A stretch of 64,000 bases of DNA, taken from UHGV virus genome UHGV-0036582; one strand, 5' to 3'. Numbering within the stretch: position 1 is the first letter of the stretch; every line of letters begins with the position of its first letter. Of the stretch, positions 1-64,000 are shown piece after piece. The notes beneath the pieces are model-generated. The model worked only from the letters and a program-made list of their open reading frames with translations, did no database searches and was not told where the DNA came from. Source of the DNA: a virus. The position numbers and the translations under genes were made by a program.

Positions 1-129
1 TGTTTCCCGCAGGCTAAAAACACCAACCTCTTACCTCCAGGCAACCGACAAACCCACCTGTTCCCGTCCGGCTACCGTAACTTTCCACTTTGACGCCTTA
101 TTCGTACAACGATAATTAACACCAACAAG

Positions 130-143
130 AAAACAATTTGTTA
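130..143. promoter_or_regulatory. palindromic operator-like site AAAACAATTTGTTA upstream of first rightward gene
   Basis: Dyad AACAA-T-TTGTT about 20 nt upstream of RBS AAGGAA (152-157) and ATG 164; same 13-bp palindrome family recurs at 9271, 38500, 41432. Confidence 0.4.
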
Positions 144-163
144 TTTACGATAAGGAATTAATC

Positions 164-646
164 ATGAATTTTATCGCTACTGTAAACGCACCCGCACATG
201 GCAATATCGCTGTAACGTTCTCTGACATTGAAAAACGAGTACTTGGTGCATGGCGCGACAATGAGACGGTAGAACTGTCAGCACAAGAAAAATGCATTAT
301 TGCACGCGACATCATTGGCAATCGTCGTTACTCGCGGGTATTTGAAAAAGCGTATGTGGTAAATTCTGGATTCGGAACGTTCGTCTTTCCGGTGCGCTCC
401 GGGCGATTCTGCCAGTCCAAGCTGATTGAGTTCGCTACGCAGATTTCTGTCTGGATTAAAACTCAATCGTCGTTCAAATTTTCCGACGATGAAGCAGTAT
501 CGCAGGGGATGCGGATCGCCAACAATGCAATTAAATGCAAAAACATTACGTATACCGCTGGCGTTGACACATGGAAACTGTTTTGCGCTAACTTTATGCT
601 GAATGTATACGCAAGCAACCGCATCCACATCCTTGATGGCGTGTAA
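164..646 (+). CDS. hypothetical protein
   Basis: 160-aa ORF with AAGGAA RBS; followed by hairpin 655-678; no recognisable catalytic motif. Confidence 0.45.
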   Translation: MNFIATVNAPAHGNIAVTFSDIEKRVLGAWRDNETVELSAQEKCIIARDIIGNRRYSRVFEKAYVVNSGFGTFVFPVRSGRFCQSKLIEFATQISVWIKTQSSFKFSDDEAVSQGMRIANNAIKCKNITYTAGVDTWKLFCANFMLNVYASNRIHILDGV

Positions 647-654
647 CTGAGAAG

Positions 655-678
655 AGGGCCAGAAACGGCCCTTTCTCT
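655..678 (+). terminator. putative intrinsic terminator after ORF 164-646
   Basis: Stem AGGGCC / GGCCCT with 6-nt loop followed by TTCTCT; T-tract weak. Confidence 0.45.
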
Positions 679-775
679 ATAGCCACCAGCTGCCGCAGGG
701 AAATTTTCAGAAACGGCGAGGAACGTATTCATGAGCCGACGGGGAACGGCCAGGATTTTTTCGGGAAACGGCTGC
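660..775. repeat. four direct copies of GAAACGGC-like 8-mer (iteron-like)
   Basis: AGAAACGGC at 661, AGAAACGGC at 709, GGAACGGC at 743, GAAACGGC at 765 inside a 600-bp non-coding convergent region; read directly from sequence. Confidence 0.5.
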
Positions 776-899
776 ATTCGCCTTTATGTAGAAAAAACAT
801 CGGGAAGCTGGTGGAATCCAACCAGCGGTTGTCGGACAGGTGAGCGGGGAAAATTATGATGACTTTCGTCACCTGAGACATCCAGATTTCTTTCGTAGC

Positions 900-1025
900 A
901 TAATCACATACGTGATTAAGTGGTGTGATTATGTGAAAAATCACGCGCACATAATACGCGAGCGGATACAGAACAAAACAAAATGCCGATCCGCACCGAC
1001 AAATAAACGCGGATCACATAGCAAG
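900..1025. repeat. cluster of GTGATTA/TAATCAC and TCACATA short inverted/direct repeats
   Basis: TAATCAC-ATAC-GTGATTA palindrome at 901-918, GTGATTATGTGAAAAATCAC at 923-942, TCACATA again near 1013; non-coding. Confidence 0.4.
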
Positions 1026-1180
1026 ACTAAAAGCCAATGATTAACCATACTCTATAGCGCAATATAACGCGTTTTAAGCGCGTTAATGTGTTAAGTAATG
1101 GGTATGTACTGGCAAGGATATAAAAGCGCGTCTATGGCGTTATTTTGGTGCTTATTTTTATGTTGTTGGAGTGAGTTAAA

Positions 1181-1212
1181 GACAATAAAAAACGCGCCAT
1201 TGATGGCGCGTT
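1181..1212 (-). terminator. intrinsic terminator of leftward operon
   Basis: 9-bp stem AACGCGCCA / TGGCGCGTT, loop TTGA; on minus strand the hairpin is followed by TTTTTATTGTC. Confidence 0.6.
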
Positions 1213-1232
1213 ATTGTGGAAGTATTGGAAAC

Positions 1233-1268
1233 GAAAAAAGCGCCCATAGTGGGCGCTCGATTTTATTT
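1233..1268. terminator. bidirectional hairpin terminator (copy 1 of repeated 19-nt hairpin)
   Basis: AGCGCCCA-TAG-TGGGCGCT at 1239-1257 flanked by AAAAAA upstream and GATTTTATTT downstream. Confidence 0.55.
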
Positions 1269-1493
1269 ATGTAAACTGATTTCAAATCCCATTTCTACAA
1301 ACGCTTTCAGCATTAAAAATATATCAGCGTCGTTCACCTCAGCTTTTTTGCGCTCCTGGTCGCTCAATAAGTCAATTTTGCGCGTCGTTTCATCTATAAG
1401 CTCGACTGCGCGCCCAGCGTAACCAGCGATCCCAGCGATGCGATTAACATAATATTCATTATGGACGTTAACGCCAGCGATAAGAACAAACAT
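1263..1493 (-). CDS. hypothetical small protein
   Basis: 76-aa ORF at end of leftward operon immediately upstream of terminator hairpins. Confidence 0.4.
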   Translation of the reverse strand: MFVLIAGVNVHNEYYVNRIAGIAGYAGRAVELIDETTRKIDLLSDQERKKAEVNDADIFLMLKAFVEMGFEISLHK

Positions 1494-1513
1494 GATTAAG
1501 CTCCTTAAAAAAA

Positions 1514-1762
1514 TTAAATAGAATTTTGAAGTTTTCCGATTAATGCGCTTAAACGTAAGTATTCACGTTTGCGCTTGCAATCTCGCTTGCTGTTAAGCAA
1601 ATCAGAAAACGTAAAATTTAATTGGTCGCGTTGCGCGATCAAATCATCAATTAATTCCAGTTTGTAAGCGCGATACTTTGCGCGATATTCCGCGCGGATC
1701 TTGTCATAGCTGACCATCTTTAAAGCTCCTTTAAAGCGCCCATAGTGGGCGCTTGATTCCAT
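1514..1762 (-). CDS. hypothetical small basic protein (start uncertain)
   Basis: 82-aa ORF; N-terminal 15 codons overlap the repeated hairpin 1735-1753 so the real start may be the internal Met near 1717. Confidence 0.35.
   Translation of the reverse strand: MESSAHYGRFKGALKMVSYDKIRAEYRAKYRAYKLELIDDLIAQRDQLNFTFSDLLNSKRDCKRKREYLRLSALIGKLQNSI
1735..1753. repeat. second identical copy of 19-nt hairpin AGCGCCCATAGTGGGCGCT
   Basis: Identical to 1239-1257; sits between two leftward ORFs. Confidence 0.5.
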
Positions 1763-1765
1763 TAA

Positions 1766-2416
1766 TTACGCTTTAAAAGCATCAGCTAAATAATTGTAGA
1801 AATCATTCTTGATAAAGCGATATTGCTGTGTACCAGCTTTCGCACTCCCAGCTCCTTTGACTTTTTCAACAAGTCCAAGACGTTCGCAAAGATTGATCAA
1901 CTGGTTGGCTTGAGTATAGCCAGCGTCCAATTTAATTTCACACGCTTTTTTAGCTTCATTCATTAAATCGAAAACAGCGCCATTGGTGAACGTGTCGATC
2001 TCGTCGTTAATCATATCGATTAAAGCGAATACACGAGATCCAGACATATCAGCGATGGAATAAACGCATTTACCAGATTTAATTGATTTAACCAGATAAA
2101 CCAGTTTTTCCAGAGAATAACTATTAGTCATTGCATCACGAAAAAATACTTCTGGCGCTTGTTTGCTTGCTTTAATCGCATAGTAGAAAACAGAGCATAA
2201 TTTTTCGTCTTCTACTGCGTTTACGACGTTGTTGATGAAGTAAGCAAGTTTAGTGGTCGCAGCTTGCATATTTGCTTTGTCTGCTTTAGTGTGCGTACCA
2301 TTTTTATAATGTTCGTTATATGTTTGAGTTGCCAGATCTGCTTTTTCGCGCAGTTCATCGGATACAATGGAAGCAGCTTCAATGATGGATTTTTTAGAAA
2401 TGATAATGTTAGCCAT
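1766..2416 (-). CDS. hypothetical protein
   Basis: 216-aa ORF in leftward operon; no diagnostic motifs seen. Confidence 0.5.
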   Translation of the reverse strand: MANIIISKKSIIEAASIVSDELREKADLATQTYNEHYKNGTHTKADKANMQAATTKLAYFINNVVNAVEDEKLCSVFYYAIKASKQAPEVFFRDAMTNSYSLEKLVYLVKSIKSGKCVYSIADMSGSRVFALIDMINDEIDTFTNGAVFDLMNEAKKACEIKLDAGYTQANQLINLCERLGLVEKVKGAGSAKAGTQQYRFIKNDFYNYLADAFKA

Positions 2417-2654
2417 GATAATTTTTCCTTATGTAAATTTAAAATTTATTGTCGTTAGCGTCTTCGCTTTCGACGAGTTCAATTATCGATACGCGAAAAA
2501 AGATTGCAAGTGTTTTTTTAAAATTTTTTGCAGGGATGAAAGTCCTAGAAATAAAAGCGAGATCGTCGAAGGTGTTCCCTAAATAAATAATCGATTCCGG
2601 CTTTCGACCTTATATATATTTAGATTATTTGATTTATAGATATAAAGAAGTGAT

Positions 2655-2687
2655 GTGAAAAATAATAACCGGACTTAGCCGGTTATT
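2655..2687 (-). terminator. intrinsic terminator after ORF 2700-3008
   Basis: 9-bp stem AATAACCGG / CCGGTTATT (2664-2687); on minus strand followed by ATTTTTCAC. Confidence 0.55.
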
Positions 2688-2699
2688 AACCTTATAGAT

Positions 2700-3008
2700 T
2701 TATTGAACAGACTCTACAGCCTTACGATTGGTGTCAAATAGCGCATCAACGAACTGTGCCGATGACTCGCTAGATTCGCAATCCAACATTGCCCGTTCTT
2801 CATTTGCCACTTTCTTACACAGTTCCACATTCTCACCTATCGCTTTTCCTGCTTTTACGGCTGCCGAAAATTGATACATGCAAACTGATACATTCTGAGA
2901 CGTTGAGCACACGTCATTCATCAGCGACTGAATGACAGGCTTATAGTCCATTGCATTTGCCGCAACTGAGCAAAGTAAAAATAATGGTGGTAACAATATC
3001 GATTTCAT
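2700..3008 (-). CDS. secreted small protein with signal peptide
   Basis: N-terminus MKSILLPPLFLLCSVAANA typical Sec signal; several Cys in mature part. Confidence 0.5.
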   Translation of the reverse strand: MKSILLPPLFLLCSVAANAMDYKPVIQSLMNDVCSTSQNVSVCMYQFSAAVKAGKAIGENVELCKKVANEERAMLDCESSESSAQFVDALFDTNRKAVESVQ

Positions 3009-3011
3009 AAC

Positions 3012-3614
3012 TCAAAAAGGCAAAATTCGTTCAACCCAATCGAACAAAACAACTATTTTTCTACCGTTCTCGACACGTAGTGTAACCTGACAAGCATCTG
3101 CGCCTGCTGACACCCCCTCAATTTCACGGCCATCCGCCATGTACACCCTTATAGATTTGTTTGCTTTGTAGGCTTGGTTGCAAATTGCAAAAAAATCGCG
3201 GCGTGATGGCCGATTATCGACATAATCAGGGTGAACTGTTAGTCGACCTTTGAAATCGTGAGCGATACTGTCAACCACACCTGATTCAATTGTACTAATG
3301 CGTTCAAGTGGGAGCCTTATACGATTTTCTTTGTCAAAAGGGGCTGGGCAAAGGTCAACTTTGTTACGAGATGGCATGAGGCCATAAACGTACATGCAAA
3401 ACGCCTGGCCATCTTCGAGAGTGACCCTTACAGGAATTTGTTCTCTGCGCCAGAACATCAGTAGTTTTTCAACGTTAGTGTAATCTCGCGGCCAGAGTTC
3501 AGCTTGGATACCGTAGGTAATATCTTTGGTTGTCATGTCATCACAGAGTTGTTGGCAGAATGTCGATGTCACCAGAATTGCTGGTGAACACCCTGAACGC
3601 TTTTGTGTCTCCAT
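3012..3614 (-). CDS. hypothetical protein (start probably internal Met at 3536)
   Basis: ORF overlaps downstream end of lipoprotein gene; in-frame MTTKD start at 3536 avoids the overlap. Confidence 0.45.
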   Translation of the reverse strand: METQKRSGCSPAILVTSTFCQQLCDDMTTKDITYGIQAELWPRDYTNVEKLLMFWRREQIPVRVTLEDGQAFCMYVYGLMPSRNKVDLCPAPFDKENRIRLPLERISTIESGVVDSIAHDFKGRLTVHPDYVDNRPSRRDFFAICNQAYKANKSIRVYMADGREIEGVSAGADACQVTLRVENGRKIVVLFDWVERILPF

Positions 3615-3963
3615 TCTTCAGAGTCGTTTCTCGCTCTTGACGAGCGGGGTTTAGAGCACATAAACCTGCACCTTCAAGAGATGCACCCACAATTAATTCT
3701 CCGGCATTTAAATGGAAAGTCGCTTTTTCGCCTGTAGCCAGTTTTGCGACAGTTTCGCCGTTGATGAAAATGGAAGCATCACATCCAGCTCCTACAAAAC
3801 CTGTGTCTCTCATTACCACCAACGTAGCTGGCGCTGCGCTTTGATACTTGAACACTTTGGCCTGCGGTGCTGGTTTGGCGTCATGGATTGATATTGGGCG
3901 TGATTGGCACGCGGTAAGCATCAACACTGGTAACGTTAGTAGAGGGAGAAGCGAGTATTTCAT
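3541..3963 (-). CDS. lipoprotein
   Basis: MKYSLLPLLTLPVLMLTAC: signal peptide with lipobox LTAC; track ORF extends to 4005 but the signal peptide starts at the Met at 3963. Confidence 0.55.
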   Translation of the reverse strand: MKYSLLPLLTLPVLMLTACQSRPISIHDAKPAPQAKVFKYQSAAPATLVVMRDTGFVGAGCDASIFINGETVAKLATGEKATFHLNAGELIVGASLEGAGLCALNPARQERETTLKNGDTKAFRVFTSNSGDIDILPTTL

Positions 3964-4031
3964 GATAGTTTTAGAACAGAAAGTGAACAGTATGGGAGAC
4001 TTCATCTTTGTCTCCCTAATTGATAGCGTGA

Positions 4032-4310
4032 TTATTTTAATCTGCTTAATAGCGTTTCGAGATCTTCCTTTGTCATATTAGAGTTCTCATAGATACGCAT
4101 GATTTTCTCACGAGTCTTAGCGGAAGCCCCGACAGAAGATATAACCTTGTCAAAGTCGGCCATTGTCAATTGTTCCAGAATGGTATTTATGACTTCAGCC
4201 TTAGACATTTTGATATTTTTTTCTTTTAGTTTCACTTGAAACTTTCCAAGTTTGTCATTGGCCTTATCAGACAATGCTACCTGACAATAAGTTGTTTTCT
4301 TTTCGCTCAT
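4032..4310 (-). CDS. hypothetical protein
   Basis: 92-aa lysine-rich ORF directly downstream of helicase gene. Confidence 0.4.
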   Translation of the reverse strand: MSEKKTTYCQVALSDKANDKLGKFQVKLKEKNIKMSKAEVINTILEQLTMADFDKVISSVGASAKTREKIMRIYENSNMTKEDLETLLSRLK

Positions 4311-4312
4311 AA

Positions 4313-5872
4313 CTAATCTCGTTTCAGAACTCCAAAATCGAATGCTCCATCAATAGGCAATACACCTTCTGCAAAGCCAGGTGTGGTGTCGATGATGTGT
4401 TTTCGCTCATAAGAGTGAGACAACAGGTATTTGTTGCTAATGTCAATGAAATCAGTGATAAAACACACGTTTGCCTGATTTTTTTTGGCTCGTAAGCCAC
4501 GACCGACACGCTGCCTCATTTCAACTTCTGCTTTCCCACCACCAGCAAGAATGACCGCACCAACGCTTGGCACATCAACACCGACATCCAGAATAGTCGA
4601 GCCTATTAAAACATCTATTTCTCCAGACGCTAAACTGTTCAGCTTTGCTTGCCTTGTCGCCTGGTTAGATTCCCCATAGATGAAGTCAACTCTAAGGCCG
4701 GACTCTTTCATCATTTCCATCAGGATTTGCCCGTGGCGTTTAAGACGAACCAGAGTCATACAATTGAGAGAATGTTGCTTATAGAGCAATGCTTCGCGAA
4801 CAATGGCCTCGTTACGTCCCAAATTATACACGATCCCCAACTGATAAGCCTTTTGGTAGGCGGTGCTCATACCAACTCTAAAATTGAGGTGTTTGTTGGC
4901 AAGTTCGGCCTTGATTCTGGCCTCGTCTGGCTTGTAGGCAACTTTATGATAAAGGAAGTACGGCTTTGCCAGAATGCCTCGATCAATCAGGTACTTTTCT
5001 GTGACTTTAATTTCAATTCGCCCGGCCACCGCCATCAGGCGCATGTTGGCTTCCGTCGAATCCTTCATGAACGGCGTGGCTGTAAGCGCCAGACGATAGT
5101 CTGCGTTCACACATAATCTGGCGATGTCATAGAAATTTGAGCCTGAAGACTCATGCGCCTCTTCCAGAATAAGAAGAGAGACACTTGAAAGGAAGCGTTT
5201 CACCAACTCCCGACGTTTGAGGTGGTAGCTTTTCTTATCTGGTGTTGCATCGCGTGGTGGTTCTTCGAGGAAACTTGCAAGAGTTTGAACTGTAGCGACG
5301 TTGATATGTCGTGATACCTGGAACTCACCCGAGCCAATGACTCCAACCTTTTGGTCTTTTAACCACGGTTCGCCATTTTCGGCGCGGTAGTCGATGGATC
5401 TCTGGAAGTTTTCGGCCATTTGAAACATCAGAACAGAGCGGGTTGTTAAAAATAATGTCATTCGACCGATACGTGCAGCTGCTTTGCAGGCAACGTTAGA
5501 TTTCCCGCCACCAGTAGCGATCTGCGCAATCATCATTCCCTCTCGAACCAGTGTTTCCACAGTCTGATCCTGATACGCATAATCAGGATTGTATGGGAAT
5601 GGGTTAACCGCAGGATTTGGTTTACCAAGCGCCGGGGCTTTGTCTTTGCGGATATGAACACATTTGATGCCCGCCTTGTTCAAGTTCGCCGCTACAGGCT
5701 TGGCAAAGCCAGCAGGGAACGAGTTTTTACTCCAGTTGAACATCGTGCTTGTGCCCTTCCAGTCGCCAGTCTCGACTTCGTAGCTCAACATCTGTTGCAC
5801 CATTTGCTTTACCTTGTCATCTGCGCCAGAAATAAGCGCATTAACTGCGTTAGATACAATCCGAACAGTCAT
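4313..5872 (-). CDS. superfamily-2 DEAH-box DNA/RNA helicase
   Basis: Motif I ATGGGKS, motif II LILEEAHE (DEAH-type), motif III TATP, motif VI QRVGRGLR. Confidence 0.75.
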   Translation of the reverse strand: MTVRIVSNAVNALISGADDKVKQMVQQMLSYEVETGDWKGTSTMFNWSKNSFPAGFAKPVAANLNKAGIKCVHIRKDKAPALGKPNPAVNPFPYNPDYAYQDQTVETLVREGMMIAQIATGGGKSNVACKAAARIGRMTLFLTTRSVLMFQMAENFQRSIDYRAENGEPWLKDQKVGVIGSGEFQVSRHINVATVQTLASFLEEPPRDATPDKKSYHLKRRELVKRFLSSVSLLILEEAHESSGSNFYDIARLCVNADYRLALTATPFMKDSTEANMRLMAVAGRIEIKVTEKYLIDRGILAKPYFLYHKVAYKPDEARIKAELANKHLNFRVGMSTAYQKAYQLGIVYNLGRNEAIVREALLYKQHSLNCMTLVRLKRHGQILMEMMKESGLRVDFIYGESNQATRQAKLNSLASGEIDVLIGSTILDVGVDVPSVGAVILAGGGKAEVEMRQRVGRGLRAKKNQANVCFITDFIDISNKYLLSHSYERKHIIDTTPGFAEGVLPIDGAFDFGVLKRD

Positions 5873-5915
5873 AAACCTCTTTCCTTAGTGCCTTTTGTAT
5901 GTTATTTGGCTATTA

Positions 5916-5938
5916 TAATAAGTAAGTGATTACTTAGT
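5916..5938. promoter_or_regulatory. dyad TAAGTA/TACTTA motif in divergent promoter region
   Basis: ATAAGTAAGTGATTACTTAG between leftward helicase gene and rightward ParB-like gene; member of a recurrent intergenic motif family. Confidence 0.4.
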
Positions 5939-6635
5939 GGATTGTAGCAATAAAATGGATGTAAAAATCACGATTTTGCAGGTTGATGTTGCCAACCTTC
6001 GCCCGAATACCTGGAACACCAATTCGGTTGGTGCGCAGAATTTTGAAAAACTGAAAGGTTCTATCGAAAAATTGGGCTTTTTTAAGCCAATTTTGGCTCG
6101 TGAACTTGAAGATGGATTTTTTGAAATCCTCGGCGGCGAACATCGCTGGCGTGCTGCTATTGAGCAAGGAATTTCAACGGTTCCGGTGCTTTCTGTGGGC
6201 AAAATTAGCGATGTCGTAGCTAAACAGATGTCACTGGTGGACAACGAGCGATACGGTGAAGACGACCAAATCGCATTGCAACGCTTCATTGAAGAAATTC
6301 AGTCAGAACTTGACTATCAACTGTCTGAAATCGCCCCGTATGACGACGAAATCTCGATGGTTTTAGCAAAAGAGGCGGCAATCGACCTTGAAGCACTGGA
6401 GGCGTTGTCTCGTGGTAGTGATGAGCCTGTCGATACCGACAAACGAGAGAAAACCGAACGTGTGGGTGCGGAACATCAGACCATGCGCTTCAAAGTAACT
6501 TTCGATGCGTCAGATCGTGTTGCAGAAACCATAAAAAACATCATCAAAGAGCAGGCTATTAACACCGGTAATGAAATGGAGAACGCTGGTGAGGCTCTGG
6601 TGTGGCTGGTCGACTACTACAAGGAGCGTATGTAA
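5937..6635 (+). CDS. ParB-like nuclease-domain protein 1
   Basis: ParB/Srx N-terminal signature ILGGEHRWRAAIEQG (GxxRxRAA box); GTG start per ORF track. Confidence 0.65.
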   Translation: MDCSNKMDVKITILQVDVANLRPNTWNTNSVGAQNFEKLKGSIEKLGFFKPILARELEDGFFEILGGEHRWRAAIEQGISTVPVLSVGKISDVVAKQMSLVDNERYGEDDQIALQRFIEEIQSELDYQLSEIAPYDDEISMVLAKEAAIDLEALEALSRGSDEPVDTDKREKTERVGAEHQTMRFKVTFDASDRVAETIKNIIKEQAINTGNEMENAGEALVWLVDYYKERM

Positions 6636-7303
6636 TGACCAAAAAGTTTGAAATCGTATATCGCGACCCGGCAGATCTTATTCCCTATGAGATGAATGCC
6701 AAAAAGCATGATGAACAGCAGATCCGAGATCTGGCCGCAGCCATTAAAAAGCGCGGATTTGACCAGCCAATTACGGTCGATAAGAACGACGTAATTATTA
6801 CTGGCCACGGCCGCCGTGAGGCTGCAATTTTTGCTGGACTTGAGCGCGTACCGGTTATTGTTCGCGATGATCTCAGTGATGACGAGGTTCGTGCGAAGCG
6901 CCTTGAAGATAACCGACTTGCCAGCATTGATTACGATGCAATTAAGCTACAGAAAGAGCTTGAGTCGCTTGTTCTGGACGATATCGAGGTTTTCGGCTTT
7001 GAAGAGCGTGAGTTGAATGTTCTCGTTGGCAGTATGACAGAAGAAATGGACACCGACTCGCTAGTTATCGATCTTGGCGAAGAAACTAAACGACAGAAGG
7101 ATGAACACACCGAGATCAGTCGTGAAGTTGCAGCGGAAGAAGTACGTGTTGTCGACGTATTGGGCTTTAAAACGCTCCCTGCTGGCTCTGCCATTGTTGT
7201 TGGTGATTTGCTTGCCCATATGGAAGAAATGACGGGAGAAAGCGGGGTAGACGCATTTGTGGCATATGCGGAGAAGATCTCTTCCGGGGAGATGGCTGCA
7301 TGA
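6602..7303 (+). CDS. ParB-like nuclease-domain protein 2
   Basis: ITGHGRREAAIFAGL ParB-type arginine box; probable true start is the Met of MTKKFEIVY near 6636. Confidence 0.6.
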   Translation: MAGRLLQGAYVMTKKFEIVYRDPADLIPYEMNAKKHDEQQIRDLAAAIKKRGFDQPITVDKNDVIITGHGRREAAIFAGLERVPVIVRDDLSDDEVRAKRLEDNRLASIDYDAIKLQKELESLVLDDIEVFGFEERELNVLVGSMTEEMDTDSLVIDLGEETKRQKDEHTEISREVAAEEVRVVDVLGFKTLPAGSAIVVGDLLAHMEEMTGESGVDAFVAYAEKISSGEMAA

Positions 7304-7965
7304 GCAAATACATCATCAACATATCGTTTCAGACACGCGTAAATAAAACCACGCGCACGTTGGAAATCGCTGAGTCGTTCGGGCTTGGCCTGGACGAAAA
7401 AGAGTGGACGCTTTACGACAATCTGGAGCTGGAAGTGAAGCAGGGCGATGTGGTGTACATCACCGGCCAATCCGGTTCCGGCAAATCCGTTGTGCTGCGC
7501 GAGTTGCAACGACAGATGAAGGATGAAGGGCTGTCTGTAGCCTCCATCGATGATTTTACCTTCGATAATGAGGTTAACGTCATCGATCAGTTGGGCAAAA
7601 CGACCAGTGATGCGCTTGGGTTGTTATCTATGGCTGGTCTGAACGATGCATATCTGTTTGTTCGCAAGCCTTCTGAAATGTCAGACGGCCAGAAATATCG
7701 TCTCAAGATTGCCAAACTGATTGAGTCAGGCGCTAAAGTGTGGGCTGCTGACGAGTTCGGCGCTGTTCTCGACCGTGTAACCGCTCAGGTTGTGGCGTCT
7801 AACCTCCAGCGTGCCGCGCGAAAGGTTGGTGCGACGGTAATGGTGGCGACGACTCACGAAGACCTGAAGAACGCGCTGCGCCCGGATATGCAGATCACCA
7901 AGCACTACAAAGAACGCGTGAAGGTGGAATATCACAATGGTAGTCATGATGAGGTCCATTCATGA
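7300..7965 (+). CDS. stand-alone ABC-type ATPase
   Basis: Walker A GQSGSGKS, signature-like SDGQKYRL, Walker B VWAADEFG, H-loop ATTHED; no transmembrane domain. Confidence 0.65.
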   Translation: MSKYIINISFQTRVNKTTRTLEIAESFGLGLDEKEWTLYDNLELEVKQGDVVYITGQSGSGKSVVLRELQRQMKDEGLSVASIDDFTFDNEVNVIDQLGKTTSDALGLLSMAGLNDAYLFVRKPSEMSDGQKYRLKIAKLIESGAKVWAADEFGAVLDRVTAQVVASNLQRAARKVGATVMVATTHEDLKNALRPDMQITKHYKERVKVEYHNGSHDEVHS

Positions 7966-8852
7966 CGGACATCATCATTAAACGCTACCGCCCTGAAGAG
8001 TTTCCGCGTCATCTGGACTTTCTGGAGCGAATGACTGTTACAAAGGGAACTGTAGAGGACTGGCACGCTCTTAAGTCGCTTCACTACAAAACAGACGGCA
8101 AACCTTTCGCGCCAACTTACTATCGCTGCGAACTTGATGACCGTCTGGTGGGCGTCGTGGTTATGGCTTACCCGAAACTACTGTTGGCACCTCGCCACCG
8201 CATGTTTCCTAAGTTGAAACCAACCACTAATACCACCGTGGCTAACCAGTACTGGGGTCGGTACGTGAATAACAACTTTGCGGTGATCAGTCGCTCAGTT
8301 GTGGATACTCAGTATCGTGGCGTAGGCGTCTCTTATCGAATGATTAACCTGGTTAGCAGGATGCATGACCGGCCAATCATTGAGATCCAGTCCTCGATGA
8401 GCAAATACAATCCCTTCGCCATGAAAGCAGGGTTTAAGTTCATCCGCCCTGAGCGACCGAAGAGCTATGAAAGTGCACTGCGTGTATTCCAGCGCCATTT
8501 TCGTTCCGACCCGGGTGATAACGAGGCGATCGTCAAAGAGTTGTTCGCAATGAGCGAGTCTCGTCGTCGCCGTGCACTGCGTGATCTGGTGGCGGACTAC
8601 CATAAGAACAGTTCCCTGGCAAAAGCTGGGCGGAATCGTGGCACGACGATTCAGGACATTGCCGACAGTCTGGTGGACGAGGCCAGCATTGTGAAGTTGC
8701 TCAAGGACATTCACAACCTGAGCTTTACGTCTCCGTTGTATGGGGTGTATCGAAACCCTGACTTTGGTCGTCGACTGCCTGACACGCTGCCACTGCTGGC
8801 ATTCGACAAACAACCTTTGGATAAACCGTTAGAAATTGCTTTACCGGCATAA
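7962..8852 (+). CDS. GNAT-fold acyltransferase-like protein
   Basis: FAVISRSVVDTQYRGVGVSYRMINL (CoA-binding R-G-x-G) followed by NPFAMKAGFKFI (GNAT motif B); assignment by motif only. Confidence 0.5.
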   Translation: MTDIIIKRYRPEEFPRHLDFLERMTVTKGTVEDWHALKSLHYKTDGKPFAPTYYRCELDDRLVGVVVMAYPKLLLAPRHRMFPKLKPTTNTTVANQYWGRYVNNNFAVISRSVVDTQYRGVGVSYRMINLVSRMHDRPIIEIQSSMSKYNPFAMKAGFKFIRPERPKSYESALRVFQRHFRSDPGDNEAIVKELFAMSESRRRRALRDLVADYHKNSSLAKAGRNRGTTIQDIADSLVDEASIVKLLKDIHNLSFTSPLYGVYRNPDFGRRLPDTLPLLAFDKQPLDKPLEIALPA

Positions 8853-8861
8853 GGATTTGCC

Positions 8862-9128
8862 ATGACGTTAACCGATAAACAAAAGGACATCATCAAAACG
8901 CTCAATCTCGGTTATGAGCGAGGTCATCTACTTGATCTGGACGAATTGCTTGAAGTTTTGCCGTACAAGACAACCAAGCAAAGTATCCAGTTCTCAATTC
9001 GCGCTCTGATAAAAAAGGGGCTTGTGGAGAAAGGGCATACGCGCCAACGCAGTGACAATCGCTATCACCGCCGAACTCTTGGGTTAACCACTTTAGGTCG
9101 AGCCAAAGCGAAGTTACTGGTGATGTAA
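8862..9128 (+). CDS. small hypothetical protein, possible winged-helix DNA binder
   Basis: 88 aa, basic; KQSIQFSIRALIKKGLVEK helix-like segment; no firm motif. Confidence 0.35.
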   Translation: MTLTDKQKDIIKTLNLGYERGHLLDLDELLEVLPYKTTKQSIQFSIRALIKKGLVEKGHTRQRSDNRYHRRTLGLTTLGRAKAKLLVM

Positions 9129-9152
9129 TCGGTCTGGGAGCTTATTTAAAGA

Positions 9153-9207
9153 CCTGCTTCTGTATATATAAATAATAAGTAACTTATTAAATATATACGG
9201 AAGCAGG
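9153..9207. repeat. 55-bp near-perfect palindromic element, copy 1
   Basis: CCTGCTTCTGTATATATAAATAATAAGTAACTTATTAAATATATACGGAAGCAGG, nested inside outer arms GGTCTGGG 9131-9138 / CCCAGACC 9222-9229; second copy at 40508-40562. Confidence 0.7.
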
Positions 9208-9270
9208 CTTAATAAGACATGCCCAGACCTAATTAAACAACCCAGAAAACAAGTTGGTTAGAAAATGCAG

Positions 9271-9286
9271 TAAACAAGTTGTTTTA
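9271..9286. promoter_or_regulatory. palindromic operator-like site TAAACAAGTTGTTTTA upstream of terS
   Basis: AAACAA-G-TTGTTT dyad; imperfect second copy at 9245-9259; further palindrome GAGCGC-ATGGAC-GCGCTC at 9287-9304. Confidence 0.45.
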
Positions 9287-9324
9287 GAGCGCATGGACGC
9301 GCTCTGTGTGTTTTAGAGGGATCT

Positions 9325-9957
9325 ATGACGGTCGAAAAAGACGAGGTAAAAACTCGCCTGACACCAGCGGAGTGGGCCGAAGCTGAAGCCAAATGGACGT
9401 CAGGCGAATATACACTCTCAAAGCTGGAGGAAGAGTACGGCATTCGTCGTGAAACACTCTCCAGACATTTCAAAAAGCGAGGATTAGAGAAAGGCGCGGA
9501 CTCTGTTGGGAAGATGGTTCGTGAGTCTCTTAAATCTGACGCAGAGCTTCGCGCTAAAGCCCGTGCGGAAAAGATAGAAGAACGTCGTACACGTTATGAC
9601 GGCTGGGCGTATGCGTTGGGGCAGATGGTGATGGTCGAAGTCACTACGGCCAAACGTGAGGGTAAGCCTTTAGGGGCGATTGAGGATTCTCTCAAGAGCT
9701 TACAGAGAGCCAGTAATACCCTTGCAAAATGCTTTGAAGTTTCGTCCAAAGCATTGGGCATGGATCATGCGGAAAATGACGAGGAAGAAATTCCGAACCT
9801 GGTATTTGGTGAGCTTACGCCTTCCCAGGTGGCGAAATTACGTCAGGAAGACGACGAGCCTGAAATCATCGATGACGAATTGCTTGAGACGTTGGAAGAA
9901 GAAGCTCTAAGCGAATTTGATGCGACAGATGATGGAAGTGAAGGGGAGGACGAATAA
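9325..9957 (+). CDS. terS: terminase small subunit
   Basis: Directly upstream of terL with stop/start overlap; N-terminal HTH-like segment and acidic C-terminus. Confidence 0.55.
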   Translation: MTVEKDEVKTRLTPAEWAEAEAKWTSGEYTLSKLEEEYGIRRETLSRHFKKRGLEKGADSVGKMVRESLKSDAELRAKARAEKIEERRTRYDGWAYALGQMVMVEVTTAKREGKPLGAIEDSLKSLQRASNTLAKCFEVSSKALGMDHAENDEEEIPNLVFGELTPSQVAKLRQEDDEPEIIDDELLETLEEEALSEFDATDDGSEGEDE

Positions 9958-11213
9958 TGGCAATCCCGTCCTCGCTCAGTCTTGTGCAACTGCATTCTGG
10001 ACAGATGAAAGTCTTCCAGTCTCCGCATCGATTTAAAGTTGTTTGTGCTGGTCGACGCTGGGGAAAATCCCGGTTGTCGATCTCCACTATTATTCGTGCG
10101 GCGGCAAAGGAAAAAAAGCAAAGGGTCTGGTATGTCGCTCCTACTTACCAGATGGCTCGCCAGATTTTGTGGGACGATCTACAGGAAGTTCTGCCTCGTA
10201 AGTGGGTTAGGAAAAAGAACGACACCACGATGACAATCGTGTTGAAGAACGGTTCGGAGATCGCCCTCAAAGGTGCTGATAAGCCTGACACTCTGCGCGG
10301 CGTAGCGTTGCATTTTGTAGTGCTTGATGAATTTCAGGATATGAAGGCTGACACCTGGTACAAGGTGTTACGACCTACTCTTTCATCGACACGCGGCGGT
10401 GCACTGATCATTGGTACGCCAAAAGGTTTCTCGGAATTTCACAAACTGTGGACTATAGGCCAGAACGTAGAGCTGCAAAGAAAGGGACAGTGGAAGAGCT
10501 GGCAGTTTGTAACTGCCGATTCTCCGTTTGTGCCTACGGCGGAAATTGAAGCTGCTAAGAACGATATGGACCCGAAATCGTTCGCTCAGGAGTACCTGGC
10601 GAGCTTTGAGAACATGTCCGGGCGCGTTTACTACCCGTTCGATCGTAACGTGCATGTAAAACCGCTTCAGTTCAACCCTCGGTTGCCTATATGGGTAGGG
10701 CAGGACTTCAACATTGACCCGATGTCTTCAGTAATTTTGCAACCTCAGCCAAATGGTGAGCTATGGGCAATTGATGAATTGGTGCTCTTTTCCTCTAACA
10801 CGGCAGAGGTTTGTGATGAGCTTGAGAGACGCTTCTGGCGCTGGAAATCACAGATAACGGTATTTCCAGATCCGGCAGGTGCTTATCGCCAACATGCTCG
10901 CGGGGAGTCTGACGTCGACATATTCAAAGAGAAGGGATTCTTACGTGTCGATTATTCGAAAAAGCACCCGCCAATTGCGGATCGTGTTAATGCTGTTAAC
11001 CGAATGCTGATGACCGCATCTGGAGATATCCGGTTGTATATCGATCCGAAGTGCAAGCATTTGATTGATTCACTGGAAAAAGTCATCTACAAGCCTGGAA
11101 CACGAGATATGGATAAGACAGGTGGCATTGAGCATAGTGCAGACGCATTGGGCTATCCAGTACATCGTAGGTATCCAGTCAAAAACCGTGTTATTCTTGG
11201 TGGTTCTCGATAG
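9957..11213 (+). CDS. terL: terminase large subunit
   Basis: Walker A VVCAGRRWGKS, Walker B VVLDEFQD, C-terminal nuclease-like region; followed by portal gene. Confidence 0.85.
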   Translation: MAIPSSLSLVQLHSGQMKVFQSPHRFKVVCAGRRWGKSRLSISTIIRAAAKEKKQRVWYVAPTYQMARQILWDDLQEVLPRKWVRKKNDTTMTIVLKNGSEIALKGADKPDTLRGVALHFVVLDEFQDMKADTWYKVLRPTLSSTRGGALIIGTPKGFSEFHKLWTIGQNVELQRKGQWKSWQFVTADSPFVPTAEIEAAKNDMDPKSFAQEYLASFENMSGRVYYPFDRNVHVKPLQFNPRLPIWVGQDFNIDPMSSVILQPQPNGELWAIDELVLFSSNTAEVCDELERRFWRWKSQITVFPDPAGAYRQHARGESDVDIFKEKGFLRVDYSKKHPPIADRVNAVNRMLMTASGDIRLYIDPKCKHLIDSLEKVIYKPGTRDMDKTGGIEHSADALGYPVHRRYPVKNRVILGGSR

Positions 11214-11239
11214 GTAAGTAATTATCTAAGGTTATTCAA

Positions 11240-12814
11240 ATGGAATTGAACGACAAACAAATTAAGGATCTGGTGGCGCGACGCCACCCGGAATACGAAA
11301 AGAAAAAAGAACATTGGGACTTCCTCGCCAGCACTTACGCTGGCGGGCGTGGTTGGTTTACAGACAATATCTTTCGTTACTTTAAAGAGGGAGATCAGGA
11401 GTTTAAGGAGCGAGTTGAGCGTGCTTATCGCTTCAACCACACTCGTGAGGTGGTAAACCTCATCAACAAATATCTCTTTAAAGAAGACATTCATAGAAAT
11501 ATCGAAGAGGCACCAGAGCAGATCCGCAATTTCTGGAAACGTGCGACTCGCCAGAATGCCTCTATTGACTCATTTATGGCCGCTATTGATTTGCAGTCGT
11601 CTATTTACGGTCGCATATGGGTTGTTGTCGATAGCACGATGAGTGGTGATGTTGAGTCAGTAGCTGACGAGAAAAAGAAAGATGCTCGCGCCTACGCCTA
11701 CTGGATTTCACCTCAGCAAATGCTGGATGTGACATGGGACGACGACGGGAATATGTTGTGGGCGTTAATTGTGGAAGTCGCTCGTGATGACGCAGATCCT
11801 TTTACTTCTACAGGTCAGGAATACCAACGTTATCGTCTGTGGACACAAAACGAGTGGTATCTGTTCCGTGAGGAAGTGAAGAAGGGCGCTGGTGGAGCAG
11901 GTCGCCGTCAGGCAAAAGTTATTTTAGAGGATAGCGGTGAGCATAATCTCGGCGTAGTTCCTGTGTTTCCTGTTGATTGTATTGGAGAAAGTGAATCACC
12001 GTATTTCAGCCCATCGTTGATCGATGATATCGCTTATCTTGATCGTGCGGTTGCAAACTATCTGTCAAACCTTGATGCCATTATTCAGGATCAGACATTT
12101 AGCCAGTTGGCTATACCGGTACAGTCGCTTTTACCTGGTGATGAAAACCACACTAAAGTGCTTGAAATGGGCACAAAGCGAGTCTTCACCTACGATTCTG
12201 AAGGTGGAAACCAGCCGTTTTATCTGTCACCAGACCCGAAACAAGCTCAGATGATCATCACTACGATTAAGACGGTGATTAACGAAATCTACCATTCAGT
12301 TGGTGTAGCTGGTGAGCGAACGAAGCAGGACAACGCACAGGGAATCGATAATTCATCTGGTGCCGCAAAAATGTATGACTTCCAGCGTGTAAATAGCTTG
12401 CTTGTCACAAAAGCAGAGCGTCTGGAAAGGGCTGAACGCCAAATCATGCTACTGGTTGCGAAATGGATGGGGGTAGATCTGGACGAAGACCACTCTTTAA
12501 TTGCGTATCCAGAAAGTTTCGATATTCGTGGCCTTACTGATGAATTTTCTGTTGCCGAGAAACTGTCATTACTTCAGGCACCGGACTCTGTACGTCGTCA
12601 CCAGATGGAAATGCTTATTGAGAAGATTTTCCCGAACATTACTGAGGCGATGAAAAAGGAATTTGATAAAGATCTCTTGAATTTTCCTCCAAAAAATGAT
12701 CTAAATACCCTTGAAAATAAGTCAGTACTTACTTATGATCGTGGTGCAGCCCAAGAAAGCGGGCAAGATCAACCCCGAGGGAATGGGGACTCATCTACTC
12801 AAGAGAACGAGTGA
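11240..12814 (+). CDS. portal protein
   Basis: 524-aa ORF immediately after terL; size and position typical of portal. Confidence 0.7.
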   Translation: MELNDKQIKDLVARRHPEYEKKKEHWDFLASTYAGGRGWFTDNIFRYFKEGDQEFKERVERAYRFNHTREVVNLINKYLFKEDIHRNIEEAPEQIRNFWKRATRQNASIDSFMAAIDLQSSIYGRIWVVVDSTMSGDVESVADEKKKDARAYAYWISPQQMLDVTWDDDGNMLWALIVEVARDDADPFTSTGQEYQRYRLWTQNEWYLFREEVKKGAGGAGRRQAKVILEDSGEHNLGVVPVFPVDCIGESESPYFSPSLIDDIAYLDRAVANYLSNLDAIIQDQTFSQLAIPVQSLLPGDENHTKVLEMGTKRVFTYDSEGGNQPFYLSPDPKQAQMIITTIKTVINEIYHSVGVAGERTKQDNAQGIDNSSGAAKMYDFQRVNSLLVTKAERLERAERQIMLLVAKWMGVDLDEDHSLIAYPESFDIRGLTDEFSVAEKLSLLQAPDSVRRHQMEMLIEKIFPNITEAMKKEFDKDLLNFPPKNDLNTLENKSVLTYDRGAAQESGQDQPRGNGDSSTQENE

Positions 12815-12835
12815 TAAGTAACAAAAGGAATTTTT

Positions 12836-13723
12836 ATGAATCTGTGGCAAATGCTTTTGGCCCGTCGTGGTCTGATGGATGTCGCTGAAGCGCATGAGCG
12901 TGGAGGCGCTGGCGGTGTAGCTGCTGATAATGAGCAGAGTACACAAGATCCTGACAAACAGGGTGAACAAAAAGAGCAGCCGAAGGGCGATGACGAATAC
13001 GCTGGCATGACTCAGGAAGAGTTACTGGCCGAACTTCGTAAAACCAAGAAAGCTGGTGCTGAACTGCTGAAGGAGAACATGAAGCGCAAAGAGAAAGAGC
13101 GCACATTGGCCGATCAGCTTGCTCAGTACGGTGATATCGATCCGGCTCGTGCTCGCCAGCTTTTAGAAGCTGAACAGGCCGCAGAAAACGCACGTCGTGA
13201 GGCGGAGCAAGCTGAACTGGAGCGTCGTGGTGAGTTCGATGCTGTTAAAAAACAGATGATCGAAGCACACCAGGCAGAGCTGGCACAGCGTGACGAACGT
13301 TATGCAGCACTGGAAAGTGAAAACGCATCACTGAAATCTCAATTAGTCGAGATGACCGTGGGCGCGTCCTTCAGTAACTCTCTCTTCCTACGTGACAAAG
13401 TTCTGATGACCCCGGCAAAAGCCCGCGTGATCTACGGTTCTCATTTTGAAGTGGGTGAAGACGGTAGCGTAGTGGGTTATGACAAACCGGCAGGTCATAA
13501 AGAACGAGCTGTTCTGGTTGACGGTGAAGGTAAGCCGTTGCCGTTTGAATCCGCGATTGAACGCATTGTGCGGGCAGATCCGGAAGCTGACGCATTGATG
13601 CGTAGCGAAGCCAAGCAGGGTGTAGGCTCACATTCCAAATCGACCTACACAATATCCCAACCGAAGAACAAGTCGACTATGGATAAGTTGGCCTCCGGTC
13701 TGGGGAAAATTGGACTTAAGTAA
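12836..13723 (+). CDS. scaffolding protein
   Basis: Charged alpha-helical/coiled-coil rich, between portal and capsid genes. Confidence 0.5.
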   Translation: MNLWQMLLARRGLMDVAEAHERGGAGGVAADNEQSTQDPDKQGEQKEQPKGDDEYAGMTQEELLAELRKTKKAGAELLKENMKRKEKERTLADQLAQYGDIDPARARQLLEAEQAAENARREAEQAELERRGEFDAVKKQMIEAHQAELAQRDERYAALESENASLKSQLVEMTVGASFSNSLFLRDKVLMTPAKARVIYGSHFEVGEDGSVVGYDKPAGHKERAVLVDGEGKPLPFESAIERIVRADPEADALMRSEAKQGVGSHSKSTYTISQPKNKSTMDKLASGLGKIGLK

Positions 13724-13748
13724 CATCTAAATCAAAGGGAATTGATAG

Positions 13749-14624
13749 ATGCCATTACTGCGTGAAGAAGCTGAAAAGCTGTCTAACAACGAACTTGAAC
13801 AGGGTGTGATCGAAACTATCATCGATCGCGATGACCTGTTTGCCATCCTGCCTTTTATGAAAATTAATTCAAAGGCATATCTGTACAACCGTGAAAAAAC
13901 GCTGAGTGAAGCTACCTTCATCGACGTTAACGACACCATCCCTGAAGGTGCAGCAACCTTCGAAGAATGCGTTGCGAAACTGCGTATTCTGGCTGGTGAC
14001 GTAGACGTTGATAAATTCCTGGCGACCACTATGGCCGACACCAACAACCAGTTGGCTATTCAGGTTCGTCAGAAAGTTAAAGGTCTGGCTCGTGCGTTCC
14101 GTCGCAACCTGATTTTGGGTGACTCCAGCTCCAACAACAAGGCGTTTGACGGCATTCCACGCCTGATGCACGCAGATCAGAAGATCGATATCGCCGGTGC
14201 ATCTATGACTTTCTCTATGTTCGACGAACTGGTCGATGCGGTGAAAGATCTTGGTGCTGACTGCATCATGATGCGTTCAGAGCACCTGCGTGCTTACCGT
14301 GCGCTGCTGCGTACAGTAAACGTAGGTCCGTCTGAAATCATGATGGAGAACTTCGGTCGTCCGATGCTGTGTCATAACGGCGTTCCGTTCATCATCAACG
14401 ACTTCATCCCGACCGATTCTGGCAAAGCAAGCATCTACTGCCTGCATCTGTCAGAAGAGAACGGCGTTACTGGTCTGTATGGCGGCGACAACGCAGGTAT
14501 CGTTGTTGAAAACATTGGTACTGTACAGAACAAAGACGCAGTACGTACCCGTGTGAAGTGGTACTGCTCTCTGGCGAATAAGCACGATAAGGCTATCGCT
14601 GCACTGACCAATGTAAAAATTTAA
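13749..14624 (+). CDS. major capsid protein
   Basis: 291-aa ORF after scaffold, followed by strong terminator 14659-14684. Confidence 0.65.
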   Translation: MPLLREEAEKLSNNELEQGVIETIIDRDDLFAILPFMKINSKAYLYNREKTLSEATFIDVNDTIPEGAATFEECVAKLRILAGDVDVDKFLATTMADTNNQLAIQVRQKVKGLARAFRRNLILGDSSSNNKAFDGIPRLMHADQKIDIAGASMTFSMFDELVDAVKDLGADCIMMRSEHLRAYRALLRTVNVGPSEIMMENFGRPMLCHNGVPFIINDFIPTDSGKASIYCLHLSEENGVTGLYGGDNAGIVVENIGTVQNKDAVRTRVKWYCSLANKHDKAIAALTNVKI

Positions 14625-14658
14625 TCAGTGTAGTAGATAAGTAGTTATCTATGTTAAA

Positions 14659-14684
14659 GGGTGGGCTATACGCCCACCCTTTTT
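14659..14684 (+). terminator. intrinsic terminator after capsid gene
   Basis: GGGTGGGC-TATAC-GCCCACCC followed by TTTTTG. Confidence 0.8.
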
Positions 14685-14697
14685 GTAGGAGCGAGAA

Positions 14698-15618
14698 ATG
14701 CCAGAACAAAAGATGAAGATTACGGAAGAGGCATTTTCGGATTTTACGGGGCATATGTGCCGTGCCGGATTTACCAATTCTATCTCCGATGAACCTTTAA
14801 CCGAGCGGCAACAAAGTCAGCTATCTGCTTGTTTGCAGGCGGTTCCCCTCTCCCAATCCGTAAACATAACCCCGGCTTCACCGTCAGTTTTGGTTGGGAA
14901 AACTGTTCAACTTAGTGCAGGTATTAGTATGGGTAAGAGTGCCAGTTCATTCACCTGGAAGTCAGCCAATGACCAAATTGCAACCGTTAACGGCACTGGA
15001 TTAGTAACTGGCGTAGCCCCAGGCAAAGTAAAAATTACTGCAACTGATCAGGAAACCCAGCTTTCCGCTTCAGTGGAAGTCACCGTAAATCCGGTAGCCG
15101 TTCAATCCGTAACGGTAACGCCAGACTCAACCTCTGTTGAGAAAGGAAAATCAGTCAGTCTGAAAGCGAATGTTCAGCCGTCAAATGCGACGAATAAGGC
15201 TGTTACTTGGTCTTCCAAAAATGAAGATAAGGCAACGGTAGACCAGAGCGGGAACGTAACTGGTGTAGAAGTTGGCACTGCGACGATTGAGATCGTTTCC
15301 CAAGATGGTAGCAAAAAGGCAACTGCAACGGTGGAAGTAACTGCGCCTGTTGTGGCTGTTACCGGCGTCGAAATCGACCCAAATAGCACAACCGTTGAGG
15401 CAAACAAAACTGTTCAGCTGACAGCAAATGTCGAGCCGGCAGGAGCCACAAATAAAACCGTTACTTGGGAATCTAAAAATACCGAGTTTGCAACGGTTGA
15501 CAGCGAAACCGGTGTTGTAACTGGTGTTGCGGCTGGTACTGCCACAATCGAGGTTACTACCCAAGATGGTAGCCACAAAGCGACAGCGACCGTAGAAGTC
15601 ACTGCTGCACAGGAATAA
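14698..15618 (+). CDS. Ig-like (Big_2-type) domain protein, probable capsid decoration
   Basis: Three to four tandem ~80-aa repeats of the Big_2 pattern (VTVTPDSTSVEKGKSVSL...TATIEIVSQDGSKKATATVEVT). Confidence 0.65.
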   Translation: MPEQKMKITEEAFSDFTGHMCRAGFTNSISDEPLTERQQSQLSACLQAVPLSQSVNITPASPSVLVGKTVQLSAGISMGKSASSFTWKSANDQIATVNGTGLVTGVAPGKVKITATDQETQLSASVEVTVNPVAVQSVTVTPDSTSVEKGKSVSLKANVQPSNATNKAVTWSSKNEDKATVDQSGNVTGVEVGTATIEIVSQDGSKKATATVEVTAPVVAVTGVEIDPNSTTVEANKTVQLTANVEPAGATNKTVTWESKNTEFATVDSETGVVTGVAAGTATIEVTTQDGSHKATATVEVTAAQE

Positions 15619-15662
15619 TCAATATTGGGCGGCGAAAGCCGCCCATGTAGAGAGAATGCGTT

Positions 15663-16097
15663 ATGAAACCAGCAAAAATTGTTTTATTAGAACCGCAATT
15701 TTCCGGTTATTCGGGAATGTTGTGCGGCGTTCAGTTCGAGAACGGGGTGTCCGTAGCGGAGTTGCCTTTTATCGATCAGCAAAGGATTTGTGCCTCAATG
15801 CGAGCATCAACAGTCGAGGGCAAAAATGTTTCTCCGTCTGCCGCATACAGTGATCGTGGCGAGTTGACCGCAGACCTGATTACCGAGCCAGCAGCACCTG
15901 ACATTGTGCCAATGAAACGTGGGACACCAGATGAACCGGCCAAACAGATCCAGACTTTCACACGAGAAGAGCTGGAGTCAATTGCAGACAACGAAGGTAT
16001 TGCCGGTCTACGAGTTATTGGTAATCAGGTTGGTGTCAAAGCGAAAGGAATTGTCGAAATGATTGACGGCATCCTGAAAGCACAAGGCGGTGAGTAA
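15663..16097 (+). CDS. hypothetical virion protein
   Basis: 144-aa ORF in head morphogenesis block. Confidence 0.35.
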   Translation: MKPAKIVLLEPQFSGYSGMLCGVQFENGVSVAELPFIDQQRICASMRASTVEGKNVSPSAAYSDRGELTADLITEPAAPDIVPMKRGTPDEPAKQIQTFTREELESIADNEGIAGLRVIGNQVGVKAKGIVEMIDGILKAQGGE

Positions 16098-16930
16098 TGG
16101 CGCAGATCGACTCGTATCGTAGCGGTGAAGCTGTTTCTCTTTCATTTGCCTTCAACGTGCTGGATATCGAATCTGCCACCTACACAGTAAAGGACAGCAC
16201 CGGGGCTATTCTCGTTGATGGCGAGCCGCTAGAAATTACCATCGGTCAAATGTCGATTCCGGTTGTCGTGTCGGCTGAATATAACCAGCTCTCTGAGAAA
16301 GAGCGAGATCTGCGGTACGTCATTGTGAAGGCTGTTGCATCGGGTCTGACGCATGAAGAGCGGCAAATGTATGTTCTGCTGAATAGTTTTGAACTGTCGA
16401 TACCAGAACAGTCGTTTGCAACTGTCGCTGATGCTCAAATGCAGGCGATCGATATGCTGAATGGGGACACTTTGCTGTCGGATGGTGAAGGCTTAATGCG
16501 CAAGCGTCTCATTGAGGCTACCAGACGAATTAAAACTTTACCGTTCTCAATCCGCAAAATTCTACGTATCGACTTTGACCGATACGATCGCCCTCAAAAT
16601 ATGCTGAATGTGTATGACATTCCGTGGGGAGCAGATGGAGCGTACCGGCATGATTTAGTCGATTGGGAAAAGATGACGCAGGAGAAGTTTGAAGAGTTCC
16701 CTGACTACTTCAAAGAAGCGTTGATGCTTGCCGTTGTCAACGAAGCGTGTGAGATCGCAAATGGCAATGATGTAGCCGCAGCACGAGAGGATGGCATTTT
16801 GTCAGAGTCCATCGGTGAAACAACCAACATGTACCGTACCGGTAAAGCTGCAAACGTGCATGTGGCTCGTAGTACCTGGCGCTTGCTGGTCAGTTACATC
16901 AACAACCGTATGATTGTTCGCCGTGCGTAA
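16097..16930 (+). CDS. hypothetical head-tail joining protein
   Basis: 277-aa ORF, start overlaps upstream stop. Confidence 0.35.
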   Translation: MAQIDSYRSGEAVSLSFAFNVLDIESATYTVKDSTGAILVDGEPLEITIGQMSIPVVVSAEYNQLSEKERDLRYVIVKAVASGLTHEERQMYVLLNSFELSIPEQSFATVADAQMQAIDMLNGDTLLSDGEGLMRKRLIEATRRIKTLPFSIRKILRIDFDRYDRPQNMLNVYDIPWGADGAYRHDLVDWEKMTQEKFEEFPDYFKEALMLAVVNEACEIANGNDVAAAREDGILSESIGETTNMYRTGKAANVHVARSTWRLLVSYINNRMIVRRA

Positions 16931-17009
16931 CGCCAGTCGCATTATTTACTTTTGGTCGAAAGGGTTTTTGGCCAGTAATGAGAGCGACCGACAACAACAG
17001 GGAGAGAGC

Positions 17010-17354
17010 ATGAATATTTCATGGCAAACAGAAATTGCGATCTACCGCTTTGGCGCAAAGAACGTATACGGCGAGGCGCAATTACAATTCGTCAGGAAGA
17101 CGAATGTCGGCGTGGTTAAGTTCGAACAGAGTAATGAGAAATCGTCAGTTCGTGCTGATAGCTCTGGTAGTCGTGGTAAGGCGAGTCTGGAGCTGTTTGA
17201 TGCTGTGTTAGTTGTCCCTTTAGAAGCGGCTGTACAACTTGATGATGTGCTGATCCTTGAAGGTCAAAAATTAAAGGTGTCCAGTGTTCATCGCCGCTGG
17301 GGGCTACGAGGAAGACCTGGGCATCTTGAAGTGGGGGCGAATATATGGGTCTGA
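17010..17354 (+). CDS. hypothetical head-tail connector protein
   Basis: ATG at 17010 with GGGAGAGAG RBS; track ORF 16914-17354 has an upstream extension. Confidence 0.35.
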   Translation: MNISWQTEIAIYRFGAKNVYGEAQLQFVRKTNVGVVKFEQSNEKSSVRADSSGSRGKASLELFDAVLVVPLEAAVQLDDVLILEGQKLKVSSVHRRWGLRGRPGHLEVGANIWV

Positions 17355-17818
17355 AATACGATGCGCATCAGTTCAAACGTGCGGGGAATAGACTCAATAA
17401 CAGCCAGAAAGCATTTAAGCGATATCTTATTCGGGACATGGAAAAGCTGGCGCGTTTGGTTGAGCGTCTCAGCCGTGCAATGGCCCCGCTGGAAACCGGA
17501 TCTCTGGAGACAGCCATCTTTGCCAGGGTGATTAAAGAAGGTTATTCAGGGCTGCGCATTGAGCTTTCTGTGTCTGGAGCAAAACCACGTCAGGGGCATC
17601 CGGGCGTAGAAGTCGGTGACTATGCTAAGTACATGGAGCTGGGTAAATACCGACTCGGTTATCTTTCTCGAATGAAGAACGTGACAAACCCACCAATTGC
17701 CGGTGTTAAACCTCGTGTTGGGCCACACTTTCTGGAAAGAGCGGTGGAAATTAGCGAGAAGCAGTTCTCAGAAGCGATTCTTGAGGCTGCCAGAAAAGCC
17801 GGTTTTACGAGAGGTTAA
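17345..17818 (+). CDS. hypothetical tail completion protein
   Basis: 157-aa ORF, overlapping start/stop with neighbours. Confidence 0.35.
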   Translation: MGLKYDAHQFKRAGNRLNNSQKAFKRYLIRDMEKLARLVERLSRAMAPLETGSLETAIFARVIKEGYSGLRIELSVSGAKPRQGHPGVEVGDYAKYMELGKYRLGYLSRMKNVTNPPIAGVKPRVGPHFLERAVEISEKQFSEAILEAARKAGFTRG

Positions 17819-17819
17819 T

Positions 17820-18203
17820 GTGTTTATTGAAGCGTTTGCAAGTTTGATGCAGAAGGCAAAGATTGGCACGGTCGGGGCTGACATTTTCTGTCACTACTTG
17901 CCTGCCAATGTGAAATCTGGCGTCCTGCTTATTAACCCAAATACCGGTATCAGCATCGATCATGAGCTACAGGGCTTTTACCACGAATCATTCACAATAA
18001 TTGTGCGTGGTTCGTCAATTACTACGACGGTTGAGAAAGCCAATAAAATCATTGAGATGTTTCCAGTAGAGGAAACGGAATCTGGTGGTGTTTATTTTCG
18101 ACTGGTACGACCGATGGCGATGCCAATCATTTATCCCAAAAATGATGGAGCATTAATAGAAGCAGGCATTCCTGTTGAATTTGCTGGCTATTTATTGAAT
18201 TAA
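17820..18203 (+). CDS. hypothetical tail terminator-like protein
   Basis: In-frame GTG at 17820 with GAGAGG RBS 6 nt upstream, right after the upstream stop; track ORF starts at 17697. Confidence 0.35.
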   Translation: MFIEAFASLMQKAKIGTVGADIFCHYLPANVKSGVLLINPNTGISIDHELQGFYHESFTIIVRGSSITTTVEKANKIIEMFPVEETESGGVYFRLVRPMAMPIIYPKNDGALIEAGIPVEFAGYLLN

Positions 18204-18277
18204 GTTAATCGGTAAGTATATACTTATTGTTAGCGCAATGAATGCGTAGAATTAACGGAAAAAGGAGTTTTCCATCA

Positions 18278-19024
18278 ATGTCTAATACCCATGTAAAAAA
18301 CATCAAACTTGGTGCCTGTAAGGTGTCGTTTGGTGGTGTGGATTTGGGTTACACCAAAGGTGGTGTTCAGGTTGAAGTAGCCACTGAAACGCTGAAAGTC
18401 ACCGTCGATCAGTTGGGGCAGACCGTAATTTCCGAATTAGTTCAGGGGCGCAACATTACCATCACCGCGCCTCTGGCTGAGTCTGTACTCCAAAACATGG
18501 TTGACCTGATGCCTGGTTCTACTCTGAGCGAAGATGACAACTCTGTCACGATCACATCTGCACAGGGCGTTAATCTGATTGATGTGGCGAAGGAGCTGGT
18601 TCTGACTCCGCAGGACACCACCGACTATGTGTTGACCATCCCGAAAGCGGCAACCGCGGGCAACTTCACTATGACCTACCAGTCTGATGATGTTCGTGTG
18701 TTCTCTGTTCAGTTCAGCGCATACCCGGATGATGAAGGCGTTCTGGGCAAAATGAGCGGTCCTAAACCGGTAAAAACTGTGTCGATCTCACCGGAATCTC
18801 CAACCGTAAAAGCTGGAGAAACTGTGCAACTGACAGCCGAAATCACTCCAGCTGATGCCGCAGACAAAACCGGTGTTTGGGAATCCGAAGACCAGGAAAA
18901 GGCCACGGTAGATCAAACGGGTCTGGTACGTGGTGTGGCGCAGGGTTCTACAAATATCTCCTTCACCAGCAATAGCGGTGGTAAGAAGGCAACTAAGTCA
19001 GTAACGATTAACTCCGCAGGTTAA
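18278..19024 (+). CDS. major tail protein with C-terminal Ig-like (Big_2) domain
   Basis: ATG 18278 after AAAGGAG RBS; C-terminal VKTVSISPESPTVKAGETVQLTAEITPADA...ATKSVTINS Big_2 pattern; followed by terminator. Confidence 0.7.
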   Translation: MSNTHVKNIKLGACKVSFGGVDLGYTKGGVQVEVATETLKVTVDQLGQTVISELVQGRNITITAPLAESVLQNMVDLMPGSTLSEDDNSVTITSAQGVNLIDVAKELVLTPQDTTDYVLTIPKAATAGNFTMTYQSDDVRVFSVQFSAYPDDEGVLGKMSGPKPVKTVSISPESPTVKAGETVQLTAEITPADAADKTGVWESEDQEKATVDQTGLVRGVAQGSTNISFTSNSGGKKATKSVTINSAG

Positions 19025-19037
19025 TCAGTAATTAAGC

Positions 19038-19064
19038 AGAGGCTCAGGATGAGCCTCTCTTTTA
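19038..19064 (+). terminator. intrinsic terminator after major tail gene
   Basis: AGAGGCTC-AGGAT-GAGCCTCT followed by CTTTTAAAAG. Confidence 0.7.
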
Positions 19065-19079
19065 AAAGGATTTTAACCA

Positions 19080-19397
19080 ATGACCAAATTACTCGATCTC
19101 GATTCCATTCTGCCTCCGAAGAAAAGCATCAAATTTGGCGGTCAGGAATATCCCATCGTTGAAATGACGGTAGGTCTGTTCGTTTCCATCAAGCAGATGG
19201 AAGGCAAAGATCTCATGAACATGTCTCCTGTTGAGCAAGTGACAGCTTATGCAGATCTGGTTCGTAAGGTTATCCCTTCAGTACCTGACGAAGTTCTTGA
19301 AAAACTGACTGTTCAGCAACTCCAGCAGATCTTCACCTTCGCTATGGAAGTGATTGATGAAGAAAACGAAAAAGCGGCTGGCGAAGGGGCAAAGTAA
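19080..19397 (+). CDS. tail assembly chaperone (G-like)
   Basis: 105-aa acidic ORF between major tail and tape measure genes. Confidence 0.6.
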   Translation: MTKLLDLDSILPPKKSIKFGGQEYPIVEMTVGLFVSIKQMEGKDLMNMSPVEQVTAYADLVRKVIPSVPDEVLEKLTVQQLQQIFTFAMEVIDEENEKAAGEGAK

Positions 19398-19477
19398 TTT
19401 CCCGCGATGAATCCGGGACAAGGACCGTCTCAATAGATCTCGGATTCTATTTCAGTCGTGTAGTTGCTCACTACGCC

Positions 19478-19747
19478 GTGTCGCCATTAGAGCTACTGAA
19501 CGTTCCTCTCACGATGTTCTGGATGCTCAGTCGCAATATAGACCGTCTGCGTGCGGAAGAGGATGTCCGCAACTTACAAGTCGCTCGTGCGTCCCAGGCG
19601 GATGGCGAGGCTGTGAAGGCGTTCATGGAGGGTTTGCAACTCAGGATTGGAAGACCAGTCGTAACAGATAAAGTCTACGATCCAAGCCAGGATAAGGCAG
19701 ACCCTGACGCCAAAGAGCAACTGATGCAAATATTTGGCAGAGGATGA
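19478..19747 (+). CDS. tail assembly chaperone frameshift extension (GT-like)
   Basis: -1 frame relative to G is open from 19361, overlapping the last 12 codons of G; ends at start of tape measure gene. Confidence 0.45.
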   Translation: MSPLELLNVPLTMFWMLSRNIDRLRAEEDVRNLQVARASQADGEAVKAFMEGLQLRIGRPVVTDKVYDPSQDKADPDAKEQLMQIFGRG

Positions 19748-22700
19748 CAAGGGAATGTCACAAAACGTAGAGTTTATCCTGTCGCTGGAAGACAAACAGT
19801 TTACAGCGTCAATCGATCGTGCGGGGAAACTGCTTACTCGATTTGGTGAGCAGGTAACAAAGCCTGCTCAAAAAATCCAAACCTTTGAACGCTCTTTGGG
19901 TTCGGTCGCCCGTATCATTGGCGTTCTGGAAAGCAAGCTCGATTCTACGGCAGATAAACTACAGGATGTAGCTGCCGGTTTTGAGCTTGCTTCAGATGCT
20001 ACGCGTAAAATGCGTGGTAACATCACCAGCCTCAATTCTGGTCTTAAAGCCCTGATTGAGCGCGTCGATACGACAACTTCTTCAGTAGATAAACTCACCG
20101 CGTCATTACGTAAAGTGCAATCAGAGCTAAATGATTTCTCTGATTGGGCGACCTATGCAAGCAAAAGCGCAAGCCGCTTTGGTACGGAGGTCAAAGAGGC
20201 CTCTGCGTCCGTGAGTGGCATGAATACGCGCCTTAATACCACGACGAAGCGACTCAGTAATTGGGGTGTCACAACGAGTCAGGCTGCCGATGGACTGAAA
20301 AAGGTTCGTGAGCAGATGGACGAAGTTATCGGACGTCAACAACTGATTAGCAAGCCGGTACGCGTTCGTACATCTGGCAGTGGCGATGGTGGCAGCGGGC
20401 GGCGTAGCGGCTCTGGCCATAGCGGTAAAAGTAACGAAGGAGGTATGTTCTCTGGCCTTCGTGGCAATATTTTCCTGCTTGGCGAGATTGGAGATGCAGC
20501 CAGAACGGTTACTGACATCATGTTTGGATGGCAGAAGCCTATTGTTGAAGCTGCGGCCGAAATGGAACGTATGCGGGTGATGCTTCGTGGGTTGAATAAG
20601 GAGAAGTCTAACCCTGGCCAGGCAGCCGCCGATGACATGAAGTACATCGTAGACATGGCTCAAAATGCGCCGTTCGCGATGCAGGCGTTAACAGATTCCT
20701 TCGTGAAGTTTCGTTCTGCTGGCTTAGATCCAACCGATGGCTCTCTGAAGGCGCTGGTGGACTCCGTTGCTCGTTTTGGTGGTGATAGTGAGCTGTTGAA
20801 ACGTGCGGCTGTGGCCGTTCAGCAGATGTCCGGTAAGGGCGTCGTGTCAATGGAAGAGCTACGTCAGCAATTAGGTGAAGCCGTTCCTAACGCGATGCAG
20901 GCAATGGCAGACGCCGCAGGCATCACTATGGGGGAACTGACTAAAGCCGTTGCCAGCGGTACGGTTGAGGCAAAACAGGCGTTGTCTCTGATGTTTGTTG
21001 GTCTGCGTGCGGAGAATGAGAACGCAGCGAAAGACATGATGCAAACCTACACAGGTGCGCTGGCGCAACTTCAGACGTCATTCACGTTATTTGCTGATCG
21101 GGTTGGTCAGGCCGGATATCTGGATTCTCTATCGAAGGGGATGAAAGAACTGGCTTCAATCATGAATAGCGCCGAAGGGATTTCGTTTGCTAATTCTTTA
21201 GGTTCGGGGTTAACGACGGCAATCGATGGGTTGCGTCAGCTTGCTCAATGGTTAGCAAAGAACCAAGAACTGGTAATTAATCTCGGTAAGGTCGTGGCCG
21301 CGATGGTTGCGTTCAAACTGATGCGTGCAGGGATTATGGGCGTAGTTGGTGCTGGCGGCCAGATGGTTAGCACCTTCGCCACGATGGCAACCGCCATACA
21401 GACTCCATTTAACCTCGGCGCTACAGCAGTAACTCGATTCAATCGTGCGGCACGTATGGGGTTGGCTCCGATCCCCTCTCTTATTTTCGCCATCCGTGGG
21501 GCGATTACGGGGCTTAAAGGCGCTTTTGCAGGATTAACGGCGTTCATTGCGGCAAACCCTATAGGGGCAGCATTTACAGTCGCCACTGTAGCTGTTGCTG
21601 GCCTAATCACGTACATGACCATGCTCCGCAGCGAAACTTCAAAGGTCGTTGACGAGATTAGGAAAATACCAGAGGCGATGACGGCGGCCAAACGTGCACA
21701 AATGGCCGACCGCGCAGAAAAGCTCGAAAAGCAGATTCTTGCTGATCAACGAGCATTAAAAACTGGTGAGGGTGTTAATTACGTATCTAACTCTGCCGGT
21801 GTTATTACTCACAAAGAGTCGAAGGCTGACATCGAAGCACGCCTGAAAAAAAATCAGGAGGAGTATCAAAAGATAACCGGCACGATAGCTCTTGGTGACG
21901 GCGCTGTAGCAAAGCGTTTGGCTAAAGAGGCTGCCGAATCTCAGATTGAGAAAATTCGAGCGGAAAACCAGATTTTCGCGGCAACATTCGTGAAAGCCCG
22001 GCAAGAGGCTCTGGATAAGATCCAGAAAATCAATGATGACGGTTCACTTTCAGATGACGAAAAGAACAAGCTATTGGCACCGTTACGTGAAACGGTAAAC
22101 AAAAGCTATCTGGAGCCTGCGCAAAAACTGGTTGATTCACTTTCTTCTCGTAAGAATGCGACCGAGAAGCAAATTGCGACTCTTAATGATCAGCTTGAAA
22201 AAGCCAAAAAGGATGGAAATACCGAGCAGATCCAGAAACTGCAAGGCAGTATTCGTGGTTATCAGGAGCATTTGGAAGCCGTTGCTCAGGAGCTGACTCA
22301 GGCAGAGTTCGAGAGAGATAACGCGGCCAAAACTGGTAAGGGCGTAATGTCAAACCAGGGGACTGTTCTTGGGTTAGGTACAACTGATAAAGCTGCTCAG
22401 AAGGCGCTGGCGCAATATATGCGAAACCAGATGGATTCTGCGACTTATCAACGTACTTTGCCTGACGGCACTCCGATGATGGACTTCGAAGGTAAGCCGA
22501 TTATTGGGCCTAAACAACTCAAGACGCAGCTTAATTTGCAGAAAGCATCCAGTGCCAGCTCTCTGGAGAAAATGAGCGATGAAGAGCGTGCCGCAGCCAT
22601 TGCTGCACTGACTAAAGCTCGTGAACAGGATGCCGCAGCCGCCGAGAAAGCAGCCCAACGATCAGCTAATGCCTCGCAGCGAGCGGCCAAGAAAGAACAG

Positions 22701-24323
22701 GCAGCGCAACAGAAACTGGCGGCCGGATACCAGAAGGCTCTGGATAAAGCCGATCAGCTTATGGGGCAAATGGGTGAAAGCTCTAAGGCTACGGTATCGT
22801 TTGATCAGTCTCTACGCGATACAACGAAATCGCTGACGGATTTGGCTAATGCGGTTCCTAACGAGTTCATCACTCAAGAGATGATCGACAAGGCGAAAAA
22901 ACGTCTTGAAGACCTCAAAAATGCGACACCTGAATATCGCGAGATGTTTAATCGCCGCAATGTTGAGCAGATGATCTCCACTTGGGCACCGGAGGCGGAT
23001 TCCATTATTAGTGCTGGCTATACGCCGTCTCGTGAAGAGAAAGTTGCTGATTTCGAAGACACCTACAACCGCAATCTCAAAGCGTTGATAGAACTTCGTG
23101 ATAAGGCGTCTGATCCTAAAGTCGTGGCGCTTTATACAAAGAAAATCAATCAACTTATTGCTGCTGGCAATACCGCGCTTATTAAAGAGACGGGGACTGC
23201 GACGCAGAAGTTGGCACTGGAATACGAAAGCCTGGCAGAGCAGATCGAAAGCACCTGGACTGATTTGTTTAGTGGCTTAACTGATGTCCTGACTGATTTC
23301 GTTATTAACGGGAAGATGAGCTTCTCCAGCCTATCTCAGTCCATTTTGAAAGATATCACCAATATGGTCGTGAAGTCGCAGATCACGCTGCCTCTAATGA
23401 ACATGTTGGGGATGGGAACCACCGCTGCTGGTAGTTCACAGAGTGGTAATTTGCTGACCGGGGTTGCTTCCGCCGTTGCCAATCAAGGGGTACGAATGGG
23501 CAACACTGTTAACGGCGACAAGTCTGTAGGAGAAGCCACGAAGGAGACGTCCAGTTCGGTAACTGGATTGGGGCAAACAACACAGCAGACCACCAGCGCA
23601 ATTGGCACAGCAACAAATGCGATTGGTAGCTGGGTATCGGGGCTATTTGATAGCACCGAAGCCAAAGATGCTGAGACAAAAGCAGTGAAGGACTCCATCT
23701 TCTCGATGCAGAACCTCAGCTCTGTTACCGGCGCTCTGTCTGCCGCGTTTGCAATGCTTGGAGCTAATGCTTCCGGCTCTGGTAATAAGTGGTTGAATTT
23801 CGGCGCGACAGTTGCATCTGGTTTGGTTTCAGTATGGGCTGGTGGTGGATTCGATGGATTGATGTCCGGTTCTTCTGGCTCAACTTCCGGGTTCAACAAT
23901 CTGACCAGTTCTGCTGCCGATGGCACGAATGGTATTCCTGCAATTCCGAAGTTTGCAAATGGTGGCATATTCGGAAAAGACGGCGTGATCCCGCTCCGGG
24001 CATACCAGAAAGGCGGTATCGCCAACTCACCTCAATTGGCGTTGTTTGGGGAAGGCGATATGAATGAGGCGTATGTTCCATTGCCTGATGGTCGAACAAT
24101 CCCTGTAACGCTCAGTACCGATGGTATGAGTGGAGGAGGAAATGTTCTTTCTCCGGTATCAATTGAGATCAACGTCCATAGTGACGGTAGCACAACTGAA
24201 TCCGGCGATACAGAAAGCATATGGAACAATGCCGCTCAACGGATGAAAGCAATCGCGCTTGAGACTATCGCTCAAGAGAAACGCCCTGGCGGATCACTCA
24301 ACCCAAACACTCAACGTAACTAA
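19734..24323 (+). CDS. tail tape measure protein
   Basis: 1529 aa, alpha-helical, Gly/Ala-rich hydrophobic segments; position after G/GT. Confidence 0.9.
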   Translation: MAEDDKGMSQNVEFILSLEDKQFTASIDRAGKLLTRFGEQVTKPAQKIQTFERSLGSVARIIGVLESKLDSTADKLQDVAAGFELASDATRKMRGNITSLNSGLKALIERVDTTTSSVDKLTASLRKVQSELNDFSDWATYASKSASRFGTEVKEASASVSGMNTRLNTTTKRLSNWGVTTSQAADGLKKVREQMDEVIGRQQLISKPVRVRTSGSGDGGSGRRSGSGHSGKSNEGGMFSGLRGNIFLLGEIGDAARTVTDIMFGWQKPIVEAAAEMERMRVMLRGLNKEKSNPGQAAADDMKYIVDMAQNAPFAMQALTDSFVKFRSAGLDPTDGSLKALVDSVARFGGDSELLKRAAVAVQQMSGKGVVSMEELRQQLGEAVPNAMQAMADAAGITMGELTKAVASGTVEAKQALSLMFVGLRAENENAAKDMMQTYTGALAQLQTSFTLFADRVGQAGYLDSLSKGMKELASIMNSAEGISFANSLGSGLTTAIDGLRQLAQWLAKNQELVINLGKVVAAMVAFKLMRAGIMGVVGAGGQMVSTFATMATAIQTPFNLGATAVTRFNRAARMGLAPIPSLIFAIRGAITGLKGAFAGLTAFIAANPIGAAFTVATVAVAGLITYMTMLRSETSKVVDEIRKIPEAMTAAKRAQMADRAEKLEKQILADQRALKTGEGVNYVSNSAGVITHKESKADIEARLKKNQEEYQKITGTIALGDGAVAKRLAKEAAESQIEKIRAENQIFAATFVKARQEALDKIQKINDDGSLSDDEKNKLLAPLRETVNKSYLEPAQKLVDSLSSRKNATEKQIATLNDQLEKAKKDGNTEQIQKLQGSIRGYQEHLEAVAQELTQAEFERDNAAKTGKGVMSNQGTVLGLGTTDKAAQKALAQYMRNQMDSATYQRTLPDGTPMMDFEGKPIIGPKQLKTQLNLQKASSASSLEKMSDEERAAAIAALTKAREQDAAAAEKAAQRSANASQRAAKKEQAAQQKLAAGYQKALDKADQLMGQMGESSKATVSFDQSLRDTTKSLTDLANAVPNEFITQEMIDKAKKRLEDLKNATPEYREMFNRRNVEQMISTWAPEADSIISAGYTPSREEKVADFEDTYNRNLKALIELRDKASDPKVVALYTKKINQLIAAGNTALIKETGTATQKLALEYESLAEQIESTWTDLFSGLTDVLTDFVINGKMSFSSLSQSILKDITNMVVKSQITLPLMNMLGMGTTAAGSSQSGNLLTGVASAVANQGVRMGNTVNGDKSVGEATKETSSSVTGLGQTTQQTTSAIGTATNAIGSWVSGLFDSTEAKDAETKAVKDSIFSMQNLSSVTGALSAAFAMLGANASGSGNKWLNFGATVASGLVSVWAGGGFDGLMSGSSGSTSGFNNLTSSAADGTNGIPAIPKFANGGIFGKDGVIPLRAYQKGGIANSPQLALFGEGDMNEAYVPLPDGRTIPVTLSTDGMSGGGNVLSPVSIEINVHSDGSTTESGDTESIWNNAAQRMKAIALETIAQEKRPGGSLNPNTQRN

Positions 24324-24365
24324 CTATCGACTGCCCCGACCGGGGCAGTCTCACAAGGATGTGAG

Positions 24366-24701
24366 ATGGAAAGACAAACGTTTAATTGGTATCCAGATTA
24401 TGAATCTGAAAAAAGCGTAAAACCGAATGTAACGGTACTTAATTTTGGTGATGACTACGAGCAGCGACAGGCTCAAGGTCTTAATCGTATTAAAGAAGAA
24501 TGGTCGTTAACCTTTACCAGATCATACAACGAAATTAATGCAATCGATGACTTCCTGACTGAGCGAGCAGGCGTTGAGTCGTTCTATTGGGTTAATCCAA
24601 GAGGAAAACGGATTGTAGTTGTATGTGACAGTCATACGGTCAAGCGATATCAGGGGTACGCAGTATTAACCGCTCCATTCAGACAAGTATTTGAGGCTTA
24701 A
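24366..24701 (+). CDS. minor tail protein (lambda M-like)
   Basis: 111 aa, first gene of M/L/K/I/J-like order after tape measure. Confidence 0.65.
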   Translation: MERQTFNWYPDYESEKSVKPNVTVLNFGDDYEQRQAQGLNRIKEEWSLTFTRSYNEINAIDDFLTERAGVESFYWVNPRGKRIVVVCDSHTVKRYQGYAVLTAPFRQVFEA

Positions 24702-24750
24702 GTATCTGGATAAGTAAGTACTAATTTACTATCATTGTGGCGCTGACAGG

Positions 24751-25482
24751 ATGTTAGCGCCTACTTATTTCAAGGATGAAACAATGGGAATTAAAGCTGA
24801 TATTCAGAGCTTATCTCCCTCTGCACTCATTGAGTTGTTCGTACTGGATATGTCGAACACAACTTCAGGGGGGAAGCTATTCTTCCACGCCGGAACAAAC
24901 GAACTGATGCAACCGGTCGTCTGGCAAGGAGTGACATACGAGCCGTGGCCAATCAAAGCATCAGGCTTTGACAAAACGGGCCAGGGAACGTTGCCACGTC
25001 CAAAAATTCAGGTATCGAACTTTGCCGGAACCGTCTCTGCGGAAGTTCAGGCAAACGACGATCTTGTTGGCTGCCGCATTATTCGCAAGATGACGCTGGC
25101 TCGCTTCCTCGATGCCGTTAATTTTAAAGACGGTAATCCAACAGCAGATCCAAACCAACATTTCCCGGATGAAATGTGGTTTATCGAACAGAAAACGCTC
25201 GAAACTCATCAGGTTGTCGAGTTTGAGTTGTCCAGTGTGTTCGATTTGATGGGGGTGCAACTGCCGTATCGTCAGATCATTAAAAACACCTGCCCGTGGA
25301 AATACCGAGGGCCAGAATGCGGCTATACCGGTCCATATTTCGACAAAAATAACCAGCAGACGTCTATGTCTGGTGCTGATTACTGCACAAAACGTTATGA
25401 CGCCTGTAATGCGCGTCGGAATTATTTTGCCAACGGAGTGATCCATTTTGGCGGGTTTATTGGAGCTACGCGATATGGGTAA
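24751..25482 (+). CDS. minor tail protein (lambda L-like)
   Basis: 243 aa with C-terminal Cys cluster CPWKYRGPECGY...CTKRYDAC. Confidence 0.65.
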   Translation: MLAPTYFKDETMGIKADIQSLSPSALIELFVLDMSNTTSGGKLFFHAGTNELMQPVVWQGVTYEPWPIKASGFDKTGQGTLPRPKIQVSNFAGTVSAEVQANDDLVGCRIIRKMTLARFLDAVNFKDGNPTADPNQHFPDEMWFIEQKTLETHQVVEFELSSVFDLMGVQLPYRQIIKNTCPWKYRGPECGYTGPYFDKNNQQTSMSGADYCTKRYDACNARRNYFANGVIHFGGFIGATRYG

Positions 25483-26272
25483 TAAAGCAATCCCTGAGCT
25501 TGGCTCTGATGTTATGCAGCAAATCTATCTCTGCGCCATAAATCGCTACCCTAATGAAGCGTGTGGCTTTCTGGTGAGAACTAATGGCGACAAATATCGC
25601 TTTATGGAAGCGCGAAATGTTTCGGAGAACCCGCAGAACACTTTTGTAATGCACGTTGACGACATTATGGCGGCAGAGGATGCAGGTGACGTAATCGCAA
25701 TCTGGCATTCACATACTGATGAATCAGCAGAAGCATCTGATGCCGATCGTGCAGGCTGTGAAGCGACGGAAGTTCCGTGGATGATTCTGGCTATTCGCAA
25801 GAATGTTGAGGGCGATGCCCCTTTCCATTTTAGCGAGATGAATGTGATCACACCTGATGGTTTCGAAATGCCATACCTGGGTAGACCGTATGTATTTGGC
25901 GTATTCGATTGCTGGATGTTGTGTCGGGACTATTTGAAGCGTGAGTTTAACGTCGAGCTTAACCCGAACGCACACCTGCATATTCCATCGTGGTACACCG
26001 GCGATAACGACATTCTCGACCAGAACTACCGAAACGAAGGGTTGGTACGGCTTGCGCCTGGAACAGAGCCTCAACGTGGGGACGTCTTCTTTATTCAATA
26101 CGGGAAAATGCCAGATCACTGCGCGGTTTATATCGGCGATGGAATGATTCTTCATCACCAGATCGACCGTCTTAGTTGTCGTGCTTATTACGGCGGAATG
26201 TATCAGAAACATACGACGCATCACTTGCGTCACAGAGACTTGCTCAAGGGAGATGAGACGTGTCTGAGTTAG
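25448..26272 (+). CDS. tail protein K-like (JAB/MPN + NlpC/P60 domains)
   Basis: JAB motif IWHSHTDESAEASDAD (H-x-H...S..D) and NlpC/P60-like Cys/His (FDCWML...ILHH). Confidence 0.75.
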   Translation: MAGLLELRDMGNKAIPELGSDVMQQIYLCAINRYPNEACGFLVRTNGDKYRFMEARNVSENPQNTFVMHVDDIMAAEDAGDVIAIWHSHTDESAEASDADRAGCEATEVPWMILAIRKNVEGDAPFHFSEMNVITPDGFEMPYLGRPYVFGVFDCWMLCRDYLKREFNVELNPNAHLHIPSWYTGDNDILDQNYRNEGLVRLAPGTEPQRGDVFFIQYGKMPDHCAVYIGDGMILHHQIDRLSCRAYYGGMYQKHTTHHLRHRDLLKGDETCLS

Positions 26273-26853
26273 TTCATGTGCAGCTTGGCGGACCTATGGC
26301 TAAACATTTTGGTCGCCACTGGCATCTAAAGGTGCGCAATACAAAACAGGCTCTGGATTTAATTGAAGCCAACAAGCCTGGGTTTAAAGCATGGATGAAG
26401 CGCAATATCAAAACCTATGACAGTTACCACATCCAGATCACCAATAAACAGGGCCACAAGTGGTCTGTTGACGAAAGTGAATATCAGATGATGGGGCAGT
26501 CTGACAACATTGCCAAAATCCGCATTACACCTGTTCCGCGAGGAAGCGGTGGATCTGCTTTTGGGTGGTTTCAGACGGTAGTAGGGGCCGCTTTGTTGGT
26601 TGTATCGGCGGTAGTGATGCCTGCTTTAGCACCTCTCGGTTTGTCACTGATGATGGGCGGCATATCACAAATCATATCGCCGCAAGCCACTAACGAAAGT
26701 GTGAGACAGGCAGATAACTCGAACTCTTATTATTTCGACGGCCCTCAAAATACAGAAAACCAGGGCAACCCAGTACAACTTATCTATGGCGAGGAAATTC
26801 TGGTTGGCTCACAGGTTGTGAGTTCTTCAATCACGATTGACCAGCTAATGTAA
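26260..26853 (+). CDS. tail assembly protein I-like
   Basis: 197 aa with C-terminal hydrophobic segment, between K-like and J-like genes. Confidence 0.6.
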   Translation: MSELVHVQLGGPMAKHFGRHWHLKVRNTKQALDLIEANKPGFKAWMKRNIKTYDSYHIQITNKQGHKWSVDESEYQMMGQSDNIAKIRITPVPRGSGGSAFGWFQTVVGAALLVVSAVVMPALAPLGLSLMMGGISQIISPQATNESVRQADNSNSYYFDGPQNTENQGNPVQLIYGEEILVGSQVVSSSITIDQLM

Positions 26854-26864
26854 ACAAGGATTTT

Positions 26865-29800
26865 TTGAACATGGAACAGTTCAAGAAGAAAAAGCTACCG
26901 CTGTTTATTGCCGGTGCGGGTGGTAAAAAAAGCAGCAAAAGCTCCAGCCGTACACCGGTTGAAGCCGACGATACCGTAAATTCTCGTGCAATGGCCGCTA
27001 TCCTCGATCTTCTTGGGGAAGGGGTAATTGGCGGCTTAGTAAATGGCGCAAGATCTATTTTTATCGACGATCTGCCGATTGTAAATGAAGACGGTTCCTC
27101 CAACTTCAGCGGAATCACATGGGATTTTCGCGACGGTTCACAAGACCAGACTCCAATGTCTGGCTTTGATTTCGTTGAAACGCCTAAATCCGTCAATATC
27201 CAGTTAAAAAAAACACATTATGTAACGGTTTCAATCGATAACGATGAAGCTGATCGGGTTCGTGTCATCATGAAGTTTCCTTCTTTGCGAAGCATAGATA
27301 AAAAAACTGGTGACACGAACGGTACGACTGTTGAGTACAAGTTCCAGATAGCAAATGGCGACTCAACATTTGTAGATGTGGTCGCGGAAGGTGAAAAAAG
27401 CGTTGGCATTAAGCTAACAGCAAAGAAGACCGGCGTTTATTACCGTAGCTACGAGCTGAAGCTGCCTAAGCCTGGACGCGCATACAAGGTTCGTGTAGTC
27501 CGTATTACCGATGATAACAGTAGCCAGTATCTCTATAACGATACATGGGTGGATTCAATCGGGGAAATTGTCGATACACCGATGAACTATCCAAACTCTG
27601 TTTTGGTTGGATTGAAGGTAAACTCTGAGCAATTCGGCAGCACCATGCCATCTCGCTCTTATCTGGTGCGTGGCCTAAAAATTCGAGTACCTTCAAACTA
27701 TAACGAGTCAAGTAACACTTACGCTGGGGTATGGGATGGTACTTTTAAGCTGTTGTCTTCTTCGAACCCCGCGTGGATTCTCTTTGATTTGCTGACCAAT
27801 GCTCGATATGGCCTTGGTCAGTATGTGTCGGAATCTATGATTGACCTTGGTCAGTTGTACCAGATTGGTCGATATTGTGACGAAGAGGTCGATGATGGCT
27901 TTGGTGGCAAAGAGAAACGCTTTGCAATCAATACGCAGATCACCAGTCGACAGGACGCATACCGACTAATTCAGGATATTGCTGGAGCATTCCGCGGCAT
28001 GGTGTTTTGGGCTGGTGGGATGGTTAACATCATGCAGGATAGCCCATCAGATCCGGTAATGATGTTTACCAACTCTAACGTCAAAGATGGATTGTTTACC
28101 TATAAAGGTTCTGCGCGTAAAGATCGCCCATCCGTTGCGCTCGTAACCTACAACAACAAGGAGGACGGTTATAAGCAAAACATCGAGTACGTTGAAGATC
28201 AGGACGCAATGCGCCGTTATGGTGAGCGTAAGACAGAAGTCGTAGCATTTGGCTGTACAAGCCGAGGGCAGGCTCACCGAGTTGGTTTATGGCTTTTATA
28301 TACCGCCAGAATGGAGTCGGATGTAATTACATTTACTGCCGGCTTAGACGCGTCATTTCTGATGCCTGGTGAAACCGTTCTGATTCAGAACAAATATCGC
28401 GCAGGCAAACGTAACTCAGGTCGAATTGTGGCGTTTACCAAAAACAGCGTCACACTCGATGCGCCTGTGTCGTTAGCCAAAGGCGGCTGCTTTATTCGAA
28501 TACTGAATCAGGAAGGCAAAATCGTTGAACGCGATGTTCTTGAAACTGGCGAAAATATAACAAAAGTTACGTTTTCAAAAGCCCTGTCTTCGGCTGAAAC
28601 GCCTGTTTTGAACGGCGTCTGGACTATTACAGAACCAGACCTCGAACCTATGCGCGTTCGCATCGTTAACATCGCGCAGGGGGAAACGCCGGGTAGCTTT
28701 GACATCACCGCTGTTGAGAACAATCCGTCTAAATATGAGGCGATCGACAATGGTGCAACGCTTATCCCGCAAAATACGACGGTATTGGACCCGACTTACT
28801 CCAAGCCGTCTAATTTGCAAATCACCGAAGGGACTTATCTCTCAAGCCCTGGCAACCTGTCAGTAAAACTGACTGCAACATGGGAAGGGAAATCTCCAGA
28901 GTATTGGATCAGTTGGCGACGTTCTGATGAAAACAATGTATCGAACTGGCAATCGGCGCGTGTAACCGAAGAGCAATACGAAATCGTTAATGTTGCGGAG
29001 AATGGACGCTACGACTTCCAACTGTATGCGGTTTCATTCAACGGTAAAAAAACAGAGATTATCAGTACCGTTTATCAGGTGCTGGGCACAATGACACCGC
29101 CAGATGCCCCAACGTCATTAACGGCCGTTGGAGACTATCGTAATGTGATACTGAATTGGGTTAATCCAGATTCGGTAGACCTTGATCACATTAATGTTTA
29201 CGCGTCCCAGACCAATAATCTGGATACGGCGAAACTGATCGCAGAGTCTGCAAGCACCACCTTTACACATGCTGGTCTTGGGGATAGCGAAACGTGGTAT
29301 TACTGGGTTCGAGCATCGAACAAGCGAGGTATGTTAAGTCCTCCGAACTCAAACTTGGGTACAGAGGCGACAACTCGCGATGTACTGTCGTTCCTGACTG
29401 GCAAAATTACATCTTCCGAGCTTGGTCAGGCTCTGCTTGAGGACATCAACAGCAAAGCCTCTCAAGAAGCCGTTGACGAGTTAAATGAGCATATCAACCA
29501 GAGCGTCGAATCTTTGGAGGGGGCGGTAAACGACGTTAAGGAAGATATAGCTGAATTAGATAAGCAGTTCAGCGATAACCTCGCGGATTTTGAAATAAAA
29601 TTCAACGAGCGTAGCGATGCTTTGGAGAACGCACAAACCGAGCTTAAAGGTGAGGTTTCGGCAACGATCGACAAGGTCAATAAAGCGTTTGAAAAAATTG
29701 ATGCTACTGATGCTGCAATTGTTGAAATCGAAAATACCGTATCTGAACACGATAAAGCTCTCGCTAATACAGTCGAGGCAATAAAGGCTGCAAGAGATGA

Positions 29801-31499
29801 AGCGGCGGCTCTTATTGCTAAGGAAAGCGAGGCTCGTGTTGAAGGCGATGCTGCAAACGCTAAACAACTGGAAGTGTTGCAGTCAACGGTAGAGGAAAGC
29901 TCCGCTGCCGTTGAAGAAATGAAAAAGACGGTTGCAGAGGTCGATCGTGCAAGTGCAGAACTGACTACGAACATTGAGGCGTTAGCCAAAACAAATATTG
30001 ACCTGGCTCTTCGTCAAGATGAAGACCAGCACAAGCAGATGGTCAATAACGCGAAGATCGCAACAACACAGAAAACCTTTGCTGATGATATGTCTGCAAT
30101 GGCTACGAAGGTTGAAGAAATTCGCGTAGAAATTGGCGAAGACATTAAGTCCAGTATTCTGGAAGAGTCCACCGCTCGTGCCGATGGCGATGAAGCGTTG
30201 GCAAAGCGTGTCACTCAACTGCAATCTAAGTTTGAAGGAGATATCAGCGCAGCCATTAAGGAAGAGCAAGAAGCCCGAGCAACCGAAGATTCGGCACTGG
30301 CAAGCCAGATCACCCAACTTCAGGCAAAAGTTGATGATGATATTTCTGCTGCAATACGCAGTGAGCAGGAGGCTCGTGCGAGCGGAGACTCTGCGTTAGC
30401 TAAACAAATAAACCAGCTTCAAGCAAAGGTTGACGGTGATATATCCGCCGCCATCACTCAGGAGCAGGAGGCCAGAGCAAGTGCTGACGAGGCGCTCTCA
30501 CGAGAAATTAACAGCCTGCGGGCGCAGACCGGAACTGATATTGCCGCAGCTGTTGCTGTAGAGACAAAAGCAAGGACTGACGCTGATAGTGCATTGTCCA
30601 GCCAGATTACATCTCTTACAGCAAAAGCTAATGATCTCGAGGCGTCTCTTTCCAGAGAGACAACGGCTCGTGCAGATGGTGATACCGCTTTAACAAAAGA
30701 GGTTTCAAGTTTAAAAGCACAGACTGCGAAAGATATTAGTGCGGCCGTTGCAGTGGAAACGCAGGCTCGAACTGATGCTGACTCGGCGTTGTCATCTCAG
30801 ATCACCAAGCTGACCTCTCAATACAAAGAGGATATTAAAGCGGCTGTAGCAACCGAAACGAAAACGCGTACAGAGCAAGATGCGGCATTGGCGACTCAAA
30901 TCACACACTTAGAGTCTCAAACGGCAGCCAACATTTCCGCGGCGGTCACAACTGAAACGACAGCGAGAACGCAGGCAGATAATGCTCTGAGTGGGCGAAT
31001 CGATACTCTGAAAGCAGAGGTGGATGGAAATACCGCGACAATTCAACAGCAGGCAACAGCTATTGCTGATACCAACAAAAAAGTGTCAACCGCGTGGACG
31101 TTGAAAATGGAGACTTCAACGAGCGGAGGGCAGAAGTATGTTGCCGGTATTGCGCTTGGTATTGACACCACTGGGCTATCTCAGTTTTTGGTTCAGGCGG
31201 ACAGGTTTGGTTTGGTCAACTCTGTCAACGGGAAGATCACCACGCCATTTGTTATCGAAAACAGTATTGCCTATATGAATGGTGCTTATATCAAGGATGG
31301 CACAATCACCAATGCAAAGGTAGGCGATCTGCAATCTACCAATTTTGTTAGCGGTAGATCTGGATGGCGATTCGGTAAAAATGGAACGCTTGAAATAAAC
31401 GGTAATAGCGGCGGCAATGGGCGATTGGTCATTAATGGTCAGCGGATTGACGTTTATGACGATAACAACGTCCTACGAGTAAGAATTGGCCGTCTGTGA
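26865..31499 (+). CDS. tail tip / central fibre protein (lambda J-like)
   Basis: 1544 aa; N-terminal region J-like, then about nine tandem ~29-aa repeats (ISAAI..EQEARA..DSALA.QI.QLQAKVD.D) at ~30160-31020. Confidence 0.8.
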   Translation: MNMEQFKKKKLPLFIAGAGGKKSSKSSSRTPVEADDTVNSRAMAAILDLLGEGVIGGLVNGARSIFIDDLPIVNEDGSSNFSGITWDFRDGSQDQTPMSGFDFVETPKSVNIQLKKTHYVTVSIDNDEADRVRVIMKFPSLRSIDKKTGDTNGTTVEYKFQIANGDSTFVDVVAEGEKSVGIKLTAKKTGVYYRSYELKLPKPGRAYKVRVVRITDDNSSQYLYNDTWVDSIGEIVDTPMNYPNSVLVGLKVNSEQFGSTMPSRSYLVRGLKIRVPSNYNESSNTYAGVWDGTFKLLSSSNPAWILFDLLTNARYGLGQYVSESMIDLGQLYQIGRYCDEEVDDGFGGKEKRFAINTQITSRQDAYRLIQDIAGAFRGMVFWAGGMVNIMQDSPSDPVMMFTNSNVKDGLFTYKGSARKDRPSVALVTYNNKEDGYKQNIEYVEDQDAMRRYGERKTEVVAFGCTSRGQAHRVGLWLLYTARMESDVITFTAGLDASFLMPGETVLIQNKYRAGKRNSGRIVAFTKNSVTLDAPVSLAKGGCFIRILNQEGKIVERDVLETGENITKVTFSKALSSAETPVLNGVWTITEPDLEPMRVRIVNIAQGETPGSFDITAVENNPSKYEAIDNGATLIPQNTTVLDPTYSKPSNLQITEGTYLSSPGNLSVKLTATWEGKSPEYWISWRRSDENNVSNWQSARVTEEQYEIVNVAENGRYDFQLYAVSFNGKKTEIISTVYQVLGTMTPPDAPTSLTAVGDYRNVILNWVNPDSVDLDHINVYASQTNNLDTAKLIAESASTTFTHAGLGDSETWYYWVRASNKRGMLSPPNSNLGTEATTRDVLSFLTGKITSSELGQALLEDINSKASQEAVDELNEHINQSVESLEGAVNDVKEDIAELDKQFSDNLADFEIKFNERSDALENAQTELKGEVSATIDKVNKAFEKIDATDAAIVEIENTVSEHDKALANTVEAIKAARDEAAALIAKESEARVEGDAANAKQLEVLQSTVEESSAAVEEMKKTVAEVDRASAELTTNIEALAKTNIDLALRQDEDQHKQMVNNAKIATTQKTFADDMSAMATKVEEIRVEIGEDIKSSILEESTARADGDEALAKRVTQLQSKFEGDISAAIKEEQEARATEDSALASQITQLQAKVDDDISAAIRSEQEARASGDSALAKQINQLQAKVDGDISAAITQEQEARASADEALSREINSLRAQTGTDIAAAVAVETKARTDADSALSSQITSLTAKANDLEASLSRETTARADGDTALTKEVSSLKAQTAKDISAAVAVETQARTDADSALSSQITKLTSQYKEDIKAAVATETKTRTEQDAALATQITHLESQTAANISAAVTTETTARTQADNALSGRIDTLKAEVDGNTATIQQQATAIADTNKKVSTAWTLKMETSTSGGQKYVAGIALGIDTTGLSQFLVQADRFGLVNSVNGKITTPFVIENSIAYMNGAYIKDGTITNAKVGDLQSTNFVSGRSGWRFGKNGTLEINGNSGGNGRLVINGQRIDVYDDNNVLRVRIGRL

Positions 31500-31592
31500 T
31501 GGTGGAAAAAAAATTTTATATCGGTAAAAATAGGTAAGTACTTACTAAATGGCGGGCAAGGATAGCCCGCCAAATCAAGGAGCATATTCAAC

Positions 31593-34500
31593 ATGTGGTA
31601 CAGGGAAGGTACTATCACATTTACACAGGGTAGCAATACTCTGGTTGGGGCAGGGACAGCCTGGAACGTAACAGCTAATGGTGTGTTGCCGGGGATGATC
31701 GTCATTGGCCCCGACAACAAGCTGTATGAGATCAAGCGCGTAACCAGTGATACGAACATTGTTCTCTCAGAACCTTATACCGGCGAAACTCAGTCTGAAG
31801 TTCCGTGCCGAATCATTACGACCTATGAAGGCGACTTAACACAGTTTAGCGCGCGCTTTACTGCACTAATGTCGCGTATGTCGGCTGATTCCAAGTCCAT
31901 GCGCAGTTGGTTGACTGCTCTGGATGAGGTGACAATCGAGCGTGAAGACGGTACAGAAGTGACCGTTAAGCCGCTAATGCAGATCGTCAACGAGCACAAC
32001 GAAAACGTTGAGTGGTATAAAAATAACACTGACGCGATTAATGCTGCTGGCGACAAAGCTCGTGAGGCGGCGGCCAGTGCTGCCGCAGCAGCAGAAAGCG
32101 CCAATACCGCTGGAGAAAAAGCCTCTCAAGCGTCTCAAAGTGCATCCGCTGCGGCATCTTCACAAAGTGCTGCAAGTGCGAGCGCAACTGCTGCGAAAAA
32201 ATCTGAAACGAACGCACAAGCCGCAAAAGAAGCGGCAGCAGAATCAGCATCTGTAGCGTCGGCCAAAGCATCGGAGGCAGCAACATCTGCGTCCAGTGCC
32301 TCTGCATCTAAGGATGCAGCCAAAGTATCAGAGACTAACGCTTCATCGAGCGCAAACGCGGCAGCATCATCGGCAACAGAAGCTGCAAATTCGTCTAAGG
32401 CAGCAAAAACGTCAGAGACAAACGCAAAAGCATCTGAAACGGCCGCCGGGCAGAGTGCAAAGTCTGCAAACAGTTCGAAATCTGCGGCAGAAGCCTCAGC
32501 AAGCGCAGCCTCAGCAAGCGCGGATAGTGCTTCATCAAGTGCAACAGCGGCAGGAAAATCTGCGGAAAGTGCATCGTCATCAGCGACAACAGCTACCACA
32601 AAAGCGACAGAGGCGACGAGTCAGGCTACAGCTGCTAAAAATTCAGCATCGGCAGCAAAAGCCTCTGAAACAAATGCAAAGACTTCAGAAGACAATGCTG
32701 CTTCCTCTAAGGCGGCAGCTGCTGAATCTGCAAGTTCTGCGTCTGCATCAGCTACCTCGGCATCCGCTTCAAAAGATGAGGCGACTAAACAGGCGTCAGC
32801 AGCGAAGGGCAGTGCCACGACGGCATCCACAAAGGCAACAGAGGCGGCAGGCAGTGCGACGGCTGCATCTCAGAGCAAAACTGCTGCCGAATCTGCTGCG
32901 ACCCGTGCAGAAGCAGCCGCAGATCGTGCTGAAGAGATTGCCGGTGCAGTTGCGATGGAAGACGCAACCCTTACAACTAAAGGTGTTGTGAAACTTAGTA
33001 GTGCGACAGATAGCACCAGTGAATCGCTGGCTGCAACGCCAAAGGCAGTTAAAGCAGCCAATGACAATGCGAATAGTAGGGTGCCATCTAACCGAAAAAT
33101 TAACGGGAAAGCACTGACTGCGGATATCACATTAACGCCGAAAGATATTGGCACTTTAAATTCAGTAACGATGTCTTTCTCTGGCGGGGCTGGGTGGTTC
33201 AAACTGGCTACGGTTACCATGCCACAAGCGAGTTCCATCGTTTACATTGCATTGATTGGTGGCGCTGGTTACAACGTCGGCTCCCCACAGCAGGCAGGCA
33301 TTTCAGAACTGGTTTTACGAGCAGGCAATGGAAACCCCAAAGGGATTACCGGAGCTTTGTGGAAGCGTACAGCCGTCGGATTAACGAATTTCGCCTGGAT
33401 CAACACATCCGGCGATAAATATGATATTTACGTTGAGATTGGCAATTATGCGACGAGTGTAAATATCCATTGGGACTGTACTGCAAATGCGTCAGTTTCT
33501 GTTTATACCTCGCCAACATATTCAGCGAGTAAGCCTTCCGGCGTTACCGATGGCGTTGTTTATACGGTGTATAGCTCACACCAGAAACCTACACCATCAG
33601 ATATTGGAGCACTGCCAACAACGGGAGGGACTATTTCAGGTCCGTTGGCTGTTACTGGTGGGATCACCGGAACATTAAATGGCAATGCAAGTACCGCTAC
33701 GAAATTGCAGACTGCAAGAACTATCGGCGGCGTGGCCTTCGATGGCTCTGCGAACATAAATTTGCCTGGTGTAAACACGGCAGGTAATCAGAGCACTACT
33801 GGTAATGCCGCAACCGCTACAAAACTTCAAACGGCAAGAACGATTGGTGGCGTTTCATTTAACGGAACTGCCAACATCGACTTGCCCGGAGTTAACAAAA
33901 CTGGCAACCAAAGCACCACAGGTAATGCTGCTACAGCTACTAAATTGCAGACTGCAAGAACCATCGGTGGTGTTAGCTTTGATGGCACTGCGAATATTAA
34001 TTTGCCAGGTGTAAATACGGCAGGTAATCAGAGCACTACAGGTAACGCGGCCACAGCGACCAAGTTGCAAACTGCTAGAACTATTAACGGGGTGTCGTTT
34101 AACGGCTCTGCGAATATTTCAATACCAACAATTACGTCCAGAGGACGCGTTACTGCGCTCACCGGTACAACACAAGGTGCTGCGACTGGATTGCAGATGT
34201 ACGAGGCATATAACAATGGCTACCCTTCGACTTACGGGAATGTGCTTCATCTTAAGGGCGCAACGGCCGTTGGTGAAGGTGAGTTGTTCATAGGTTGGAG
34301 CGGTACAAGTGGCGCTCATGCACCTGTACATGTACGTTCGCGACGAGATACGGATACATCCAGTTGGTCTGAATGGGCGCAAGTTTATACGTCCAAAGAC
34401 TCAATTCCAGGTGTTAATGCCACCGGTAATCAGAACACTACTGGCAACGCGGCAACCGCCACCAAATTGCAGACAGCGAGAAGAATTAACAATGTGGCTT

Positions 34501-35471
34501 TTGACGGCACGAAAGATATTACTCTAACGCCTGGTAATATCGGCGCTGCTGCTTCGTCTCAGGCATGGCTGAATACTGGCGATTCAGGACAATCATTATC
34601 CACATCGTCATTTATTACGCTGCTGCAAAATAACGGCGCATTCAATCAGCGTACATGGATTGCTCGCTGTTCGTGGGCTTATGCTAATAACGCCTCAATA
34701 CCGGATAGCGAAACAAAATGCGGCACTATTCCGCTTGCTGGCGCACTGATTGAAATAACCAGCTTTGGCATGACTAACTACACAATTAGGATCACCACCG
34801 CAACGACTACCAGCGTTTCCGGTGCAAAAGTAAACGCCGAATTTATTTACGTTTACAATGGGGATGGTTATTCGCCAGGCTGGCGCAGGCAGTACAATAC
34901 TAAAAACCTGCCGACGCCACTTGAGATAGGAACTTACAGCAAATCGGAGATTGACAATTTAAATAGGAATTTTCTCACATCGTCAAGACTTGAAGCTGGC
35001 TCGTTAGATGCAAACTTCCAGACGTTAACTTGTTATTATTTGCAAATATTCGACATTCAGACAACAACCGATAGTCCTAACATGTTCGTAAGTCCGATTG
35101 CTGGCTACAACATGGTTTTTCGTTCGACTTCATCCCGTCGATACAAGACGGATATCGAGTCTTTAGAGAACAAGTACGCGGACGAGCTGTTGAAACTTCG
35201 TCCTGTATGGTATCGCTCGACTTGTGAAAGGGACAGAAAGGACTGGGGACATTATGGCCTTATTGCAGAAGAAGTCGGAGAGATAGCACCGCAATATGTT
35301 CACTGGCGTCCTCTTACAGACGAAGATGATCCAAGTATAGCGTCTGATAATGGGATGGTTGCTGAAGGCGTGATGTATGACCGTCTGGTTGTTCCACTCA
35401 TTCACCATATTCAAAAACTGACAAAAAGGGTTGAGGAGCTTGAAGCGAAGTTAAATTCACCTGAAGAATAA
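31593..35471 (+). CDS. tail fibre protein with C-terminal S74-type intramolecular chaperone
   Basis: Ala/Ser-rich low-complexity region; five tandem ~40-aa repeats GNQSTTGNAATATKLQTARTIGGVSFDGTANI; C-terminal RRYKTDIESLENKYADELLKLRPVWYR...GLIAEEV motif block. Confidence 0.8.
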   Translation: MWYREGTITFTQGSNTLVGAGTAWNVTANGVLPGMIVIGPDNKLYEIKRVTSDTNIVLSEPYTGETQSEVPCRIITTYEGDLTQFSARFTALMSRMSADSKSMRSWLTALDEVTIEREDGTEVTVKPLMQIVNEHNENVEWYKNNTDAINAAGDKAREAAASAAAAAESANTAGEKASQASQSASAAASSQSAASASATAAKKSETNAQAAKEAAAESASVASAKASEAATSASSASASKDAAKVSETNASSSANAAASSATEAANSSKAAKTSETNAKASETAAGQSAKSANSSKSAAEASASAASASADSASSSATAAGKSAESASSSATTATTKATEATSQATAAKNSASAAKASETNAKTSEDNAASSKAAAAESASSASASATSASASKDEATKQASAAKGSATTASTKATEAAGSATAASQSKTAAESAATRAEAAADRAEEIAGAVAMEDATLTTKGVVKLSSATDSTSESLAATPKAVKAANDNANSRVPSNRKINGKALTADITLTPKDIGTLNSVTMSFSGGAGWFKLATVTMPQASSIVYIALIGGAGYNVGSPQQAGISELVLRAGNGNPKGITGALWKRTAVGLTNFAWINTSGDKYDIYVEIGNYATSVNIHWDCTANASVSVYTSPTYSASKPSGVTDGVVYTVYSSHQKPTPSDIGALPTTGGTISGPLAVTGGITGTLNGNASTATKLQTARTIGGVAFDGSANINLPGVNTAGNQSTTGNAATATKLQTARTIGGVSFNGTANIDLPGVNKTGNQSTTGNAATATKLQTARTIGGVSFDGTANINLPGVNTAGNQSTTGNAATATKLQTARTINGVSFNGSANISIPTITSRGRVTALTGTTQGAATGLQMYEAYNNGYPSTYGNVLHLKGATAVGEGELFIGWSGTSGAHAPVHVRSRRDTDTSSWSEWAQVYTSKDSIPGVNATGNQNTTGNAATATKLQTARRINNVAFDGTKDITLTPGNIGAAASSQAWLNTGDSGQSLSTSSFITLLQNNGAFNQRTWIARCSWAYANNASIPDSETKCGTIPLAGALIEITSFGMTNYTIRITTATTTSVSGAKVNAEFIYVYNGDGYSPGWRRQYNTKNLPTPLEIGTYSKSEIDNLNRNFLTSSRLEAGSLDANFQTLTCYYLQIFDIQTTTDSPNMFVSPIAGYNMVFRSTSSRRYKTDIESLENKYADELLKLRPVWYRSTCERDRKDWGHYGLIAEEVGEIAPQYVHWRPLTDEDDPSIASDNGMVAEGVMYDRLVVPLIHHIQKLTKRVEELEAKLNSPEE

Positions 35472-35597
35472 ACAACCTCAACGAGAATTAGTTTAGAAAC
35501 AAGTTCTCATTAGTTTTTTAATATATATAGGTAAGTACACGCCTATTAATTGAGGGGTGAAATATGATATAAATCCGCCATCCCGATTTGGCTTTTC

Positions 35598-35933
35598 ATG
35601 GAGGAAAACATGTCGAACGAGATGGCGGGCGTTACAACAGAGCAAGTTGAGCGTATTGCCGCGATCGTTGCTCGGGAGGTTGTTGGCAAATTAGGTAAAG
35701 AGCTACGTGAAGAAATTGGCCAGGAGGTCAACGATCAGCTGAAAACCTACTTTGGTGATATGACCCCGGCGCAACATAGTATTCAACACTCCAACCTGGA
35801 CAAACTCCTTAACCGGTTAGATTCCATCTCAAGTGGGTTCTTTGGCGGCATTGTTTCTAAAATAACGTCGTTCATTATTACCGCACTGCTTTTGGGGTTA
35901 GCCGCGTATGGCGTAAAAAATGGACTGCAATAA
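35598..35933 (+). CDS. putative holin or lysis-associated membrane protein
   Basis: 111 aa with single C-terminal TM segment ITSFIITALLLGLAAYGV, first gene of lysis block; topology atypical for holins. Confidence 0.3.
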   Translation: MEENMSNEMAGVTTEQVERIAAIVAREVVGKLGKELREEIGQEVNDQLKTYFGDMTPAQHSIQHSNLDKLLNRLDSISSGFFGGIVSKITSFIITALLLGLAAYGVKNGLQ

Positions 35934-36639
35934 CAGGAGATCAAGGATGAAGACTCCGAGAGGCATTCGTAATAATAACCCCGGTAATCTTGATAAAGGA
36001 TCACCGTGGCAAGGTCTGGTTGCGAATCCAGACGAACCGCGCTTTTGCACGTTTAAAGACCCTGTTTGGGGGATTCGTGCACTGGCGGTGACTCTAATTA
36101 CCTACCACGACAAGCGTCGCGCAAAAGACGGCTCAAGTATCGATACCATTCGTGAAGTTATTGAACGTTGGGCACCGCCGAATGAAAACAACACTGACGC
36201 CTACATTAATGAGGTGTCTAAAGCCGTTGGTGTAACCGCAGACATGATTATCGATCTGCATGATTACGACATTCTTCGACCTTTGGTTGAGGCAATCATT
36301 CGCCATGAGAATGGGCGAGGTCCGCTAAAAACGCTGAACACCTGGTATGCGGCAGAAGTTATTGAGGAAGGTCTGCGTCGAGCTGGCGTCGTTAAGCCGG
36401 TGAAAACCGTGAAGGCTGTTCCTGTAACTAAAGAAACGGCAGGCGCAACTGTTACAGCAGGTATTGGTCTGGCGCAGCTGGCCGATGTTATGCCGCAGGT
36501 TTCCGCTGCTATGGATAAAGCACAAGGTCATATCTCTAGCGGGGATACAGTACGCATCATCTTCGGTATTGCCACTATTGTTGTGGCTGGATTTATCGCC
36601 TGGTCGCAGGTAAGAAGACACCAGAAAGGGATGGTCTAA
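35920..36639 (+). CDS. putative endolysin / cell-wall hydrolase with C-terminal membrane anchor
   Basis: Sits immediately upstream of the spanin pair; N-terminal GIRNNNPGNL motif; C-terminal TM IIFGIATIVVAGFIAW; enzymatic class not assignable. Confidence 0.35.
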   Translation: MDCNNRRSRMKTPRGIRNNNPGNLDKGSPWQGLVANPDEPRFCTFKDPVWGIRALAVTLITYHDKRRAKDGSSIDTIREVIERWAPPNENNTDAYINEVSKAVGVTADMIIDLHDYDILRPLVEAIIRHENGRGPLKTLNTWYAAEVIEEGLRRAGVVKPVKTVKAVPVTKETAGATVTAGIGLAQLADVMPQVSAAMDKAQGHISSGDTVRIIFGIATIVVAGFIAWSQVRRHQKGMV

Positions 36640-36640
36640 T

Positions 36641-36892
36641 ATGCTAGGCAGCCTGATGACAAAGCTAAAAGTTGCTTTGATTACGCTGGCTGCCGTTCTT
36701 TTCGTTCTGGTCGGCGCTTACACGATGGGCGGAAATGCGGCGCGACGAGCAATGGAAGAGAAGGCAAAACAGGAAGACAGGAAACGACTTCAAAGCACAG
36801 TGGACGTCAAAAATGAAACACTTGATGAGTTACGGCGCAAGGATGCTTCTACTGTTCATCATGAGTTGCACAATAAGTGGTTGCGTGATTAA
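36641..36892 (+). CDS. i-spanin (Rz-like)
   Basis: N-terminal TM VALITLAAVLFVLVGAY followed by charged helical periplasmic region. Confidence 0.55.
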   Translation: MLGSLMTKLKVALITLAAVLFVLVGAYTMGGNAARRAMEEKAKQEDRKRLQSTVDVKNETLDELRRKDASTVHHELHNKWLRD

Positions 36893-37043
36893 GCCTCAAC
36901 CCGCTGGTGTGCTTTTCTGCGATGCGGCTACACCGCTATACATCAGCCGTGATGATCTCATGACCGAAGAGACTGAAAGAGAGGTGCTTTTTCACAATAT
37001 GATTGGGGAGCGATTGTGTGGATGGGGCAGAAAAGTGCCATAA
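36735..37043 (+). CDS. o-spanin (Rz1-like lipoprotein) in +1 frame overlapping the i-spanin gene
   Basis: MKHLMSYGARMLLLFIMSCTISGC: signal peptide with lipobox ISGC; real start probably an internal Met near 36813. Confidence 0.55.
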   Translation: MRRDEQWKRRQNRKTGNDFKAQWTSKMKHLMSYGARMLLLFIMSCTISGCVIKPQPAGVLFCDAATPLYISRDDLMTEETEREVLFHNMIGERLCGWGRKVP

Positions 37044-37217
37044 CAAAAGTGGCGTTTTCTAACATAAAATTTGCATATTATTAGAGCACAAGGTAGATTT
37101 GATGCATGGATGTCAAGTAAATCATACCTTGTTTTAATAAATCGACGCATACTCGTAGCCTCTAAACCGACAAGGTCGCCGCTATGACATAAAGTTATTA
37201 CCGGCTAAGGTGGAAAC

Positions 37218-37616
37218 ATGCATACTGCACTTAACGCATCTCGTTCTATTCAGACGATAAGAGACTGTACCAAGATGATCGCATCGGTTCCGTTGCGGCA
37301 TTGGAATGACTCGCTCCAAATTCGTGAAATGAACAAACCGGGTATGCTTAAGGATCAGCGTTTCATCGTTAACCTTAAAAGTGACGTTGAAGAAGGCAAG
37401 TTTACCATCAAATTGTTTGCAGAAATGATGGTGCTCAACAATCGGTTACGTTTTCTTGTTAAGCCAGAAAAACAGTTTCCCGATGTTGTGCGTTGTGAAC
37501 AGGATGCTTTCTATGAGATTGAAAGCAAAATAGCTAAATTTATCAAAGATAAATACCGCGTAGATGTTAAAATAGCGAAACTGGATTCATCTACGGATAT
37601 GCGGCTTGCTAACTAA
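37218..37616 (+). CDS. hypothetical protein
   Basis: 132-aa ORF. Confidence 0.4.
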   Translation: MHTALNASRSIQTIRDCTKMIASVPLRHWNDSLQIREMNKPGMLKDQRFIVNLKSDVEEGKFTIKLFAEMMVLNNRLRFLVKPEKQFPDVVRCEQDAFYEIESKIAKFIKDKYRVDVKIAKLDSSTDMRLAN

Positions 37617-38393
37617 ATGTCACCATCATTCATAGCAGAGTATTCAAAAGTACTGTCTGGTTTCCCTGAATGTGAAGCAAGAGAGAAAATCAGAGTTGGC
37701 TACATGGTTAACTCTGATTTTTCTGTTTTACGGCTCACAGAGTGGTCCTTGATCGGGTCTAATTATGATTACTGTTTGACAGTGTCATTTGTAGGCGACC
37801 CTGATGCAGATTGGCTTCAAGAACATGCAATGGATCTTGACGAGCAGGGGTATTCAGAAGCAGAGATAGTTCATAGTGTTCGTGAATTAGTTGGTGATGA
37901 GCAAGAAGATGATGACGGCATTCAGATCGCCAGGTTCGTCTACAAACGATTCCAGTTTCGCTCACAAAAAGGCTCTCATCTTGGGGTCCAGATTAAAGGG
38001 GCATTTGTAACCCCTTCAAAGGAACAAAAGGGACTTGCTAGAAGAGTTTACAATTTCCTTCTCAATTGGCATGACCATGTGGTATGTGATGACCATCAGA
38101 CGGTTTACGGTGCCAGAATTTGGGCGGTCGGTATGCTTCTGGTCGGGCGTGTCCAAATCTATGACAATTTAAACAAAGAATTTATAGATGTCCTTGTTGA
38201 AGGTGGTATTGGGCAGAATGGCGTCAAACCGTGGGACGCGCTGCTATTGAGCAGCGAGGCCCAGTTACGTCACTGGAACCCTATGGCCGTCAGCATAGAC
38301 CCATCTAGTCAGATTCTCGCCATCATCTCCAAAGAAGACCGTCACATTGAAGTGGGCGTTACAACTTTTGACGCCAGGTCTACCAACCATTAA
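37617..38393 (+). CDS. hypothetical protein
   Basis: 258-aa ORF followed by strong terminator. Confidence 0.45.
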   Translation: MSPSFIAEYSKVLSGFPECEAREKIRVGYMVNSDFSVLRLTEWSLIGSNYDYCLTVSFVGDPDADWLQEHAMDLDEQGYSEAEIVHSVRELVGDEQEDDDGIQIARFVYKRFQFRSQKGSHLGVQIKGAFVTPSKEQKGLARRVYNFLLNWHDHVVCDDHQTVYGARIWAVGMLLVGRVQIYDNLNKEFIDVLVEGGIGQNGVKPWDALLLSSEAQLRHWNPMAVSIDPSSQILAIISKEDRHIEVGVTTFDARSTNH

Positions 38394-38398
38394 TTCCT

Positions 38399-38421
38399 AA
38401 ACCCGCTTCGGCGGGTTTTTG
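38399..38421 (+). terminator. intrinsic terminator
   Basis: AAACCCGC-TTCG-GCGGGT followed by TTTT. Confidence 0.85.
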
Positions 38422-38499
38422 ATGTTTCAGTTTCTTTATCAACCTACTAATTAACCTTTACACCGCAGCCGTAGGCATTTAGGCTATATCACATATAAG

Positions 38500-38513
38500 A
38501 AAACAAGTTGTTT
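38500..38513. promoter_or_regulatory. palindromic operator-like site AAAACAAGTTGTTT upstream of parA
   Basis: Same 13-bp dyad as at 9273 and 41433. Confidence 0.45.
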
Positions 38514-38548
38514 CAGACGATAATTATATACGCAAAGGGAACTCTCCA

Positions 38549-39217
38549 ATGACCAAGATCTTTGTGGTTGGCGGCACAAAGGGCGGGCCTGGCAAATCCA
38601 CCGTTGCCCAGCAAATTGCCGTTTGCCTGAAAGTCAAAAAGAAGAAGAAGGTTTATATCACTGATATAGATATTCAGCGCACGACAACAAGCTGGTGTGA
38701 AGACCGTCGACAGAACGAAGACCTTGAGCTGATTCCTTTTGCATACGTTCAGGATGACATCATTAAGCACCTAAAATCGCTTCAGGGTAGAGCTGAGTTT
38801 GTAGTGGTAGATGCTGGTGGCTTTGACTCCGAAATTCAGCGACAAGCGATGCTGATGGCCGACGTTATCATTATCCCGCTGCGTCCTAAGCGTCGTGATT
38901 TGAAATCTTTACGTGACATCGATCCTATTATCGACAATGTTCGTAATGTAAACGATAAAGTGAAGGTCCGCGCGGTCATGAACCAGTGCCCGGCTTTGCC
39001 ATCACAAGTGTCTCGCATTTTGGCGGCTAAAGAGATTGTCGAGACGTTTGGCATCGAGTCTGCGCCAGTCAATTTATATAACCGCAACGTCTATGATGAT
39101 GCGGAAGAGTCTGGTCGTTCTATCTTTGAAATGACCGGTAGCGAGCGCGACAAAAAGGCGGAAGCCGAGTTTGAAGAATTTGTAGATTATCTGTTGAGTC
39201 TGGAGGAAGAAGAATAA
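38549..39217 (+). CDS. parA: ParA-family partition ATPase
   Basis: Deviant Walker A GGTKGGPGKST, Walker B VVVDAGG; 222 aa (small type Ib ParA size). Confidence 0.8.
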   Translation: MTKIFVVGGTKGGPGKSTVAQQIAVCLKVKKKKKVYITDIDIQRTTTSWCEDRRQNEDLELIPFAYVQDDIIKHLKSLQGRAEFVVVDAGGFDSEIQRQAMLMADVIIIPLRPKRRDLKSLRDIDPIIDNVRNVNDKVKVRAVMNQCPALPSQVSRILAAKEIVETFGIESAPVNLYNRNVYDDAEESGRSIFEMTGSERDKKAEAEFEEFVDYLLSLEEEE

Positions 39218-39576
39218 TGTCCATGAAAATGGGTGACCTAGCAAAGCGCAAAGAGTCTGATGCACCGGCTAAGAACACAACTCCTTTGCGCCAACCAGTC
39301 AGACCACAGGGACGCCCGACTCGTGGCAAAGAGAAAATTAAAAGCCGCACAATGTCACTGGAGGACGAATACTTCGAACTGCTGGAGATGATGAAGTTCA
39401 TCCCTCGCTTCGAGAAGTTCACTCGTTCTGACGTGATTCGAGCAGCCATTTTCCATCTGGCAGAGAAGTCACCGCAGGAAATCGAGGACATCGTGAAATT
39501 GAATGAGGCGATCACCGCTGCCGATGTCACGATGCGTACCGATGAAATCAAACGAGAGTTGATGAAGAAAGGTTAA
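39217..39576 (+). CDS. small partition DNA-binding partner (ParG/ribbon-helix-helix-like)
   Basis: 119 aa, basic N-terminal tail, translationally coupled to parA (stop/start overlap). Confidence 0.45.
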   Translation: MSMKMGDLAKRKESDAPAKNTTPLRQPVRPQGRPTRGKEKIKSRTMSLEDEYFELLEMMKFIPRFEKFTRSDVIRAAIFHLAEKSPQEIEDIVKLNEAITAADVTMRTDEIKRELMKKG

Positions 39577-39580
39577 AAAT

Positions 39581-39613
39581 CATGCATTGGCGTAATGTAC
39601 GCGCCAATGCATG
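39581..39613. repeat. perfect 12-bp inverted repeat CATGCATTGGCG / CGCCAATGCATG with 9-nt loop
   Basis: Between convergent par operon and GIY-YIG gene; no T-tract; possible factor-dependent terminator or centromere-like site. Confidence 0.5.
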
Positions 39614-39628
39614 AGTACAATGTCAGTT

Positions 39629-40396
39629 TTATGCCGCGCTAACACTATGTTCAGTCCTAACCACTCCAACCTTCACAAAAGGGCTACCGTAGCTTGGTGG
39701 CTTCTTGATTAATTTGCCAACATACAGTTTTCTAATATGCTCATCGGCTATTCTGCCAACAAATTCATAACGTTTTGTGTCGGGGCCAAGAGCTATATCC
39801 CTTGTAAAGTACTGCTGAGAACCGGCTTTGACCCAGCATTCAATCTGATAAACTTCCATTATCAGCCCACCATATGTAGCGTAGGCATATTTGAGATTCT
39901 CGTCTCTTGGAACCTTTGCCCATACGCCACGCGTAGCTTCATATAATGCCAGAGCGGACATTCCTGACTTGTAGGTGCTGTTTAGCAGGAAGGCAAGACC
40001 GGCGTGCTCAGGAGCAATTTCAGTTTCCTCTTGCAGCACTAAGTGATGGTAGGCGTCCAGTGATATTCTGCCCATCATGGAACCACTTCCTCGTACCTTA
40101 TTCGTAAGCTCTCCGACCCCCATAAGGTCGATGCATGTCGCCTCAACAAGTTTGGCTGTGGTTTCATCCATACCATGACGAAGTATATCTATGCCTAATT
40201 TTTTATTAGCCAAAAGTTCTTTGATCCGCATGGATTTGGGAGAGTCATCGGGATACTTGATGTGATCGAGACAACGAGTCGATTTGCCTTTTCCTATGTA
40301 AAACGGTCTTTTCATCTTGTCTTCTGTATCATAGAGACAGTAAACATAGTATTTAGCCTTATCCAATGATCTCGCGTATACCGATAAATCGTCCAT
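39629..40396 (-). CDS. GIY-YIG family endonuclease (homing-endonuclease-like)
   Basis: N-terminus YVYCLYD-(10 aa)-FYIGKGKSTRCLDH matches GIY...YIG...R..H spacing. Confidence 0.6.
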   Translation of the reverse strand: MDDLSVYARSLDKAKYYVYCLYDTEDKMKRPFYIGKGKSTRCLDHIKYPDDSPKSMRIKELLANKKLGIDILRHGMDETTAKLVEATCIDLMGVGELTNKVRGSGSMMGRISLDAYHHLVLQEETEIAPEHAGLAFLLNSTYKSGMSALALYEATRGVWAKVPRDENLKYAYATYGGLIMEVYQIECWVKAGSQQYFTRDIALGPDTKRYEFVGRIADEHIRKLYVGKLIKKPPSYGSPFVKVGVVRTEHSVSAA

Positions 40397-40507
40397 TATT
40401 GCATCTCTTAGCTACTGACTAATGCGTTCTATTTTACACATAAGTTTTTAATCAATTTAACAGGCTCAAAGTGTAGAGCTTCTGGGCGTCTAAGACGACA
40501 AGTTATG

Positions 40508-40562
40508 CCTGCTTCTGTATATATTTAATAAGTTACTTATTATTTATATATACAGAAGCAGG
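40508..40562. repeat. 55-bp near-perfect palindromic element, copy 2 (inverted relative to copy 1)
   Basis: Reverse complement matches 9153-9207 at 54 of 55 positions. Confidence 0.7.
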
Positions 40563-40671
40563 TCTTTTAAAAAGACACCCACCAGAACAACTCCCTTCCG
40601 TTTCCACTTCCAAAAACTGTCACCAGTCGCTATCATCCGCTCATTGTGATAAGTAAGTAACTACCTACCAG

Positions 40672-41421
40672 GTGAGCCACATGAGCCAAATCTTTTTCGA
40701 TACCATTGACAACGACCAGTACGACTTCATGACAGAGTGGAATACCGCTGTTATGGACAAGTGGGTCGCTGAAAACATTGGTTTGTCGCGCTGCAAAGAC
40801 GAGGCTGAACTCTTCGAGACGAAGTGGTTTGATTACCGCGATATGCATCCTCTCATGGCCACCTGTCTTTTTACGGAGGCATACAAACGTCAGTACTCAA
40901 ATATCATGCTGACGCACGGTCGCGAACACTTTGAAACAGCTCCGTTCACCACCGGGTTAAAACGCCTGCCTTATCAGGAGTTGTCGACTGCCAATAAAAC
41001 GTCTCTATGGAAAGCACGCCAGTTTGCTGACCGCTATTGCTGCTCATACGACTACTTTATCTCCACCGTTCTTTCCGCAGCTGCACGACGTCTGTGGGAC
41101 AAGCTGCCGCGTCCGCAGCATTTATGGCAGCCAGAACTGATTGAGATATTTGAAGAGAAATTAGCCAGACGCGCAATAACCCGTCTGGATGACTCTCTGG
41201 TTAGCTTTAAGCATATGGGAGACATGCAGTTCAACCCGATTCAGGAAAGCTATTTTGAGTGGATTCTGGAGCGTTTGCGCACCATCCCTCGCAGCAAGCG
41301 CATACGCGCAATTTTCTCCGCTATCTGGCTAATGGAAATCGTTCCAGAGCGCCTTATTTCCGCCCACTTTCCAGAAGAACTGGAAGAAGCACGGCGGTTT
41401 ATTGATCCCCTATCTAATTAA
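40672..41421 (+). CDS. hypothetical protein upstream of replicative helicase
   Basis: 249-aa ORF, first gene of rightward replication operon; no motif identified. Confidence 0.4.
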   Translation: MSHMSQIFFDTIDNDQYDFMTEWNTAVMDKWVAENIGLSRCKDEAELFETKWFDYRDMHPLMATCLFTEAYKRQYSNIMLTHGREHFETAPFTTGLKRLPYQELSTANKTSLWKARQFADRYCCSYDYFISTVLSAAARRLWDKLPRPQHLWQPELIEIFEEKLARRAITRLDDSLVSFKHMGDMQFNPIQESYFEWILERLRTIPRSKRIRAIFSAIWLMEIVPERLISAHFPEELEEARRFIDPLSN

Positions 41422-41431
41422 CTAATACTAG

Positions 41432-41445
41432 AAAACAATTTGTTT
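41432..41445. promoter_or_regulatory. palindromic operator-like site AAAACAATTTGTTT upstream of DnaB-like gene
   Basis: AAACAA-T-TTGTTT dyad 20 nt upstream of ATG 41465. Confidence 0.45.
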
Positions 41446-41464
41446 AAAAAACAAAGGAAAGCAC

Positions 41465-42805
41465 ATGACCGAACTTTGCCATACAGGACGCGGGCTGTCC
41501 GAAGAGTTTGATGAAGATTTTCAGAACAGATTGACGGCCTATTTTTGTCGTGATCACGAGTTTCTTACTCGTGCTGGAGATCTGGTTGTACCTAGCCAAT
41601 TTGCCAATGCGGCCAATGCCATATTGGTTAATATGGTTTCGGGCTATTACCGTATGTACAAGAGCGCGCCCTCTTCATCTGCGATTCTGGATATGCTTAA
41701 GCGTGCGAAACGCGATAAGACTATCCGTGAGGAACTATTCGCCGATGTTGTTGCTGCGTTTAAGCGCATCCTTGCAGAAAAATTGTCTGATACCTCGTAC
41801 ATGGTTGACCAGGTATCAACCTTCGCAAAAAGCGTAGCGTTTGATGATGCTCTGATTAAGGCTGCTGAACTGAAAGAGAAGGGCGACTTTCAGGGGGCGA
41901 TGGCAATCATGGCCAAGGTTCAGCAGATTGGATCGAACGAAGCGACCGGAATCTATGACTACTACACCTCCGCAAGTGAGCGATTGAAAGCGCGTGAATA
42001 TGAGGCTTCAGAGGAGTATGTGCCAAACAGCATTACAACTGGACTCCCTCTGCTCGATAGGTTGCTGTACCAAAAAGGCTGGGCGAAGCGTGAAATGGTG
42101 CTCTTCATGGGGTTCGCTAAATCCGGTAAATCGACCGCAATGGGTGAGTTTTCCATAAACGCAACGCTTGCTGGCTACAATGTTCTGTATCTCTCGCTGG
42201 AGGTTCACACCAACATTTTGTCCGACCGCTTTGATGCAAGATTGTCGGAGACGGAAATGTCCAAGCTGGTGGAACGGCGCGATGAAGTTCATCGTAAGTT
42301 GGCAGAGTTGGGAGCCACTAAGGGGATTGGTAGTTTGTGGGTTGTTGAGCGTCCGTCAGGAAGTATGTCACCGGCAGATCTGGACCGTATGCTTAACAGT
42401 ATGAAAGCCAATGGCATGGTGCCTGACATGGTTGTTGTCGACTACGCAGATTTGATGCGTGCCAGTTATGACCTTCGTGATGATCGCGCCAATATTCGTA
42501 GTATCTACACCGATTTACGTGCTCTTTATGACAAGCATAACGTTGCTGGGATCACGGCATCGCAGACAAACCGTGAAGGTGGCGCGTCAGAAGTTGCCAC
42601 AATGATGCACGCCGCCGATAACATCGAAAAAGTACGTATTGCTGACCTGGTAATAACGATCAACAAAACCGAAGAAGAAGAAGCGAAAGGAGAGGCTCGT
42701 CTCTACTTTGCTGGTTCACGTAACCAGCAGGGTGGGATCAGCATTCGCGTTAAACAAAACCTCGAACAAATGCGTTTCATTGAGCGAATCTTAGACGTTA
42801 CCTAA
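41465..42805 (+). CDS. dnaB: DnaB-like replicative DNA helicase
   Basis: Walker A GFAKSGKST, Walker B MVVVDYADLM, ITASQTNREG arginine-finger region; N-terminal helical domain. Confidence 0.8.
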   Translation: MTELCHTGRGLSEEFDEDFQNRLTAYFCRDHEFLTRAGDLVVPSQFANAANAILVNMVSGYYRMYKSAPSSSAILDMLKRAKRDKTIREELFADVVAAFKRILAEKLSDTSYMVDQVSTFAKSVAFDDALIKAAELKEKGDFQGAMAIMAKVQQIGSNEATGIYDYYTSASERLKAREYEASEEYVPNSITTGLPLLDRLLYQKGWAKREMVLFMGFAKSGKSTAMGEFSINATLAGYNVLYLSLEVHTNILSDRFDARLSETEMSKLVERRDEVHRKLAELGATKGIGSLWVVERPSGSMSPADLDRMLNSMKANGMVPDMVVVDYADLMRASYDLRDDRANIRSIYTDLRALYDKHNVAGITASQTNREGGASEVATMMHAADNIEKVRIADLVITINKTEEEEAKGEARLYFAGSRNQQGGISIRVKQNLEQMRFIERILDVT

Positions 42806-42814
42806 AAAATAAGC

Positions 42815-44068
42815 GTGGAGAACACCTCCACGCTTGATTCATTTGTGAAACAACTTTTCTTTTGCCAAACCACAAAAGAAAAACACATGAGCCTTTATGT
42901 TATATCAACATTTAGGTTGGTCACAATATTGCCTGTTAAAAGTGGAATTATCGTGAGCGAGCTGAAAGAGCTAATTGCCGAATTAGATTTTGAACAATGG
43001 TTGGATACTGAAGGTATCGTTTATCGACGTGGAGGCGTGAGTGCTCGCGGTCGTGAAGTGAATATCAAGGAATGTCCGGTATGCGGCAGCTCCAACTGGA
43101 AGGTATATTTCAATCTGACCAGTGGCGTCGGCAAATGCTTTGCTGGTGATCATCCCGAAGAGATTCAGTTCAATAAGCTGGTCTTCCTCAAGCACTACAG
43201 CGGCAAATCACGACGACAGTTCGAGGAATATGTGCAGAACGCTCTTCTTTCCCAGGGGTGGGCACCAAAGAAAGAAGAGATAGTGCTTGCAAGCACAGTC
43301 GAGTTAGAGGGACCAGTTGCCCTCCCTCGTCATTACGAACTTCCTATAGATGGCCGTCTTCCAGACTATCTGGTTGAACGAAACATATCGCCTGAAATGG
43401 CAAAGTATTTTGACCTACGATACTGCGTCGAAGGCAAGCACGCTTATGTAGATCCGTATACAGATCAGGTAAAAGGACAGATATTCGATATGCGAATACT
43501 CATACCGGTTTACGATCTGGATGGGGTAATGAAGACATTTCAGGGACGAGACATTACCGGTACAGCAGAACGTCGCTACCTCTTTCCTATGCAGCTTCCA
43601 GCTTCAGGTAAGTTTCTCTACAACGGCCATAATGCAGTCGGCAAACAGACGGTAGTTGTCTGTGAGGGGGCGTTCGATGTTATGGGGGTCAAACGAGCTA
43701 TTTTTGACGAAGAAACATTACGTGATTACGTGGAACCAATAGGAACGTTCGGGATGCATCTATCTGGCAACACCACTCAGGATGCAGAAGATCAGCTGGG
43801 CGCGTTCCTGACGCTCAAGGCGCGTGGATTACGTAATGTGATCATGATGTGGGATAGTGAAAAGCAAGCTATACGCAACACTATGGCCGCAGCTAGGCGA
43901 CTCACAAGTATTGGCCTTAATGTCAAAGTTGCGTGTTTGGGCGAGGAAGGACTCGACCCCGGCGATGCGACACCGGGGCAGATTATCAAAGCCTACTATT
44001 GCGCAAAACCTTATTCACGACAGCTTGAACTCTTAAGCAAGGTGAAAGGCATTGCAGCACTAGTTTGA
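42815..44068 (+). CDS. DNA primase (zinc ribbon + TOPRIM)
   Basis: CPVCGSSNW...GKCFAGDHP zinc ribbon; TOPRIM-like VVVCEGAFDVMGV and MMWDSE; start uncertain. Confidence 0.7.
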   Translation: MENTSTLDSFVKQLFFCQTTKEKHMSLYVISTFRLVTILPVKSGIIVSELKELIAELDFEQWLDTEGIVYRRGGVSARGREVNIKECPVCGSSNWKVYFNLTSGVGKCFAGDHPEEIQFNKLVFLKHYSGKSRRQFEEYVQNALLSQGWAPKKEEIVLASTVELEGPVALPRHYELPIDGRLPDYLVERNISPEMAKYFDLRYCVEGKHAYVDPYTDQVKGQIFDMRILIPVYDLDGVMKTFQGRDITGTAERRYLFPMQLPASGKFLYNGHNAVGKQTVVVCEGAFDVMGVKRAIFDEETLRDYVEPIGTFGMHLSGNTTQDAEDQLGAFLTLKARGLRNVIMMWDSEKQAIRNTMAAARRLTSIGLNVKVACLGEEGLDPGDATPGQIIKAYYCAKPYSRQLELLSKVKGIAALV

Positions 44069-45097
44069 ACCAGTATTAGTCACGTAAACATTGACCGAAA
44101 ATGATTTAACTTCTGTGTTGAAGTTGTCAGTCATTACCGCGAGGTAGGCATTCTTGGTATCTCTGAATTGCTTCAGGATGATTTGAACGTTATCGGTGCA
44201 AACAAACGAGGTAGCCAGATTGCCTCCTTTCTCTGAAAAATCCTTTAGGAAAGTGCAGTCAATTTTGCCATCATTAGCGGTGAAGGTGGCATCATCACCC
44301 TGCCAGGTAAATGTTGCGTTAACGCCTTTATCAATGGATTTAGCAATAAGTCGCTGAGTGGAGGATTTTGCTTTAGATCTTGCTGCTGATGGTTGGTATT
44401 TACCGCTTTCTTTTAGTTCTGCAATGTAATCACAGCCATTTTTATCTTCTTTATCGCAAGCTGCCTGATAAAGCTCAGCTGCTTTTTTATAATCTTTTTT
44501 AACCCCTTCACCATACTCATACATAATGCCAAGATTCGCCAATGCAGATGCACTGCCTAGTTCGATTCCTTTTTTATAATACTCTATTGCCTTTTTGTAG
44601 CTTTTTGGCACGCCTGCGCCAACATAATATAACTGTCCTAAATATGACGCAGATTCAGGGTCGCCAGCCTCTACTGCAAGTTTGTGATATTTCAGGGAAA
44701 GTTTTTGGTCTTTCTTACCCGCAAGTCCTTTATGATAAATAACACCCAGATTGTGATAAGAGTTGCCTCCAGCTGCATCACCAGCTTTCTTAAAGAGTTC
44801 CTCTGCCTTTTTGAAATTTTTATCAACCCCATACCCAAGGGCATACATTATACCTAGAGCATTAAACGCTTCTTTGTTCCCCTTAGAAGTCGCCAGTTCA
44901 AGCCATTTTCTGGCTTCATCGTAGTTTTTTTCGACACCATGAATACCTTTCATATAGTCGATACCTAAAGCACTCTGTGACTCAACGTCGCCTGCTTTTG
45001 CCGCATCGATCAGCTTTTGTATTTCATAGGCATGTGCACTCCCCGAAACAAGTAATAGCGACAACATAAAGAAAGATATTGGTTTGAAATGTTTCAT
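44060..45097 (-). CDS. secreted Sel1-repeat (TPR-like) protein, moron
   Basis: Signal peptide MKHFKPISFFMLSLLLVSGSAHA; at least six Sel1-type ~36-aa repeats; antisense to flanking operon; sampled line about 37 percent GC. Confidence 0.75.
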   Translation of the reverse strand: MKHFKPISFFMLSLLLVSGSAHAYEIQKLIDAAKAGDVESQSALGIDYMKGIHGVEKNYDEARKWLELATSKGNKEAFNALGIMYALGYGVDKNFKKAEELFKKAGDAAGGNSYHNLGVIYHKGLAGKKDQKLSLKYHKLAVEAGDPESASYLGQLYYVGAGVPKSYKKAIEYYKKGIELGSASALANLGIMYEYGEGVKKDYKKAAELYQAACDKEDKNGCDYIAELKESGKYQPSAARSKAKSSTQRLIAKSIDKGVNATFTWQGDDATFTANDGKIDCTFLKDFSEKGGNLATSFVCTDNVQIILKQFRDTKNAYLAVMTDNFNTEVKSFSVNVYVTNTGSN

Positions 45098-45278
45098 TTT
45101 TGGATTTTCACAAGATGGTTAGGTGGTTGTGGCTACTCGGTGTAAGGCTTTGTAATCACCGATTGGTAAGGTTACTTCAATTTAGCTTAACTGTCAGCAT
45201 ACCCAATCGCCGAAAAGATAAGTAGATGATTACTTATTGGTGTGTAAGAATACTGCCATCTGTTAGCTAGGAGTTGGT

Positions 45279-46061
45279 ATGAAAGAAGAAATTAAGAGAT
45301 TAGCCTGCAACATCATTGATAAAACTGGTTTAGAAATCAGCGAGAGCAATCGGCTAGACATCATTGAAAAAGCCGTCAATACGGCAATGGATCATATCGC
45401 CACTCGTTTGGTCGAGATCCCGCTACCGGGGCTACCTTATCTGAAGGTTAAGTTGCGCGTATGGGGCGAACCTGCACATGCACGACGTTCTGCATTAGTT
45501 GTTTTTGTACGCAAAGAAAACTTACGAACTCTAAAAGTGCAGGTTGGGGCGTGGTTTGATGGCAGAGTCATCTATACAGATACCATTATCTGTCCTCCAG
45601 GTGACGAACATATTGAAGCCGTCATTCGAGAATCAATTCGAGCTATGCGCAGTTTAGCTTTGCTGGAAGACAAGCAAAACTTTGAAGATTACTTGCTGTC
45701 GGTAAAAGCTGAACCAACATTGTCTCTGAAAGCCGATTTCGTCACCCCGACAAATCTGTTGGAGGTTTTGATTAATAAAGGGGCTAATGATGCTGTAAAC
45801 CTAATCAGGGAAAGCGAATATTCGACTCTTTGCGACATGTGCAAAAGCCAGTTGGATCTTGTGCATATCATTGTTGATGCGGGGAAGGCGTGTGATGGCG
45901 TAATGGCGGAATTTGCTGGGAAGATGGTCAGGATTGCTAATGAATTACCGATGATAGAGCAAGAGGCCAAATCATACGCCACCAATCATGTCACAGAGCT
46001 TCTTGCCCCCTATCGCTTAGAAAGCGATCAGCGCAAGATGATTAGCTGGGGAAGTTGGTAA
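45279..46061 (+). CDS. hypothetical protein
   Basis: 260-aa ORF preceded by dyad TAAGTA motif at 45217. Confidence 0.4.
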   Translation: MKEEIKRLACNIIDKTGLEISESNRLDIIEKAVNTAMDHIATRLVEIPLPGLPYLKVKLRVWGEPAHARRSALVVFVRKENLRTLKVQVGAWFDGRVIYTDTIICPPGDEHIEAVIRESIRAMRSLALLEDKQNFEDYLLSVKAEPTLSLKADFVTPTNLLEVLINKGANDAVNLIRESEYSTLCDMCKSQLDLVHIIVDAGKACDGVMAEFAGKMVRIANELPMIEQEAKSYATNHVTELLAPYRLESDQRKMISWGSW

Positions 46062-46128
46062 GCTCTCTGTGTGTCGTTTTTTACGCAAATAATGATAGGT
46101 AAGCACAAGATTATTTCTGGCGGTAATT

Positions 46129-46599
46129 GTGAAAGCTGATTTGTCAAAAATCCCTTCTATTTCAGGAAATAACGGTTATTCACTTCGTTGTGAGGAAGTA
46201 AAGATAAACGGTGAGTCGGCATATTGCAGCTATTCCGTTTGCCAGCACACCATTCTTGCCTTCAAAGAAAACCGTCTTCCTCGAACTTCTTTCCAGTCGT
46301 GCGCAACCGCTATTAAAGCAGGCAAATGTAAGGCGTTAAAAATGATGGTTGAAGAGATTCGTAAAGGAGAATCTCTGTATTTCGAAGATATGACCGCACT
46401 CATTAAGGAGGTTGAAGAACGGAATAAACAAGCCAGAACTTTAAAACGAAAACGTGACAGTGTAACTATTAATAGCATGGTTAAGAAGAGCGCCACATCA
46501 CAAACATCGATCTCTGACGTGTATGCGGCATTGCTTGAAGAAACAACAAAAGAAACACATGAGCAAATCGATCAACATATGGAGGCAAAACAACAATGA
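46129..46599 (+). CDS. hypothetical Cys-rich protein
   Basis: 156 aa with N-terminal C-x-C...C..C cluster. Confidence 0.4.
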   Translation: MKADLSKIPSISGNNGYSLRCEEVKINGESAYCSYSVCQHTILAFKENRLPRTSFQSCATAIKAGKCKALKMMVEEIRKGESLYFEDMTALIKEVEERNKQARTLKRKRDSVTINSMVKKSATSQTSISDVYAALLEETTKETHEQIDQHMEAKQQ

Positions 46600-47918
46600 A
46601 AAAGTTGATCGCACTTAAGCATAAGCTGGACGAAATGAAAGCTATGGGAACCAATGCAAAAAAAGAGGCATTGGCCAACATGGATGACTTCGAGCAAAGC
46701 ATGGTTTCATTGATGCTCAACCCTTTCATCCGTTTTGGGGTAAAGAAATACAAAGTGGCAGAGCCGCTTAGTGAGTCCGTCCCAAGTGACGAAAAAGCCA
46801 TTGATGTACTGAATAAGCTGGCCTCTCGCGAGCTGACGGGGAACGCAGCAATAGCTGCTGTTGAGTCTATCGTGGCGTCAATGTGCGCCGATGGGCAGGA
46901 CGTGTTCCGTCGTTTCCTCTTAAAAGACCCGAAAGCGGGTGTTGGGATTAGCCTATGCAACAAGGTTTTTGAAAATCCCATTCCGAAATTCGAGGTGCAG
47001 CTGGCGTCACCGTATAAAGAAAAAGGCGACAAATACCCCTTCAAGCCAAACCCTAAAGCAAAATGGCCGATGATTGGCAGCCTTAAGCTCGATGGTTTGC
47101 GAGTAATTTGCGAGGTTATTGTTGACGAAGAAGAGGTTAACTTCCTTTCTCGTACTGGTAATCCAATCACGTCTCTCGATCACCTAAAGCCAGCCATGCT
47201 CGAATTAGGCAAACTTTCAGGCCACAAACACATCTTCTTCGATGGTGAAGGCACAGCCGGTTCATTTAACCAGTCCGTATCTGCATTGCGCAAAAAGAAC
47301 GTGCAGGCAATTGGCGCTATTTATCATGTTTTCGACTTCTTCCTACCGGAATGGCGAGCACAGGCTAAATCCAAAGAGTATGCAAAGACAGGTATGAAGC
47401 TGAAAGAGCGCCTGGCTATGCTCGTGGCGTTGTTCAAAAACGATCGCAGTGAAGGCTACGCACAAGACATTCACCTGCATCCGTTCTACATCATCCATAG
47501 CCACGAAGACTTCATCGAACGCTTCATGAAACGCCTGGACGATAACGAAGAAGGGGAGATGGGCAAAGATCCGAACTCTGTTTACGAGTTTAAACGTACC
47601 CGCAGCTGGTGGAAGTTAAAAGACGAAGATTCAGAAGATGGTGAAATTATCGATTTTGAGCCGGGCGACCCGGACTCTGGTTTTGCCAACACGCTTGGGA
47701 AAATTGTTATTCGTCTTGAAAACGGCGTCATCGTTCGTGCGAGCGGCATTAAGCATAAATATCTGGACGAGATCTGGAACAACAAAGAGAAGTACCGTGG
47801 TCGTATTGTCGAGGTTCATTGTCACGAGAAAACACCTGATGGCAGCTTACGCCACCCACGACTGAAATGGCCGCGTTGCTTACGCGATACCGAAGATCGA
47901 ATCGGAGATAAAGAATGA
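46596..47918 (+). CDS. ATP-dependent DNA ligase
   Basis: Nucleotidyltransferase motif I K-x-D-G-x-R in SLKLDGLRV. Confidence 0.65.
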   Translation: MKKLIALKHKLDEMKAMGTNAKKEALANMDDFEQSMVSLMLNPFIRFGVKKYKVAEPLSESVPSDEKAIDVLNKLASRELTGNAAIAAVESIVASMCADGQDVFRRFLLKDPKAGVGISLCNKVFENPIPKFEVQLASPYKEKGDKYPFKPNPKAKWPMIGSLKLDGLRVICEVIVDEEEVNFLSRTGNPITSLDHLKPAMLELGKLSGHKHIFFDGEGTAGSFNQSVSALRKKNVQAIGAIYHVFDFFLPEWRAQAKSKEYAKTGMKLKERLAMLVALFKNDRSEGYAQDIHLHPFYIIHSHEDFIERFMKRLDDNEEGEMGKDPNSVYEFKRTRSWWKLKDEDSEDGEIIDFEPGDPDSGFANTLGKIVIRLENGVIVRASGIKHKYLDEIWNNKEKYRGRIVEVHCHEKTPDGSLRHPRLKWPRCLRDTEDRIGDKE

Positions 47919-48130
47919 TCGTATTAAGTAAACGGGAGAAAGAAACGCTTCATGAAATAAGTAAGTGGCCGGAGTTCCCTGAGTACTGGAAGCCTAAAAC
48001 GCGAGCTAAGTTAGAGCGTTTAGGGTTGGTTGCAAACGTTTCTGAAACGTGGTGCTCGGCCAACTACCAGTTAACTGATAAAGGGAAATTATTGCTACAG
48101 CAATTAGTAGAATCAGGAGCCTTTAAATGA
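47915..48130 (+). CDS. hypothetical small protein
   Basis: 71-aa ORF coupled to ligase gene. Confidence 0.35.
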   Translation: MIVLSKREKETLHEISKWPEFPEYWKPKTRAKLERLGLVANVSETWCSANYQLTDKGKLLLQQLVESGAFK

Positions 48131-48275
48131 TTCCATACATCTCATTAGCTTTTATGGCTGGCTTCCTTATCGGCTTCGGCATCTGTCGTGATTTGATTAA
48201 GCAGGAACTTAAAACCAAAACACTGTGCATCGGGAAGCGTGTGTATCGGGTAGTTCATGAAACAAAGGTGAGAAA

Positions 48276-48566
48276 ATGAGTAATTTAACTTCTTGGGAAT
48301 GGTGGTTGGCAACCTATTTTATGGCAGCCGGAGTCGCATTCGCTTTTTACGTAGGGCAGTTAGTCGTAAAACTGCTGCTGATTAAATTTGCTAGCCATAA
48401 ACGTATTGATGATGGCCTGTGGCGTCTTGGTACCCTTGTGGAAACTCGCTACGGGCAACTTAATGAGAACGAAACCATTACTATCCAAGCGAAACGATTC
48501 ACTGCCACGATCACAAGAACACCTGATCGTAGAGTGGCCTTGATCAAAAAAGTCACAACCGAATAA
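48276..48566 (+). CDS. small membrane protein
   Basis: N-terminal TM WWLATYFMAAGVAFAFYVG. Confidence 0.4.
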   Translation: MSNLTSWEWWLATYFMAAGVAFAFYVGQLVVKLLLIKFASHKRIDDGLWRLGTLVETRYGQLNENETITIQAKRFTATITRTPDRRVALIKKVTTE

Positions 48567-48801
48567 AAACATCTCGATAAGTATTTACTTACTTATCTTT
48601 TATGTATAAGATGACTTTGTTTTCGTTGAGACGCGACTGTTTGAACTTAAATACAAGTGCAAACGAAGAAGTCTATCTGGCAGTAGCCTAATAAGCCAAA
48701 CACCAGCGAGGTCAGTTTCCAGCCTCGTTACCGAAATGGGACACACTGAGCGAGTGTGATTGCAGAACGCAGGAGGGAACATTCATGTTCCCTCCGATGA
48801 A

Positions 48802-48880
48802 GTAACAGAATGGGCGGTTGGTATATTTTCAACTCCATATGACTCCCGGATTCTTAGCCACTGACCGCCCATCCTGTTAC
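48802..48880. repeat. long-range inverted repeat (17-bp arms, 45-nt spacer) in tRNA leader
   Basis: GTAACAGAATGGGCGGT vs ACCGCCCATCCTGTTAC (16 of 17 complementary); enclosed by further hairpins (GGAGGGAACAT / ATGTTCCCTCC at 48771-48794). Confidence 0.55.
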
Positions 48881-48956
48881 GTCATTTTGTTCAATTATGT
48901 CGTTTATACTGGGTTAAAAAGCGGCGACGTAGCCCGGCTGGTATGGTTAGCCAGCA

Positions 48957-49079
48957 CACAACGTTGAGGCCATTACATTTTTATCAATTCTAAGGTTCTA
49001 TTCACAGAGATACCGGCGAGCGTTGATATGTAACATGTTGGGCAAACATTCAATCGGAGTAGTGGCCTCAACGTTGTGA
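48957..49079. repeat. long-range inverted repeat (16-bp arms, 91-nt spacer) in tRNA leader
   Basis: CACAACGTTGAGGCCA at 48957-48972 vs GTGGCCTCAACGTTGTG at 49063-49079. Confidence 0.55.
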
Positions 49080-49342
49080 AGACGGGATTGTTGTGTAGGT
49101 TTAACCACTGTTGCCATTGGTGCCTGTTTTCACAACAAATGATTCCATACATCACATTGTATAAATTACAAAGTAGGTGCTGTCCTCAGAAACATCATCT
49201 ACTTAAAGATTTTGCCTTCTATTGAGCGAAGTCGAAAACGTCTGGCACTAACGGAAAGTGCAAGTAGCGGTGCGTTTCCTGGCAGAAACTAACACCGCCG
49301 CGATTGGCACTGTTGAGTAATAAATACTGGCAGTGCTGAATT

Positions 49343-49417
49343 GATGGTGTAGCTCAGCGGTAGAGCAGTTGGCTGTTAACCAACTGGTCGGTGGTTCGAA
49401 TCCACCCACCATCGCCA
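49343..49417 (+). tRNA. tRNA-Asn (anticodon GTT)
   Basis: Cloverleaf folded by hand: acceptor GATGGTG/CACCATC, D-stem GCTC/GAGC, anticodon stem GTTGG/CCAAC with loop CTGTTAA, T-arm GGTGG-TTCGAAT-CCACC, 3' GCCA. Confidence 0.85.
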
Positions 49418-49422
49418 ATTTA

Positions 49423-49509
49423 GGGGAGTTAGTCCGTAGGGGCAGCGGGGTAGACTGTAAATCTACTGTCATTGCGACTCGGGTGGTTCGACTCCATCAC
49501 TCCCCACCA
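49423..49509 (+). tRNA. tRNA-Tyr (anticodon GTA), long variable arm
   Basis: Acceptor GGGGAGT/ACTCCCC, anticodon stem GTAGA/TCTAC with loop CTGTAAA, long variable arm, T-arm GGTGG-TTCGACT-CCATC, 3' ACCA; D-arm pairing irregular. Confidence 0.6.
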
Positions 49510-49513
49510 AATT

Positions 49514-49589
49514 GCCGGTTTAGCTCAGTTGGTAGAGCGCCTGCCTTGTAAGCAGGATGTCAGCGGTTCGAGTCCGCTAACCGGCACCA
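49514..49589 (+). tRNA. tRNA-Thr (anticodon TGT)
   Basis: Acceptor GCCGGTT/AACCGGC, D-stem GCTC/GAGC, anticodon stem CCTGC/GCAGG with loop CTTGTAA, T-arm AGCGG-TTCGAGT-CCGCT, 3' ACCA. Confidence 0.85.
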
Positions 49590-49813
49590 ATACAACGATA
49601 AGATCATTACGGTTAATCGTCGTTCATGTGCACAATGACTGGTCGAAAGGTAGTGATCTTACCGTTGTGGTGGATTCGCAGACTGATGCGATAGCTTTCT
49701 TGGATGTTAGGGAAATGCGGCCGCAAATCTTCCCTTTCGCGAGCGGTGATCGTCCGTAGTCCTAATTGGCTGCACCGTATGCCGGAGATTCAGTACCGGC
49801 CACCACAACGGCC

Positions 49814-49900
49814 GGAGAGTAGGGAGCATGGTGCTCAAGCGGTCTTGAAAACCGTCCCATTGCGCAAGCGATGATGGTTCGATTCCATTACTCTCCGCCA
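49814..49900 (+). tRNA. tRNA-Ser (anticodon TGA), long variable arm
   Basis: Acceptor GGAGAGT/ACTCTCC, D-stem GAGC/GCTC, anticodon loop CTTGAAA, long variable arm, T-loop TTCGATT, 3' GCCA. Confidence 0.7.
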
Positions 49901-49902
49901 GA

Positions 49903-49980
49903 CACAGCGTTGAGCGGTTTGGCCTTTTAATCAACTCGATTAAGACTCCGCTAACATAAACCAGACCGCTCAACGCTGTG
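49903..49980. repeat. 16-bp perfect inverted repeat directly after tRNA-Ser
   Basis: CACAGCGTTGAGCGGT vs ACCGCTCAACGCTGTG with 46-nt spacer; arms resemble those of the 48957/49064 repeat. Confidence 0.6.
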
Positions 49981-50054
49981 ATAGACAATTACGGCAGACG
50001 TTCTTAACCATAGCTTGCTAACATCCTAGCAACACTTTTTTCAGCGCAAAATTC

Positions 50055-50078
50055 AAAGGGGCTTCGGCCCCTTTTTTG
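50055..50078. terminator. bidirectional intrinsic terminator
   Basis: AAA-GGGGC-TTCG-GCCCC-TTTTTT; ends both the tRNA transcript and the convergent minus-strand gene. Confidence 0.85.
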
Positions 50079-50092
50079 TTGAACAGTGCAAT

Positions 50093-51355
50093 TTACTTTG
50101 CATAGTCGCCCAATTTTAATATTTCGCGCTTATATTCATTAACCATGCTACTGGATTCAGTATAAATTCGATTTAAAAGATTATCGTTATCTTTATTTTC
50201 ATTTATCTTAATTAGTGCTAATTTATATTCATAGTCATCAAATGCCACAATTAAATGGTGGCCTGGGATTATATCTTCGTCACTCTTAAAGTATATATCT
50301 TCAAGTATGTAATCTAGTTGATTAGATTTTCTTTTCTCGATGTAATCTTCAGCCATAGCTATTACATCATTCCTGTCATTTAACCTGTTTTTTTCGGAAG
50401 GCACATCTTCGTAATGTTGCACGATTGAACAACCAATAAGGCGTGGGATGTAAACGTCAAAATGAGTAACTCTATCATTCGCGGTTTTAAGTAGTTCCTC
50501 AAAGTAGTTTCTTACATGTAAAGGCAACTTCTCAAAGTAATCATTAATTATAGGAGAACAAGGAGTTTTATAATTCATAAGAACCGACGGTACGAGCTTT
50601 GGGTGTCGAAACATCCAGTCCCTTTTAACGTCCGATGGAACATAATAACTTTTAATGATATTATCAAAATAATTTATCATTCGAGATTTGAATATTTTGT
50701 TGAATCTAAGGTTTATGAATGTATCCAGATAAGGCATATTTGAATAAGCATCATCAAAAAATATTTCATCATTGAAAAAATCATATTTATTCAATAAACA
50801 ACACAGTTTTTCCGAATTAATATGTTCACAATAATCGATTTTTAATCCAAAGATAGCAATGATCAACTTCATCTGAGGTGGGATTTTAAAAATTAATTGT
50901 GACACATACGCTCTTTTTTCCTTGAGACATTCCCCATCAATATAAAATGAACCATCCACATACTCAAATATATTAATAATATGCTTCACATACTGTATTA
51001 CCTCATGCTGTCTTACCAATGGATAATATAGTCTATGTAACTCATCGCTGTTTAAATTAATTTTGTGTTTATCGATAATTTGTTTTGCAAGAAGACATAA
51101 CTCATCATGTTGATTTAATAAGGAATCAAACCATTGTTTAAATGCACTCTTTCGCATTTCGAACAATGATTCAGTTGTTAATTGAAGGGCTGAAAAAGCT
51201 GCTTTTGCACTTTTTCTCGCTTCGTAGGCATTCCATGCTGTTGCTATAAAAGCAAATGCTGTAGCCAATGTTCCAACAGTTTGACCATTTAAAACAACCC
51301 AATCCCAAAAAATGACGGTGAGCAGTAGTATAATAATGAAAATTAAAAAAGGCAT
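50093..51355 (-). CDS. AT-rich moron: membrane-anchored protein of unknown function (candidate exclusion/abortive-infection factor)
   Basis: 420 aa; N-terminal hydrophobic segments (FLIFIIILLLTVIFWDWVV, VGTLATAFAFIATAW); hand-counted GC about 20-28 percent in sampled lines versus about 50 percent in structural genes; opposite strand to flanking genes. Confidence 0.6.
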   Translation of the reverse strand: MPFLIFIIILLLTVIFWDWVVLNGQTVGTLATAFAFIATAWNAYEARKSAKAAFSALQLTTESLFEMRKSAFKQWFDSLLNQHDELCLLAKQIIDKHKINLNSDELHRLYYPLVRQHEVIQYVKHIINIFEYVDGSFYIDGECLKEKRAYVSQLIFKIPPQMKLIIAIFGLKIDYCEHINSEKLCCLLNKYDFFNDEIFFDDAYSNMPYLDTFINLRFNKIFKSRMINYFDNIIKSYYVPSDVKRDWMFRHPKLVPSVLMNYKTPCSPIINDYFEKLPLHVRNYFEELLKTANDRVTHFDVYIPRLIGCSIVQHYEDVPSEKNRLNDRNDVIAMAEDYIEKRKSNQLDYILEDIYFKSDEDIIPGHHLIVAFDDYEYKLALIKINENKDNDNLLNRIYTESSSMVNEYKREILKLGDYAK

Positions 51356-51529
51356 GTATGTATTTCACTCTACTAACTATAAAATATTAGGCTAATGTTA
51401 ACCAAACAATGCCTTAATTAATAGATTGATCGAGGCTTTAATAGCTTTATAATGCAGACTGTAAAGATAAGTATGCACATACCTATCTTCTTTGTAAGTA
51501 AAGTTGCATATCAATTCTATGAGGTAACA

Positions 51530-51775
51530 ATGACGATCACTATCTACGGACGAGATAACTGCTCATACTGCAAACGTGCGGTCGAGCTGGCGAAGCAACT
51601 AAAGGGACATGGCTACGGTGATTATGAGTACATCGACATCACCACTGCCGGTATCGACAAGGAAAAACTAAGTGAAATTGTTGGTAAACCGGTAGAGACT
51701 ATCCCCCAAGTGCTGATCGATGGCCAACCGATTGGCGGATACACAGAACTGGCTGCATACGTCAGCACCCTCTGA
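51530..51775 (+). CDS. glutaredoxin (NrdC-like)
   Basis: ITIYGRDNCSYCKRA CxxC active site; C-terminal PQVLIDGQPIGGY; ATG 51530 after GAGGTAA RBS. Confidence 0.75.
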   Translation: MTITIYGRDNCSYCKRAVELAKQLKGHGYGDYEYIDITTAGIDKEKLSEIVGKPVETIPQVLIDGQPIGGYTELAAYVSTL

Positions 51776-51780
51776 TTTTA

Positions 51781-51805
51781 ACGGCTCACAGGAGCCGTTT
51801 TTATT
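51781..51805 (+). terminator. intrinsic terminator after glutaredoxin gene
   Basis: ACGGCTC-ACAG-GAGCCGT followed by TTTTATT. Confidence 0.8.
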
Positions 51806-51854
51806 CCCACCAAACTCACTCCCGTTTCCCTTAAAATTCAAAAAACAACGTCAA

Positions 51855-51887
51855 AATGATTCCATACCTACTATGTATGGAATCATT
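51855..51887. promoter_or_regulatory. 12-bp perfect inverted repeat upstream of recombinase gene
   Basis: AATGATTCCATA-cctactatg-TATGGAATCATT; left arm is the third copy of the AAATGATTCCATAC repeat. Confidence 0.5.
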
Positions 51888-51985
51888 GCTGAAAATGAGT
51901 TACTTTTACTCTTGATCCTATAAGAATCTATGCCTAATATACTGTTTACTTATACAGTGCATCGGCGTAACTCGGTGATTGTCAT

Positions 51986-53089
51986 ATGAAAAATAGCTTT
52001 GACAGAGCACGCGCTGCGGAGAACACCTCAAAAGAGGCGATAGAGTATCTCGAAAGAGCATCTCAAATGCAGGCCGTTATGATCTCCCAGGTCAGCAATG
52101 ACATGAGATTCTCGGACGCATTCATGTTATTCACTCGCTTATCTCTGCTGATAACCAGACGTCGGCCAGAGATCGCTGTTCATTGTATTTTGATACATGT
52201 TTTGCCGCACCTTGCCGATGTAAAAGTAAGTGACATTAATAGGTTCATGGTGAACCAACTGGTCAACCCACTAATACTGGATGGCAAAATTGTTATGGGC
52301 CGCCGCGTTTTCTCTCTGATGAAGCAGTTCCTTAGCTGGTGCGCCTTCCAGGGGATGATAGACGTGTCACCGTTAAACGATATGTCACTTAACAATGTTG
52401 CCGGTGGCGCAAAGCCCACACCTCGCGAGCGGAAGCTGACCGACGCAGAGGTATGGGTGTTCTGGAATATATGGGACTACTTCAATGTGTGCGCTGGTAC
52501 AAAATGGGCGGCCAGGCTATGTCTTGTATCCGCAAGACGACCTGACGAAGTACTGCGGGCTAAAAAAAGTGAGTTCAACCTCCAGCGTGGGGTTTGGAAT
52601 CAAGGCAAGAGAAACAAATCAGCCCGTGAGCATTCTCTGCCTTTAAGCACATTAATGCGCACATGCATTGAAGAGTTATTCGAATATGGTAAAGGCAGCC
52701 AGTGGCTTGTGCCTTCGAATAAAAAAATCGGGAATGATCTTCCGATGTCTAAAGTGGCAATAGCCCAGGCATTACGCCGTATCCTGGAACGACCAGAACT
52801 GATGGAGCTTGAGCCATTTACACCCCGAGATTTGCGTCGTACTGCGCGTAGTTACTTCCCAGCATTAGGCATAAGCCAGGAGGTATCACGCAAAATCATG
52901 AACCACAGTCTTGAGGGGATAGATCGGGTCTACGACCGGCACGATTATATGGACGAGATGCGAGACGCCTTAGAAAGTTTCTCGACGTACATCGCATCAA
53001 TCGTAGAGCAACCGGATTTAGACGAAATTGACCACAAATTCAAGGGAGATCGTCTATCAACAGAGCTTATTCGTGTAAATTTTTCATAG
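51986..53089 (+). CDS. tyrosine recombinase / phage integrase family
   Basis: C-terminal catalytic block PRDLRRTARS ... MNHS ... VYDRHDY (Arg/His/Tyr positions of the tyrosine recombinase fold); 367 aa. Confidence 0.7.
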   Translation: MKNSFDRARAAENTSKEAIEYLERASQMQAVMISQVSNDMRFSDAFMLFTRLSLLITRRRPEIAVHCILIHVLPHLADVKVSDINRFMVNQLVNPLILDGKIVMGRRVFSLMKQFLSWCAFQGMIDVSPLNDMSLNNVAGGAKPTPRERKLTDAEVWVFWNIWDYFNVCAGTKWAARLCLVSARRPDEVLRAKKSEFNLQRGVWNQGKRNKSAREHSLPLSTLMRTCIEELFEYGKGSQWLVPSNKKIGNDLPMSKVAIAQALRRILERPELMELEPFTPRDLRRTARSYFPALGISQEVSRKIMNHSLEGIDRVYDRHDYMDEMRDALESFSTYIASIVEQPDLDEIDHKFKGDRLSTELIRVNFS

Positions 53090-53470
53090 AGACTTTATGG
53101 CCTCAACAACCTTTTGTGATGCGCCTTTCTCTTTACCGAATCGCTCGTTATATGCAGCAAGAACCTGTTTTTCGTCCTCGTTAAGAGGCGCAGTGCCTTC
53201 TTTGTATAAAAATGCTGCGAGTTCAGGTTGGCGTTCTTCCAGCACCATCATCATAAGACGACTTGGCTCAATACCCAGCGCCAGCGCCAGCGGACGAACC
53301 TTATCGATAGGCAAAGGAATTTTGCCACTTTTAATTAAAGAAAGGTTGTTGGCATTTTTATAACCAATAAGTCTAGCTATTTGGGCCTGACTCATAGGTG
53401 AGGATTCAATCAGCCCTGCGATAAAAGCAGCATAGCGACTTTCTATAAATTCAATCTTGTTGTCAGACAT
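53084..53470 (-). CDS. XRE-family HTH transcriptional regulator (repressor-like)
   Basis: SQAQIARLIGYKNANNLSLIKSGK helix-turn-helix; no peptidase domain; convergent with recombinase, divergent from downstream operon. Confidence 0.7.
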   Translation of the reverse strand: MSDNKIEFIESRYAAFIAGLIESSPMSQAQIARLIGYKNANNLSLIKSGKIPLPIDKVRPLALALGIEPSRLMMMVLEERQPELAAFLYKEGTAPLNEDEKQVLAAYNERFGKEKGASQKVVEAIKSL

Positions 53471-53501
53471 TGTTACAACCTTTGCGCGTTTAATTCTCTC
53501 T

Positions 53502-53515
53502 GGTAAGTGCTTACC
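53502..53515. promoter_or_regulatory. GGTAAG...CTTACC palindrome in divergent promoter region
   Basis: GGTAAGTGCTTACC; further GGTAAG/CTTACC half-sites at about 53617 and 53685. Confidence 0.45.
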
Positions 53516-53721
53516 GATATTACATCAAAGGTTAGGGTTGTAAAGCTATTATCATTTTTTTCGGCAGGCACTTGTAAGACCGAGCAAAGGCCCACGCATG
53601 GAGAAAAACTAGCCCAAAATAGGTAAGAAAATTAACTTGCATCTGATATGGATGTATTCAGTATTGATATAATTTTTAGTAGTATTCCTTACCATAGTAT
53701 AAGTTAGAATGGATTGATTGA

Positions 53722-53934
53722 ATGAACACCACTATTTCCAGCCTAATCGCTCTTGAGATCGGACACGTACAAAAATTAGCTGATGAATGTGTAGCTGACA
53801 TTCTCACCGATCTACCGAATGAGCAGATTCAGGTTGGTGTGAATGACACAACTGGCTTTATATTCGAACTTAACAACAAACGCTTCACGCTTCTCAATAC
53901 CGGCTCCGGGTCTTTAGCCGTCAGAATCTGTTAA
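53722..53934 (+). CDS. hypothetical small protein
   Basis: 70-aa ORF divergent from regulator gene. Confidence 0.35.
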   Translation: MNTTISSLIALEIGHVQKLADECVADILTDLPNEQIQVGVNDTTGFIFELNNKRFTLLNTGSGSLAVRIC

Positions 53935-54032
53935 CCCCTCTTCTCCCTGCGCGAATGGCTTAGTTCCCTGTTCGCGCAGTGCTACATTAAACATACTAGT
54001 AAATAATTTGTTTTCATAACAAAGGATTAGCC

Positions 54033-56132
54033 ATGTCTAAAAAACGTTCCATCAAAGAGGTTCAGGACTTCCGTGACAGTGTAAAACGAGTAGTCGCTCT
54101 CCTTTCAGGTAAAAACATCCCTGTTGCAGAACGAGGGGACGACGCTTATGTACGCTATAACGATGATGGAGAGCCAATTCTCGTAAACATCCCATCAATC
54201 CCGGATAACGCAACACCAGCATTGATGAATGCTGTGCGCGGATTTCTCGATCATGAGGTTGCTCACATTTTGTTTACCGATATTCATGTGTCCAACAAAA
54301 TGAGAGAAAAAGGACGCGTTCCTTCCTGGTCGCTATGGAATGCCTTAGAAGACGTGTTTATCGAGCGAAAAATGGGGCAGGTCTTTAACGGAACAAGACG
54401 TAATCTGATGGCAACTCAGCGCCTTATAATCGAAAAAGTCTTTAAACCAAAGGCTTCAGAGGCTATTACTTATTGTGGCAAAGATCAGCGCGCGCTTTTT
54501 CTAAACTTCTTTCTCTGTCCGGTTGTAAGAGCCTGGGATGGCCAAGCACCGTTCGTAGATTTCATGGATGAATACTGGCCTGTCATTGAGAAACCAATTT
54601 CATTATTAAAAGAACATGGTATCGATGTGGCCGTGCGTAACATGTCTTGCACCGGGGATTGTTTAAAGGTGGCTGCGACCATCGCTAAGATCCTCAAAGA
54701 CACAGAAAGTGAAAGCAAAGGTAAGGAGTCAGCTCCGGGAAAAACTTCCGATCCTTCAGACGCTGATCACGCGGATTCCTCTGGAGAAGGCGATGAAGAT
54801 CACAAGACACCCGAATCGTTAGATAATCACATATCTATTAAAGAAAATTCAAAAGGTAAGCACAAATACGATAATAACAACAGTGATAATTCAGATAACT
54901 CTGAATCATCAGAAACAATATTCGATGATACAGAAAATGATAAAGAGGTATCAGATTCTGGTGCTTCTGATAACGCGGCGTCAGAAGCATTGACCACTGA
55001 CCACGAAAAAAGAAAATCGACAGAAGACGGCTCTTCAGACATTCCAACTCCGTCAAAAATGAGTCTGGAAGAGGCTTTAGAGGAGTTGGATAGCATGGAA
55101 GATGAAGTCGGAGGCATGACAGAAGATGCGCTATCCGAAACGATTAAAAGCGAGTTAACAGAAAGCTCGAAAAGCGAATACAGGCCATACAATCGCTCAT
55201 ACGACTTCATCGGCTCGATTGATCAGGCAGAAGCCCATATCAAACGGCTTATTAAAACATTCTCCGATATTGATTTAGGTGGATATCCAATCAGCCGTTA
55301 TCGCATCGTTCCTGAAGGCAACCAACTCTTCGACAAATATATTGAAAAGCACCTTTCGTCAGGTGTTTCGTCGACGCTGGCAAAAGACCTGGAACGTGCA
55401 ATAGCAAGCAGAAACAGAGTTCAGTTTATACCTGGCCAGCGTCGGGGGCGCATTCATGGTTCAAGTATCTACAGATTAACAATGAATGATGATCGCGTGT
55501 TTCGTAAAAAAGAAGAATCTAAAGCCGTTAACGCCTGTGTTCAACAAGTGATTGATTTATCAGGTTCAATGAGTGGTATAACGATACAATTGGCTCTTGC
55601 AAGTGCATATACCATCGCCGATGCCCTTGATCGAATAAATGTTCCCAACATTATCACCGGCTTCACTACATTTGGTAGTCATATGGCGGCAGGAGAACTT
55701 AAGGCTGTCAAGTATGAGTTCTCTCGCTTTGAATCTTTAATGCTACCTATCATCAAAAATTGGAATGAAAAGGTAAATTCTCGCGAAGTTCGCTCACGTA
55801 TGGGGTGCGTAGGCTACACATTCCCACTTCTTAATAACGTGGATGGTGAAAGCATAGCCAGCCTTGCATCGTTATTTTCCGGTCGCATGGAGGACAGGAA
55901 GATCATGCTTGTTCTGAGTGATGGCGCGCCGTGGGCTGTTGGGAGAGGTTTTGACGCTCATTTGCGTTCGGTTGCGAAGCAAATTGAAACGCAGACTGAT
56001 ATTGATTTGATGGCAATTGGCATCATGACTGACGCACCGGAGAGATTTTACTCAAATCATGCCCTGGTAACGAGCGTTGATAGTCTTGGTTCATCTGTAG
56101 TTACTGAACTATCTCGTATCATTTTAAAGTGA
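54033..56132 (+). CDS. CobT-like von Willebrand factor A (VWA) domain protein
   Basis: C-terminal MIDAS motif VIDLSGSMSG; long acidic Ser/Asp/Glu-rich insert at about 54700-55100. Confidence 0.7.
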   Translation: MSKKRSIKEVQDFRDSVKRVVALLSGKNIPVAERGDDAYVRYNDDGEPILVNIPSIPDNATPALMNAVRGFLDHEVAHILFTDIHVSNKMREKGRVPSWSLWNALEDVFIERKMGQVFNGTRRNLMATQRLIIEKVFKPKASEAITYCGKDQRALFLNFFLCPVVRAWDGQAPFVDFMDEYWPVIEKPISLLKEHGIDVAVRNMSCTGDCLKVAATIAKILKDTESESKGKESAPGKTSDPSDADHADSSGEGDEDHKTPESLDNHISIKENSKGKHKYDNNNSDNSDNSESSETIFDDTENDKEVSDSGASDNAASEALTTDHEKRKSTEDGSSDIPTPSKMSLEEALEELDSMEDEVGGMTEDALSETIKSELTESSKSEYRPYNRSYDFIGSIDQAEAHIKRLIKTFSDIDLGGYPISRYRIVPEGNQLFDKYIEKHLSSGVSSTLAKDLERAIASRNRVQFIPGQRRGRIHGSSIYRLTMNDDRVFRKKEESKAVNACVQQVIDLSGSMSGITIQLALASAYTIADALDRINVPNIITGFTTFGSHMAAGELKAVKYEFSRFESLMLPIIKNWNEKVNSREVRSRMGCVGYTFPLLNNVDGESIASLASLFSGRMEDRKIMLVLSDGAPWAVGRGFDAHLRSVAKQIETQTDIDLMAIGIMTDAPERFYSNHALVTSVDSLGSSVVTELSRIILK

Positions 56133-56227
56133 ACAAAACAGCCTTAATGATAAGTAACCACTTACGATAGATAATGATATATTTATATAAGAAGTTGAAC
56201 GCTCATTAGAGAACAAAGGAAAAACGC

Positions 56228-57463
56228 ATGACGACTACTGCACTGCAAAATGAAAAAAATCCTTCTGATTACCTTGTTTGCAAGTGGTGCGGCAAATCAT
56301 TTCACTATTTTAAGTCCCATGTAGCCAATGGTAATTGCGAGGGCATTCCTGAGTCAGTAAAAGATGCCGATCCTGACACCGTACTGAAAATGTACACAAC
56401 GCAGTTTCCAGATGAACCAACGCTATCGAAAAAGGCACTTGATGCAATTCAAGCTAAACGTGCCGAGCAAAAAAGCGAAATGGCCAAATCTTCTGGCTTG
56501 ACCAGTAGCCCTGGCTACACAGGCACAGTTGAGTACAAGACAGATCTGGTCGCAGCTCACGAACTGCTAAACGTAACGGTGGAAGAACTCGGAACAAAAC
56601 GTGGGACGCCGCTCATGGTTAGCGTCAACGTCAATACGCCGTATCCAGAGTTCGTTCCCGAAGTGAAGAAAGGCTACGTATATGGCGACTTCGAACTGAT
56701 CAAAGATATTTTCATGATGCTTGAACTTGGCATACCTGGCTATTTGTGGGGTCATGCAGGAACAGGCAAATCGTCATTGCCTACACAGCTATGTGCTTTG
56801 CTCAATCGTCCGTTGATCCGTGCCCAACATACAGCATCAATGGAAGAGGCACATGTTACGGGGCAAATTCTGGCGCGTGATGGCTCTACGTATTTCGAAC
56901 CTGGCTTGCTTGCGCTCGCAATGAAGCATGGCTGGGTTTACCTCGCAGATGAATACGACTTTGCGTTTCCACAAATTCTTGGCGTGTATCAGCCAGTGCT
57001 GGAAGGTGAAGCGTTGGTCATCAAAGAGGCAACTCCAGAATGGCGTCGCATTACTCCGCATGAACGGTTTGCTTTCATTGGCACTGGCAACACGAACGGA
57101 TCTGGTGATGAAACCGGCTTGTACCAGGGTACAAACATCCAGAACGCCGCGAACTTTTCGCGTTTTGGCATCGTTTCGAATGTGAAATACATGAGCAAAG
57201 ACGCAGAGATCAACATGTTGACAAATGCAGGCATCGTGGATGAATACGCTGAAAAGATGGTTAAGTTTGCCGGTATCGTTCGCGATGGATACGAAGAACA
57301 CCTTATTAGTCAGCCAATTGGCCCTCGTGAACTTTTGTTGTCGGCCAAGATTGGAATGATGCGAGGCGACTTTGTGACAGGTATTGAGCGTTCTTTCATT
57401 AACAAACTCCCTTCAGCTTCTGCACAAGCGGCTCGTGAAGTTGTTCAAAAAATATTTGGTTAA
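56228..57463 (+). CDS. CobS/MoxR-like AAA+ ATPase
   Basis: Walker A GHAGTGKSS, Walker B VYLADEYD; N-terminal Cys cluster CKWCGK...GNCEG. Confidence 0.75.
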   Translation: MTTTALQNEKNPSDYLVCKWCGKSFHYFKSHVANGNCEGIPESVKDADPDTVLKMYTTQFPDEPTLSKKALDAIQAKRAEQKSEMAKSSGLTSSPGYTGTVEYKTDLVAAHELLNVTVEELGTKRGTPLMVSVNVNTPYPEFVPEVKKGYVYGDFELIKDIFMMLELGIPGYLWGHAGTGKSSLPTQLCALLNRPLIRAQHTASMEEAHVTGQILARDGSTYFEPGLLALAMKHGWVYLADEYDFAFPQILGVYQPVLEGEALVIKEATPEWRRITPHERFAFIGTGNTNGSGDETGLYQGTNIQNAANFSRFGIVSNVKYMSKDAEINMLTNAGIVDEYAEKMVKFAGIVRDGYEEHLISQPIGPRELLLSAKIGMMRGDFVTGIERSFINKLPSASAQAAREVVQKIFG

Positions 57464-57465
57464 TC

Positions 57466-57669
57466 GTGCGTAAAGGATGTTTCGGCTCTCTTATCGCTGC
57501 TTCTGAAACTGGTAAGGCTTGTCTGGTGTGTCCAGACAAGCCCGATTGTCACCAATCAGCAAAAGAAGTTGCGATTTCGATGCATGGGAAGTTCGTAGGC
57601 TTCCCCAATGACAAAATCAAAAAAACCAGAAAGGTAAAAACACATGAAGGCACTGATGGTTCGAACTGA
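57466..57669 (+). CDS. small Cys-rich (zinc-finger-like) protein
   Basis: 67 aa with C..C...C..C..C spacing; overlaps start of DnaE gene. Confidence 0.3.
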   Translation: MRKGCFGSLIAASETGKACLVCPDKPDCHQSAKEVAISMHGKFVGFPNDKIKKTRKVKTHEGTDGSN

Positions 57670-60600
57670 CTTCTCACTTGGGGAGTCGGCTCTAAAAGCA
57701 GAAAACGCGGTGAAGATTGCCAGAGAAGCTGGCTACACCGCTGTAATTTCAGCAGATAGCATGAATATTGCGAGCGTTATTCCACTACAACGTGCCGCTG
57801 GTGACGACATGGCGGTTATTTGTGGTGTGAAACTAAACATTGTTGATGATCCCACATACGAGCACCGGGCTAAACTTGCTAAAGAATCTATGAGATGTAT
57901 GGAATCATTAGAGCGGGGACGTAACTACTCGTTTACCGCTCTAATTAAAAATGAGCAAGGATATCGCGACATCTGCGAACTAATGACGGTGGCCAACACA
58001 CGAGAACAGTTCTACTTTGTACCGCGTCTCTCGCTCGAACAGTTGGTTTCTACATATGCCAAAGGCAACATCATCCTGCTCACTTCCGACATCGGTAGCG
58101 TGTTCCAACGCAACGATTTTGCAAAAATCATAAGCTCACTGATTACAGCGGGCGGGAAAGACAACTTCTATAGCGTGGTTTATCCGCACCCTACCCCATT
58201 CTACGACCAGATTAACGTCCGAGCGATGAAAGTAGCCAGCGCACTGAAAATAGAGCCAGTAGCGTTCTATCCCGCTTATTACGAATCGATCGACGATGCA
58301 GACATTAAAGACATTGCGCACATGGTTACGAACAACATAAAAATCGACCAGCCGCATCGTCTGCGTATCCCCCACCAGCGAGATAACGCCATCAATGGTC
58401 GTCGCCATCTCCTTGAGGCGCTTAAAGCCTTCTCCGTTCGCATGGATGTGCCGGTAACAGCTGCAATGGCCTCAACAACGCAGGACTCCATTATCGATGC
58501 CTGCACATGGCGCTGGCATGAATTGCCACCAGCACTGCCCAAGATGGCAGACGACGAACCTGCAACGCTGATGAAACTGGCTGTTGCAGGGCTGCGTAAA
58601 CGTCTTACCACAAAAGAGTTTGGATACACACCACCTGCTTCTGAGAACAGGGTTTATGTTGAGCGGCTAAAGTACGAAATGGACACGCTGACTCGCCTGG
58701 GATTCTGTGGTTACTTCCTGATGGTACGCGATCTGATGAATCACAGCCGTGAAACTGGCATTCCTGTCGGGCCTGGTCGTGGTTCCTCTGCCGGTTCTCT
58801 GGTGGCGTGGTGCATAGGCATAACCAACGTCGACCCAATCCGTCACGGTCTTCTGTTTGAGCGTTTCATCAACCCTGAGCGTCTCGACTTGCCGGATGCG
58901 GACTTGGACTTCAGCCAGGCACGTCGCCATGAGGTGATCGAGTATCTGAATGAACGCTACGGCGAAGATTACGTTGCAGGCATTCCGAACTTCACCTACC
59001 TGGGCGCAGCCTCTGCACTACGTGACACCGCTCGTATTTATGGTGTGGAGTCCGCAGATATGGCGGTATCAAAAGAACTGAAGAACGTCGAGGATGATAG
59101 CCTTCCATTGGAAGAGCTGCGCGAACAACTGGCAAGTCTCGACAAATACGCAACAAAATATCCTGATGCATTCAATGCAGCCTGCAAGTTACAAAGCCTT
59201 ATGCGTGGCTTTGGTAGACATGCGGCAGGGATGATCGTAGCAGGTGTTCCTCTGACAGAACGTACACCGGTTGAACGCCGTGGTGACGCGCGTTGTATCG
59301 CATTTGACAAGCGTTACTGCGAGGCTATGGGCCTAATTAAGCTGGACGTACTTGGTCTGGCAACTCTCGATTTGCTCGATAGTGCAAAACGCTACATAAA
59401 AGAGAACACAGGTGAAGATATCAATCTTGATGCCATTTCTCTTGAAGATCGCAAGGTGCTGGATGGTTTTGCTGCTGGGTACACTCAAGGTGTTTTCCAG
59501 CTTGAATCAGGCCCAATGCGCAAGCTGCTTAAAGATTTAGGTGGTGGAATTGAGCCAATGAGCTTTAAAACGGTTGTTGCTACGACTGCGCTCTTCCGGC
59601 CGGGTCCAATTCAGTCAGGCATGTTGGATGACTATGTTTCTGTAGCCAAAGGCTTTATGACGCCGGAATCATTACACCCCGTTCTTGATGAACTTACCGC
59701 AGAAACAAATGGCGTGATTCTCTATCAGGAACAGACGATGAACGCGACTCGATTGCTTGCTGGCTTCACAATGGCTGAAGCTGACGGCGTTCGTAAAGCG
59801 ATCGGCAAAAAAGACATGGAAAAAATGAAGAGCATGGGCGAGAAGTTCATCGTTCAGGCTCAAGCTGGCTGGATAGACGTTGAGCTGGAAGATGGCACTA
59901 CACAGCGCATTCACCGTGCGGAACATTTTAAATGCGAAGACGGAACTCTGAAAACTGTCGAAGAGGCACTTGAGTACGGCGCAAAACTACCTATAAACGC
60001 AGTACGCGTTACAGCGTCACATCCAGGGCTATCAGAGATGAAAGCGAAGGAGATCTGGACCGCATTCGAAAAGAATGGTGCCTACCAGTTCAACAAATCA
60101 CACTCTGTTGCTTACTCCTTAATCAGTTATCAATCTATGTGGTTGAAAACTCATTATCCCGCGGAGTTCTTCGCTGCTGCTCTCACTATTCTTGGCGAAG
60201 ATAAACACCAGGGGCTGGTTAAAGATGCGCTGACCTATGGTATTCGCGTATTGCCACCAGACGTTAACGTGTCATCTAACCGAATCGAGATCCGCACGCT
60301 TGAAGATGGCAGCCAGGTGCTGTATGCGCCCTTCTCTGCTGTGAAAGGGTGTTCTGAGAATGGCTGCCAAGCCATCATGAGAGCGCGAGAAAAAGTTGGC
60401 GGCAAATTCGAGTCACTGGCGCAATTCGAAGAAGCTGTCGAGAAACGTGCCTGTAATAGTCGAGTGCGCGAATCACTGCAAAAAGTAGGTGCGTTTGCAT
60501 CCATCGAGCCAGGTAGTCTGCCAGCAACTGATCCAGAGCGTCTCCGCGACCAGGCTGAATTGATGGGAAACCTTGTCATAGACGCAGTTAAAGCCTCACG

Positions 60601-61162
60601 TCCGTTTGAGATGAACCCCAAACGTTCGGCTGAGATTAACGTGCTCATGACACGGATGGCGGCTGAAATGGGATTAGGTGATGAACTAATCCGCCCTAGC
60701 ATTGGCATTAAGCCGAAAATCATGATCATTCTGGACAATGCGAACGGCAATGATGCTCGAACCGGTTACTTTATGGAGAACGGATACGACGACTTTAAGG
60801 CCAAGCTATTGACGGCTGGAGATTTACGCATGGGCGATCTCTATGTCACAGGCGTTTGCAAGAAGGTTAAAGACAAAGAAAAAGACTACACCAAAGACGA
60901 GATCGGCCAGTTCACCGACTTTATACGTGAAGAGATCAATCTGGTGCGTCCGACCTATGTGCTGACGTGTGGCAGCCGGGCAACGGCATTGTTTAACAAC
61001 AAAAACAAGCCATCCGATTTGGTCGGCAGGAAGGAGTACCTTCCAGACCTTGACGTTACTGTCTTTTACGGGTTTAACCCCAACATTCTTTACTTCAGAC
61101 CTGAAGAGGGAGAACGACTAGAAGCGATATTAGCCGACGTAGCAGAAACCATTAAGACGTGA
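57644..61162 (+). CDS. dnaE: DnaE-type DNA polymerase III alpha subunit (PHP + polymerase core)
   Basis: 1172 aa; N-terminal PHP-like region, conserved blocks GFCGYFLMVRDL, GPGRGSSAGSLVAWCIGIT, LDFSQARR, GVFQLESG. Confidence 0.9.
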   Translation: MKALMVRTDFSLGESALKAENAVKIAREAGYTAVISADSMNIASVIPLQRAAGDDMAVICGVKLNIVDDPTYEHRAKLAKESMRCMESLERGRNYSFTALIKNEQGYRDICELMTVANTREQFYFVPRLSLEQLVSTYAKGNIILLTSDIGSVFQRNDFAKIISSLITAGGKDNFYSVVYPHPTPFYDQINVRAMKVASALKIEPVAFYPAYYESIDDADIKDIAHMVTNNIKIDQPHRLRIPHQRDNAINGRRHLLEALKAFSVRMDVPVTAAMASTTQDSIIDACTWRWHELPPALPKMADDEPATLMKLAVAGLRKRLTTKEFGYTPPASENRVYVERLKYEMDTLTRLGFCGYFLMVRDLMNHSRETGIPVGPGRGSSAGSLVAWCIGITNVDPIRHGLLFERFINPERLDLPDADLDFSQARRHEVIEYLNERYGEDYVAGIPNFTYLGAASALRDTARIYGVESADMAVSKELKNVEDDSLPLEELREQLASLDKYATKYPDAFNAACKLQSLMRGFGRHAAGMIVAGVPLTERTPVERRGDARCIAFDKRYCEAMGLIKLDVLGLATLDLLDSAKRYIKENTGEDINLDAISLEDRKVLDGFAAGYTQGVFQLESGPMRKLLKDLGGGIEPMSFKTVVATTALFRPGPIQSGMLDDYVSVAKGFMTPESLHPVLDELTAETNGVILYQEQTMNATRLLAGFTMAEADGVRKAIGKKDMEKMKSMGEKFIVQAQAGWIDVELEDGTTQRIHRAEHFKCEDGTLKTVEEALEYGAKLPINAVRVTASHPGLSEMKAKEIWTAFEKNGAYQFNKSHSVAYSLISYQSMWLKTHYPAEFFAAALTILGEDKHQGLVKDALTYGIRVLPPDVNVSSNRIEIRTLEDGSQVLYAPFSAVKGCSENGCQAIMRAREKVGGKFESLAQFEEAVEKRACNSRVRESLQKVGAFASIEPGSLPATDPERLRDQAELMGNLVIDAVKASRPFEMNPKRSAEINVLMTRMAAEMGLGDELIRPSIGIKPKIMIILDNANGNDARTGYFMENGYDDFKAKLLTAGDLRMGDLYVTGVCKKVKDKEKDYTKDEIGQFTDFIREEINLVRPTYVLTCGSRATALFNNKNKPSDLVGRKEYLPDLDVTVFYGFNPNILYFRPEEGERLEAILADVAETIKT

Positions 61163-61170
61163 TCCCATAA

Positions 61171-61197
61171 ACATGGCCTCTATGGCCATGTTTTCCC
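61171..61197 (+). terminator. putative terminator after dnaE
   Basis: ACATGGCC-TCTAT-GGCCATGT followed by TTTCCC; T-tract weak. Confidence 0.5.
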
Positions 61198-61287
61198 TTA
61201 TCCCCTCATATCCCCTATCCTCGAACTCCTTGCCTTATCATCACAATGATATAATCAATATAAAATGATAAGTAAAAAGGAAAGCAC

Positions 61288-61719
61288 ATGATCACCGATA
61301 TTTACGAGAAAATAATGTCTGATCTCGAGTTTGACCGAGACAATCTGGAGGAAGTCTGGCGTAGACAACCCCGCCTTTTAATGGAGTATGGCTCAAAACT
61401 CGCTCATGCAGAAAGAAGTGTCGCAGAGGCAAAACTTAACCTTGAAGCTGTTGAAGCAAAGCTATACGACACAGAGCGTAAGAACTTGAGTATGAACGGC
61501 ATTAAGTTCAACGAGTCTGTACTGGACGCTAAGGTTAAAACAAACCCACAGTATCTGTCTAAACGGCAGAAGTTGGATGAAGCACGGCACATCGCAGACA
61601 TATACAAACATGCTGTCGCCGCCTTTTCGCATCGCCGAGACATGATCGTTCAGGCGTCAAAGATGGCCATCGTTGAATTAGAGCGATTAGGCTCTGAACG
61701 CTTTATTACTCCCCGTTGA
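61288..61719 (+). CDS. hypothetical protein, possibly UvsY-like recombination mediator
   Basis: 143 aa, helical; loose resemblance to the T4 UvsY N-terminal pattern; position upstream of SSB. Confidence 0.3.
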   Translation: MITDIYEKIMSDLEFDRDNLEEVWRRQPRLLMEYGSKLAHAERSVAEAKLNLEAVEAKLYDTERKNLSMNGIKFNESVLDAKVKTNPQYLSKRQKLDEARHIADIYKHAVAAFSHRRDMIVQASKMAIVELERLGSERFITPR

Positions 61720-61836
61720 TTTTTGATAGATAATAAGTAAGTACTGATCTATCATTTAACAGCTCGAAAGAGCCACGAATGAACGAAAGCCCAACGCGCA
61801 TAGCGCCATCGGCCAAATCACAACAAGGAGAAACAC

Positions 61837-62865
61837 ATGTCTAAGACATTACTTGATTTGCTTAACAAAACTCGTGAAGACATTGCCGCCAAACGTGGTA
61901 ACAACGTTGATCTGACTCGCTTAAAAGACGGCGTCAACTATATCCGCATCTTCCCGAATAAAGACGACCCAAACGGTAAGTTCTTCCAGACTTTCGGTAT
62001 GCACTACGTTAAGTATCAGAACGAGGAAGGTAAAGAAGCAACCAACGCTTATATTTGTGAGCAACATACTCACGGTCGCGCTTGTCAGCTATGCGAAATG
62101 GTGATGGAAGGTCGCGCTCGTCACAAGGGTAACAAAGCAATGGAAGAACGCATCGGTCAAATGCGTGCCACTCCTCGCTACCTGGTCAACGGCATTCTTT
62201 CTGCTCGTGAGGATTTCGCAGATGCTGAGAAATGCCAGTTAATCGAGCTGCCGTCTACTGTATTCGATGATATCTGCAAAGCAATCACCGAAGACATCGC
62301 TGATGATATCGGCAATCCACTGAGCAAAGAGGAAGGCTACGCATTCCTGATTAAACGTACTGGCTCTGGTCGCGATACCAAATATGACGTCTCGCCTAAG
62401 CGTAAAGTCTACAAAGGCGATATCGAAGATAAATTCTGGAATACCCAGCATGATCTGATCGCATACGCAAATCAGGCTGATGAAACTCGTCTTCTGTCGA
62501 CAGTTCGCACTATGGGTCGTCTGATTGGCATCGCTGCACCAACTGCCGCAGCATCTGCACCAGCAATTTCCTCAACCGCGAAAACATCGGCTGCGGCACT
62601 ACCTGGATTTGGCTCTGTCACTGGTCATACAGAAGGAGCGACGGCTGTAGCAACCGCGCACACACCGGCTTCTGAACCAACCAGTCTGGTTGATGAAGAA
62701 ATCCTCCGTGCCGTTGAAACTGAATTTAAACCAGAGGCAAGTTCCGCTGCCGTTGCTGTATCAGTCAAAGAGTCTGAAGCAGTCGCAGCGACATCTGTAG
62801 CAACCGCATCTGCGACGGAAGATGAAGGTCTGGATGACCTACTGAGAGAGCTGGACTCTCTGTAA
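61837..62865 (+). CDS. gp32-like single-stranded DNA-binding protein
   Basis: IRIFPNKDD...HYVKY...YICEQHTHGRACQLCE parallels the T4 gp32 zinc site (His, Cys x3); acidic C-terminal tail DEGLDDLLRELDSL. Confidence 0.6.
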   Translation: MSKTLLDLLNKTREDIAAKRGNNVDLTRLKDGVNYIRIFPNKDDPNGKFFQTFGMHYVKYQNEEGKEATNAYICEQHTHGRACQLCEMVMEGRARHKGNKAMEERIGQMRATPRYLVNGILSAREDFADAEKCQLIELPSTVFDDICKAITEDIADDIGNPLSKEEGYAFLIKRTGSGRDTKYDVSPKRKVYKGDIEDKFWNTQHDLIAYANQADETRLLSTVRTMGRLIGIAAPTAAASAPAISSTAKTSAAALPGFGSVTGHTEGATAVATAHTPASEPTSLVDEEILRAVETEFKPEASSAAVAVSVKESEAVAATSVATASATEDEGLDDLLRELDSL

Positions 62866-62880
62866 TCCCATTACGTGACC

Positions 62881-62912
62881 AGTAAGGCGTCTACGGACGC
62901 CTTACTTTTTGG
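62881..62912 (+). terminator. intrinsic terminator after SSB gene
   Basis: AGTAAGGCGTC-TACG-GACGCCTTACT followed by TTTTGG. Confidence 0.7.
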
Positions 62913-62925
62913 AAGGAATGTACCG

Positions 62926-63870
62926 GTGAATTATCTCTTCGTAGATGGCAATAGCCTGGGTTATTACCACCAACAATCTGACAAATTGCACAACGGCGAA
63001 ATGGAAGTACAGGCTGCTTTCGGCTTTGTTAAGAACGTCCGTCGTTATGCCTCCATCCTCCATGCCCGACCTATGATTCTTTGGGATGGATTTAGTGACA
63101 AGCGTCGCGACTTTTACCCGGACTACAAAGCAAATCGCGACGACGATCCTGATATGAAAAAGATGAAGGAAGGCTTTGCTATCCAGAAGCCATACATCCT
63201 CAAAATGATGACCGCGCTTGGTGTTAACCAAATCATTGCAAAAGATGCAGAAGCGGATGATCTGGCCGGGCTGCTGGTATCCCGCATGGCACCGCAGCCA
63301 ACCGTTGAACACATCTATCTGTTAACAGGCGATAGCGACTGGCTTCAGTTAGTTCGCGAAAACGTAAGCTGGGTAAGCCTGCGTGAAGACGCCAAAAACA
63401 AGCAGGTTAATTTTGAGCAATTTGCGGAGCTGACAGGATTCGCCACGCCTCGCGCATTTTTGGAAGCAAAAGCATTACAAGGCGATAACTCGGACAACAT
63501 TAGCGGTGTTGGTGGCATTGGTGCTGGCGGTGCGAAAGAGCTGCTGCATGAATGGGGAAGTGTCGCAACGATGGTACGCGGCATCAACGACGGCTCAATC
63601 GTGGTTAATAAAGGGCGTCATAAGACCGCCTTCAACAAACTAGCGAAGAATGCCTTCAACGAGAAAACAGGCTGTCGAATGCTCGAAGCGTTCAAGAGAA
63701 ACATCACCCTAATGAACCTGATTGAGACGAAGTTTCCGCCTACCGAAATCGAAACAATCAAAGGCAATCGTGACGTGAAAGCATTCGAGCAACTGTGCTA
63801 CGAGCTGAATTTCCGTTCGTTCCTTGAAGACCTTGAAGTGTTTGTTCTTCCATTCGAAAGGTATTGCTAA
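62926..63870 (+). CDS. 5'-3' exonuclease / flap endonuclease (FEN, PIN + H3TH)
   Basis: LFVDGNSLGYY, LTGDSDWLQL, GVGGIGAGGAKELL motifs; GTG 62926 after GGAAGG RBS; track ORF start 62875 lies inside the upstream terminator. Confidence 0.85.
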   Translation: MNYLFVDGNSLGYYHQQSDKLHNGEMEVQAAFGFVKNVRRYASILHARPMILWDGFSDKRRDFYPDYKANRDDDPDMKKMKEGFAIQKPYILKMMTALGVNQIIAKDAEADDLAGLLVSRMAPQPTVEHIYLLTGDSDWLQLVRENVSWVSLREDAKNKQVNFEQFAELTGFATPRAFLEAKALQGDNSDNISGVGGIGAGGAKELLHEWGSVATMVRGINDGSIVVNKGRHKTAFNKLAKNAFNEKTGCRMLEAFKRNITLMNLIETKFPPTEIETIKGNRDVKAFEQLCYELNFRSFLEDLEVFVLPFERYC

Positions 63871-64000
63871 TGCTTAAATCGATTATCAATGGCGCTACAA
63901 CCACCCCTGCCCAACTGGCAAAAGAGATTGTCTTTTATCACGGTGAGTACGCTGTCATCGCACTGCCGTCAATTCTAGGCGCTGCCGGAATGAAAGCGAC
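63870..64000 (+). CDS. partial ORF running off window end
   Basis: ATG overlaps FEN stop (TAATG); 43 codons visible. Confidence 0.3.
   Translation, partial: MLKSIINGATTTPAQLAKEIVFYHGEYAVIALPSILGAAGMKA

What the first reader, a model, noticed from the sequence alone, without database searches (positions are those of the whole stretch)
5916..61750. Recurrent dyad-symmetric TAAGTA / TACTTA motif upstream of at least 14 rightward genes
Sites such as GATAAGTAAGTA, TAGGTAAGTACTTACTA, GGTAAGTATATACTTATT, GATAAGTATTTACTTACTTATC and ATAAGTAGATGATTACTTAT occur in intergenic DNA at about 5916, 11209, 14632, 18209, 24708, 31529, 35519, 40647, 45217, 46096, 48577, 53502/53617, 56145 and 61726. Almost all lie 25-100 bp upstream of a rightward gene start. 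Half-sites are inverted with variable spacing, which suggests binding by a dimeric factor, or a phage-specific promoter element. The same half-site forms a palindrome (GGTAAGTGCTTACC) in the divergent promoter region next to the XRE regulator gene, making that regulator a candidate binder.
Basis: seen in the sequence. Interest (0 to 1): 0.55.

Follow-up and report, generated by a model that had tools for sequence, protein, structure and literature searches.

The report
Phage-plasmid lytic-gene control palindrome
A 22-base palindromic DNA site sits in front of nearly every lytic gene block of an SSU5/pHCM2-type phage-plasmid and is most likely the docking site of one plasmid-encoded regulator that switches the whole viral programme on or off.

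Summary
The window is an SSU5/pHCM2/pMT1-type phage-plasmid. The TAAGTA/TACTTA hits are parts of one fixed-geometry 22-bp palindrome, rATARGTAAGT·ACTTACYTATy. It occurs 15-16 times in the window against 0.4 expected, and about 24 times in the whole genome. Almost all copies are intergenic, lying just after the stop codon of one lytic gene block and before the next. Orthologous sites are conserved in Cyrano, SSU5 and Y. pestis pMT1. Distant lineages keep the architecture but change the sequence (K. oxytoca TATGTA-N6-TACATA; Acinetobacter TCAGTC-N6-GACTGA), so the binder is encoded by the element. There is no base-pair covariation and no G·U bias, so it is a duplex-DNA site and not an RNA hairpin. 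A -10-like hexamer lies at a fixed distance, there is no -35, and canonical sigma-70 promoters are depleted. Best reading (about 0.5): dispersed promoter-operator modules bound by a dimeric HTH repressor. The XRE protein beside the integrase is the best candidate but is unproven. Main rival (about 0.3): an activator-dependent promoter class like P1 late promoters, although no Lpa homologue exists. The motif appears undescribed. It is a new member of a known kind and of moderate interest.

The parts
5917..5938 (.). Site AATAAGTAAGTGATTACTTAGT in the divergent region between the leftward UvsW-helicase operon and the rightward ParB-like operon
   Evidence: PWM 23.5/17.9 bits. The -10-like hexamer on the mirror (leftward) side is TATTAT/TATAAT; the rightward one is poor. 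The leftward operon is expressed in lysogens and the rightward one is silent.
11209..11230 (.). Site GATAGGTAAGTAATTATCTAAG overlapping the TerL stop codon and the portal RBS
   Evidence: 25.7 bits. Centre is 20 nt before the portal ATG. Orthologous sites in Cyrano, SSU5 and pMT1.
12716..12737 (.). Site AATAAGTCAGTACTTACTTATG inside the 3' end of the portal gene, 109 nt before the next gene
   Evidence: 22.8/22.9 bits. Identical in Cyrano, SSU5 and pMT1. Flagged as sigma-70-like: TTGAAA-17-TATGAT.
14632..14653 (.). Site AGTAGATAAGTAGTTATCTATG just after the major capsid gene, followed by a terminator hairpin at 14656-14682
   Evidence: 21.9/18.6 bits. Hairpin.
18207..18228 (.). Site AATCGGTAAGTATATACTTATT before the tail gene
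   Evidence: 25.5 bits. The Cyrano orthologue precedes CYRAN_12, which steps up by 2.5 log2 in the macrophage 6 h condition.
24709..24730 (.). Site GATAAGTAAGTACTAATTTACT before minor tail protein L, followed by hairpin 24739-24761
   Evidence: 26.1 bits. TGGATA-17-TATCAT flagged. Hairpin.
31529..31550 (.). Site AATAGGTAAGTACTTACTAAAT before the tail-fibre gene, followed by hairpin 31551-31571
   Evidence: 22.3/21.0 bits. Hairpin.
35526..35547 (.). Site TATAGGTAAGTACACGCCTATT before the holin/lysis block
   Evidence: 24.9 bits. The SSU5 orthologue is a perfect 22-bp palindrome, TGTAGGTAAGCGCTTACCTACA.
40648..40669 (.). Site GATAAGTAAGTAACTACCTACC between the partition genes expressed in lysogeny and the silent replication block
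   Evidence: 25.7 bits. In Cyrano, expression drops about 100-fold across this junction, from CYRAN_30 to CYRAN_31.
45217..45238 (.). Site GATAAGTAGATGATTACTTATT before the gene at 45279
   Evidence: 15.8-17.9 bits. Its Cyrano orthologue precedes CYRAN_34, which steps up by 1.9-3.4 log2 in all conditions.
46094..46115 (.). Weaker site GATAGGTAAGCACAAGATTATT (good left half, poor right half)
   Evidence: 20.2 bits forward only. 4 of 11 positions self-complementary.
48576..48597 (.). Near-perfect palindrome GATAAGTATTTACTTACTTATC at the start of the tRNA/accessory region
   Evidence: 17.3/26.0 bits. Conserved in Cyrano, SSU5 and pMT1.
51426..51487 (+). Canonical sigma-70 promoter TTGATC-16-TATAAT (51426-51453) followed by site GATAAGTATGCACATACCTATC (51466-51487) at about +6 to +27
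   Evidence: Promoter 10/12, site 18.7/19.7 bits, sequence read. This is an operator-type placement.
53498..53544 (-). Predicted XRE promoter (TTTACA-16-TAATAT on the - strand) with the core palindrome GGTAAGTGCTTACC starting 1 nt after the -10 hexamer
   Evidence: Weak site, 12.4 bits. The same placement is conserved in K. pneumoniae (GGTAAGTACTTACC), and lineage-specific variants occur in Acinetobacter, K. oxytoca and Moellerella.
53084..53470 (-). XRE-family HTH gene (128 aa), the best candidate binder and lysogeny repressor
   Evidence: HTH_19 / phrog_8 transcriptional regulator. Repressor-like fold. Conserved in all motif lineages. Expressed in lysogens. Absent from the lytic isolate SSU5, which is a recent deletion derivative.
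53620..53641 (.). Left half-site only (AATAGGTAAGA...), about 50 bp upstream of an extended -10 promoter TGATATAAT (53665-53673) for the cro-like gene at 53722
   Evidence: Sequence read. No right half. Function doubtful.
56145..56170 (.). Site ...GATAAGTAACCACTTACGATAG before the CobS-like AAA gene; register ambiguous (56145 or 56149)
   Evidence: 18.4 bits. ATGATA-17-GATAAT flagged.
61732..61753 (.). Site AATAAGTAAGTACTGATCTATC before the SSB gene
   Evidence: 24.2/23.2 bits. TAGATA-17-TATCAT flagged.
54818..54839 (.). Weak intragenic match GTTAGATAATCACATATCTATT; probably not functional
   Evidence: 13.8/15.9 bits. Lies inside the CobT-like gene.

Best explanation
The motif is a duplex-DNA binding site for an element-encoded dimeric helix-turn-helix regulator. 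It has two 6-bp half-sites, TARGTA and TACYTA, separated by a 6-bp centre and set within a 22-26 bp palindrome. One copy sits at the head of nearly every lytic transcription unit, about 24 per genome. Each copy covers a -10-like hexamer in a region that has no -35 element. I read these as promoter-operator modules. In the plasmid-prophage state a repressor occupies all the sites and holds the structural, lysis, replication and nucleotide-metabolism blocks off directly, which also blocks read-through from plasmid-maintenance genes. When the repressor is lost, all blocks are released together. The best candidate repressor is the XRE-family protein at 53084-53470, whose own promoter carries a weaker copy at its start site (autoregulation). 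Shown: the motif is real, it acts as DNA and not RNA, it is conserved and has lineage-specific variants, it sits next to promoter-like sequence, and it lies at or after the start site of the two canonical promoters beside it. Inferred: the sign of regulation (repression) and the identity of the binder.
For: Enrichment and intergenic placement. Orthologous conservation in Cyrano, SSU5 and pMT1, with drift that preserves the consensus. Lineage-specific variants with the same architecture, and flanks that are unrelated between sites, which point to a co-evolving element-encoded binder. K. oxytoca and K. pneumoniae elements differ in motif although their hosts are close relatives, which argues against a host factor. 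No G·U excess (89 against 84 A·C) and no covariation at the polymorphic pairs 5/18 and 6/17 in 73 unique sites, so recognition is of duplex DNA. The invariant positions form two 6-bp half-sites, as expected for an HTH dimer. Where a canonical sigma-70 promoter lies next to a site, the site is at or just after the start site: P51426 with the site at about +6 to +27, and P_XRE with the core palindrome 1 nt after the -10. In lysogens the genes downstream of sites are silent, and expression steps down across site junctions (B6: -1.05 against +0.43). In the partly derepressed macrophage 6 h condition, weaker sites go with higher downstream expression (Spearman rho -0.43 to -0.51, p 0.02-0.06, n = 20), as expected for operators losing occupancy. 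XRE is the only classical HTH protein conserved in all three motif lineages, has a repressor-type fold and is expressed in lysogens. It has a lineage-specific site upstream of its gene in every lineage. It is missing from SSU5, the one member isolated as a lytic phage, which is a recent deletion derivative.
Against: No canonical promoter accompanies most sites. There is no -35, and the only fixed element is a -10-like hexamer that is itself part of the palindrome. A repressor-only model therefore leaves open what drives lytic transcription. The register between palindrome and -10 is fixed to within about 1 bp at some 25-33 independent sites. Activators require that; repressors do not. The Acinetobacter asymmetry (TAnnnT on the gene side in 16/36 sites against 2/36 on the mirror side, p = 2e-4) shows a directional promoter function. 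The XRE recognition helix differs among lineages that share the TARGTA half-site, so specificity covariation is not demonstrated. The sites in the XRE/cro region are the weakest in the genome, not the strongest. The leftward helicase operon, which starts at a good site, is moderately expressed in lysogens. The RNA-seq correlations are borderline and were among several tests. Direct repression of every late operon with no cascade is unusual.
Confidence: 0.5

Rival explanations
1. The motif is an activator-dependent promoter class, analogous to phage P1 late promoters. It would be the recognition element, centred near -20, of an element-encoded transcription activator that recruits host sigma-70 RNA polymerase to promoters that have a -10 hexamer but no -35. 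Every lytic block would then depend on this one factor. The copy at the XRE promoter would let the same factor shut off repressor synthesis, as Cro does.
For: A TAnnnT hexamer begins at +8 from the centre in 46-56% of sites, with no other positional -10 or -35 signal. That places the palindrome at about -30 to -9. P1 late promoters have the same layout, AAGTnACTT-N4-TAnnAT with no -35, as extracted from the P1 record, and the motif core is AAGT·ACTT. Canonical sigma-70 promoters are depleted and absent upstream of lytic operons (14 against 28, 19 against 32, 13 against 21). The register is fixed at independent sites whose flanks are unrelated. Acinetobacter sites break symmetry only on the gene side to create a -10 (p = 2e-4). 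In the macrophage 6 h condition, 5 of the 8 largest step-ups between neighbouring genes fall at sites (p = 0.03). The element shares other genes with P1 (Cra, TciA/B, tRNAs, tail fibre).
Against: No Lpa homologue exists in any of the genomes (tblastn E = 0.46; full-sensitivity HMM E > 1). No candidate activator conserved across lineages was found. The FljA-like 'regulator' has a tandem Hfq/Sm RNA-binding fold and is absent from Acinetobacter. The wHTH helix of CYRAN_123 is invariant across motif classes. In enterobacterial and K. oxytoca elements the -10-like hexamer is equally present on the mirror side (2.87 against 2.53, p = 0.32), so it may simply be part of the palindrome. Several sites centre only 11-27 nt from the start codon and overlap the RBS, leaving no leader for a start site near +20. 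Stronger sites go with lower, not higher, expression under partial induction. At the two canonical promoters the site lies at or after the start site.
Confidence: 0.3
2. The palindrome acts at the RNA level. It would be transcribed into a hairpin or a single-stranded motif in intercistronic RNA, where it serves as a processing, stability or translational-repression signal, possibly bound by the FljA-like tandem-Sm protein in the way FljA acts on fliC mRNA.
For: The element encodes an FljA-family protein (PF03614, E = 2.5e-84) with a tandem Hfq-like fold, and it is expressed in lysogens. FljA-type proteins are reported to block fliC mRNA translation (PMC2652032). Several sites overlap ribosome-binding sites.
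Against: There is no excess of G·U over A·C and no covariation between paired positions in 73 unique sites. Both halves are conserved as sequence, which a single-stranded RNA motif would not need. Rfam finds nothing at the sites. The FljA-like gene is absent from Acinetobacter elements, which have 33 sites. The E. coli fliC leader shares only ATAGG with the motif.
Confidence: 0.04
3. The motif is a non-transcriptional DNA site: dispersed centromere or ParB/KorB-type loading sites, recombination or replication signals, or a host-factor site.
For: Two ParB_N-domain proteins are encoded immediately downstream of the first site and are conserved in all lineages. Dispersed centromere-like repeats are known in the phage-plasmid N15, and KorB operators are dispersed on RK2 (own knowledge).
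Against: Sites are tied to gene-block boundaries and absent from the plasmid-maintenance region. The ParB-like proteins match only the ParB N-terminal domain, with no HTH detected, and are silent in lysogens. The motif differs between elements of closely related Klebsiella hosts, which argues against a host factor. A separate 55-bp palindrome, present twice, is a better candidate for a structural DNA site.
Confidence: 0.08

Closest known systems
Phage P1 late promoters (Lpa/SspA-dependent; -22 box AAGTnACTT, N4, then a -10 hexamer)
   Same: Both occur in a phage-plasmid of enterobacteria. Both have a palindromic element with AAGT/ACTT half-sites centred about 20 bp upstream of the start site, a -10-like hexamer at a fixed distance, no -35 and many copies heading lytic operons. 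Some are bidirectional (P1 LP26/LPpmgL; here the site at 5917).
   Different: The element here is a 22-bp palindrome with core AAGT·ACTT (no central base) and a 3-nt instead of 4-nt gap to the hexamer. It heads replication and nucleotide-metabolism genes as well as late genes. No Lpa homologue is present. The -10-like hexamer is mirrored on both sides in the enterobacterial lineages.
Phage P1 C1 repressor with about 17 or more dispersed operators
   Same: One immunity repressor acts directly at many operators scattered over a phage-plasmid of about 100 kb, overlapping or following promoters. This would make immunity hard to swap by exchanging a module.
   Different: C1 operators are asymmetric 17-mers (ATTGCTCTAATAAATTT) and C1 is not an XRE protein. 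No C1 homologue is present here. In P1 the late operons are controlled indirectly through Lpa, whereas here the same site also precedes the late operons.
Lambdoid CI/Cro-type (434/P22/XRE) operators
   Same: Palindromic sites with two half-sites of about 6 bp for an HTH dimer. There is a copy at the repressor's own promoter in a divergent repressor/cro-like region. The candidate binder has the XRE fold.
   Different: Lambdoid operators are confined to the immunity region, usually three per side, and those are the strongest sites. Here the copies in the immunity region are the weakest, and about 24 strong copies are dispersed genome-wide.
KorB (ParB-family) global repressor of plasmid RK2 with 12 dispersed palindromic operators
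   Same: About a dozen or more identical palindromes are spread over a mobile element and coordinate many operons, at positions both near to and distant from promoters.
   Different: The ParB-like proteins here show only the N-terminal ParB domain and are silent in the plasmid state. Nothing links them to the motif.

Membership tests
P1-type late promoter (Lpa-dependent) | -10 hexamer TAnnnT at a fixed distance from the upstream box | tested here: inconclusive
   TAnnnT starts at +8 from the centre in 46-56% of sites but is equally present on the mirror side in enterics (p = 0.32). It is directional only in Acinetobacter (16/36 against 2/36, p = 2e-4).
P1-type late promoter (Lpa-dependent) | 9-bp inverted repeat AAGTnACTT centred near -22, 4 nt from the -10 | tested here: not met
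   P1 boxes were extracted from the annotated record. Here the core is AAGT·ACTT without the central base, embedded in a 22-bp palindrome with a 3-nt gap. An exact AAGTAACTT occurs only in the separate 55-bp palindrome.
P1-type late promoter (Lpa-dependent) | No -35 element | tested here: met
   No positional -35 signal. The -35 score at 16-18 bp spacing is no better than on the mirror side.
P1-type late promoter (Lpa-dependent) | Lpa (PF25716) activator encoded by the element | tested here: not met
   tblastn best E = 0.46. An HMM built from 8 Lpa sequences against all ORFs of six genomes gives best E = 1.5. The Lpa family is confined to P1-like elements.
P1-type late promoter (Lpa-dependent) | Dependence on host SspA and transcription late in infection | not testable with these tools
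   Needs in vitro transcription or infection time-course data.
Dispersed repressor operators (P1 C1 type) | Many operator copies scattered over the genome at lytic promoters | tested here: met
   About 24 sites in Cyrano, 25 in SSU5, 18 in pMT1 and 16 in the window, all at gene-block boundaries.
Dispersed repressor operators (P1 C1 type) | C1 protein and the asymmetric 17-bp operator consensus | tested here: not met
   No C1 homologue (E = 3.3). The motif here is a symmetric 22-mer.
Dispersed repressor operators (P1 C1 type) | Operators overlap or follow promoters so that binding blocks RNA polymerase | tested here: met
   At the two canonical promoters the site lies at or after the start site. 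Elsewhere it covers the only -10-like hexamer. Actual occupancy is not testable here.
XRE/CI-type HTH repressor operator | Palindrome with two half-sites about one helical turn apart | tested here: met
   The invariant positions 3-8 and 15-20 flank a more variable 6-bp centre in all three lineages.
XRE/CI-type HTH repressor operator | Copies between the repressor gene and a divergent cro-like gene | tested here: met
   Imperfect, lineage-specific copies are present in the window, K. pneumoniae, K. oxytoca, Acinetobacter and Moellerella, but they are the weakest sites.
XRE/CI-type HTH repressor operator | The cognate repressor binds the site; its recognition helix covaries with the half-site | tested here: inconclusive
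   The helix is identical in E. coli, Y. pestis and Buttiauxella and differs in K. oxytoca and Acinetobacter. It also differs in K. pneumoniae and Moellerella, which share the TARGTA half-site. Binding itself is not testable here.
Structured RNA element (hairpin, RNase III site or terminator) | Selection for base-pairing: compensatory changes and G·U tolerated on the sense strand | tested here: not met
   G·U 89 against A·C 84. The paired fraction at polymorphic positions equals the expectation under independence. No Rfam family matches. No T-tract follows the palindrome.
ParB/KorB-type operator | ParB-family protein with an HTH that reads a palindrome and is expressed in the plasmid state | tested here: not met
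   Only the ParB_N domain is detected. No HTH segment is visible in the alignment. CYRAN_119 and CYRAN_120 are silent in lysogens.

The most novel reading that the evidence does not exclude
A viral programme of about 100 kb has no early-to-late cascade. Instead, one palindrome serves both as the core promoter element and as the single switch point for about 25 separate lytic transcription units. It would be read either by one repressor that gates every unit directly, or by an activator unrelated to Lpa that has converged on the geometry of P1 late promoters. Because sites and reader must co-evolve genome-wide, this would define 'regulatory species' of phage-plasmids (TARGTA, TATGTA and TCAGTC types) that cannot exchange immunity modules.
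Probability: 0.3. Interest if true: 0.65.

Novelty: new member of a known kind. Interest (0 to 1): 0.5.

Why it matters
SSU5/pHCM2/pMT1-type phage-plasmids are widespread in clinical Escherichia, Salmonella, Klebsiella, Enterobacter, Yersinia pestis and Acinetobacter; 863 plasmid records carry the XRE homologue. The papers found here report that phage-plasmids, including SSU5-type elements, carry resistance genes. Their regulation is essentially uncharacterised. This motif supplies a genome-wide map of their lytic transcription units. It gives a concrete, testable candidate for the lysis-lysogeny switch: one 22-mer and one 128-aa protein. It offers three natural specificity variants for swap experiments. 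It also provides a simple sequence marker for annotating operons and for classifying these elements by regulatory type. If the repressor model holds, titrating or inactivating one protein should induce the whole element, which is relevant to curing or weaponising these plasmids.

Tried and rejected
1. An unrestricted PWM refinement drifted into AT-rich sequence and was discarded. It was replaced by a fixed-register PWM and by orientation-neutral consensus matching.

2. I first argued that SSU5 keeps the sites without the XRE gene and so excludes XRE. I retracted this: SSU5 is 99% identical to plasmids on the flank, and 0 of 822 plasmids are colinear across the junction, so the deletion is recent.

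3. RNA hairpin model: rejected on the absence of covariation.

4. FljA-like protein as the binder: attractive at first (PF03614, divergent in the K. oxytoca lineage, expressed in lysogens). Rejected because it has a tandem Hfq/Sm fold, is absent from Acinetobacter, is unrelated to Lpa (hhalign probability 0.9%), and the fliC leader lacks the motif.

5. P1 Lpa or C1 homologues: none found.

6. CYRAN_123 (88-aa wHTH-like): its helix is invariant across motif classes.

7. ParB-like proteins: no HTH, and silent in lysogens.

8. Directional -10 or -35 in enterobacterial sites: not significant.

9. General step-up of RNA-seq signal at sites: not found; only the macrophage 6 h condition is marginal.

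10. GC hairpins downstream of sites: real, but only at about 5 orthologous loci.

11. MerR-type spacer operator: rejected, because there is no -35 at 19-20 bp spacing.

12. Moellerella site polarity: 7 against 2, not significant.

13. A scan of species-representative genomes for XRE loci gave only 5 loci, so the plasmid collection was used instead.

Full report
**What the window is.** Megablast places the window in the SSU5/pHCM2 family of phage-plasmids. It is 96-99% identical to Escherichia phages CMS-2020a, PhiR41_1 and Cyrano (the plasmid-prophage of E. coli LF82), about 80% identical to Salmonella phage SSU5, and about 77-79% identical to Klebsiella phage-plasmids. The annotated Cyrano record gives the gene map.
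- Window 5.9-39.6 kb holds the ParB-like genes, terminase, head, tail and lysis genes.
- 38.5-40.4 kb holds partition genes.
- 40.7-63.9 kb holds replication genes, a tRNA cluster, an integrase/XRE/cro-like module, CobT/CobS-like genes, the DNA polymerase III alpha subunit and SSB.
- Almost all lytic genes run rightward.

**Checking the observation.**
- TAAGTA is about twofold enriched, 44 copies against 21.1 +/- 4.8.
- The real signal is a longer element. RRTAAGTANNNAYYTA occurs 13 times against 0.01 expected, and 12 of the 13 lie in the 10.4% of the window that is noncoding.
- A fixed-register PWM gives paired hits on the two strands exactly 13 bp apart. Every site therefore has a single centre of symmetry.
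- The ideal site is the 22-bp palindrome GATAAGTAAGT·ACTTACTTATC.
- At 15 bits or more the window has 16 sites against 0.40 in composition-preserving shuffles.
46094 is weaker, 53498 is a 14-bp core only, and 53617 is a half-site.
- Sites begin 4-55 bp after the stop codon of the upstream gene (overlapping it at 11209). Their centres lie 13-109 bp before the next start codon.

**Genome-wide and comparative picture.**
- The same PWM finds 24 sites in Cyrano (0.6 expected), 25 in SSU5 (0.25 expected) and 18 in Yersinia pestis pMT1, at 14-15 bits or more.
- They occupy orthologous positions: before portal, the gene after portal, the Ig-domain gene after the capsid gene, tail, minor-tail L, fibre, holin, the gene before the replicative helicase, CobS, SSB, SbcD, NrdA, ThyX, Dam and others.
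- None precedes repA, parA, the toxin-antitoxin genes or the repressor.
- Orthologous sites differ in sequence yet keep the consensus, which indicates selection on the motif itself.
- More distant lineages keep the architecture with a changed sequence. A K. oxytoca element has 28 sites of type TATATGTA-N6-TACATATA. An Acinetobacter baumannii element has 33 sites of type AATCAGTCAsT·ACTGACT.
- The flanks of the Acinetobacter sites are unrelated, so these are not duplicated cassettes.
- K. pneumoniae and Moellerella elements use the E. coli-type TARGTA half-site.
- The K. oxytoca and K. pneumoniae elements differ in motif although their hosts are close relatives. The reader of the motif must therefore be encoded by the element and must co-evolve with all of its sites.

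**DNA or RNA.** A palindrome could act as an RNA hairpin, so I tested 73 unique enterobacterial sites, oriented with the downstream gene.
- Sense-strand G·U pairs number 89 and A·C pairs 84, so there is no bias.
- At the polymorphic positions 5/18 (A or G, T or C) and 6/17, the observed Watson-Crick counts (35 and 41) equal those expected if the halves vary independently (about 33 and 42).
- Rfam finds only tRNAs in the window.
- There is therefore no selection for pairing. The site is read as duplex DNA by a symmetric protein.
- The near-invariant positions are 3-4, 6-8 and their mirrors 15-17 and 19-20. That amounts to two 6-bp half-sites around a more variable centre, which is the classic footprint of a helix-turn-helix dimer.

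**Relation to promoters.**
- With all sites anchored on their centres, the only positional signal is a TAnnnT hexamer starting at +8 (motif positions 19-24). It is present in 46-56% of sites. There is no -35 signal at any spacing.
- If that hexamer is the -10, the palindrome spans about -30 to -9 and is centred near -19.5.
- Canonical sigma-70 matches are depleted in the window: 13 against 20.8, 14 against 28.2 and 19 against 31.8.
- Essentially the only + strand matches upstream of lytic genes are those that reuse motif positions 19-24 as their -10 (12711, 24707, 56147, 61727; also 18195).
- However, in enterobacterial and K. oxytoca elements the hexamer is equally present on the mirror side (mean scores 2.87 against 2.53, p = 0.32). 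A full promoter score shows no strand bias in any lineage. There the hexamer may simply be the outer arm of a palindrome of about 26 bp.
- Acinetobacter is the informative case, because its palindromic consensus ends in GATT and does not itself form a TAnnnT. The gene-proximal arm departs from symmetry to create TAnnnT at +7 to +9 in 16 of 36 sites, against 2 of 36 on the mirror side (Fisher p = 2e-4). Position 4 is C in 29/33 sites, whereas its mirror position 19 is G in only 18/33 (p = 0.006).
- So at least in that lineage the element carries a directional -10 in a fixed register.

**Comparison with P1.**
- I extracted the annotated P1 late promoters. They are AAGTnACTT (the '-22 region'), 4 nt, then TAnnAT, with no -35.
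- The present motif has the same half-site letters (core AAGT·ACTT) and nearly the same position.
- It lacks the central base, is embedded in a much longer palindrome, and has a 3-nt gap.
- P1 Lpa (PF25716) has no homologue in any of six genomes, by tblastn or by a full-sensitivity HMM search. P1 C1 has none either.

**Who reads it.** Proteins conserved in all three motif lineages include the XRE-family protein next to the integrase (46-48% identical), two ParB_N-domain proteins, an 88-aa protein (CYRAN_123), CYRAN_31 and TerS.
- An FljA-family protein (PF03614, E = 2.5e-84) in the leftward helicase operon looked attractive. Its model is a tandem Hfq/Sm fold (pLDDT 81; Foldseek probability 1.0, rmsd about 1.1 A to Hfq). 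It is unrelated to Lpa (hhalign probability 0.9%) and absent from Acinetobacter. That matches the reported action of FljA on fliC mRNA (PMC2652032) and makes it an RNA binder, not a reader of duplex palindromes. The E. coli fliC leader shares only ATAGG with the motif.
- The putative recognition helix of CYRAN_123 is invariant across motif classes.
- The ParB-like proteins show only the N-terminal domain and are silent in lysogens.
- The XRE protein remains. It has a standard phage-repressor HTH fold. It is expressed in lysogens at log2 about 6.4-10.4 against a background near 3. In every lineage examined it has an imperfect copy of that lineage's own motif variant 30-50 bp upstream of its start codon.
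- Its recognition helix is identical in E. coli, Y. pestis and Buttiauxella and differs in K. oxytoca and Acinetobacter. It also differs in K. pneumoniae and Moellerella, which share the E. coli half-site. The covariation is therefore permissive and not diagnostic.
- I initially took SSU5, which lacks the integrase/XRE/cro module but keeps all sites, as evidence against XRE. That was wrong. SSU5 is 99% identical to Enterobacter plasmids on the flank, and none of 822 matching plasmids is colinear across the junction, so the deletion is recent. If anything, the one member isolated as a plaque-forming lytic phage being the one without XRE supports XRE as the lysogeny repressor.

**Activation or repression.** Three observations favour repression.
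- First, where a canonical sigma-70 promoter lies beside a site, the site is at or after the start site. TTGATC-16-TATAAT at 51426-51453 is followed by a near-perfect site at about +6 to +27. The predicted XRE promoter (TTTACA-16-TAATAT, - strand) has the core palindrome 1 nt after its -10.
- Second, in LF82 RNA-seq (S1 Table of PMC9928086) the genes downstream of sites are at background in lysogens. Expression tends to step down, not up, across site junctions (B6: -1.05 against +0.43).
- Third, in the partly derepressed macrophage 6 h condition, site strength correlates negatively with downstream expression (rho -0.43 to -0.51, p 0.02-0.06, n = 20). That is expected if weak operators lose occupancy first, and it is the opposite of a simple activator model.
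- These RNA-seq results are borderline and come from non-induced populations.

Other observations favour a promoter or activator role.
- There are no independent promoters for the lytic blocks.
- The register with the -10 is fixed.
- Acinetobacter sites are polar.
- In the macrophage 6 h condition 5 of the 8 largest step-ups fall at sites (p = 0.03): CYRAN_12, 34, 56, 60 and 81.

The two views are compatible if the sites are composite promoter-operator modules.

**Conclusion and scores.**
- That the motif is a real, conserved, lineage-specific duplex-DNA control site for an element-encoded dimeric protein at the head of lytic transcription units is very likely (about 0.85-0.9).
- Within that, I put about 0.5 on dispersed operators of a repressor with XRE as the best candidate, and about 0.3 on an activator-dependent promoter class of the P1-late type with an unknown activator unrelated to Lpa.
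- The remainder goes to RNA-level or non-transcriptional functions.
- Targeted literature searches found no description of the motif in this family.
- It is a new member of a known kind, namely a phage regulon of dispersed operator or promoter elements.
- Interest is moderate. The family is clinically widespread and its regulation is unstudied, and the three natural specificity classes make the hypothesis directly testable.

Noticed in passing
window 9152-9214 and 40507-40569: A separate near-perfect AT-rich palindrome of about 55 bp (CCTGCTTCTGTATATATAAATAATAAGTAACTTATTAAATATATACAGAAGCAGG) is present at two loci 31 kb apart. The first copy lies just upstream of terS and spans the position (9190/9191) where the Cyrano and SSU5 records begin. 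The second lies between the partition genes and the replication block. Its centre is an exact P1-type -22 box (AAGTAACTT). Candidate functions are a packaging or genome-end site, a centromere, or a bidirectional promoter.
   Followed up: partly
window 3012-3533 (-): An FljA-family protein (PF03614, 'repressor of phase-1 flagellin') is conserved in enterobacterial members of the family. Its model is a tandem Hfq/Sm fold, and it is expressed in lysogens (CYRAN_114, log2 about 4 in LB and about 7-8 in the other conditions). The Acinetobacter relative lacks it but carries a 179-aa Hfq gene upstream of its DnaB-like helicase (L016 9706-10245). This suggests a phage-plasmid-encoded RNA-level regulator whose target is unknown. 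It also hints that flagellar FljA may derive from such elements.
   Followed up: partly
L006 (SSU5) about 42600-42760, compared with window 49900-54030: Salmonella phage SSU5 lacks the whole integrase / XRE repressor / cro-like module found in the plasmid forms. Its flank is 99% identical to Enterobacter plasmids, so it is a recent deletion derivative. That may explain why it behaves as a lytic phage.
   Followed up: partly
window 50093-51355 (-): A 420-aa leftward gene lies in a region of 34% G+C, against about 46% for the rest of the window. It appears to have no counterpart at this position in the Cyrano annotation and is probably an acquired accessory or defence gene. The strong canonical promoter plus motif site at 51426-51487 lies immediately next to it.
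   Followed up: no
window 49343-49900: A cluster of four tRNA genes (Asn-GTT, Tyr-GTA, Thr-TGT, Ser-TGA). Part of it is about 93% identical to the tRNA region of phages P7, P1 and D6.
   Followed up: partly
window 14656-14682, 24739-24761, 31551-31571; Cyrano 67899-67920: At about five orthologous loci (after the capsid gene, tail, minor-tail L, fibre, NrdA), strong GC-rich hairpins begin 11-21 nt after the site centre. They sit at or across the start site predicted from a -10 at motif positions 19-24. The one after the capsid gene is a bidirectional terminator. The order is always site then hairpin, not hairpin then site.
   Followed up: partly
whole window: Canonical sigma-70 promoter matches are about half as frequent as in dinucleotide shuffles in all three segments scanned (13 against 20.8, 14 against 28.2, 19 against 31.8). 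This suggests selection against spurious host-type promoters.
   Followed up: partly
window 53665-53673: A perfect extended -10 promoter (TGATATAAT) lies upstream of the 70-aa cro-like gene at 53722. In LF82 this gene (CYRAN_46) rises about 90-fold in macrophages at 6 h while the XRE gene stays high, so the switch region responds to intracellular stress without completing the lytic cycle.
   Followed up: partly
Cyrano CYRAN_43 (L001 40268-40822, -); the window equivalent was not mapped: This 'hypothetical protein' locus is by far the most abundant transcript of the element in lysogens, about 720 times background. It might be a small RNA or a highly expressed moron rather than a protein gene.
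   Followed up: no

Follow-up and report, generated by a model that had tools for sequence, protein, structure and literature searches.

The closest described counterparts of the elements reported here are hairpins and palindromes of phages, bacteria and viruses. In phage lambda, tI/sib is a terminator embedded in a longer RNase III stem with a retroregulatory role; sib retroregulation and the intercistronic sites of T7 are models for RNase III processing. REP/BIME palindromes can stabilise upstream mRNA and attenuate transcription. In herpes simplex virus, oriS consists of inverted binding sites around an A+T-rich unwinding centre able to form a hairpin.

The elements analysed here belong to SSU5-like phage-plasmids, a group that includes pHCM2 of S. 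Typhi, pMT1 of Y. pestis and common ~110-kb plasmids of Klebsiella and E. coli, some of them with ESBL genes. In these replicons constitutive plasmid-maintenance genes lie directly upstream of, and co-directional with, lytic genes, and the lysis-lysogeny switch is essentially uncharacterised. The published literature on SSU5, pHCM2, pMT1 and phage-plasmids, searched in full text, gave no account of the elements. We consider it rather probable that they are boundary hairpins that act in RNA at three sites (c1, c2 and c3) and insulate gene modules from one another, c2 and probably c3 being intrinsic terminators and the part of c1 being uncertain.

The window, a stretch of 64,000 nucleotides, is an SSU5-like phage-plasmid, 96-99% identical to the Escherichia phages CMS-2020a, PhiR41_1 and Cyrano and ~80% identical to Klebsiella phages and Salmonella phage SSU5. 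It contains c1 and c2. With 241 bp around c1 as the query, E. coli plasmid NZ_CP022167.1 matches at 100% identity. As an earlier note on this DNA had described, the 55-mer CCTGCTTCTGTATATATAAATAATAAGTAACTTATTAAATATATACGGAAGCAGG at 9153-9207 (+ strand) recurs as its reverse complement at 40508-40562 (- strand) with one mismatch, and 0/100 dinucleotide-preserving shuffles gave such a match. Gapless extension yields a 72-nt inverted repeat (9141-9212 versus 40503-40574) that is 94% complementary. The same note placed c1 within a further outer inverted repeat, which is indeed present (GGTCTGGG, 9131-9138, and CCCAGACC, 9222-9229); it had overlooked the degenerate outer repeat of c2 (TTCTGGGCG/CACCAGAAC). 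The parts of the two copies and the signals beside them are as follows.

9131-9229, + strand: whole nested hairpin of c1 (outer stem, spacers and inner palindrome), upstream of terS
9131-9140, + strand: outer-left repeat of c1, GGTCTGGGAG, about 12 nt from the inner palindrome
9153-9207, + strand: inner 55-bp near-palindrome of c1, with 14-17-bp arms CCTGCTTCTGTATATA and TATATACGGAAGCAGG and a ~90% A+T centre
9222-9229, + strand: outer-right repeat of c1, CCCAGACC; a second CCCAGA follows at 9241-9246
9285-9316, + strand: separate terminator in the leader (hairpin GAGCGC..GCGCTC, then a T-run), after c1 and before the start codon of terS
39629-40396, - strand: gene on the left of c2, with a GIY-YIG domain (Pfam PF22945, E 5.5e-7)
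40480-40488, + strand: degenerate outer-left repeat of c2, TTCTGGGCG, which pairs with CACCAGAAC at 40580-88
40508-40562, + strand: inner 55-bp palindrome of c2, its core flipped relative to most relatives
40563-40568, + strand: T-run of c2, TCTTTT, directly 3' of the hairpin (the U-tract in RNA)
40576-40588, + strand: outer-right region of c2, ACACCCACCAGAAC, predicted to pair with 40480-40489 in read-through RNA
40608-40636, + strand: candidate promoter of sigma-70 type past c2 (TTCCAA and TATCAT, 17 nt apart), identified by eye

The ~100-nt unit of c1 folds as RNA with -50.6 kcal/mol (z -9.6) and as DNA with -27.9 (z -8.9), and it is the strongest 110-nt fold of the window although its GC content is 34%. 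The fold of c2 has a z of -7.3; with its own outer arms (40462-40605) it reaches -46.1 kcal/mol, z -6.5. At c3, which lies outside the window, the RNA fold is also well beyond shuffles (z -4.95). The stem base of the hairpins is GC-rich (CCTGC/GCAGG), and a direct palindrome scan of the 64 kb gave just five long local palindromes, c1 and c2 among them. The outer-left repeat of c1 is kept in the variants of E. coli, Salmonella, Klebsiella and Yersinia, and most c2 variants keep a TCTGG-type motif ~20 nt to the left of the inner palindrome, including variants whose left flank is otherwise unrelated. The candidate promoter downstream of c2 has a counterpart in SSU5 (TTCCAA-17-TATGAT) and was not listed by a stricter consensus promoter scan; scanning for a sigma-70 promoter inside the palindrome gave none. 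The leader terminator hairpin beyond c1 (9285-9306, then the T-run) is conserved in SSU5, pMT1 and Klebsiella, and the terS leader after c1 also holds two operator-like GAAAACAAnTTGTT palindromes.

Both copies are intergenic and lie ahead of operons, as the earlier note had stated: the centre of c1 is 145 nt from the ATG of terS (9325) and that of c2 is 146 nt from the ATG of the first gene of the replication module (40681). On its left c1 has an 88-aa gene, which closes an operon encoding two ParB-N-domain proteins and ABC-type ATPases, and on its right terS/terL. The border marked by c2 separates the partition and cargo region from the lytic replication module, in which a 246-aa protein of unknown function, a DnaB-like helicase and a primase follow one another. 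The cargo region of the window comprises ParA, a 119-aa protein and, on the opposite strand, the GIY-YIG gene noticed before. Since this last gene, immediately upstream of c2, is read from the opposite strand, the window itself offers no co-directional gene directly upstream for c2 to terminate. Sequence searches of the small flanking proteins (246, 88, 119 and 76 aa) against Pfam, PHROGs and the PDB gave no functional hint. The plasmid replicon (RepA/RepB/RepM) is sited away from c1-c3.

The two copies known from the window proved to be an undercount. A third, c3, occupies 13436-13486 of PhiR41_1, with an adenine methyltransferase gene on one side of it and a small ORF on the other; it is likewise enclosed by outer repeats, here TCTGG/CCCAGAC and two per side. 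In IMG/VR, scanning for the two-arm pattern yielded at least 120 loci, ~35 of them with flanks absent from the window. All 129 pattern-found instances fell into the same three position classes (51 at c1, 42 at c2 and 36 at c3). When one genome per species was scanned (185,579 species), nine loci were detected, all of them c1, c2 or c3 on ~100-kb plasmid contigs, from Kluyvera (two genomes, three copies each), Buttiauxella, Y. pestis and a MAG contig labelled Bacillota. The 5,426 complete E. coli genomes contained 404 places in 259 genomes, 1-3 per genome, none of them chromosomal. Two palindrome-only matches turned out to be SSU5-derived c2 fragments in hybrid plasmids.

The pattern used in the first scan required near-consensus arms, so conservation of the arms in that data set is circular; sites were therefore collected again by way of the adjacent proteins. 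In these protein-anchored sets the element is present upstream of terS at c1 (74/74), upstream of the 246-aa gene at c2 (78/78) and downstream of the methyltransferase at c3 (68/78). The distance from the centre of c2 to the start codon is 142-149 nt in 77 of the 78 loci.

These data bear on the proposal, raised in the earlier note, that the palindrome is a small mobile element, here considered as MITE- or REP-like, and on the related idea that it is the target of the GIY-YIG homing endonuclease. A repeated palindrome would fit both, and so would the mosaic left edge of c2, where at least eight different left flanks occur and where the GIY-YIG gene is found in the window. Yet copies occur solely on SSU5-like replicons, at three syntenic positions and never in a chromosome, so the element is not mobile, and c2 is intact in Cyrano, SSU5, CMS-2020a SCU-175 and Moellerella, which lack the GIY-YIG gene. 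Mobility or a role as the nuclease target is thus barely credible.

Divergent relatives keep the nested design with different arms. The c1 of the Y. pestis plasmid pMT1 is identical to that of SSU5. The Moellerella plasmid pW1-b has a nested hairpin in all three orthologous intergenic regions, built from different arms (CCTAGCTCCCATA/TATGGGAGCTAGG at c2 and c3, GTTCCCAT/ATGGGAAC at c1) and with CCGCAG/CTGCGG as outer repeats. Two IMG/VR lineages, L410 and L411, have arms GCCTTGCTCCCATA/TATGGGAGCAAGGC and outer repeats CCGCAGTGT/ACACTGCGG. In the Acinetobacter plasmid pDETAB1, whose TerL is 59% identical, two units (c1' and c2') were found, one near terS and one before the helicase module, with 3-4 helix tiers and outer YTTGGG/CCCAAR repeats in two copies per side; the 100 kb scanned of its 103.7 kb held no third site. 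A strict pattern scan for arms of the Moellerella and L410 type found one site, and a loose one gave chance matches only. Rfam contained no matching family, with only a sub-threshold likeness to generic long hairpins.

Covariation was scored over the 14-bp lower stem in a fixed register, in a set made of the E. coli group, Moellerella, L410, L411 and Acinetobacter. Eleven of the 14 pairs were altered on both sides between lineages, and 94.1% of cells were paired, versus 76.5% in shuffles (0/500) and 27-51% in slid controls. The outer stems covary as well across sites and lineages (TCTGGG/CCCAGA, TTTGGG/CCCAAA, CTTGGG/CCCAAG, CCGCAG/CTGCGG). Because the stem pairs change on both sides and stay paired, these alignments indicate that selection keeps the dyad symmetry, the design rather than the sequence. 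Covariation in a palindrome would arise just as well from a hairpin in DNA, or from a symmetric binding site evolving together with the protein that recognises it. The centre (~90% A+T) is not the same from site to site, and slippage has changed its length by 1-6 bp, or by ~40 bp in the c2 of Moellerella, a variation that a hairpin would tolerate and a rigid dimer on B-DNA would not.

Within genomes, the copies resemble each other in ways that point to exchange. Derived arm variants are common to several sites (for example CGAAAG at c1 and c3), the Klebsiella-type c3 has both arms of c1, exchanged and inverted, and pays for this with stem mismatches, and the sequence left of c1 in the E. coli lineage is similar to that right of c2 when inverted. 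The inverted arrangement that had been reported for the two copies holds for the window and is peculiar to this genome: the core of c2 in most close relatives has the same orientation as c1 and is identical to it, and in the window the central ~21 bp of c2 are inverted between unchanged arms and flanks, a flip seen in only 3 of the 78 c2 loci. Arm variants that are shared, and sometimes swapped or inverted, suggest gene conversion between sites. The sequences thus support homogenisation of the copies by gene conversion or template switching, between palindromes and within them and in either orientation, which would account for both the flipped core of c2 in the window and the near-identity of the copies.

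An inverted pair could also flip the 31-kb morphogenesis segment that separates c1 from c2. The 72-nt inverted repeat and the signs of recombination between copies are what such a switch would use, but terS and the helicase module are co-oriented in the complete genomes of PhiR41_1, SSU5, Cyrano, the Klebsiella phages, Moellerella and Acinetobacter, and the cores are direct, not inverted, in most relatives. We hold a segment inversion to be highly improbable.

In their signals of termination the three sites differ. A T-run, at least five T within nine nt of the + strand, directly follows the hairpin in 73 of 78 loci at c2 and 56 of 68 at c3, and in 0 of 26 unique variants of c1; the tail of c1 in the window is CTTAATAAG. 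In Moellerella a T-run is present at c2 and at neither c1 nor c3, and neither the c1' and c2' of Acinetobacter nor the c3 of L410 and L411 has one. Since c1 and several other members lack it, what all members have in common must be something other than intrinsic termination. One divergent lineage retains just half of the c3 palindrome, and an unrelated canonical terminator, with the stem AGAGATTCAGGCAC/GTGCCTTAATCTCT followed by GTTTTT, adjoins it.

The non-Watson-Crick cells of the c2 stem show a strand bias. Over the 14-bp lower stem, G.U pairs number 98 on the + strand versus 4 on the - strand, with two mismatches; stem position 5 is C-G in 51 loci, U.G in 26 and U-A in one, and position 9 is U.G in 65, C-G in 5, U-A in 5 and C.A in 3. 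The bias is noisier elsewhere (44:12 with 29 mismatches at c1, 29:29 with 18 mismatches at c3), and the MFE of whole elements on the + versus the - strand showed no consistent bias; only the position-wise wobble count at c2 is informative. The earlier suggestion of a bidirectional terminator does not hold, the terminator proposed at c2 being unidirectional.

Transcript data are available for a relative. In E. coli LF82, the RNA-seq of the plasmid prophage Cyrano covers ten samples at gene-level resolution (PMC9928086, S1 Table). Cyrano is ~97% identical to the window around c2, and there the genes upstream of c2 (CYRAN_28-30, encoding ParA, a 119-aa protein and a cargo protein) are all co-directional. 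Across c2, log2 expression falls from 5.7-10.4 for CYRAN_30 to 2.3-4.2 for CYRAN_31, 193 bp downstream, in 10/10 samples (PMC9928086). The transcript drop that the earlier note had suggested looking for is thus present at c2 of this relative, at gene level, and amounts to as much as ~2^7.8 (~200-fold). Across c1, in the samples with CYRAN_123 above background, that gene reads 4.2-6.6 and terS 3.2-5.6 (PMC9928086), a partial drop of 1-3.5-fold. The c3 of Cyrano is uninformative in these data because its upstream gene is at background. In samples B6 and MB6, CYRAN_123 is 4-8-fold above CYRAN_122, an excess that could be a hairpin-protected 3' fragment or the product of an internal promoter. A terminator or insulator, also put forward in the earlier note, is supported, clearly so at c2, by the T-run, the G.U bias and the drop in the relative; c1 has no T-run.

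The position of c1, 145 nt upstream of terS, is also where a recognition site for terminase packaging (pac or cos) might lie, a packaging signal being among the roles listed in the earlier note, and the linear GenBank records of SSU5 and Cyrano begin and end inside the right arm of c1. The Cyrano record, however, derives from the circular plasmid pLF82, and its start is 1 nt off that of SSU5, so that we infer it was set to match SSU5; no terminus determination came to light in the Cyrano paper (PMC9928086). Many contigs break ~35-250 nt from a copy, as a repeated palindrome predicts. For these reasons, the circular source and the common contig breaks, we rejected the record breaks inside c1 as evidence of a physical genome end. 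The near-identical c2 and c3 are far from the terminase genes, 30-46 kb from terS, and in Acinetobacter another gene stands between c1' and terS. A packaging site at c1 is accordingly very unlikely.

Two further candidates were set aside. A protelomerase target of the N15 telRL type does not agree with relatives deposited as circular or with three copies per genome. A LexA box was considered on account of the arm CTGTATATA, which is similar to an SOS half-site; its partner half-site is ~40 bp off, and many variants have CCG, not CTG.

The elements might instead work in DNA as sites for a phage-encoded or host protein, either lytic origins like oriS of herpes simplex or sites at which the two conserved ParB-N proteins of the operon before c1 load or silence. 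This we think unlikely, for all that several observations suit it: the ~90% A+T core lies between GC-rich arms, the short outer repeats come in one or two copies per side (TCTGGG/CCCAGA, YTTGGG/CCCAAR or CCGCAG/CTGCGG), c2 directly precedes the genes for the 246-aa unknown protein, the DnaB-like helicase and the primase in all lineages, the operon ending at c1 has conserved ParB_N proteins at its head, and intervals of 30-46 kb separate the three sites on a 108-kb circle. Lineage-specific arms common to the three sites, with centres that differ, would also suit it, but the gene conversion observed accounts for shared arm variants. A one-strand G.U bias and a conserved U-tract at c2 are unexpected for a site in duplex DNA, the arm-to-arm distance varies, and bulges and internal loops disfavour cruciform extrusion. 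No initiator-like domain appeared in the neighbouring proteins searched, the RepA/RepB/RepM replicon being elsewhere, and GC skew, taken as an origin signal, only tracks gene orientation.

Returning to hairpins that insulate modules at the level of RNA, we propose that they act when the + strand is transcribed, separating one gene module of SSU5-like phage-plasmids from the next. With its GC-rich base and the U-tract that follows, the inner hairpin of c2 would form a Rho-independent terminator, and so, probably, would that of c3 in the core enterobacterial lineages. By this means c2 would keep the transcription of partition and toxin-antitoxin genes, which are expressed in the lysogen, out of the lytic replication genes, and these would be served by their own putative promoter ~45 nt past c2; other lytic genes would be shielded likewise. 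Having no U-tract, c1 is at most a weak terminator, and the late-operon leader has a terminator of its own, so we take c1 to be a weak barrier or to serve RNA ends or processing, more likely as a 3'-end-stabilising or processing hairpin ahead of that leader. As the outer arms at c2 and c3 extend beyond the U-tract, they could pair only in read-through RNA, where they would give a ~40-bp imperfect duplex; by analogy with lambda tI/sib, this suggests RNase III processing of read-through RNA in lytic growth. The exact point of termination, the role of c1, that of the outer arms and any processing are what we infer from these features.

A stronger form of that last step would make processing, or regulated termination, the common function. 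The full nested hairpin of the read-through RNA would then be a target of RNase III or of a phage factor and would uncouple the mRNA stability of upstream and downstream modules, the U-tract of c2 and c3 being a lineage- or site-specific addition. We give this little probability, about as much as a DNA site. It accommodates the nested helices of ~40 bp with small symmetric internal loops that every site and lineage has, including those without a U-tract, the right outer arm beyond the U-tract at c2 and c3, and outer stems that covary between sites and lineages; the excess of CYRAN_123 over CYRAN_122 fits a hairpin-protected 3' fragment, but an internal promoter could produce the same signal. 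Rfam, again, offers no family of this kind, and the explanation overlaps the boundary hairpins that we prefer instead of excluding them.

Some features of the boundary hairpins exceed what a plain terminator needs, namely outer repeats that are conserved, with one or two copies on either side, and, as in Moellerella, lineage-specific arms common to all three sites while the centres differ. Together with the members without a U-tract, which reach as far as Acinetobacter, they leave room for a trans-acting factor or a role in DNA (a lytic origin or a ParB-type loading site), to which we would assign a low, though not negligible, probability. A tentative extension, which we ourselves rather doubt, is that a trans-acting factor specific to the family, either a nuclease or a protein that binds RNA or DNA hairpins, reads the sites as a coordinated cis-regulatory set. 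Such a factor might, just as speculatively, switch the sites, holding them closed (termination, insulation) in the plasmid prophage; it is no less conjectural that at the transition from lysogeny to lysis it would open them to read-through, processing or origin firing. A factor of this sort would explain why arms and outer repeats are shared while centres drift, and why members without a U-tract persist from Enterobacterales to Acinetobacter.

A strong and conserved boundary element would explain why the lytic modules of the prophage are silent. The mosaic junction at the left edge of c2 would be a spot where cargo genes insert harmlessly, and the three sites are precise targets for engineering or curing these plasmids. 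As repeats, the three sites account for recurrent assembly breaks and record start points in the SSU5-like family. If a dedicated factor does read the hairpins, it would offer a new handle on the phage-plasmid lysis-lysogeny switch.

How the elements compare with known systems can now be stated. Terminators and insulating hairpins as such are ordinary, and the three-site nested design is an unusual variant of them; that design, with its concerted evolution, appears to be undocumented in the literature searched. With intrinsic terminators, c2 and mostly c3 share a GC-rich stem base followed by a U-rich tract on the transcribed strand, a location downstream of co-directional genes in relatives, substitutions that preserve the stem and, for c2 of Cyrano, a gene-level drop in transcripts. 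The element differs in being far larger (100-135 nt overall, with outer arms and an A+T-rich upper part above a 17-bp lower stem), in its three near-identical copies per genome at fixed module borders and in the lack of a U-tract at c1 everywhere and at all Acinetobacter sites.

REP/BIME units are likewise intergenic imperfect palindromes between co-directional genes, with homogenised copies. Unlike them, the element has only three copies, is confined to one phage-plasmid family and is absent from host chromosomes; it occupies fixed syntenic positions, has no RAYT-type transposase and consists of much longer units. Herpes simplex oriS/oriL resemble it in their three copies per genome, A+T-rich centre and inverted short repeats, and in that one copy lies by replication genes, whereas the U-tract, the strand-specific wobbles and the transcript drop of the element point to a function at the level of RNA. 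Lambda tI/sib has in common with it an inner terminator hairpin enclosed by outer complementary segments, which in the element pair in predicted folds, the 3' one being transcribed only on read-through, so that terminated and read-through RNAs would fold differently. The element differs from tI/sib in having three sites rather than one and no sequence similarity.

The left edge of c2, the copy of the large nested hairpin before the replication module, lies at window 40498-40508. Similarity to the related phage-plasmids Cyrano, SSU5 and CMS-2020a SCU-175 starts at this edge, so c2 delimits a variable cargo region on its right-hand side. At least eight different left flanks of c2 were found. The GIY-YIG gene on this side (LEM-3-like; 39629-40396, - strand) is carried by some close relatives and missing from others. 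Between this gene and the parA operon lies a palindrome that is likely to be a bidirectional terminator:

39580-39614: perfect palindrome with 13-bp arms, TCATGCATTGGCG...CGCCAATGCATGA, separating the 3' ends of the parA operon and the convergent GIY-YIG gene

The third copy of the element, c3, falls outside the window, and its palindrome is reduced to a remnant in one divergent lineage:

13349-13557 of the close relative PhiR41_1 (PV340561): c3, with an adenine methyltransferase gene on one side and a 76-aa ORF on the other
~130-200 nt 3' of the methyltransferase gene in IMG/VR contigs L403-L409 and L412: c3 remnant

In PhiR41_1, c3 has two outer repeats per side, GTCTGG-type to the left and CCCAGAC to the right, and a T-run follows its inner hairpin. 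Only the right half of the palindrome, ATATATAGGAGCCAGGC, is left in the divergent contigs, directly adjoined by a canonical terminator (AGAGATTCAGGCAC-TTAC-GTGCCTTAATCTCT, then GTTTTT), an apparent functional replacement.

The right arm of c1, the copy before terS, is the cut point of the linear records JQ965645 (SSU5) and OV696614 (Cyrano), and many IMG/VR assembled contigs end within ~35-250 nt of c1, c2 or c3. This repeated palindrome appears to break assemblies and to have set the conventional 'start' of SSU5-like genomes.

Further signals were found before genes of the window, terS among them:

9285-9316: conserved hairpin resembling a terminator, GAGCGCATGGACGCGCTC, with a T-run, just 5' of the terS start codon
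129-145, 4283-4299, 9245-9258, 9270-9286, 38499-38515, 41431-41447, 53999-54015: motif B, an operator-like palindrome, GAAAACAAnTTGTT
5918, 12717, 24710, 31530, 40647, 45218, 48577, 51463, 56138, 61733: motif A, a recurrent palindrome of ~20 bp, ATAAGTAAGTACTTACTTAT-like

The position of the conserved hairpin and T-run, right before the terS start, suggests that the late operon is under antitermination or attenuation control in its leader. Motif B, with 16 matches observed versus 5.4 expected, precedes terS (in two copies) as well as parA, the helicase gene and other genes, and is probably bound by a global repressor or activator.

Also recorded were tRNA genes and further repeats:

49343-49586: three tRNA genes in tandem (Rfam bit scores 75.5, 39.7 and 76.5)
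48797-48885: a distinct inverted repeat close to the tRNA region (arms of 22 nt, loop of 45 nt)
48125-48146, 49137-49158, 51854-51887, 57890-57909: repeated 20-22-nt sequence AAATGATTCCATACATC(T/A)CATT, with copies in both orientations; one copy makes a palindrome with 13-bp arms
33681-34117: tandem 120-bp repeats (69-79% identity) within a tail-fibre-like ORF (31593-35471; 1292 aa)

Start codons of + strand genes follow the copies of motif A by roughly 20-120 nt, and TAAGTNACTTA, the sequence at the tip of the large hairpins, resembles a shortened form of it. Motif A may be a phage-specific promoter or 5'-UTR element. In the Acinetobacter and Aeromonas relatives, too, related motifs precede genes, and the Acinetobacter plasmid (pDETAB1) encodes a sigma-70-family factor.

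Follow-up and report, generated by a model that had tools for sequence, protein, structure and literature searches.

Between the tail-tube gene and the tape measure gene of this viral genome, a short open reading frame (ORF) that resembles the tail assembly chaperone gene G is overlapped at its 3' end by a second frame, open in the -1 register. The locus therefore raises two linked questions: whether the two frames are joined by programmed -1 frameshifting into a G-T fusion, as in phage lambda, and on which codon the ribosome would slip in a gene that carries no canonical slippery heptamer. A preliminary description of the same DNA had proposed a G/GT-type frameshift and had pointed to the sequence C-GAA-AAA-GCG as a non-canonical place for it. 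Both proposals are examined here in the window, that is, the whole 64,000-nucleotide stretch of genome UHGV-0036582 that was analysed, and in the corresponding loci of its relatives.

The locus and its relatives

The window is close to Escherichia phage Cyrano (99.3% identity) and shares 85% identity with Salmonella phage SSU5, and the 681-nt stretch spanning G and T matches 785 plasmids of the PLSDB collection, among them pMT1 of Yersinia pestis as well as plasmids of Salmonella, Klebsiella, Enterobacter and Cronobacter. Taken together, these identities and plasmid matches mark the window as an SSU5-type phage-plasmid. The genes that matter for the question are the following:

18242-19024, + strand: tail-tube (major tail) gene with a C-terminal Big_2 Ig-like domain (Pfam Big_2, E=5.8e-26; phrog_1280 and major-tail PHROGs)
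19080-19397, + strand: G-like ORF for a putative tail assembly chaperone, 105 aa, ending in TAA (phrog_893, E=1.3e-48)
19394-19747, + strand: T segment in the -1 frame, 117 aa (VISRDESGTRTVSIDLGFYFSR...IFGRG) followed by the stop TGA (phrog_1131, E=4.9e-40)
19755-24323, + strand: tape measure protein gene (Pfam TMP_3, E=4.3e-27; Tape_meas_lam_C, E=9.3e-12; annotations in relatives)

The order tube, G, T in the -1 frame and tape measure is identical in all relatives examined. A scan for promoters and terminators found none between G and T, and Shine-Dalgarno sequences stand upstream of G (AAGGA) and of the tape measure gene (AAGGGA). The tube gene is annotated as 'Tail protein' in the Cyrano record, where it starts at the equivalent of 18278.

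The G protein is 105 aa long in all complete loci except one (L106, 104 aa). Its AF2 model, built from a shallow alignment of 15 sequences, reaches a pLDDT of 72.9, and the best fold match of this model in BFVD is annotated as 'Tail assembly chaperone' (E=2.2e-4, TM 0.62), with many further matches annotated as tail assembly chaperones (TAC) among the top 50. Pfam scans of G and T returned no family, and when the profile of G was compared with PDB sequences, no match fell below E=0.5. In tblastn searches, G as query reached the close clade only and the T part reached distant phages; a search of genome contigs added little beyond Photorhabdus and Kluyvera.

Evidence for a G-T fusion

As the preliminary description had stated, the -1 frame is open from 19361: two consecutive TGA codons at 19355-19360 are followed by an uninterrupted frame that reaches the TGA at 19745-19747. 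Its overlap with G, which had been given as the last 12 codons, amounts to 34 nt, that is, 11 full codons and one base of the twelfth, in the sequence GAA GAA AAC GAA AAA GCG GCT GGC GAA GGG GCA AAG TAA, and the first ATG, GTG or TTG of the -1 frame is indeed the GTG at 19478. The overlap differs in length among relatives, with 10 nt in SSU5, pMT1 and others, 25 nt in Photorhabdus and 94 nt in Kp KSB1, and all complete loci examined keep the -1 frame open. A +1 shift is excluded, since the +1 frame closes after 7 codons.

The pattern of substitutions points to translation of this frame upstream of any start codon. In an alignment of 16 diverse relatives, the variable columns between 19398 and 19477 are distributed over positions 1, 2 and 3 of the -1-frame codons as 11/26, 2/27 and 22/27, respectively (chi-square p = 1.8e-4 for the skew), and the only indels found between the G stop and 19478 are two independent insertions of 3 nt. 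The motif ID(L/F)GFYFSR, which reads IDLGFYFSR here and also lies upstream of 19478, is conserved out to phages of Rhizobium and Pseudomonas. In the T frame, the 80-nt "intergenic" stretch after G thus shows the evolution of a coding sequence, and the open -1 frame is no product of chance. A tryptic peptide of the T frame, TVSIDLGFYFSR, is encoded at 19424-19459, upstream of every canonical start.

Homologous loci were found with the T part by tblastn in the Rhizobium phages V1VFA-S, B1VFA and RHEph10, in the Pseudomonas Nickievirus phages nickie and ZY21 and in Stenotrophomonas phages (BUCTxx99), with T 27-37% and G 20-32% identical to the proteins studied here. These distant loci resemble the SSU5 clade in gene order, in having T in the -1 frame, in a downstream hairpin that several of them carry and in being devoid of a frameshift annotation. 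In contrast to the SSU5 clade, they contain canonical heptamers near the 3' end of G, namely G_GGA_AAG and G_GGA_AAC in Rhizobium phages, C_CCA_AAG in Nickievirus and A_AAA_AAA in the Stenotrophomonas phage, located 1-9 codons before the G stop. When the distant T frames are started at the slipped Lys codon, they align from the first residue, and the distance from this junction to the ID(L/F)xF motif is 6-14 codons, as compared with 13 codons for a junction at A_AAG in SSU5-type loci. Given that the heptamers occupy the matching place in the homologues, the candidate site of the SSU5 clade is a degenerate version of a canonical G-T slip site. The G/GT-type reading put forward in the preliminary description, with its lack of a canonical heptamer, is well supported, and it is very likely that the locus uses a real -1 frameshift of the G/G-T type that has escaped annotation.

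Location of the probable slip site

A scan of the whole G ORF found no X_XXY_YYZ heptamer in frame, in agreement with what had been noted before, and exactly one in-frame A_AAG, at 19391-19394. The elements around this tetramer are as follows:

19388-19394, + strand: degenerate heptamer G_GCA_AAG, the candidate working element being the tetramer A_AAG (19391-19394) or the hexamer GCA_AAG
19395-19397, + strand: UAA, the stop of G, which adjoins the slip codon and may act as a 'shifty stop' stimulator (TAA or TAG adjacent in every SSU5-clade locus)
19361-19390, + strand: upstream part of the open -1 frame, untranslated in the proposed model and open only in the subclade of the window

The comparison of relatives narrows the choice of codon considerably. 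In SSU5, pMT1, AnCo3, Cronobacter JZ38, Kp IR12073, Raoultella and others, the sequence GGT GAA creates a TGA in the -1 frame, which consequently opens just 10 nt before the G stop. This 10-nt overlap limits the codons on which a shift could take place to GAA/GGG, GCA/GUA and AAG, and among them only A_AAG is both slippery and invariant. A-AAG is unchanged in 27 distinct sequence versions, which represent about 97 loci, and in 6 further loci, and the codons on its 5' side vary across relatives (GGG, GAA, GAG or GAC, followed by GCA or GUA). The AAG is preceded by GCA or GUA in every SSU5-clade locus, and the base before that codon can be G, A or C, so that no X_XX re-pairing is possible. Moreover, A19391 occupies a four-fold degenerate position of G and yet is constant in all versions; the four-fold sites 19376, 19379 and 19382 of three preceding codons vary widely, and the codon at 19386-19388 changes its amino acid, its four-fold site being constant only where Gly is kept.

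Two other elements near the site were considered and rejected. A slip on the GGG at 19386-19388 was discarded on the grounds that this codon is not conserved. The Shine-Dalgarno-like AAGGGG at 19384-19389 was discarded as an upstream stimulator: relatives have GAAGAA, GAAGAC or GAAGAG in its place, which makes it specific to the subclade of the window, and it stands only 1-2 nt upstream of the slip site, outside the dnaX-type spacing of about 10 nt.

The weight that can be given to the motif and to its conservation is limited in two respects. Of the 88 mechanical ORFs that reach 100 aa or more in the window, 4 end in A_AAG plus a stop, so the motif alone means little and it is frame constraints, conservation and homology that carry the case. 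In addition, the SSU5 clade is fairly shallow, with at least 69% nucleotide identity, and the invariance of A_AAG is therefore partly a matter of shared ancestry.

An arrangement of the same kind is seen in the neighbouring tube gene. In a sister subclade and sister plasmids, the junction between the tube and its Ig domain reads C_CCA_AAG directly followed by UAA or UAG, and it is the -1 frame that encodes the Ig domain; 'AAG + stop' is thus a device that recurs within the lineage.

Proposed mechanism and stimulators

The reading that we favour, with a probability of roughly 0.75, is that tRNA-Lys slips by -1 at A_AAG, the last codon of G, to give a 222-aa G-T fusion from a tetra- or hexanucleotide signal. 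Most ribosomes would end at the UAA (19395-19397) and release the 105-aa G protein, the putative chaperone, and a small fraction would shift to the -1 frame at the last sense codon. In these, the single tRNA-Lys of E. coli (anticodon UUU family), bound to AAG (19392-19394), would re-pair on AAA (19391-19393), the next codon read would be GUA (19394-19396), and translation would continue in the -1 frame to 19747. The product would be a protein of 105 + 117 = 222 aa that reads ...GEGAK-VISRDESG... across the junction. On GCA (GUA in relatives), the P-site tRNA could not re-pair, which would make the element an NNA_AAG tetra- or hexanucleotide site and not an X_XXY_YYZ heptamer. Both GCA and GUA are read by cmo5U34 tRNAs. 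At NNA_AAG sites, the shift is favoured when the 5' codon is decoded by a wobble-prone tRNA (PMC5009743).

The efficiency would be, by analogy, a few per cent. A_AA.G, a natural component of IS1/IS3 elements, surpasses all other -1 tetramers in E. coli by a wide margin, with up to 5.6% when a pseudoknot lies downstream, while Z_ZZN tetramers devoid of a stimulator yield 0.147% against a background of 0.112% (PMC4066793). Since such tetramers barely rise above background by themselves, the model depends on its two putative stimulators, a hairpin at 19403-19460 and the adjacent stop, which may offer the tRNA-Lys a second chance to slip from the P site. The A-site and P-site routes give the same product, and sequence alone cannot separate them.

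The hairpin is composed of these parts:

19403-19460, + strand: predicted hairpin that starts 8 nt after AAG (RNAalifold consensus)
19409-19416 / 19440-19447, + strand: core stem, GAAUCCGG / UCGGAUUC, extended to 10 bp here
19403-19408 / 19455-19460, + strand: tentative lower stem, 92.7% paired

All of the 16 diverse sequences keep the core stem fully paired (100%), and among them there are one compensatory change from U-A to G-C (Photorhabdus) and four kinds of single change that preserve pairing by wobble. In the window, the hairpin has a dG of -16.9 kcal/mol and a z of -1.5, with 11 of 200 shuffles folding as well as the native sequence; for SSU5, a Cronobacter-like contig, Kp IR12073, Kp KSB1 and Photorhabdus, z lies between -2.0 and -3.95, the range in divergent clade members being -2.7 to -3.95. 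RHEph10 (z = -3.7) and a Stenotrophomonas phage (z = -2.6) likewise have a strong hairpin at the homologous position. The alignment contains one double compensatory change only, the observed covariation was reached by 28 of 500 column shuffles, and both arms of the hairpin also encode conserved amino acids. The lower stem provides the ideal spacing of 8 nt, yet it is broken in the Klebsiella subclade, which counts against the model. An Rfam scan of 19200-19700 returned chance-level matches only and no known frameshift element. Considered as a whole, the evidence for the hairpin as a stimulator is modest and mixed, with a borderline shuffle control, and it is in this sense that the hairpin may take part in the process.

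The alternative that survives best keeps the site and the product and reverses the importance of the two stimulators. The stop codon would be the essential stimulator and the hairpin incidental, the tRNA-Lys slipping in the P site as long as UAA stays unread in the A site ('shifty stop'); we consider this possible but doubtful. It would account for the adjacent stop in every locus of the SSU5 clade, precisely the clade that lost P-site re-pairing, and the tube-Ig junction of the sister plasmids, with its AAG directly before UAA or UAG, fits it too. Slow-to-decode A-site codons promote slippage (PMC5009743). If AAG occupied the P site, the distance from its first base to the beginning of the lower stem would be 12 nt. 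On the other hand, the homologues with canonical heptamers have their stop 1-9 codons away, which argues against a general requirement for an adjacent stop, the hairpin core has been conserved with compensatory and wobble changes, and UAA is efficiently read by both release factors.

A bolder form of this alternative, which we put forward as a conjecture and regard as unlikely, holds the stop to be obligatory. The ratio of G to G-T would then be set by a race between the release factor at UAA and the -1 slip of the P-site tRNA-Lys; this dependence would have followed the loss of P-site re-pairing, as a G_GGA_AAG-like site turned into N_GYA_AAG, and the same 'AAG + stop' module would have added the Ig domain to the tube in the sister plasmids. 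Were this the case, the site would mirror the prfB mechanism in the -1 direction, and the tail-chaperone ratio would be tied to release-factor availability and to the growth state of the cell.

Alternatives to the proposed slip at the last codon

In all public records the two frames are annotated as separate hypothetical proteins, and T might accordingly be translated independently, from the GTG at 19478, the ATG at 19514 or the ATG at 19523, or by re-initiation at the AUU at 19397. This reading is very improbable. Records place the start of T at three different positions (the equivalents of 19478, 19514 and 19523) or omit the gene, and all three candidate starts lack the upstream Shine-Dalgarno sequence that G and the tape measure gene possess. 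The GTG at 19478 is replaced by GTA, GTC or ATT in relatives and the ATG at 19514 by ACC; the ATG at 19523 alone is conserved, which would speak for it as a start, but it lies inside the conserved motif FWMLSRNIDRL, 43 codons after the stop. As for re-initiation, the codon after the stop varies (AUU, AUA or GUU), and no conserved re-initiation codon is left for it. A separate T would also leave aside the 28 codons that separate the G stop from 19478, with their coding-type substitutions, in-frame indels and ID(L/F)GFYFSR motif conserved as far as the Rhizobium and Pseudomonas phages, and the canonical slippery heptamers of the distant homologues.

The preliminary description had placed the slip on A-AAA-G within the following sequence:

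19367-19376, + strand: earlier candidate C-GAA-AAA-GCG, not the conserved slip site (GAA GCC in Klebsiella/Raoultella; upstream of a -1 TGA in many relatives)

A -1 slip on its A-run (A_AAA at 19370-19373, or A-AAA-G) would produce the junction ...ENEK-SGWRRGKVISR.... The -1 frame is open back to 19361 in the window and in about half of the close relatives, as this site would need, and A_AA.A shows weak activity in E. coli, ranking last among the six active tetramers (PMC4066793). This location did not hold when relatives were compared: in SSU5, pMT1, AnCo3, Cronobacter, Kp IR12073 and Raoultella a TGA lies between the site and T, so that a ribosome shifting there would terminate after 3 more codons, and GAA-AAA itself reads GAA GCC in the subclade of Klebsiella KSB1, IR12073 and Raoultella. 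Furthermore, the fold of 19340-19400 (z = -0.06) offers no structure 5-9 nt downstream of the run, and the site stands 21 codons before the IDLGF motif, as against 6-14 codons in all homologues. We consider it extremely improbable as the site of the shift; A_AAA at 19370-19373 could at most make a minor contribution, and in the window genome only.

Transcriptional slippage, by which RNA polymerase would generate a subpopulation of -1 mRNAs on the A5 run at 19369-19373, the longest in the overlap, can be set aside as extremely unlikely, given that A5 is far shorter than the runs on which RNA polymerase is known to slip productively, that it is absent from the Klebsiella subclade and upstream of the -1 TGA in many relatives, and that the one metagenome-derived protein fused exactly at this run (P0004) changes frame once more farther along and resembles an assembly error.

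Relation to known frameshift systems

The preferred reading, a tRNA-Lys slip at the terminal A_AAG, has its closest functional parallel in lambda. In the outline of the G/G-T system given in PMC5009743 (citing Levin, Hendrix & Casjens 1993 and Xu, Hendrix & Duda 2004), overlapping ORFs lie between the major tail and tape measure genes, as they do here. As in lambda, the second ORF is in the -1 frame and has no start of its own, the slip would occur at a Lys AAG near the 3' end of G, and a minor G-T fusion would be expected beside abundant G; the model of G suggests a chaperone-like fold. The differences concern the signal. Both tRNAs re-pair on the canonical G_GGA_AAG of lambda, whereas only tRNA-Lys could do so on the G_GCA_AAG found here, which is one base away from it, or on the A/C_GUA_AAG of relatives; in addition, the slip codon here is the last codon of G, directly before the stop, unlike that of lambda. 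Neither G nor T detectably resembles its lambda counterpart in sequence, and no Pfam TAC family matched them. Xu and colleagues, in 2004, reportedly did not treat the heptamer as obligatory.

With regard to the slip itself, precedents are found in the A_CGA_AAG of Bacillus subtilis cdd and the G_CGA_AAG of IS1222 (PMC4066793; PMC5009743). Like these and like IS3, with its A_AAG and pseudoknot, the present site would rely on a single tRNA-Lys moving from AAG to AAA next to a 5' NNA codon that is unable to re-pair, on a downstream structure for a useful efficiency and on a host with a single tRNA-Lys. It differs from IS1222 and cdd in its 5' codon, which is GCA or GUA instead of CGA, from IS3 in that the stimulator appears to be a bipartite hairpin and not a pseudoknot, and, further, in the adjacent zero-frame stop and in its setting, a phage tail gene in place of a transposase.

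A third comparison is offered by 'shifty stop' sites such as the +1 site of prfB (RF2; Weiss et al. 1987), which, in the terms in which PMC5009743 cites them, also have a stop directly after the slip codon. The AAGGGG just upstream recalls the G-rich Shine-Dalgarno-like element of prfB, but it is not conserved, and the direction of the shift here is -1 and not +1.

Implications for SSU5-type phage-plasmids

None of the records examined (Cyrano, SSU5, Y. pestis pMT1 and the inspected PLSDB records) carries a frameshift annotation at this locus. The function of such a fusion and the type of slip site are both already known, and it is the G-T fusion of this family that is unannotated; the understanding of frameshifting or of tail assembly is unchanged by the finding. 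Its practical value lies in the annotation of a large and medically relevant family of plasmid-phages, in which the locus stands as two ORFs in 785 PLSDB plasmids. Moreover, homologous G-T loci form a natural series, with canonical heptamers in some groups and, in others, only an A_AAG that abuts the stop, and because both kinds occur within one family, the effects of P-site re-pairing, of stop adjacency and of the hairpin could be measured together.

Sequence context of the slip site

The proposed slip site of the tail assembly chaperone-like ORF G (A_AAG, 19391-19394, adjoining UAA) is also placed in a second, closing helix by RNAalifold, which predicts pairing of GGCAA (19388-19392) with UUGCU (19464-19468), just 3' of the downstream hairpin (19403-19460). 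Four of the five pairs of this helix are held in all of the sequences (16/16), one of them as U-G after a change of C to U, and the fifth is lost in one of the 16. The helix may have a role, for example hiding the slip site before the ribosome arrives.

Among the mechanically called ORFs of 100 aa or more in the window, three besides G end in A_AAG + stop:

54033-56132, plus strand: ORF ending TTA AAG TGA
12646-13908, minus strand: ORF ending GCA AAG TAA
689-1099, minus strand: ORF ending AAA AAG TAA

One tRNA gene cluster was found in the window:

49343-49900: four tRNA genes, Asn-GTT, Tyr-GTA, Thr-TGT and Ser-TGA

No tRNA-Lys is among the tRNA genes found, and the proposed slip therefore relies on the host tRNA-Lys.

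In P0004, a 139-aa protein from an ENA metagenome contig, G is joined to the -1-frame ORF T exactly at the run of five A residues (19369-19373), within C-GAA-AAA-GCG, giving ...ENEK-SGWRRGKVISRDESG..., and a second frame change lies beyond this join. The fusion is most likely a homopolymer assembly error rather than a natural variant.

Region between the tail-tube gene and G

Between the tube stop and the G start lies one further element:

19038-19063: GC-rich 8-bp stem-loop, AGAGGCTC-AGGAT-GAGCCTCT, followed by CTTTT

This element looks like a leaky terminator, which could reduce expression of G, T and the tape measure relative to the tube protein; it was not called by the consensus terminator scan because its T run is short.

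A putative second frameshift in the tail-tube gene

In a divergent Klebsiella/Raoultella subclade, the tube gene ends in ...GCC CCA AAG TAA (or TAG), with a stop codon directly 3' of a canonical C_CCA_AAG heptamer, and the ORF of the Big_2 Ig-like domain runs on in the -1 frame (CCC AAA GTA AAA GTG ACG...):

L103, 886-900 (window equivalent 18758-18772): tube-end C_CCA_AAG + stop, also present in the relatives' loci L005, L006, L107 and L108

This junction looks like a second -1 frameshift, by which the Ig domain would be carried on only a fraction of the tube protein of the subclade. In the window, the tube and Ig parts are joined in frame at 18758-18772 (GGT CCT AAA CCG GTA) and the heptamer is gone. 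SSU5 (L002), pMT1 (L007) and many other relatives retain an in-frame C_CCA_AAG at the junction (GGC CCA AAG CCG GTT AAA). A -1 slip at this heptamer would read CCC AAA GCC GGT TAA, and its predicted product would be a dnaX-like 'short form', a tube protein that lacks the Ig domain.
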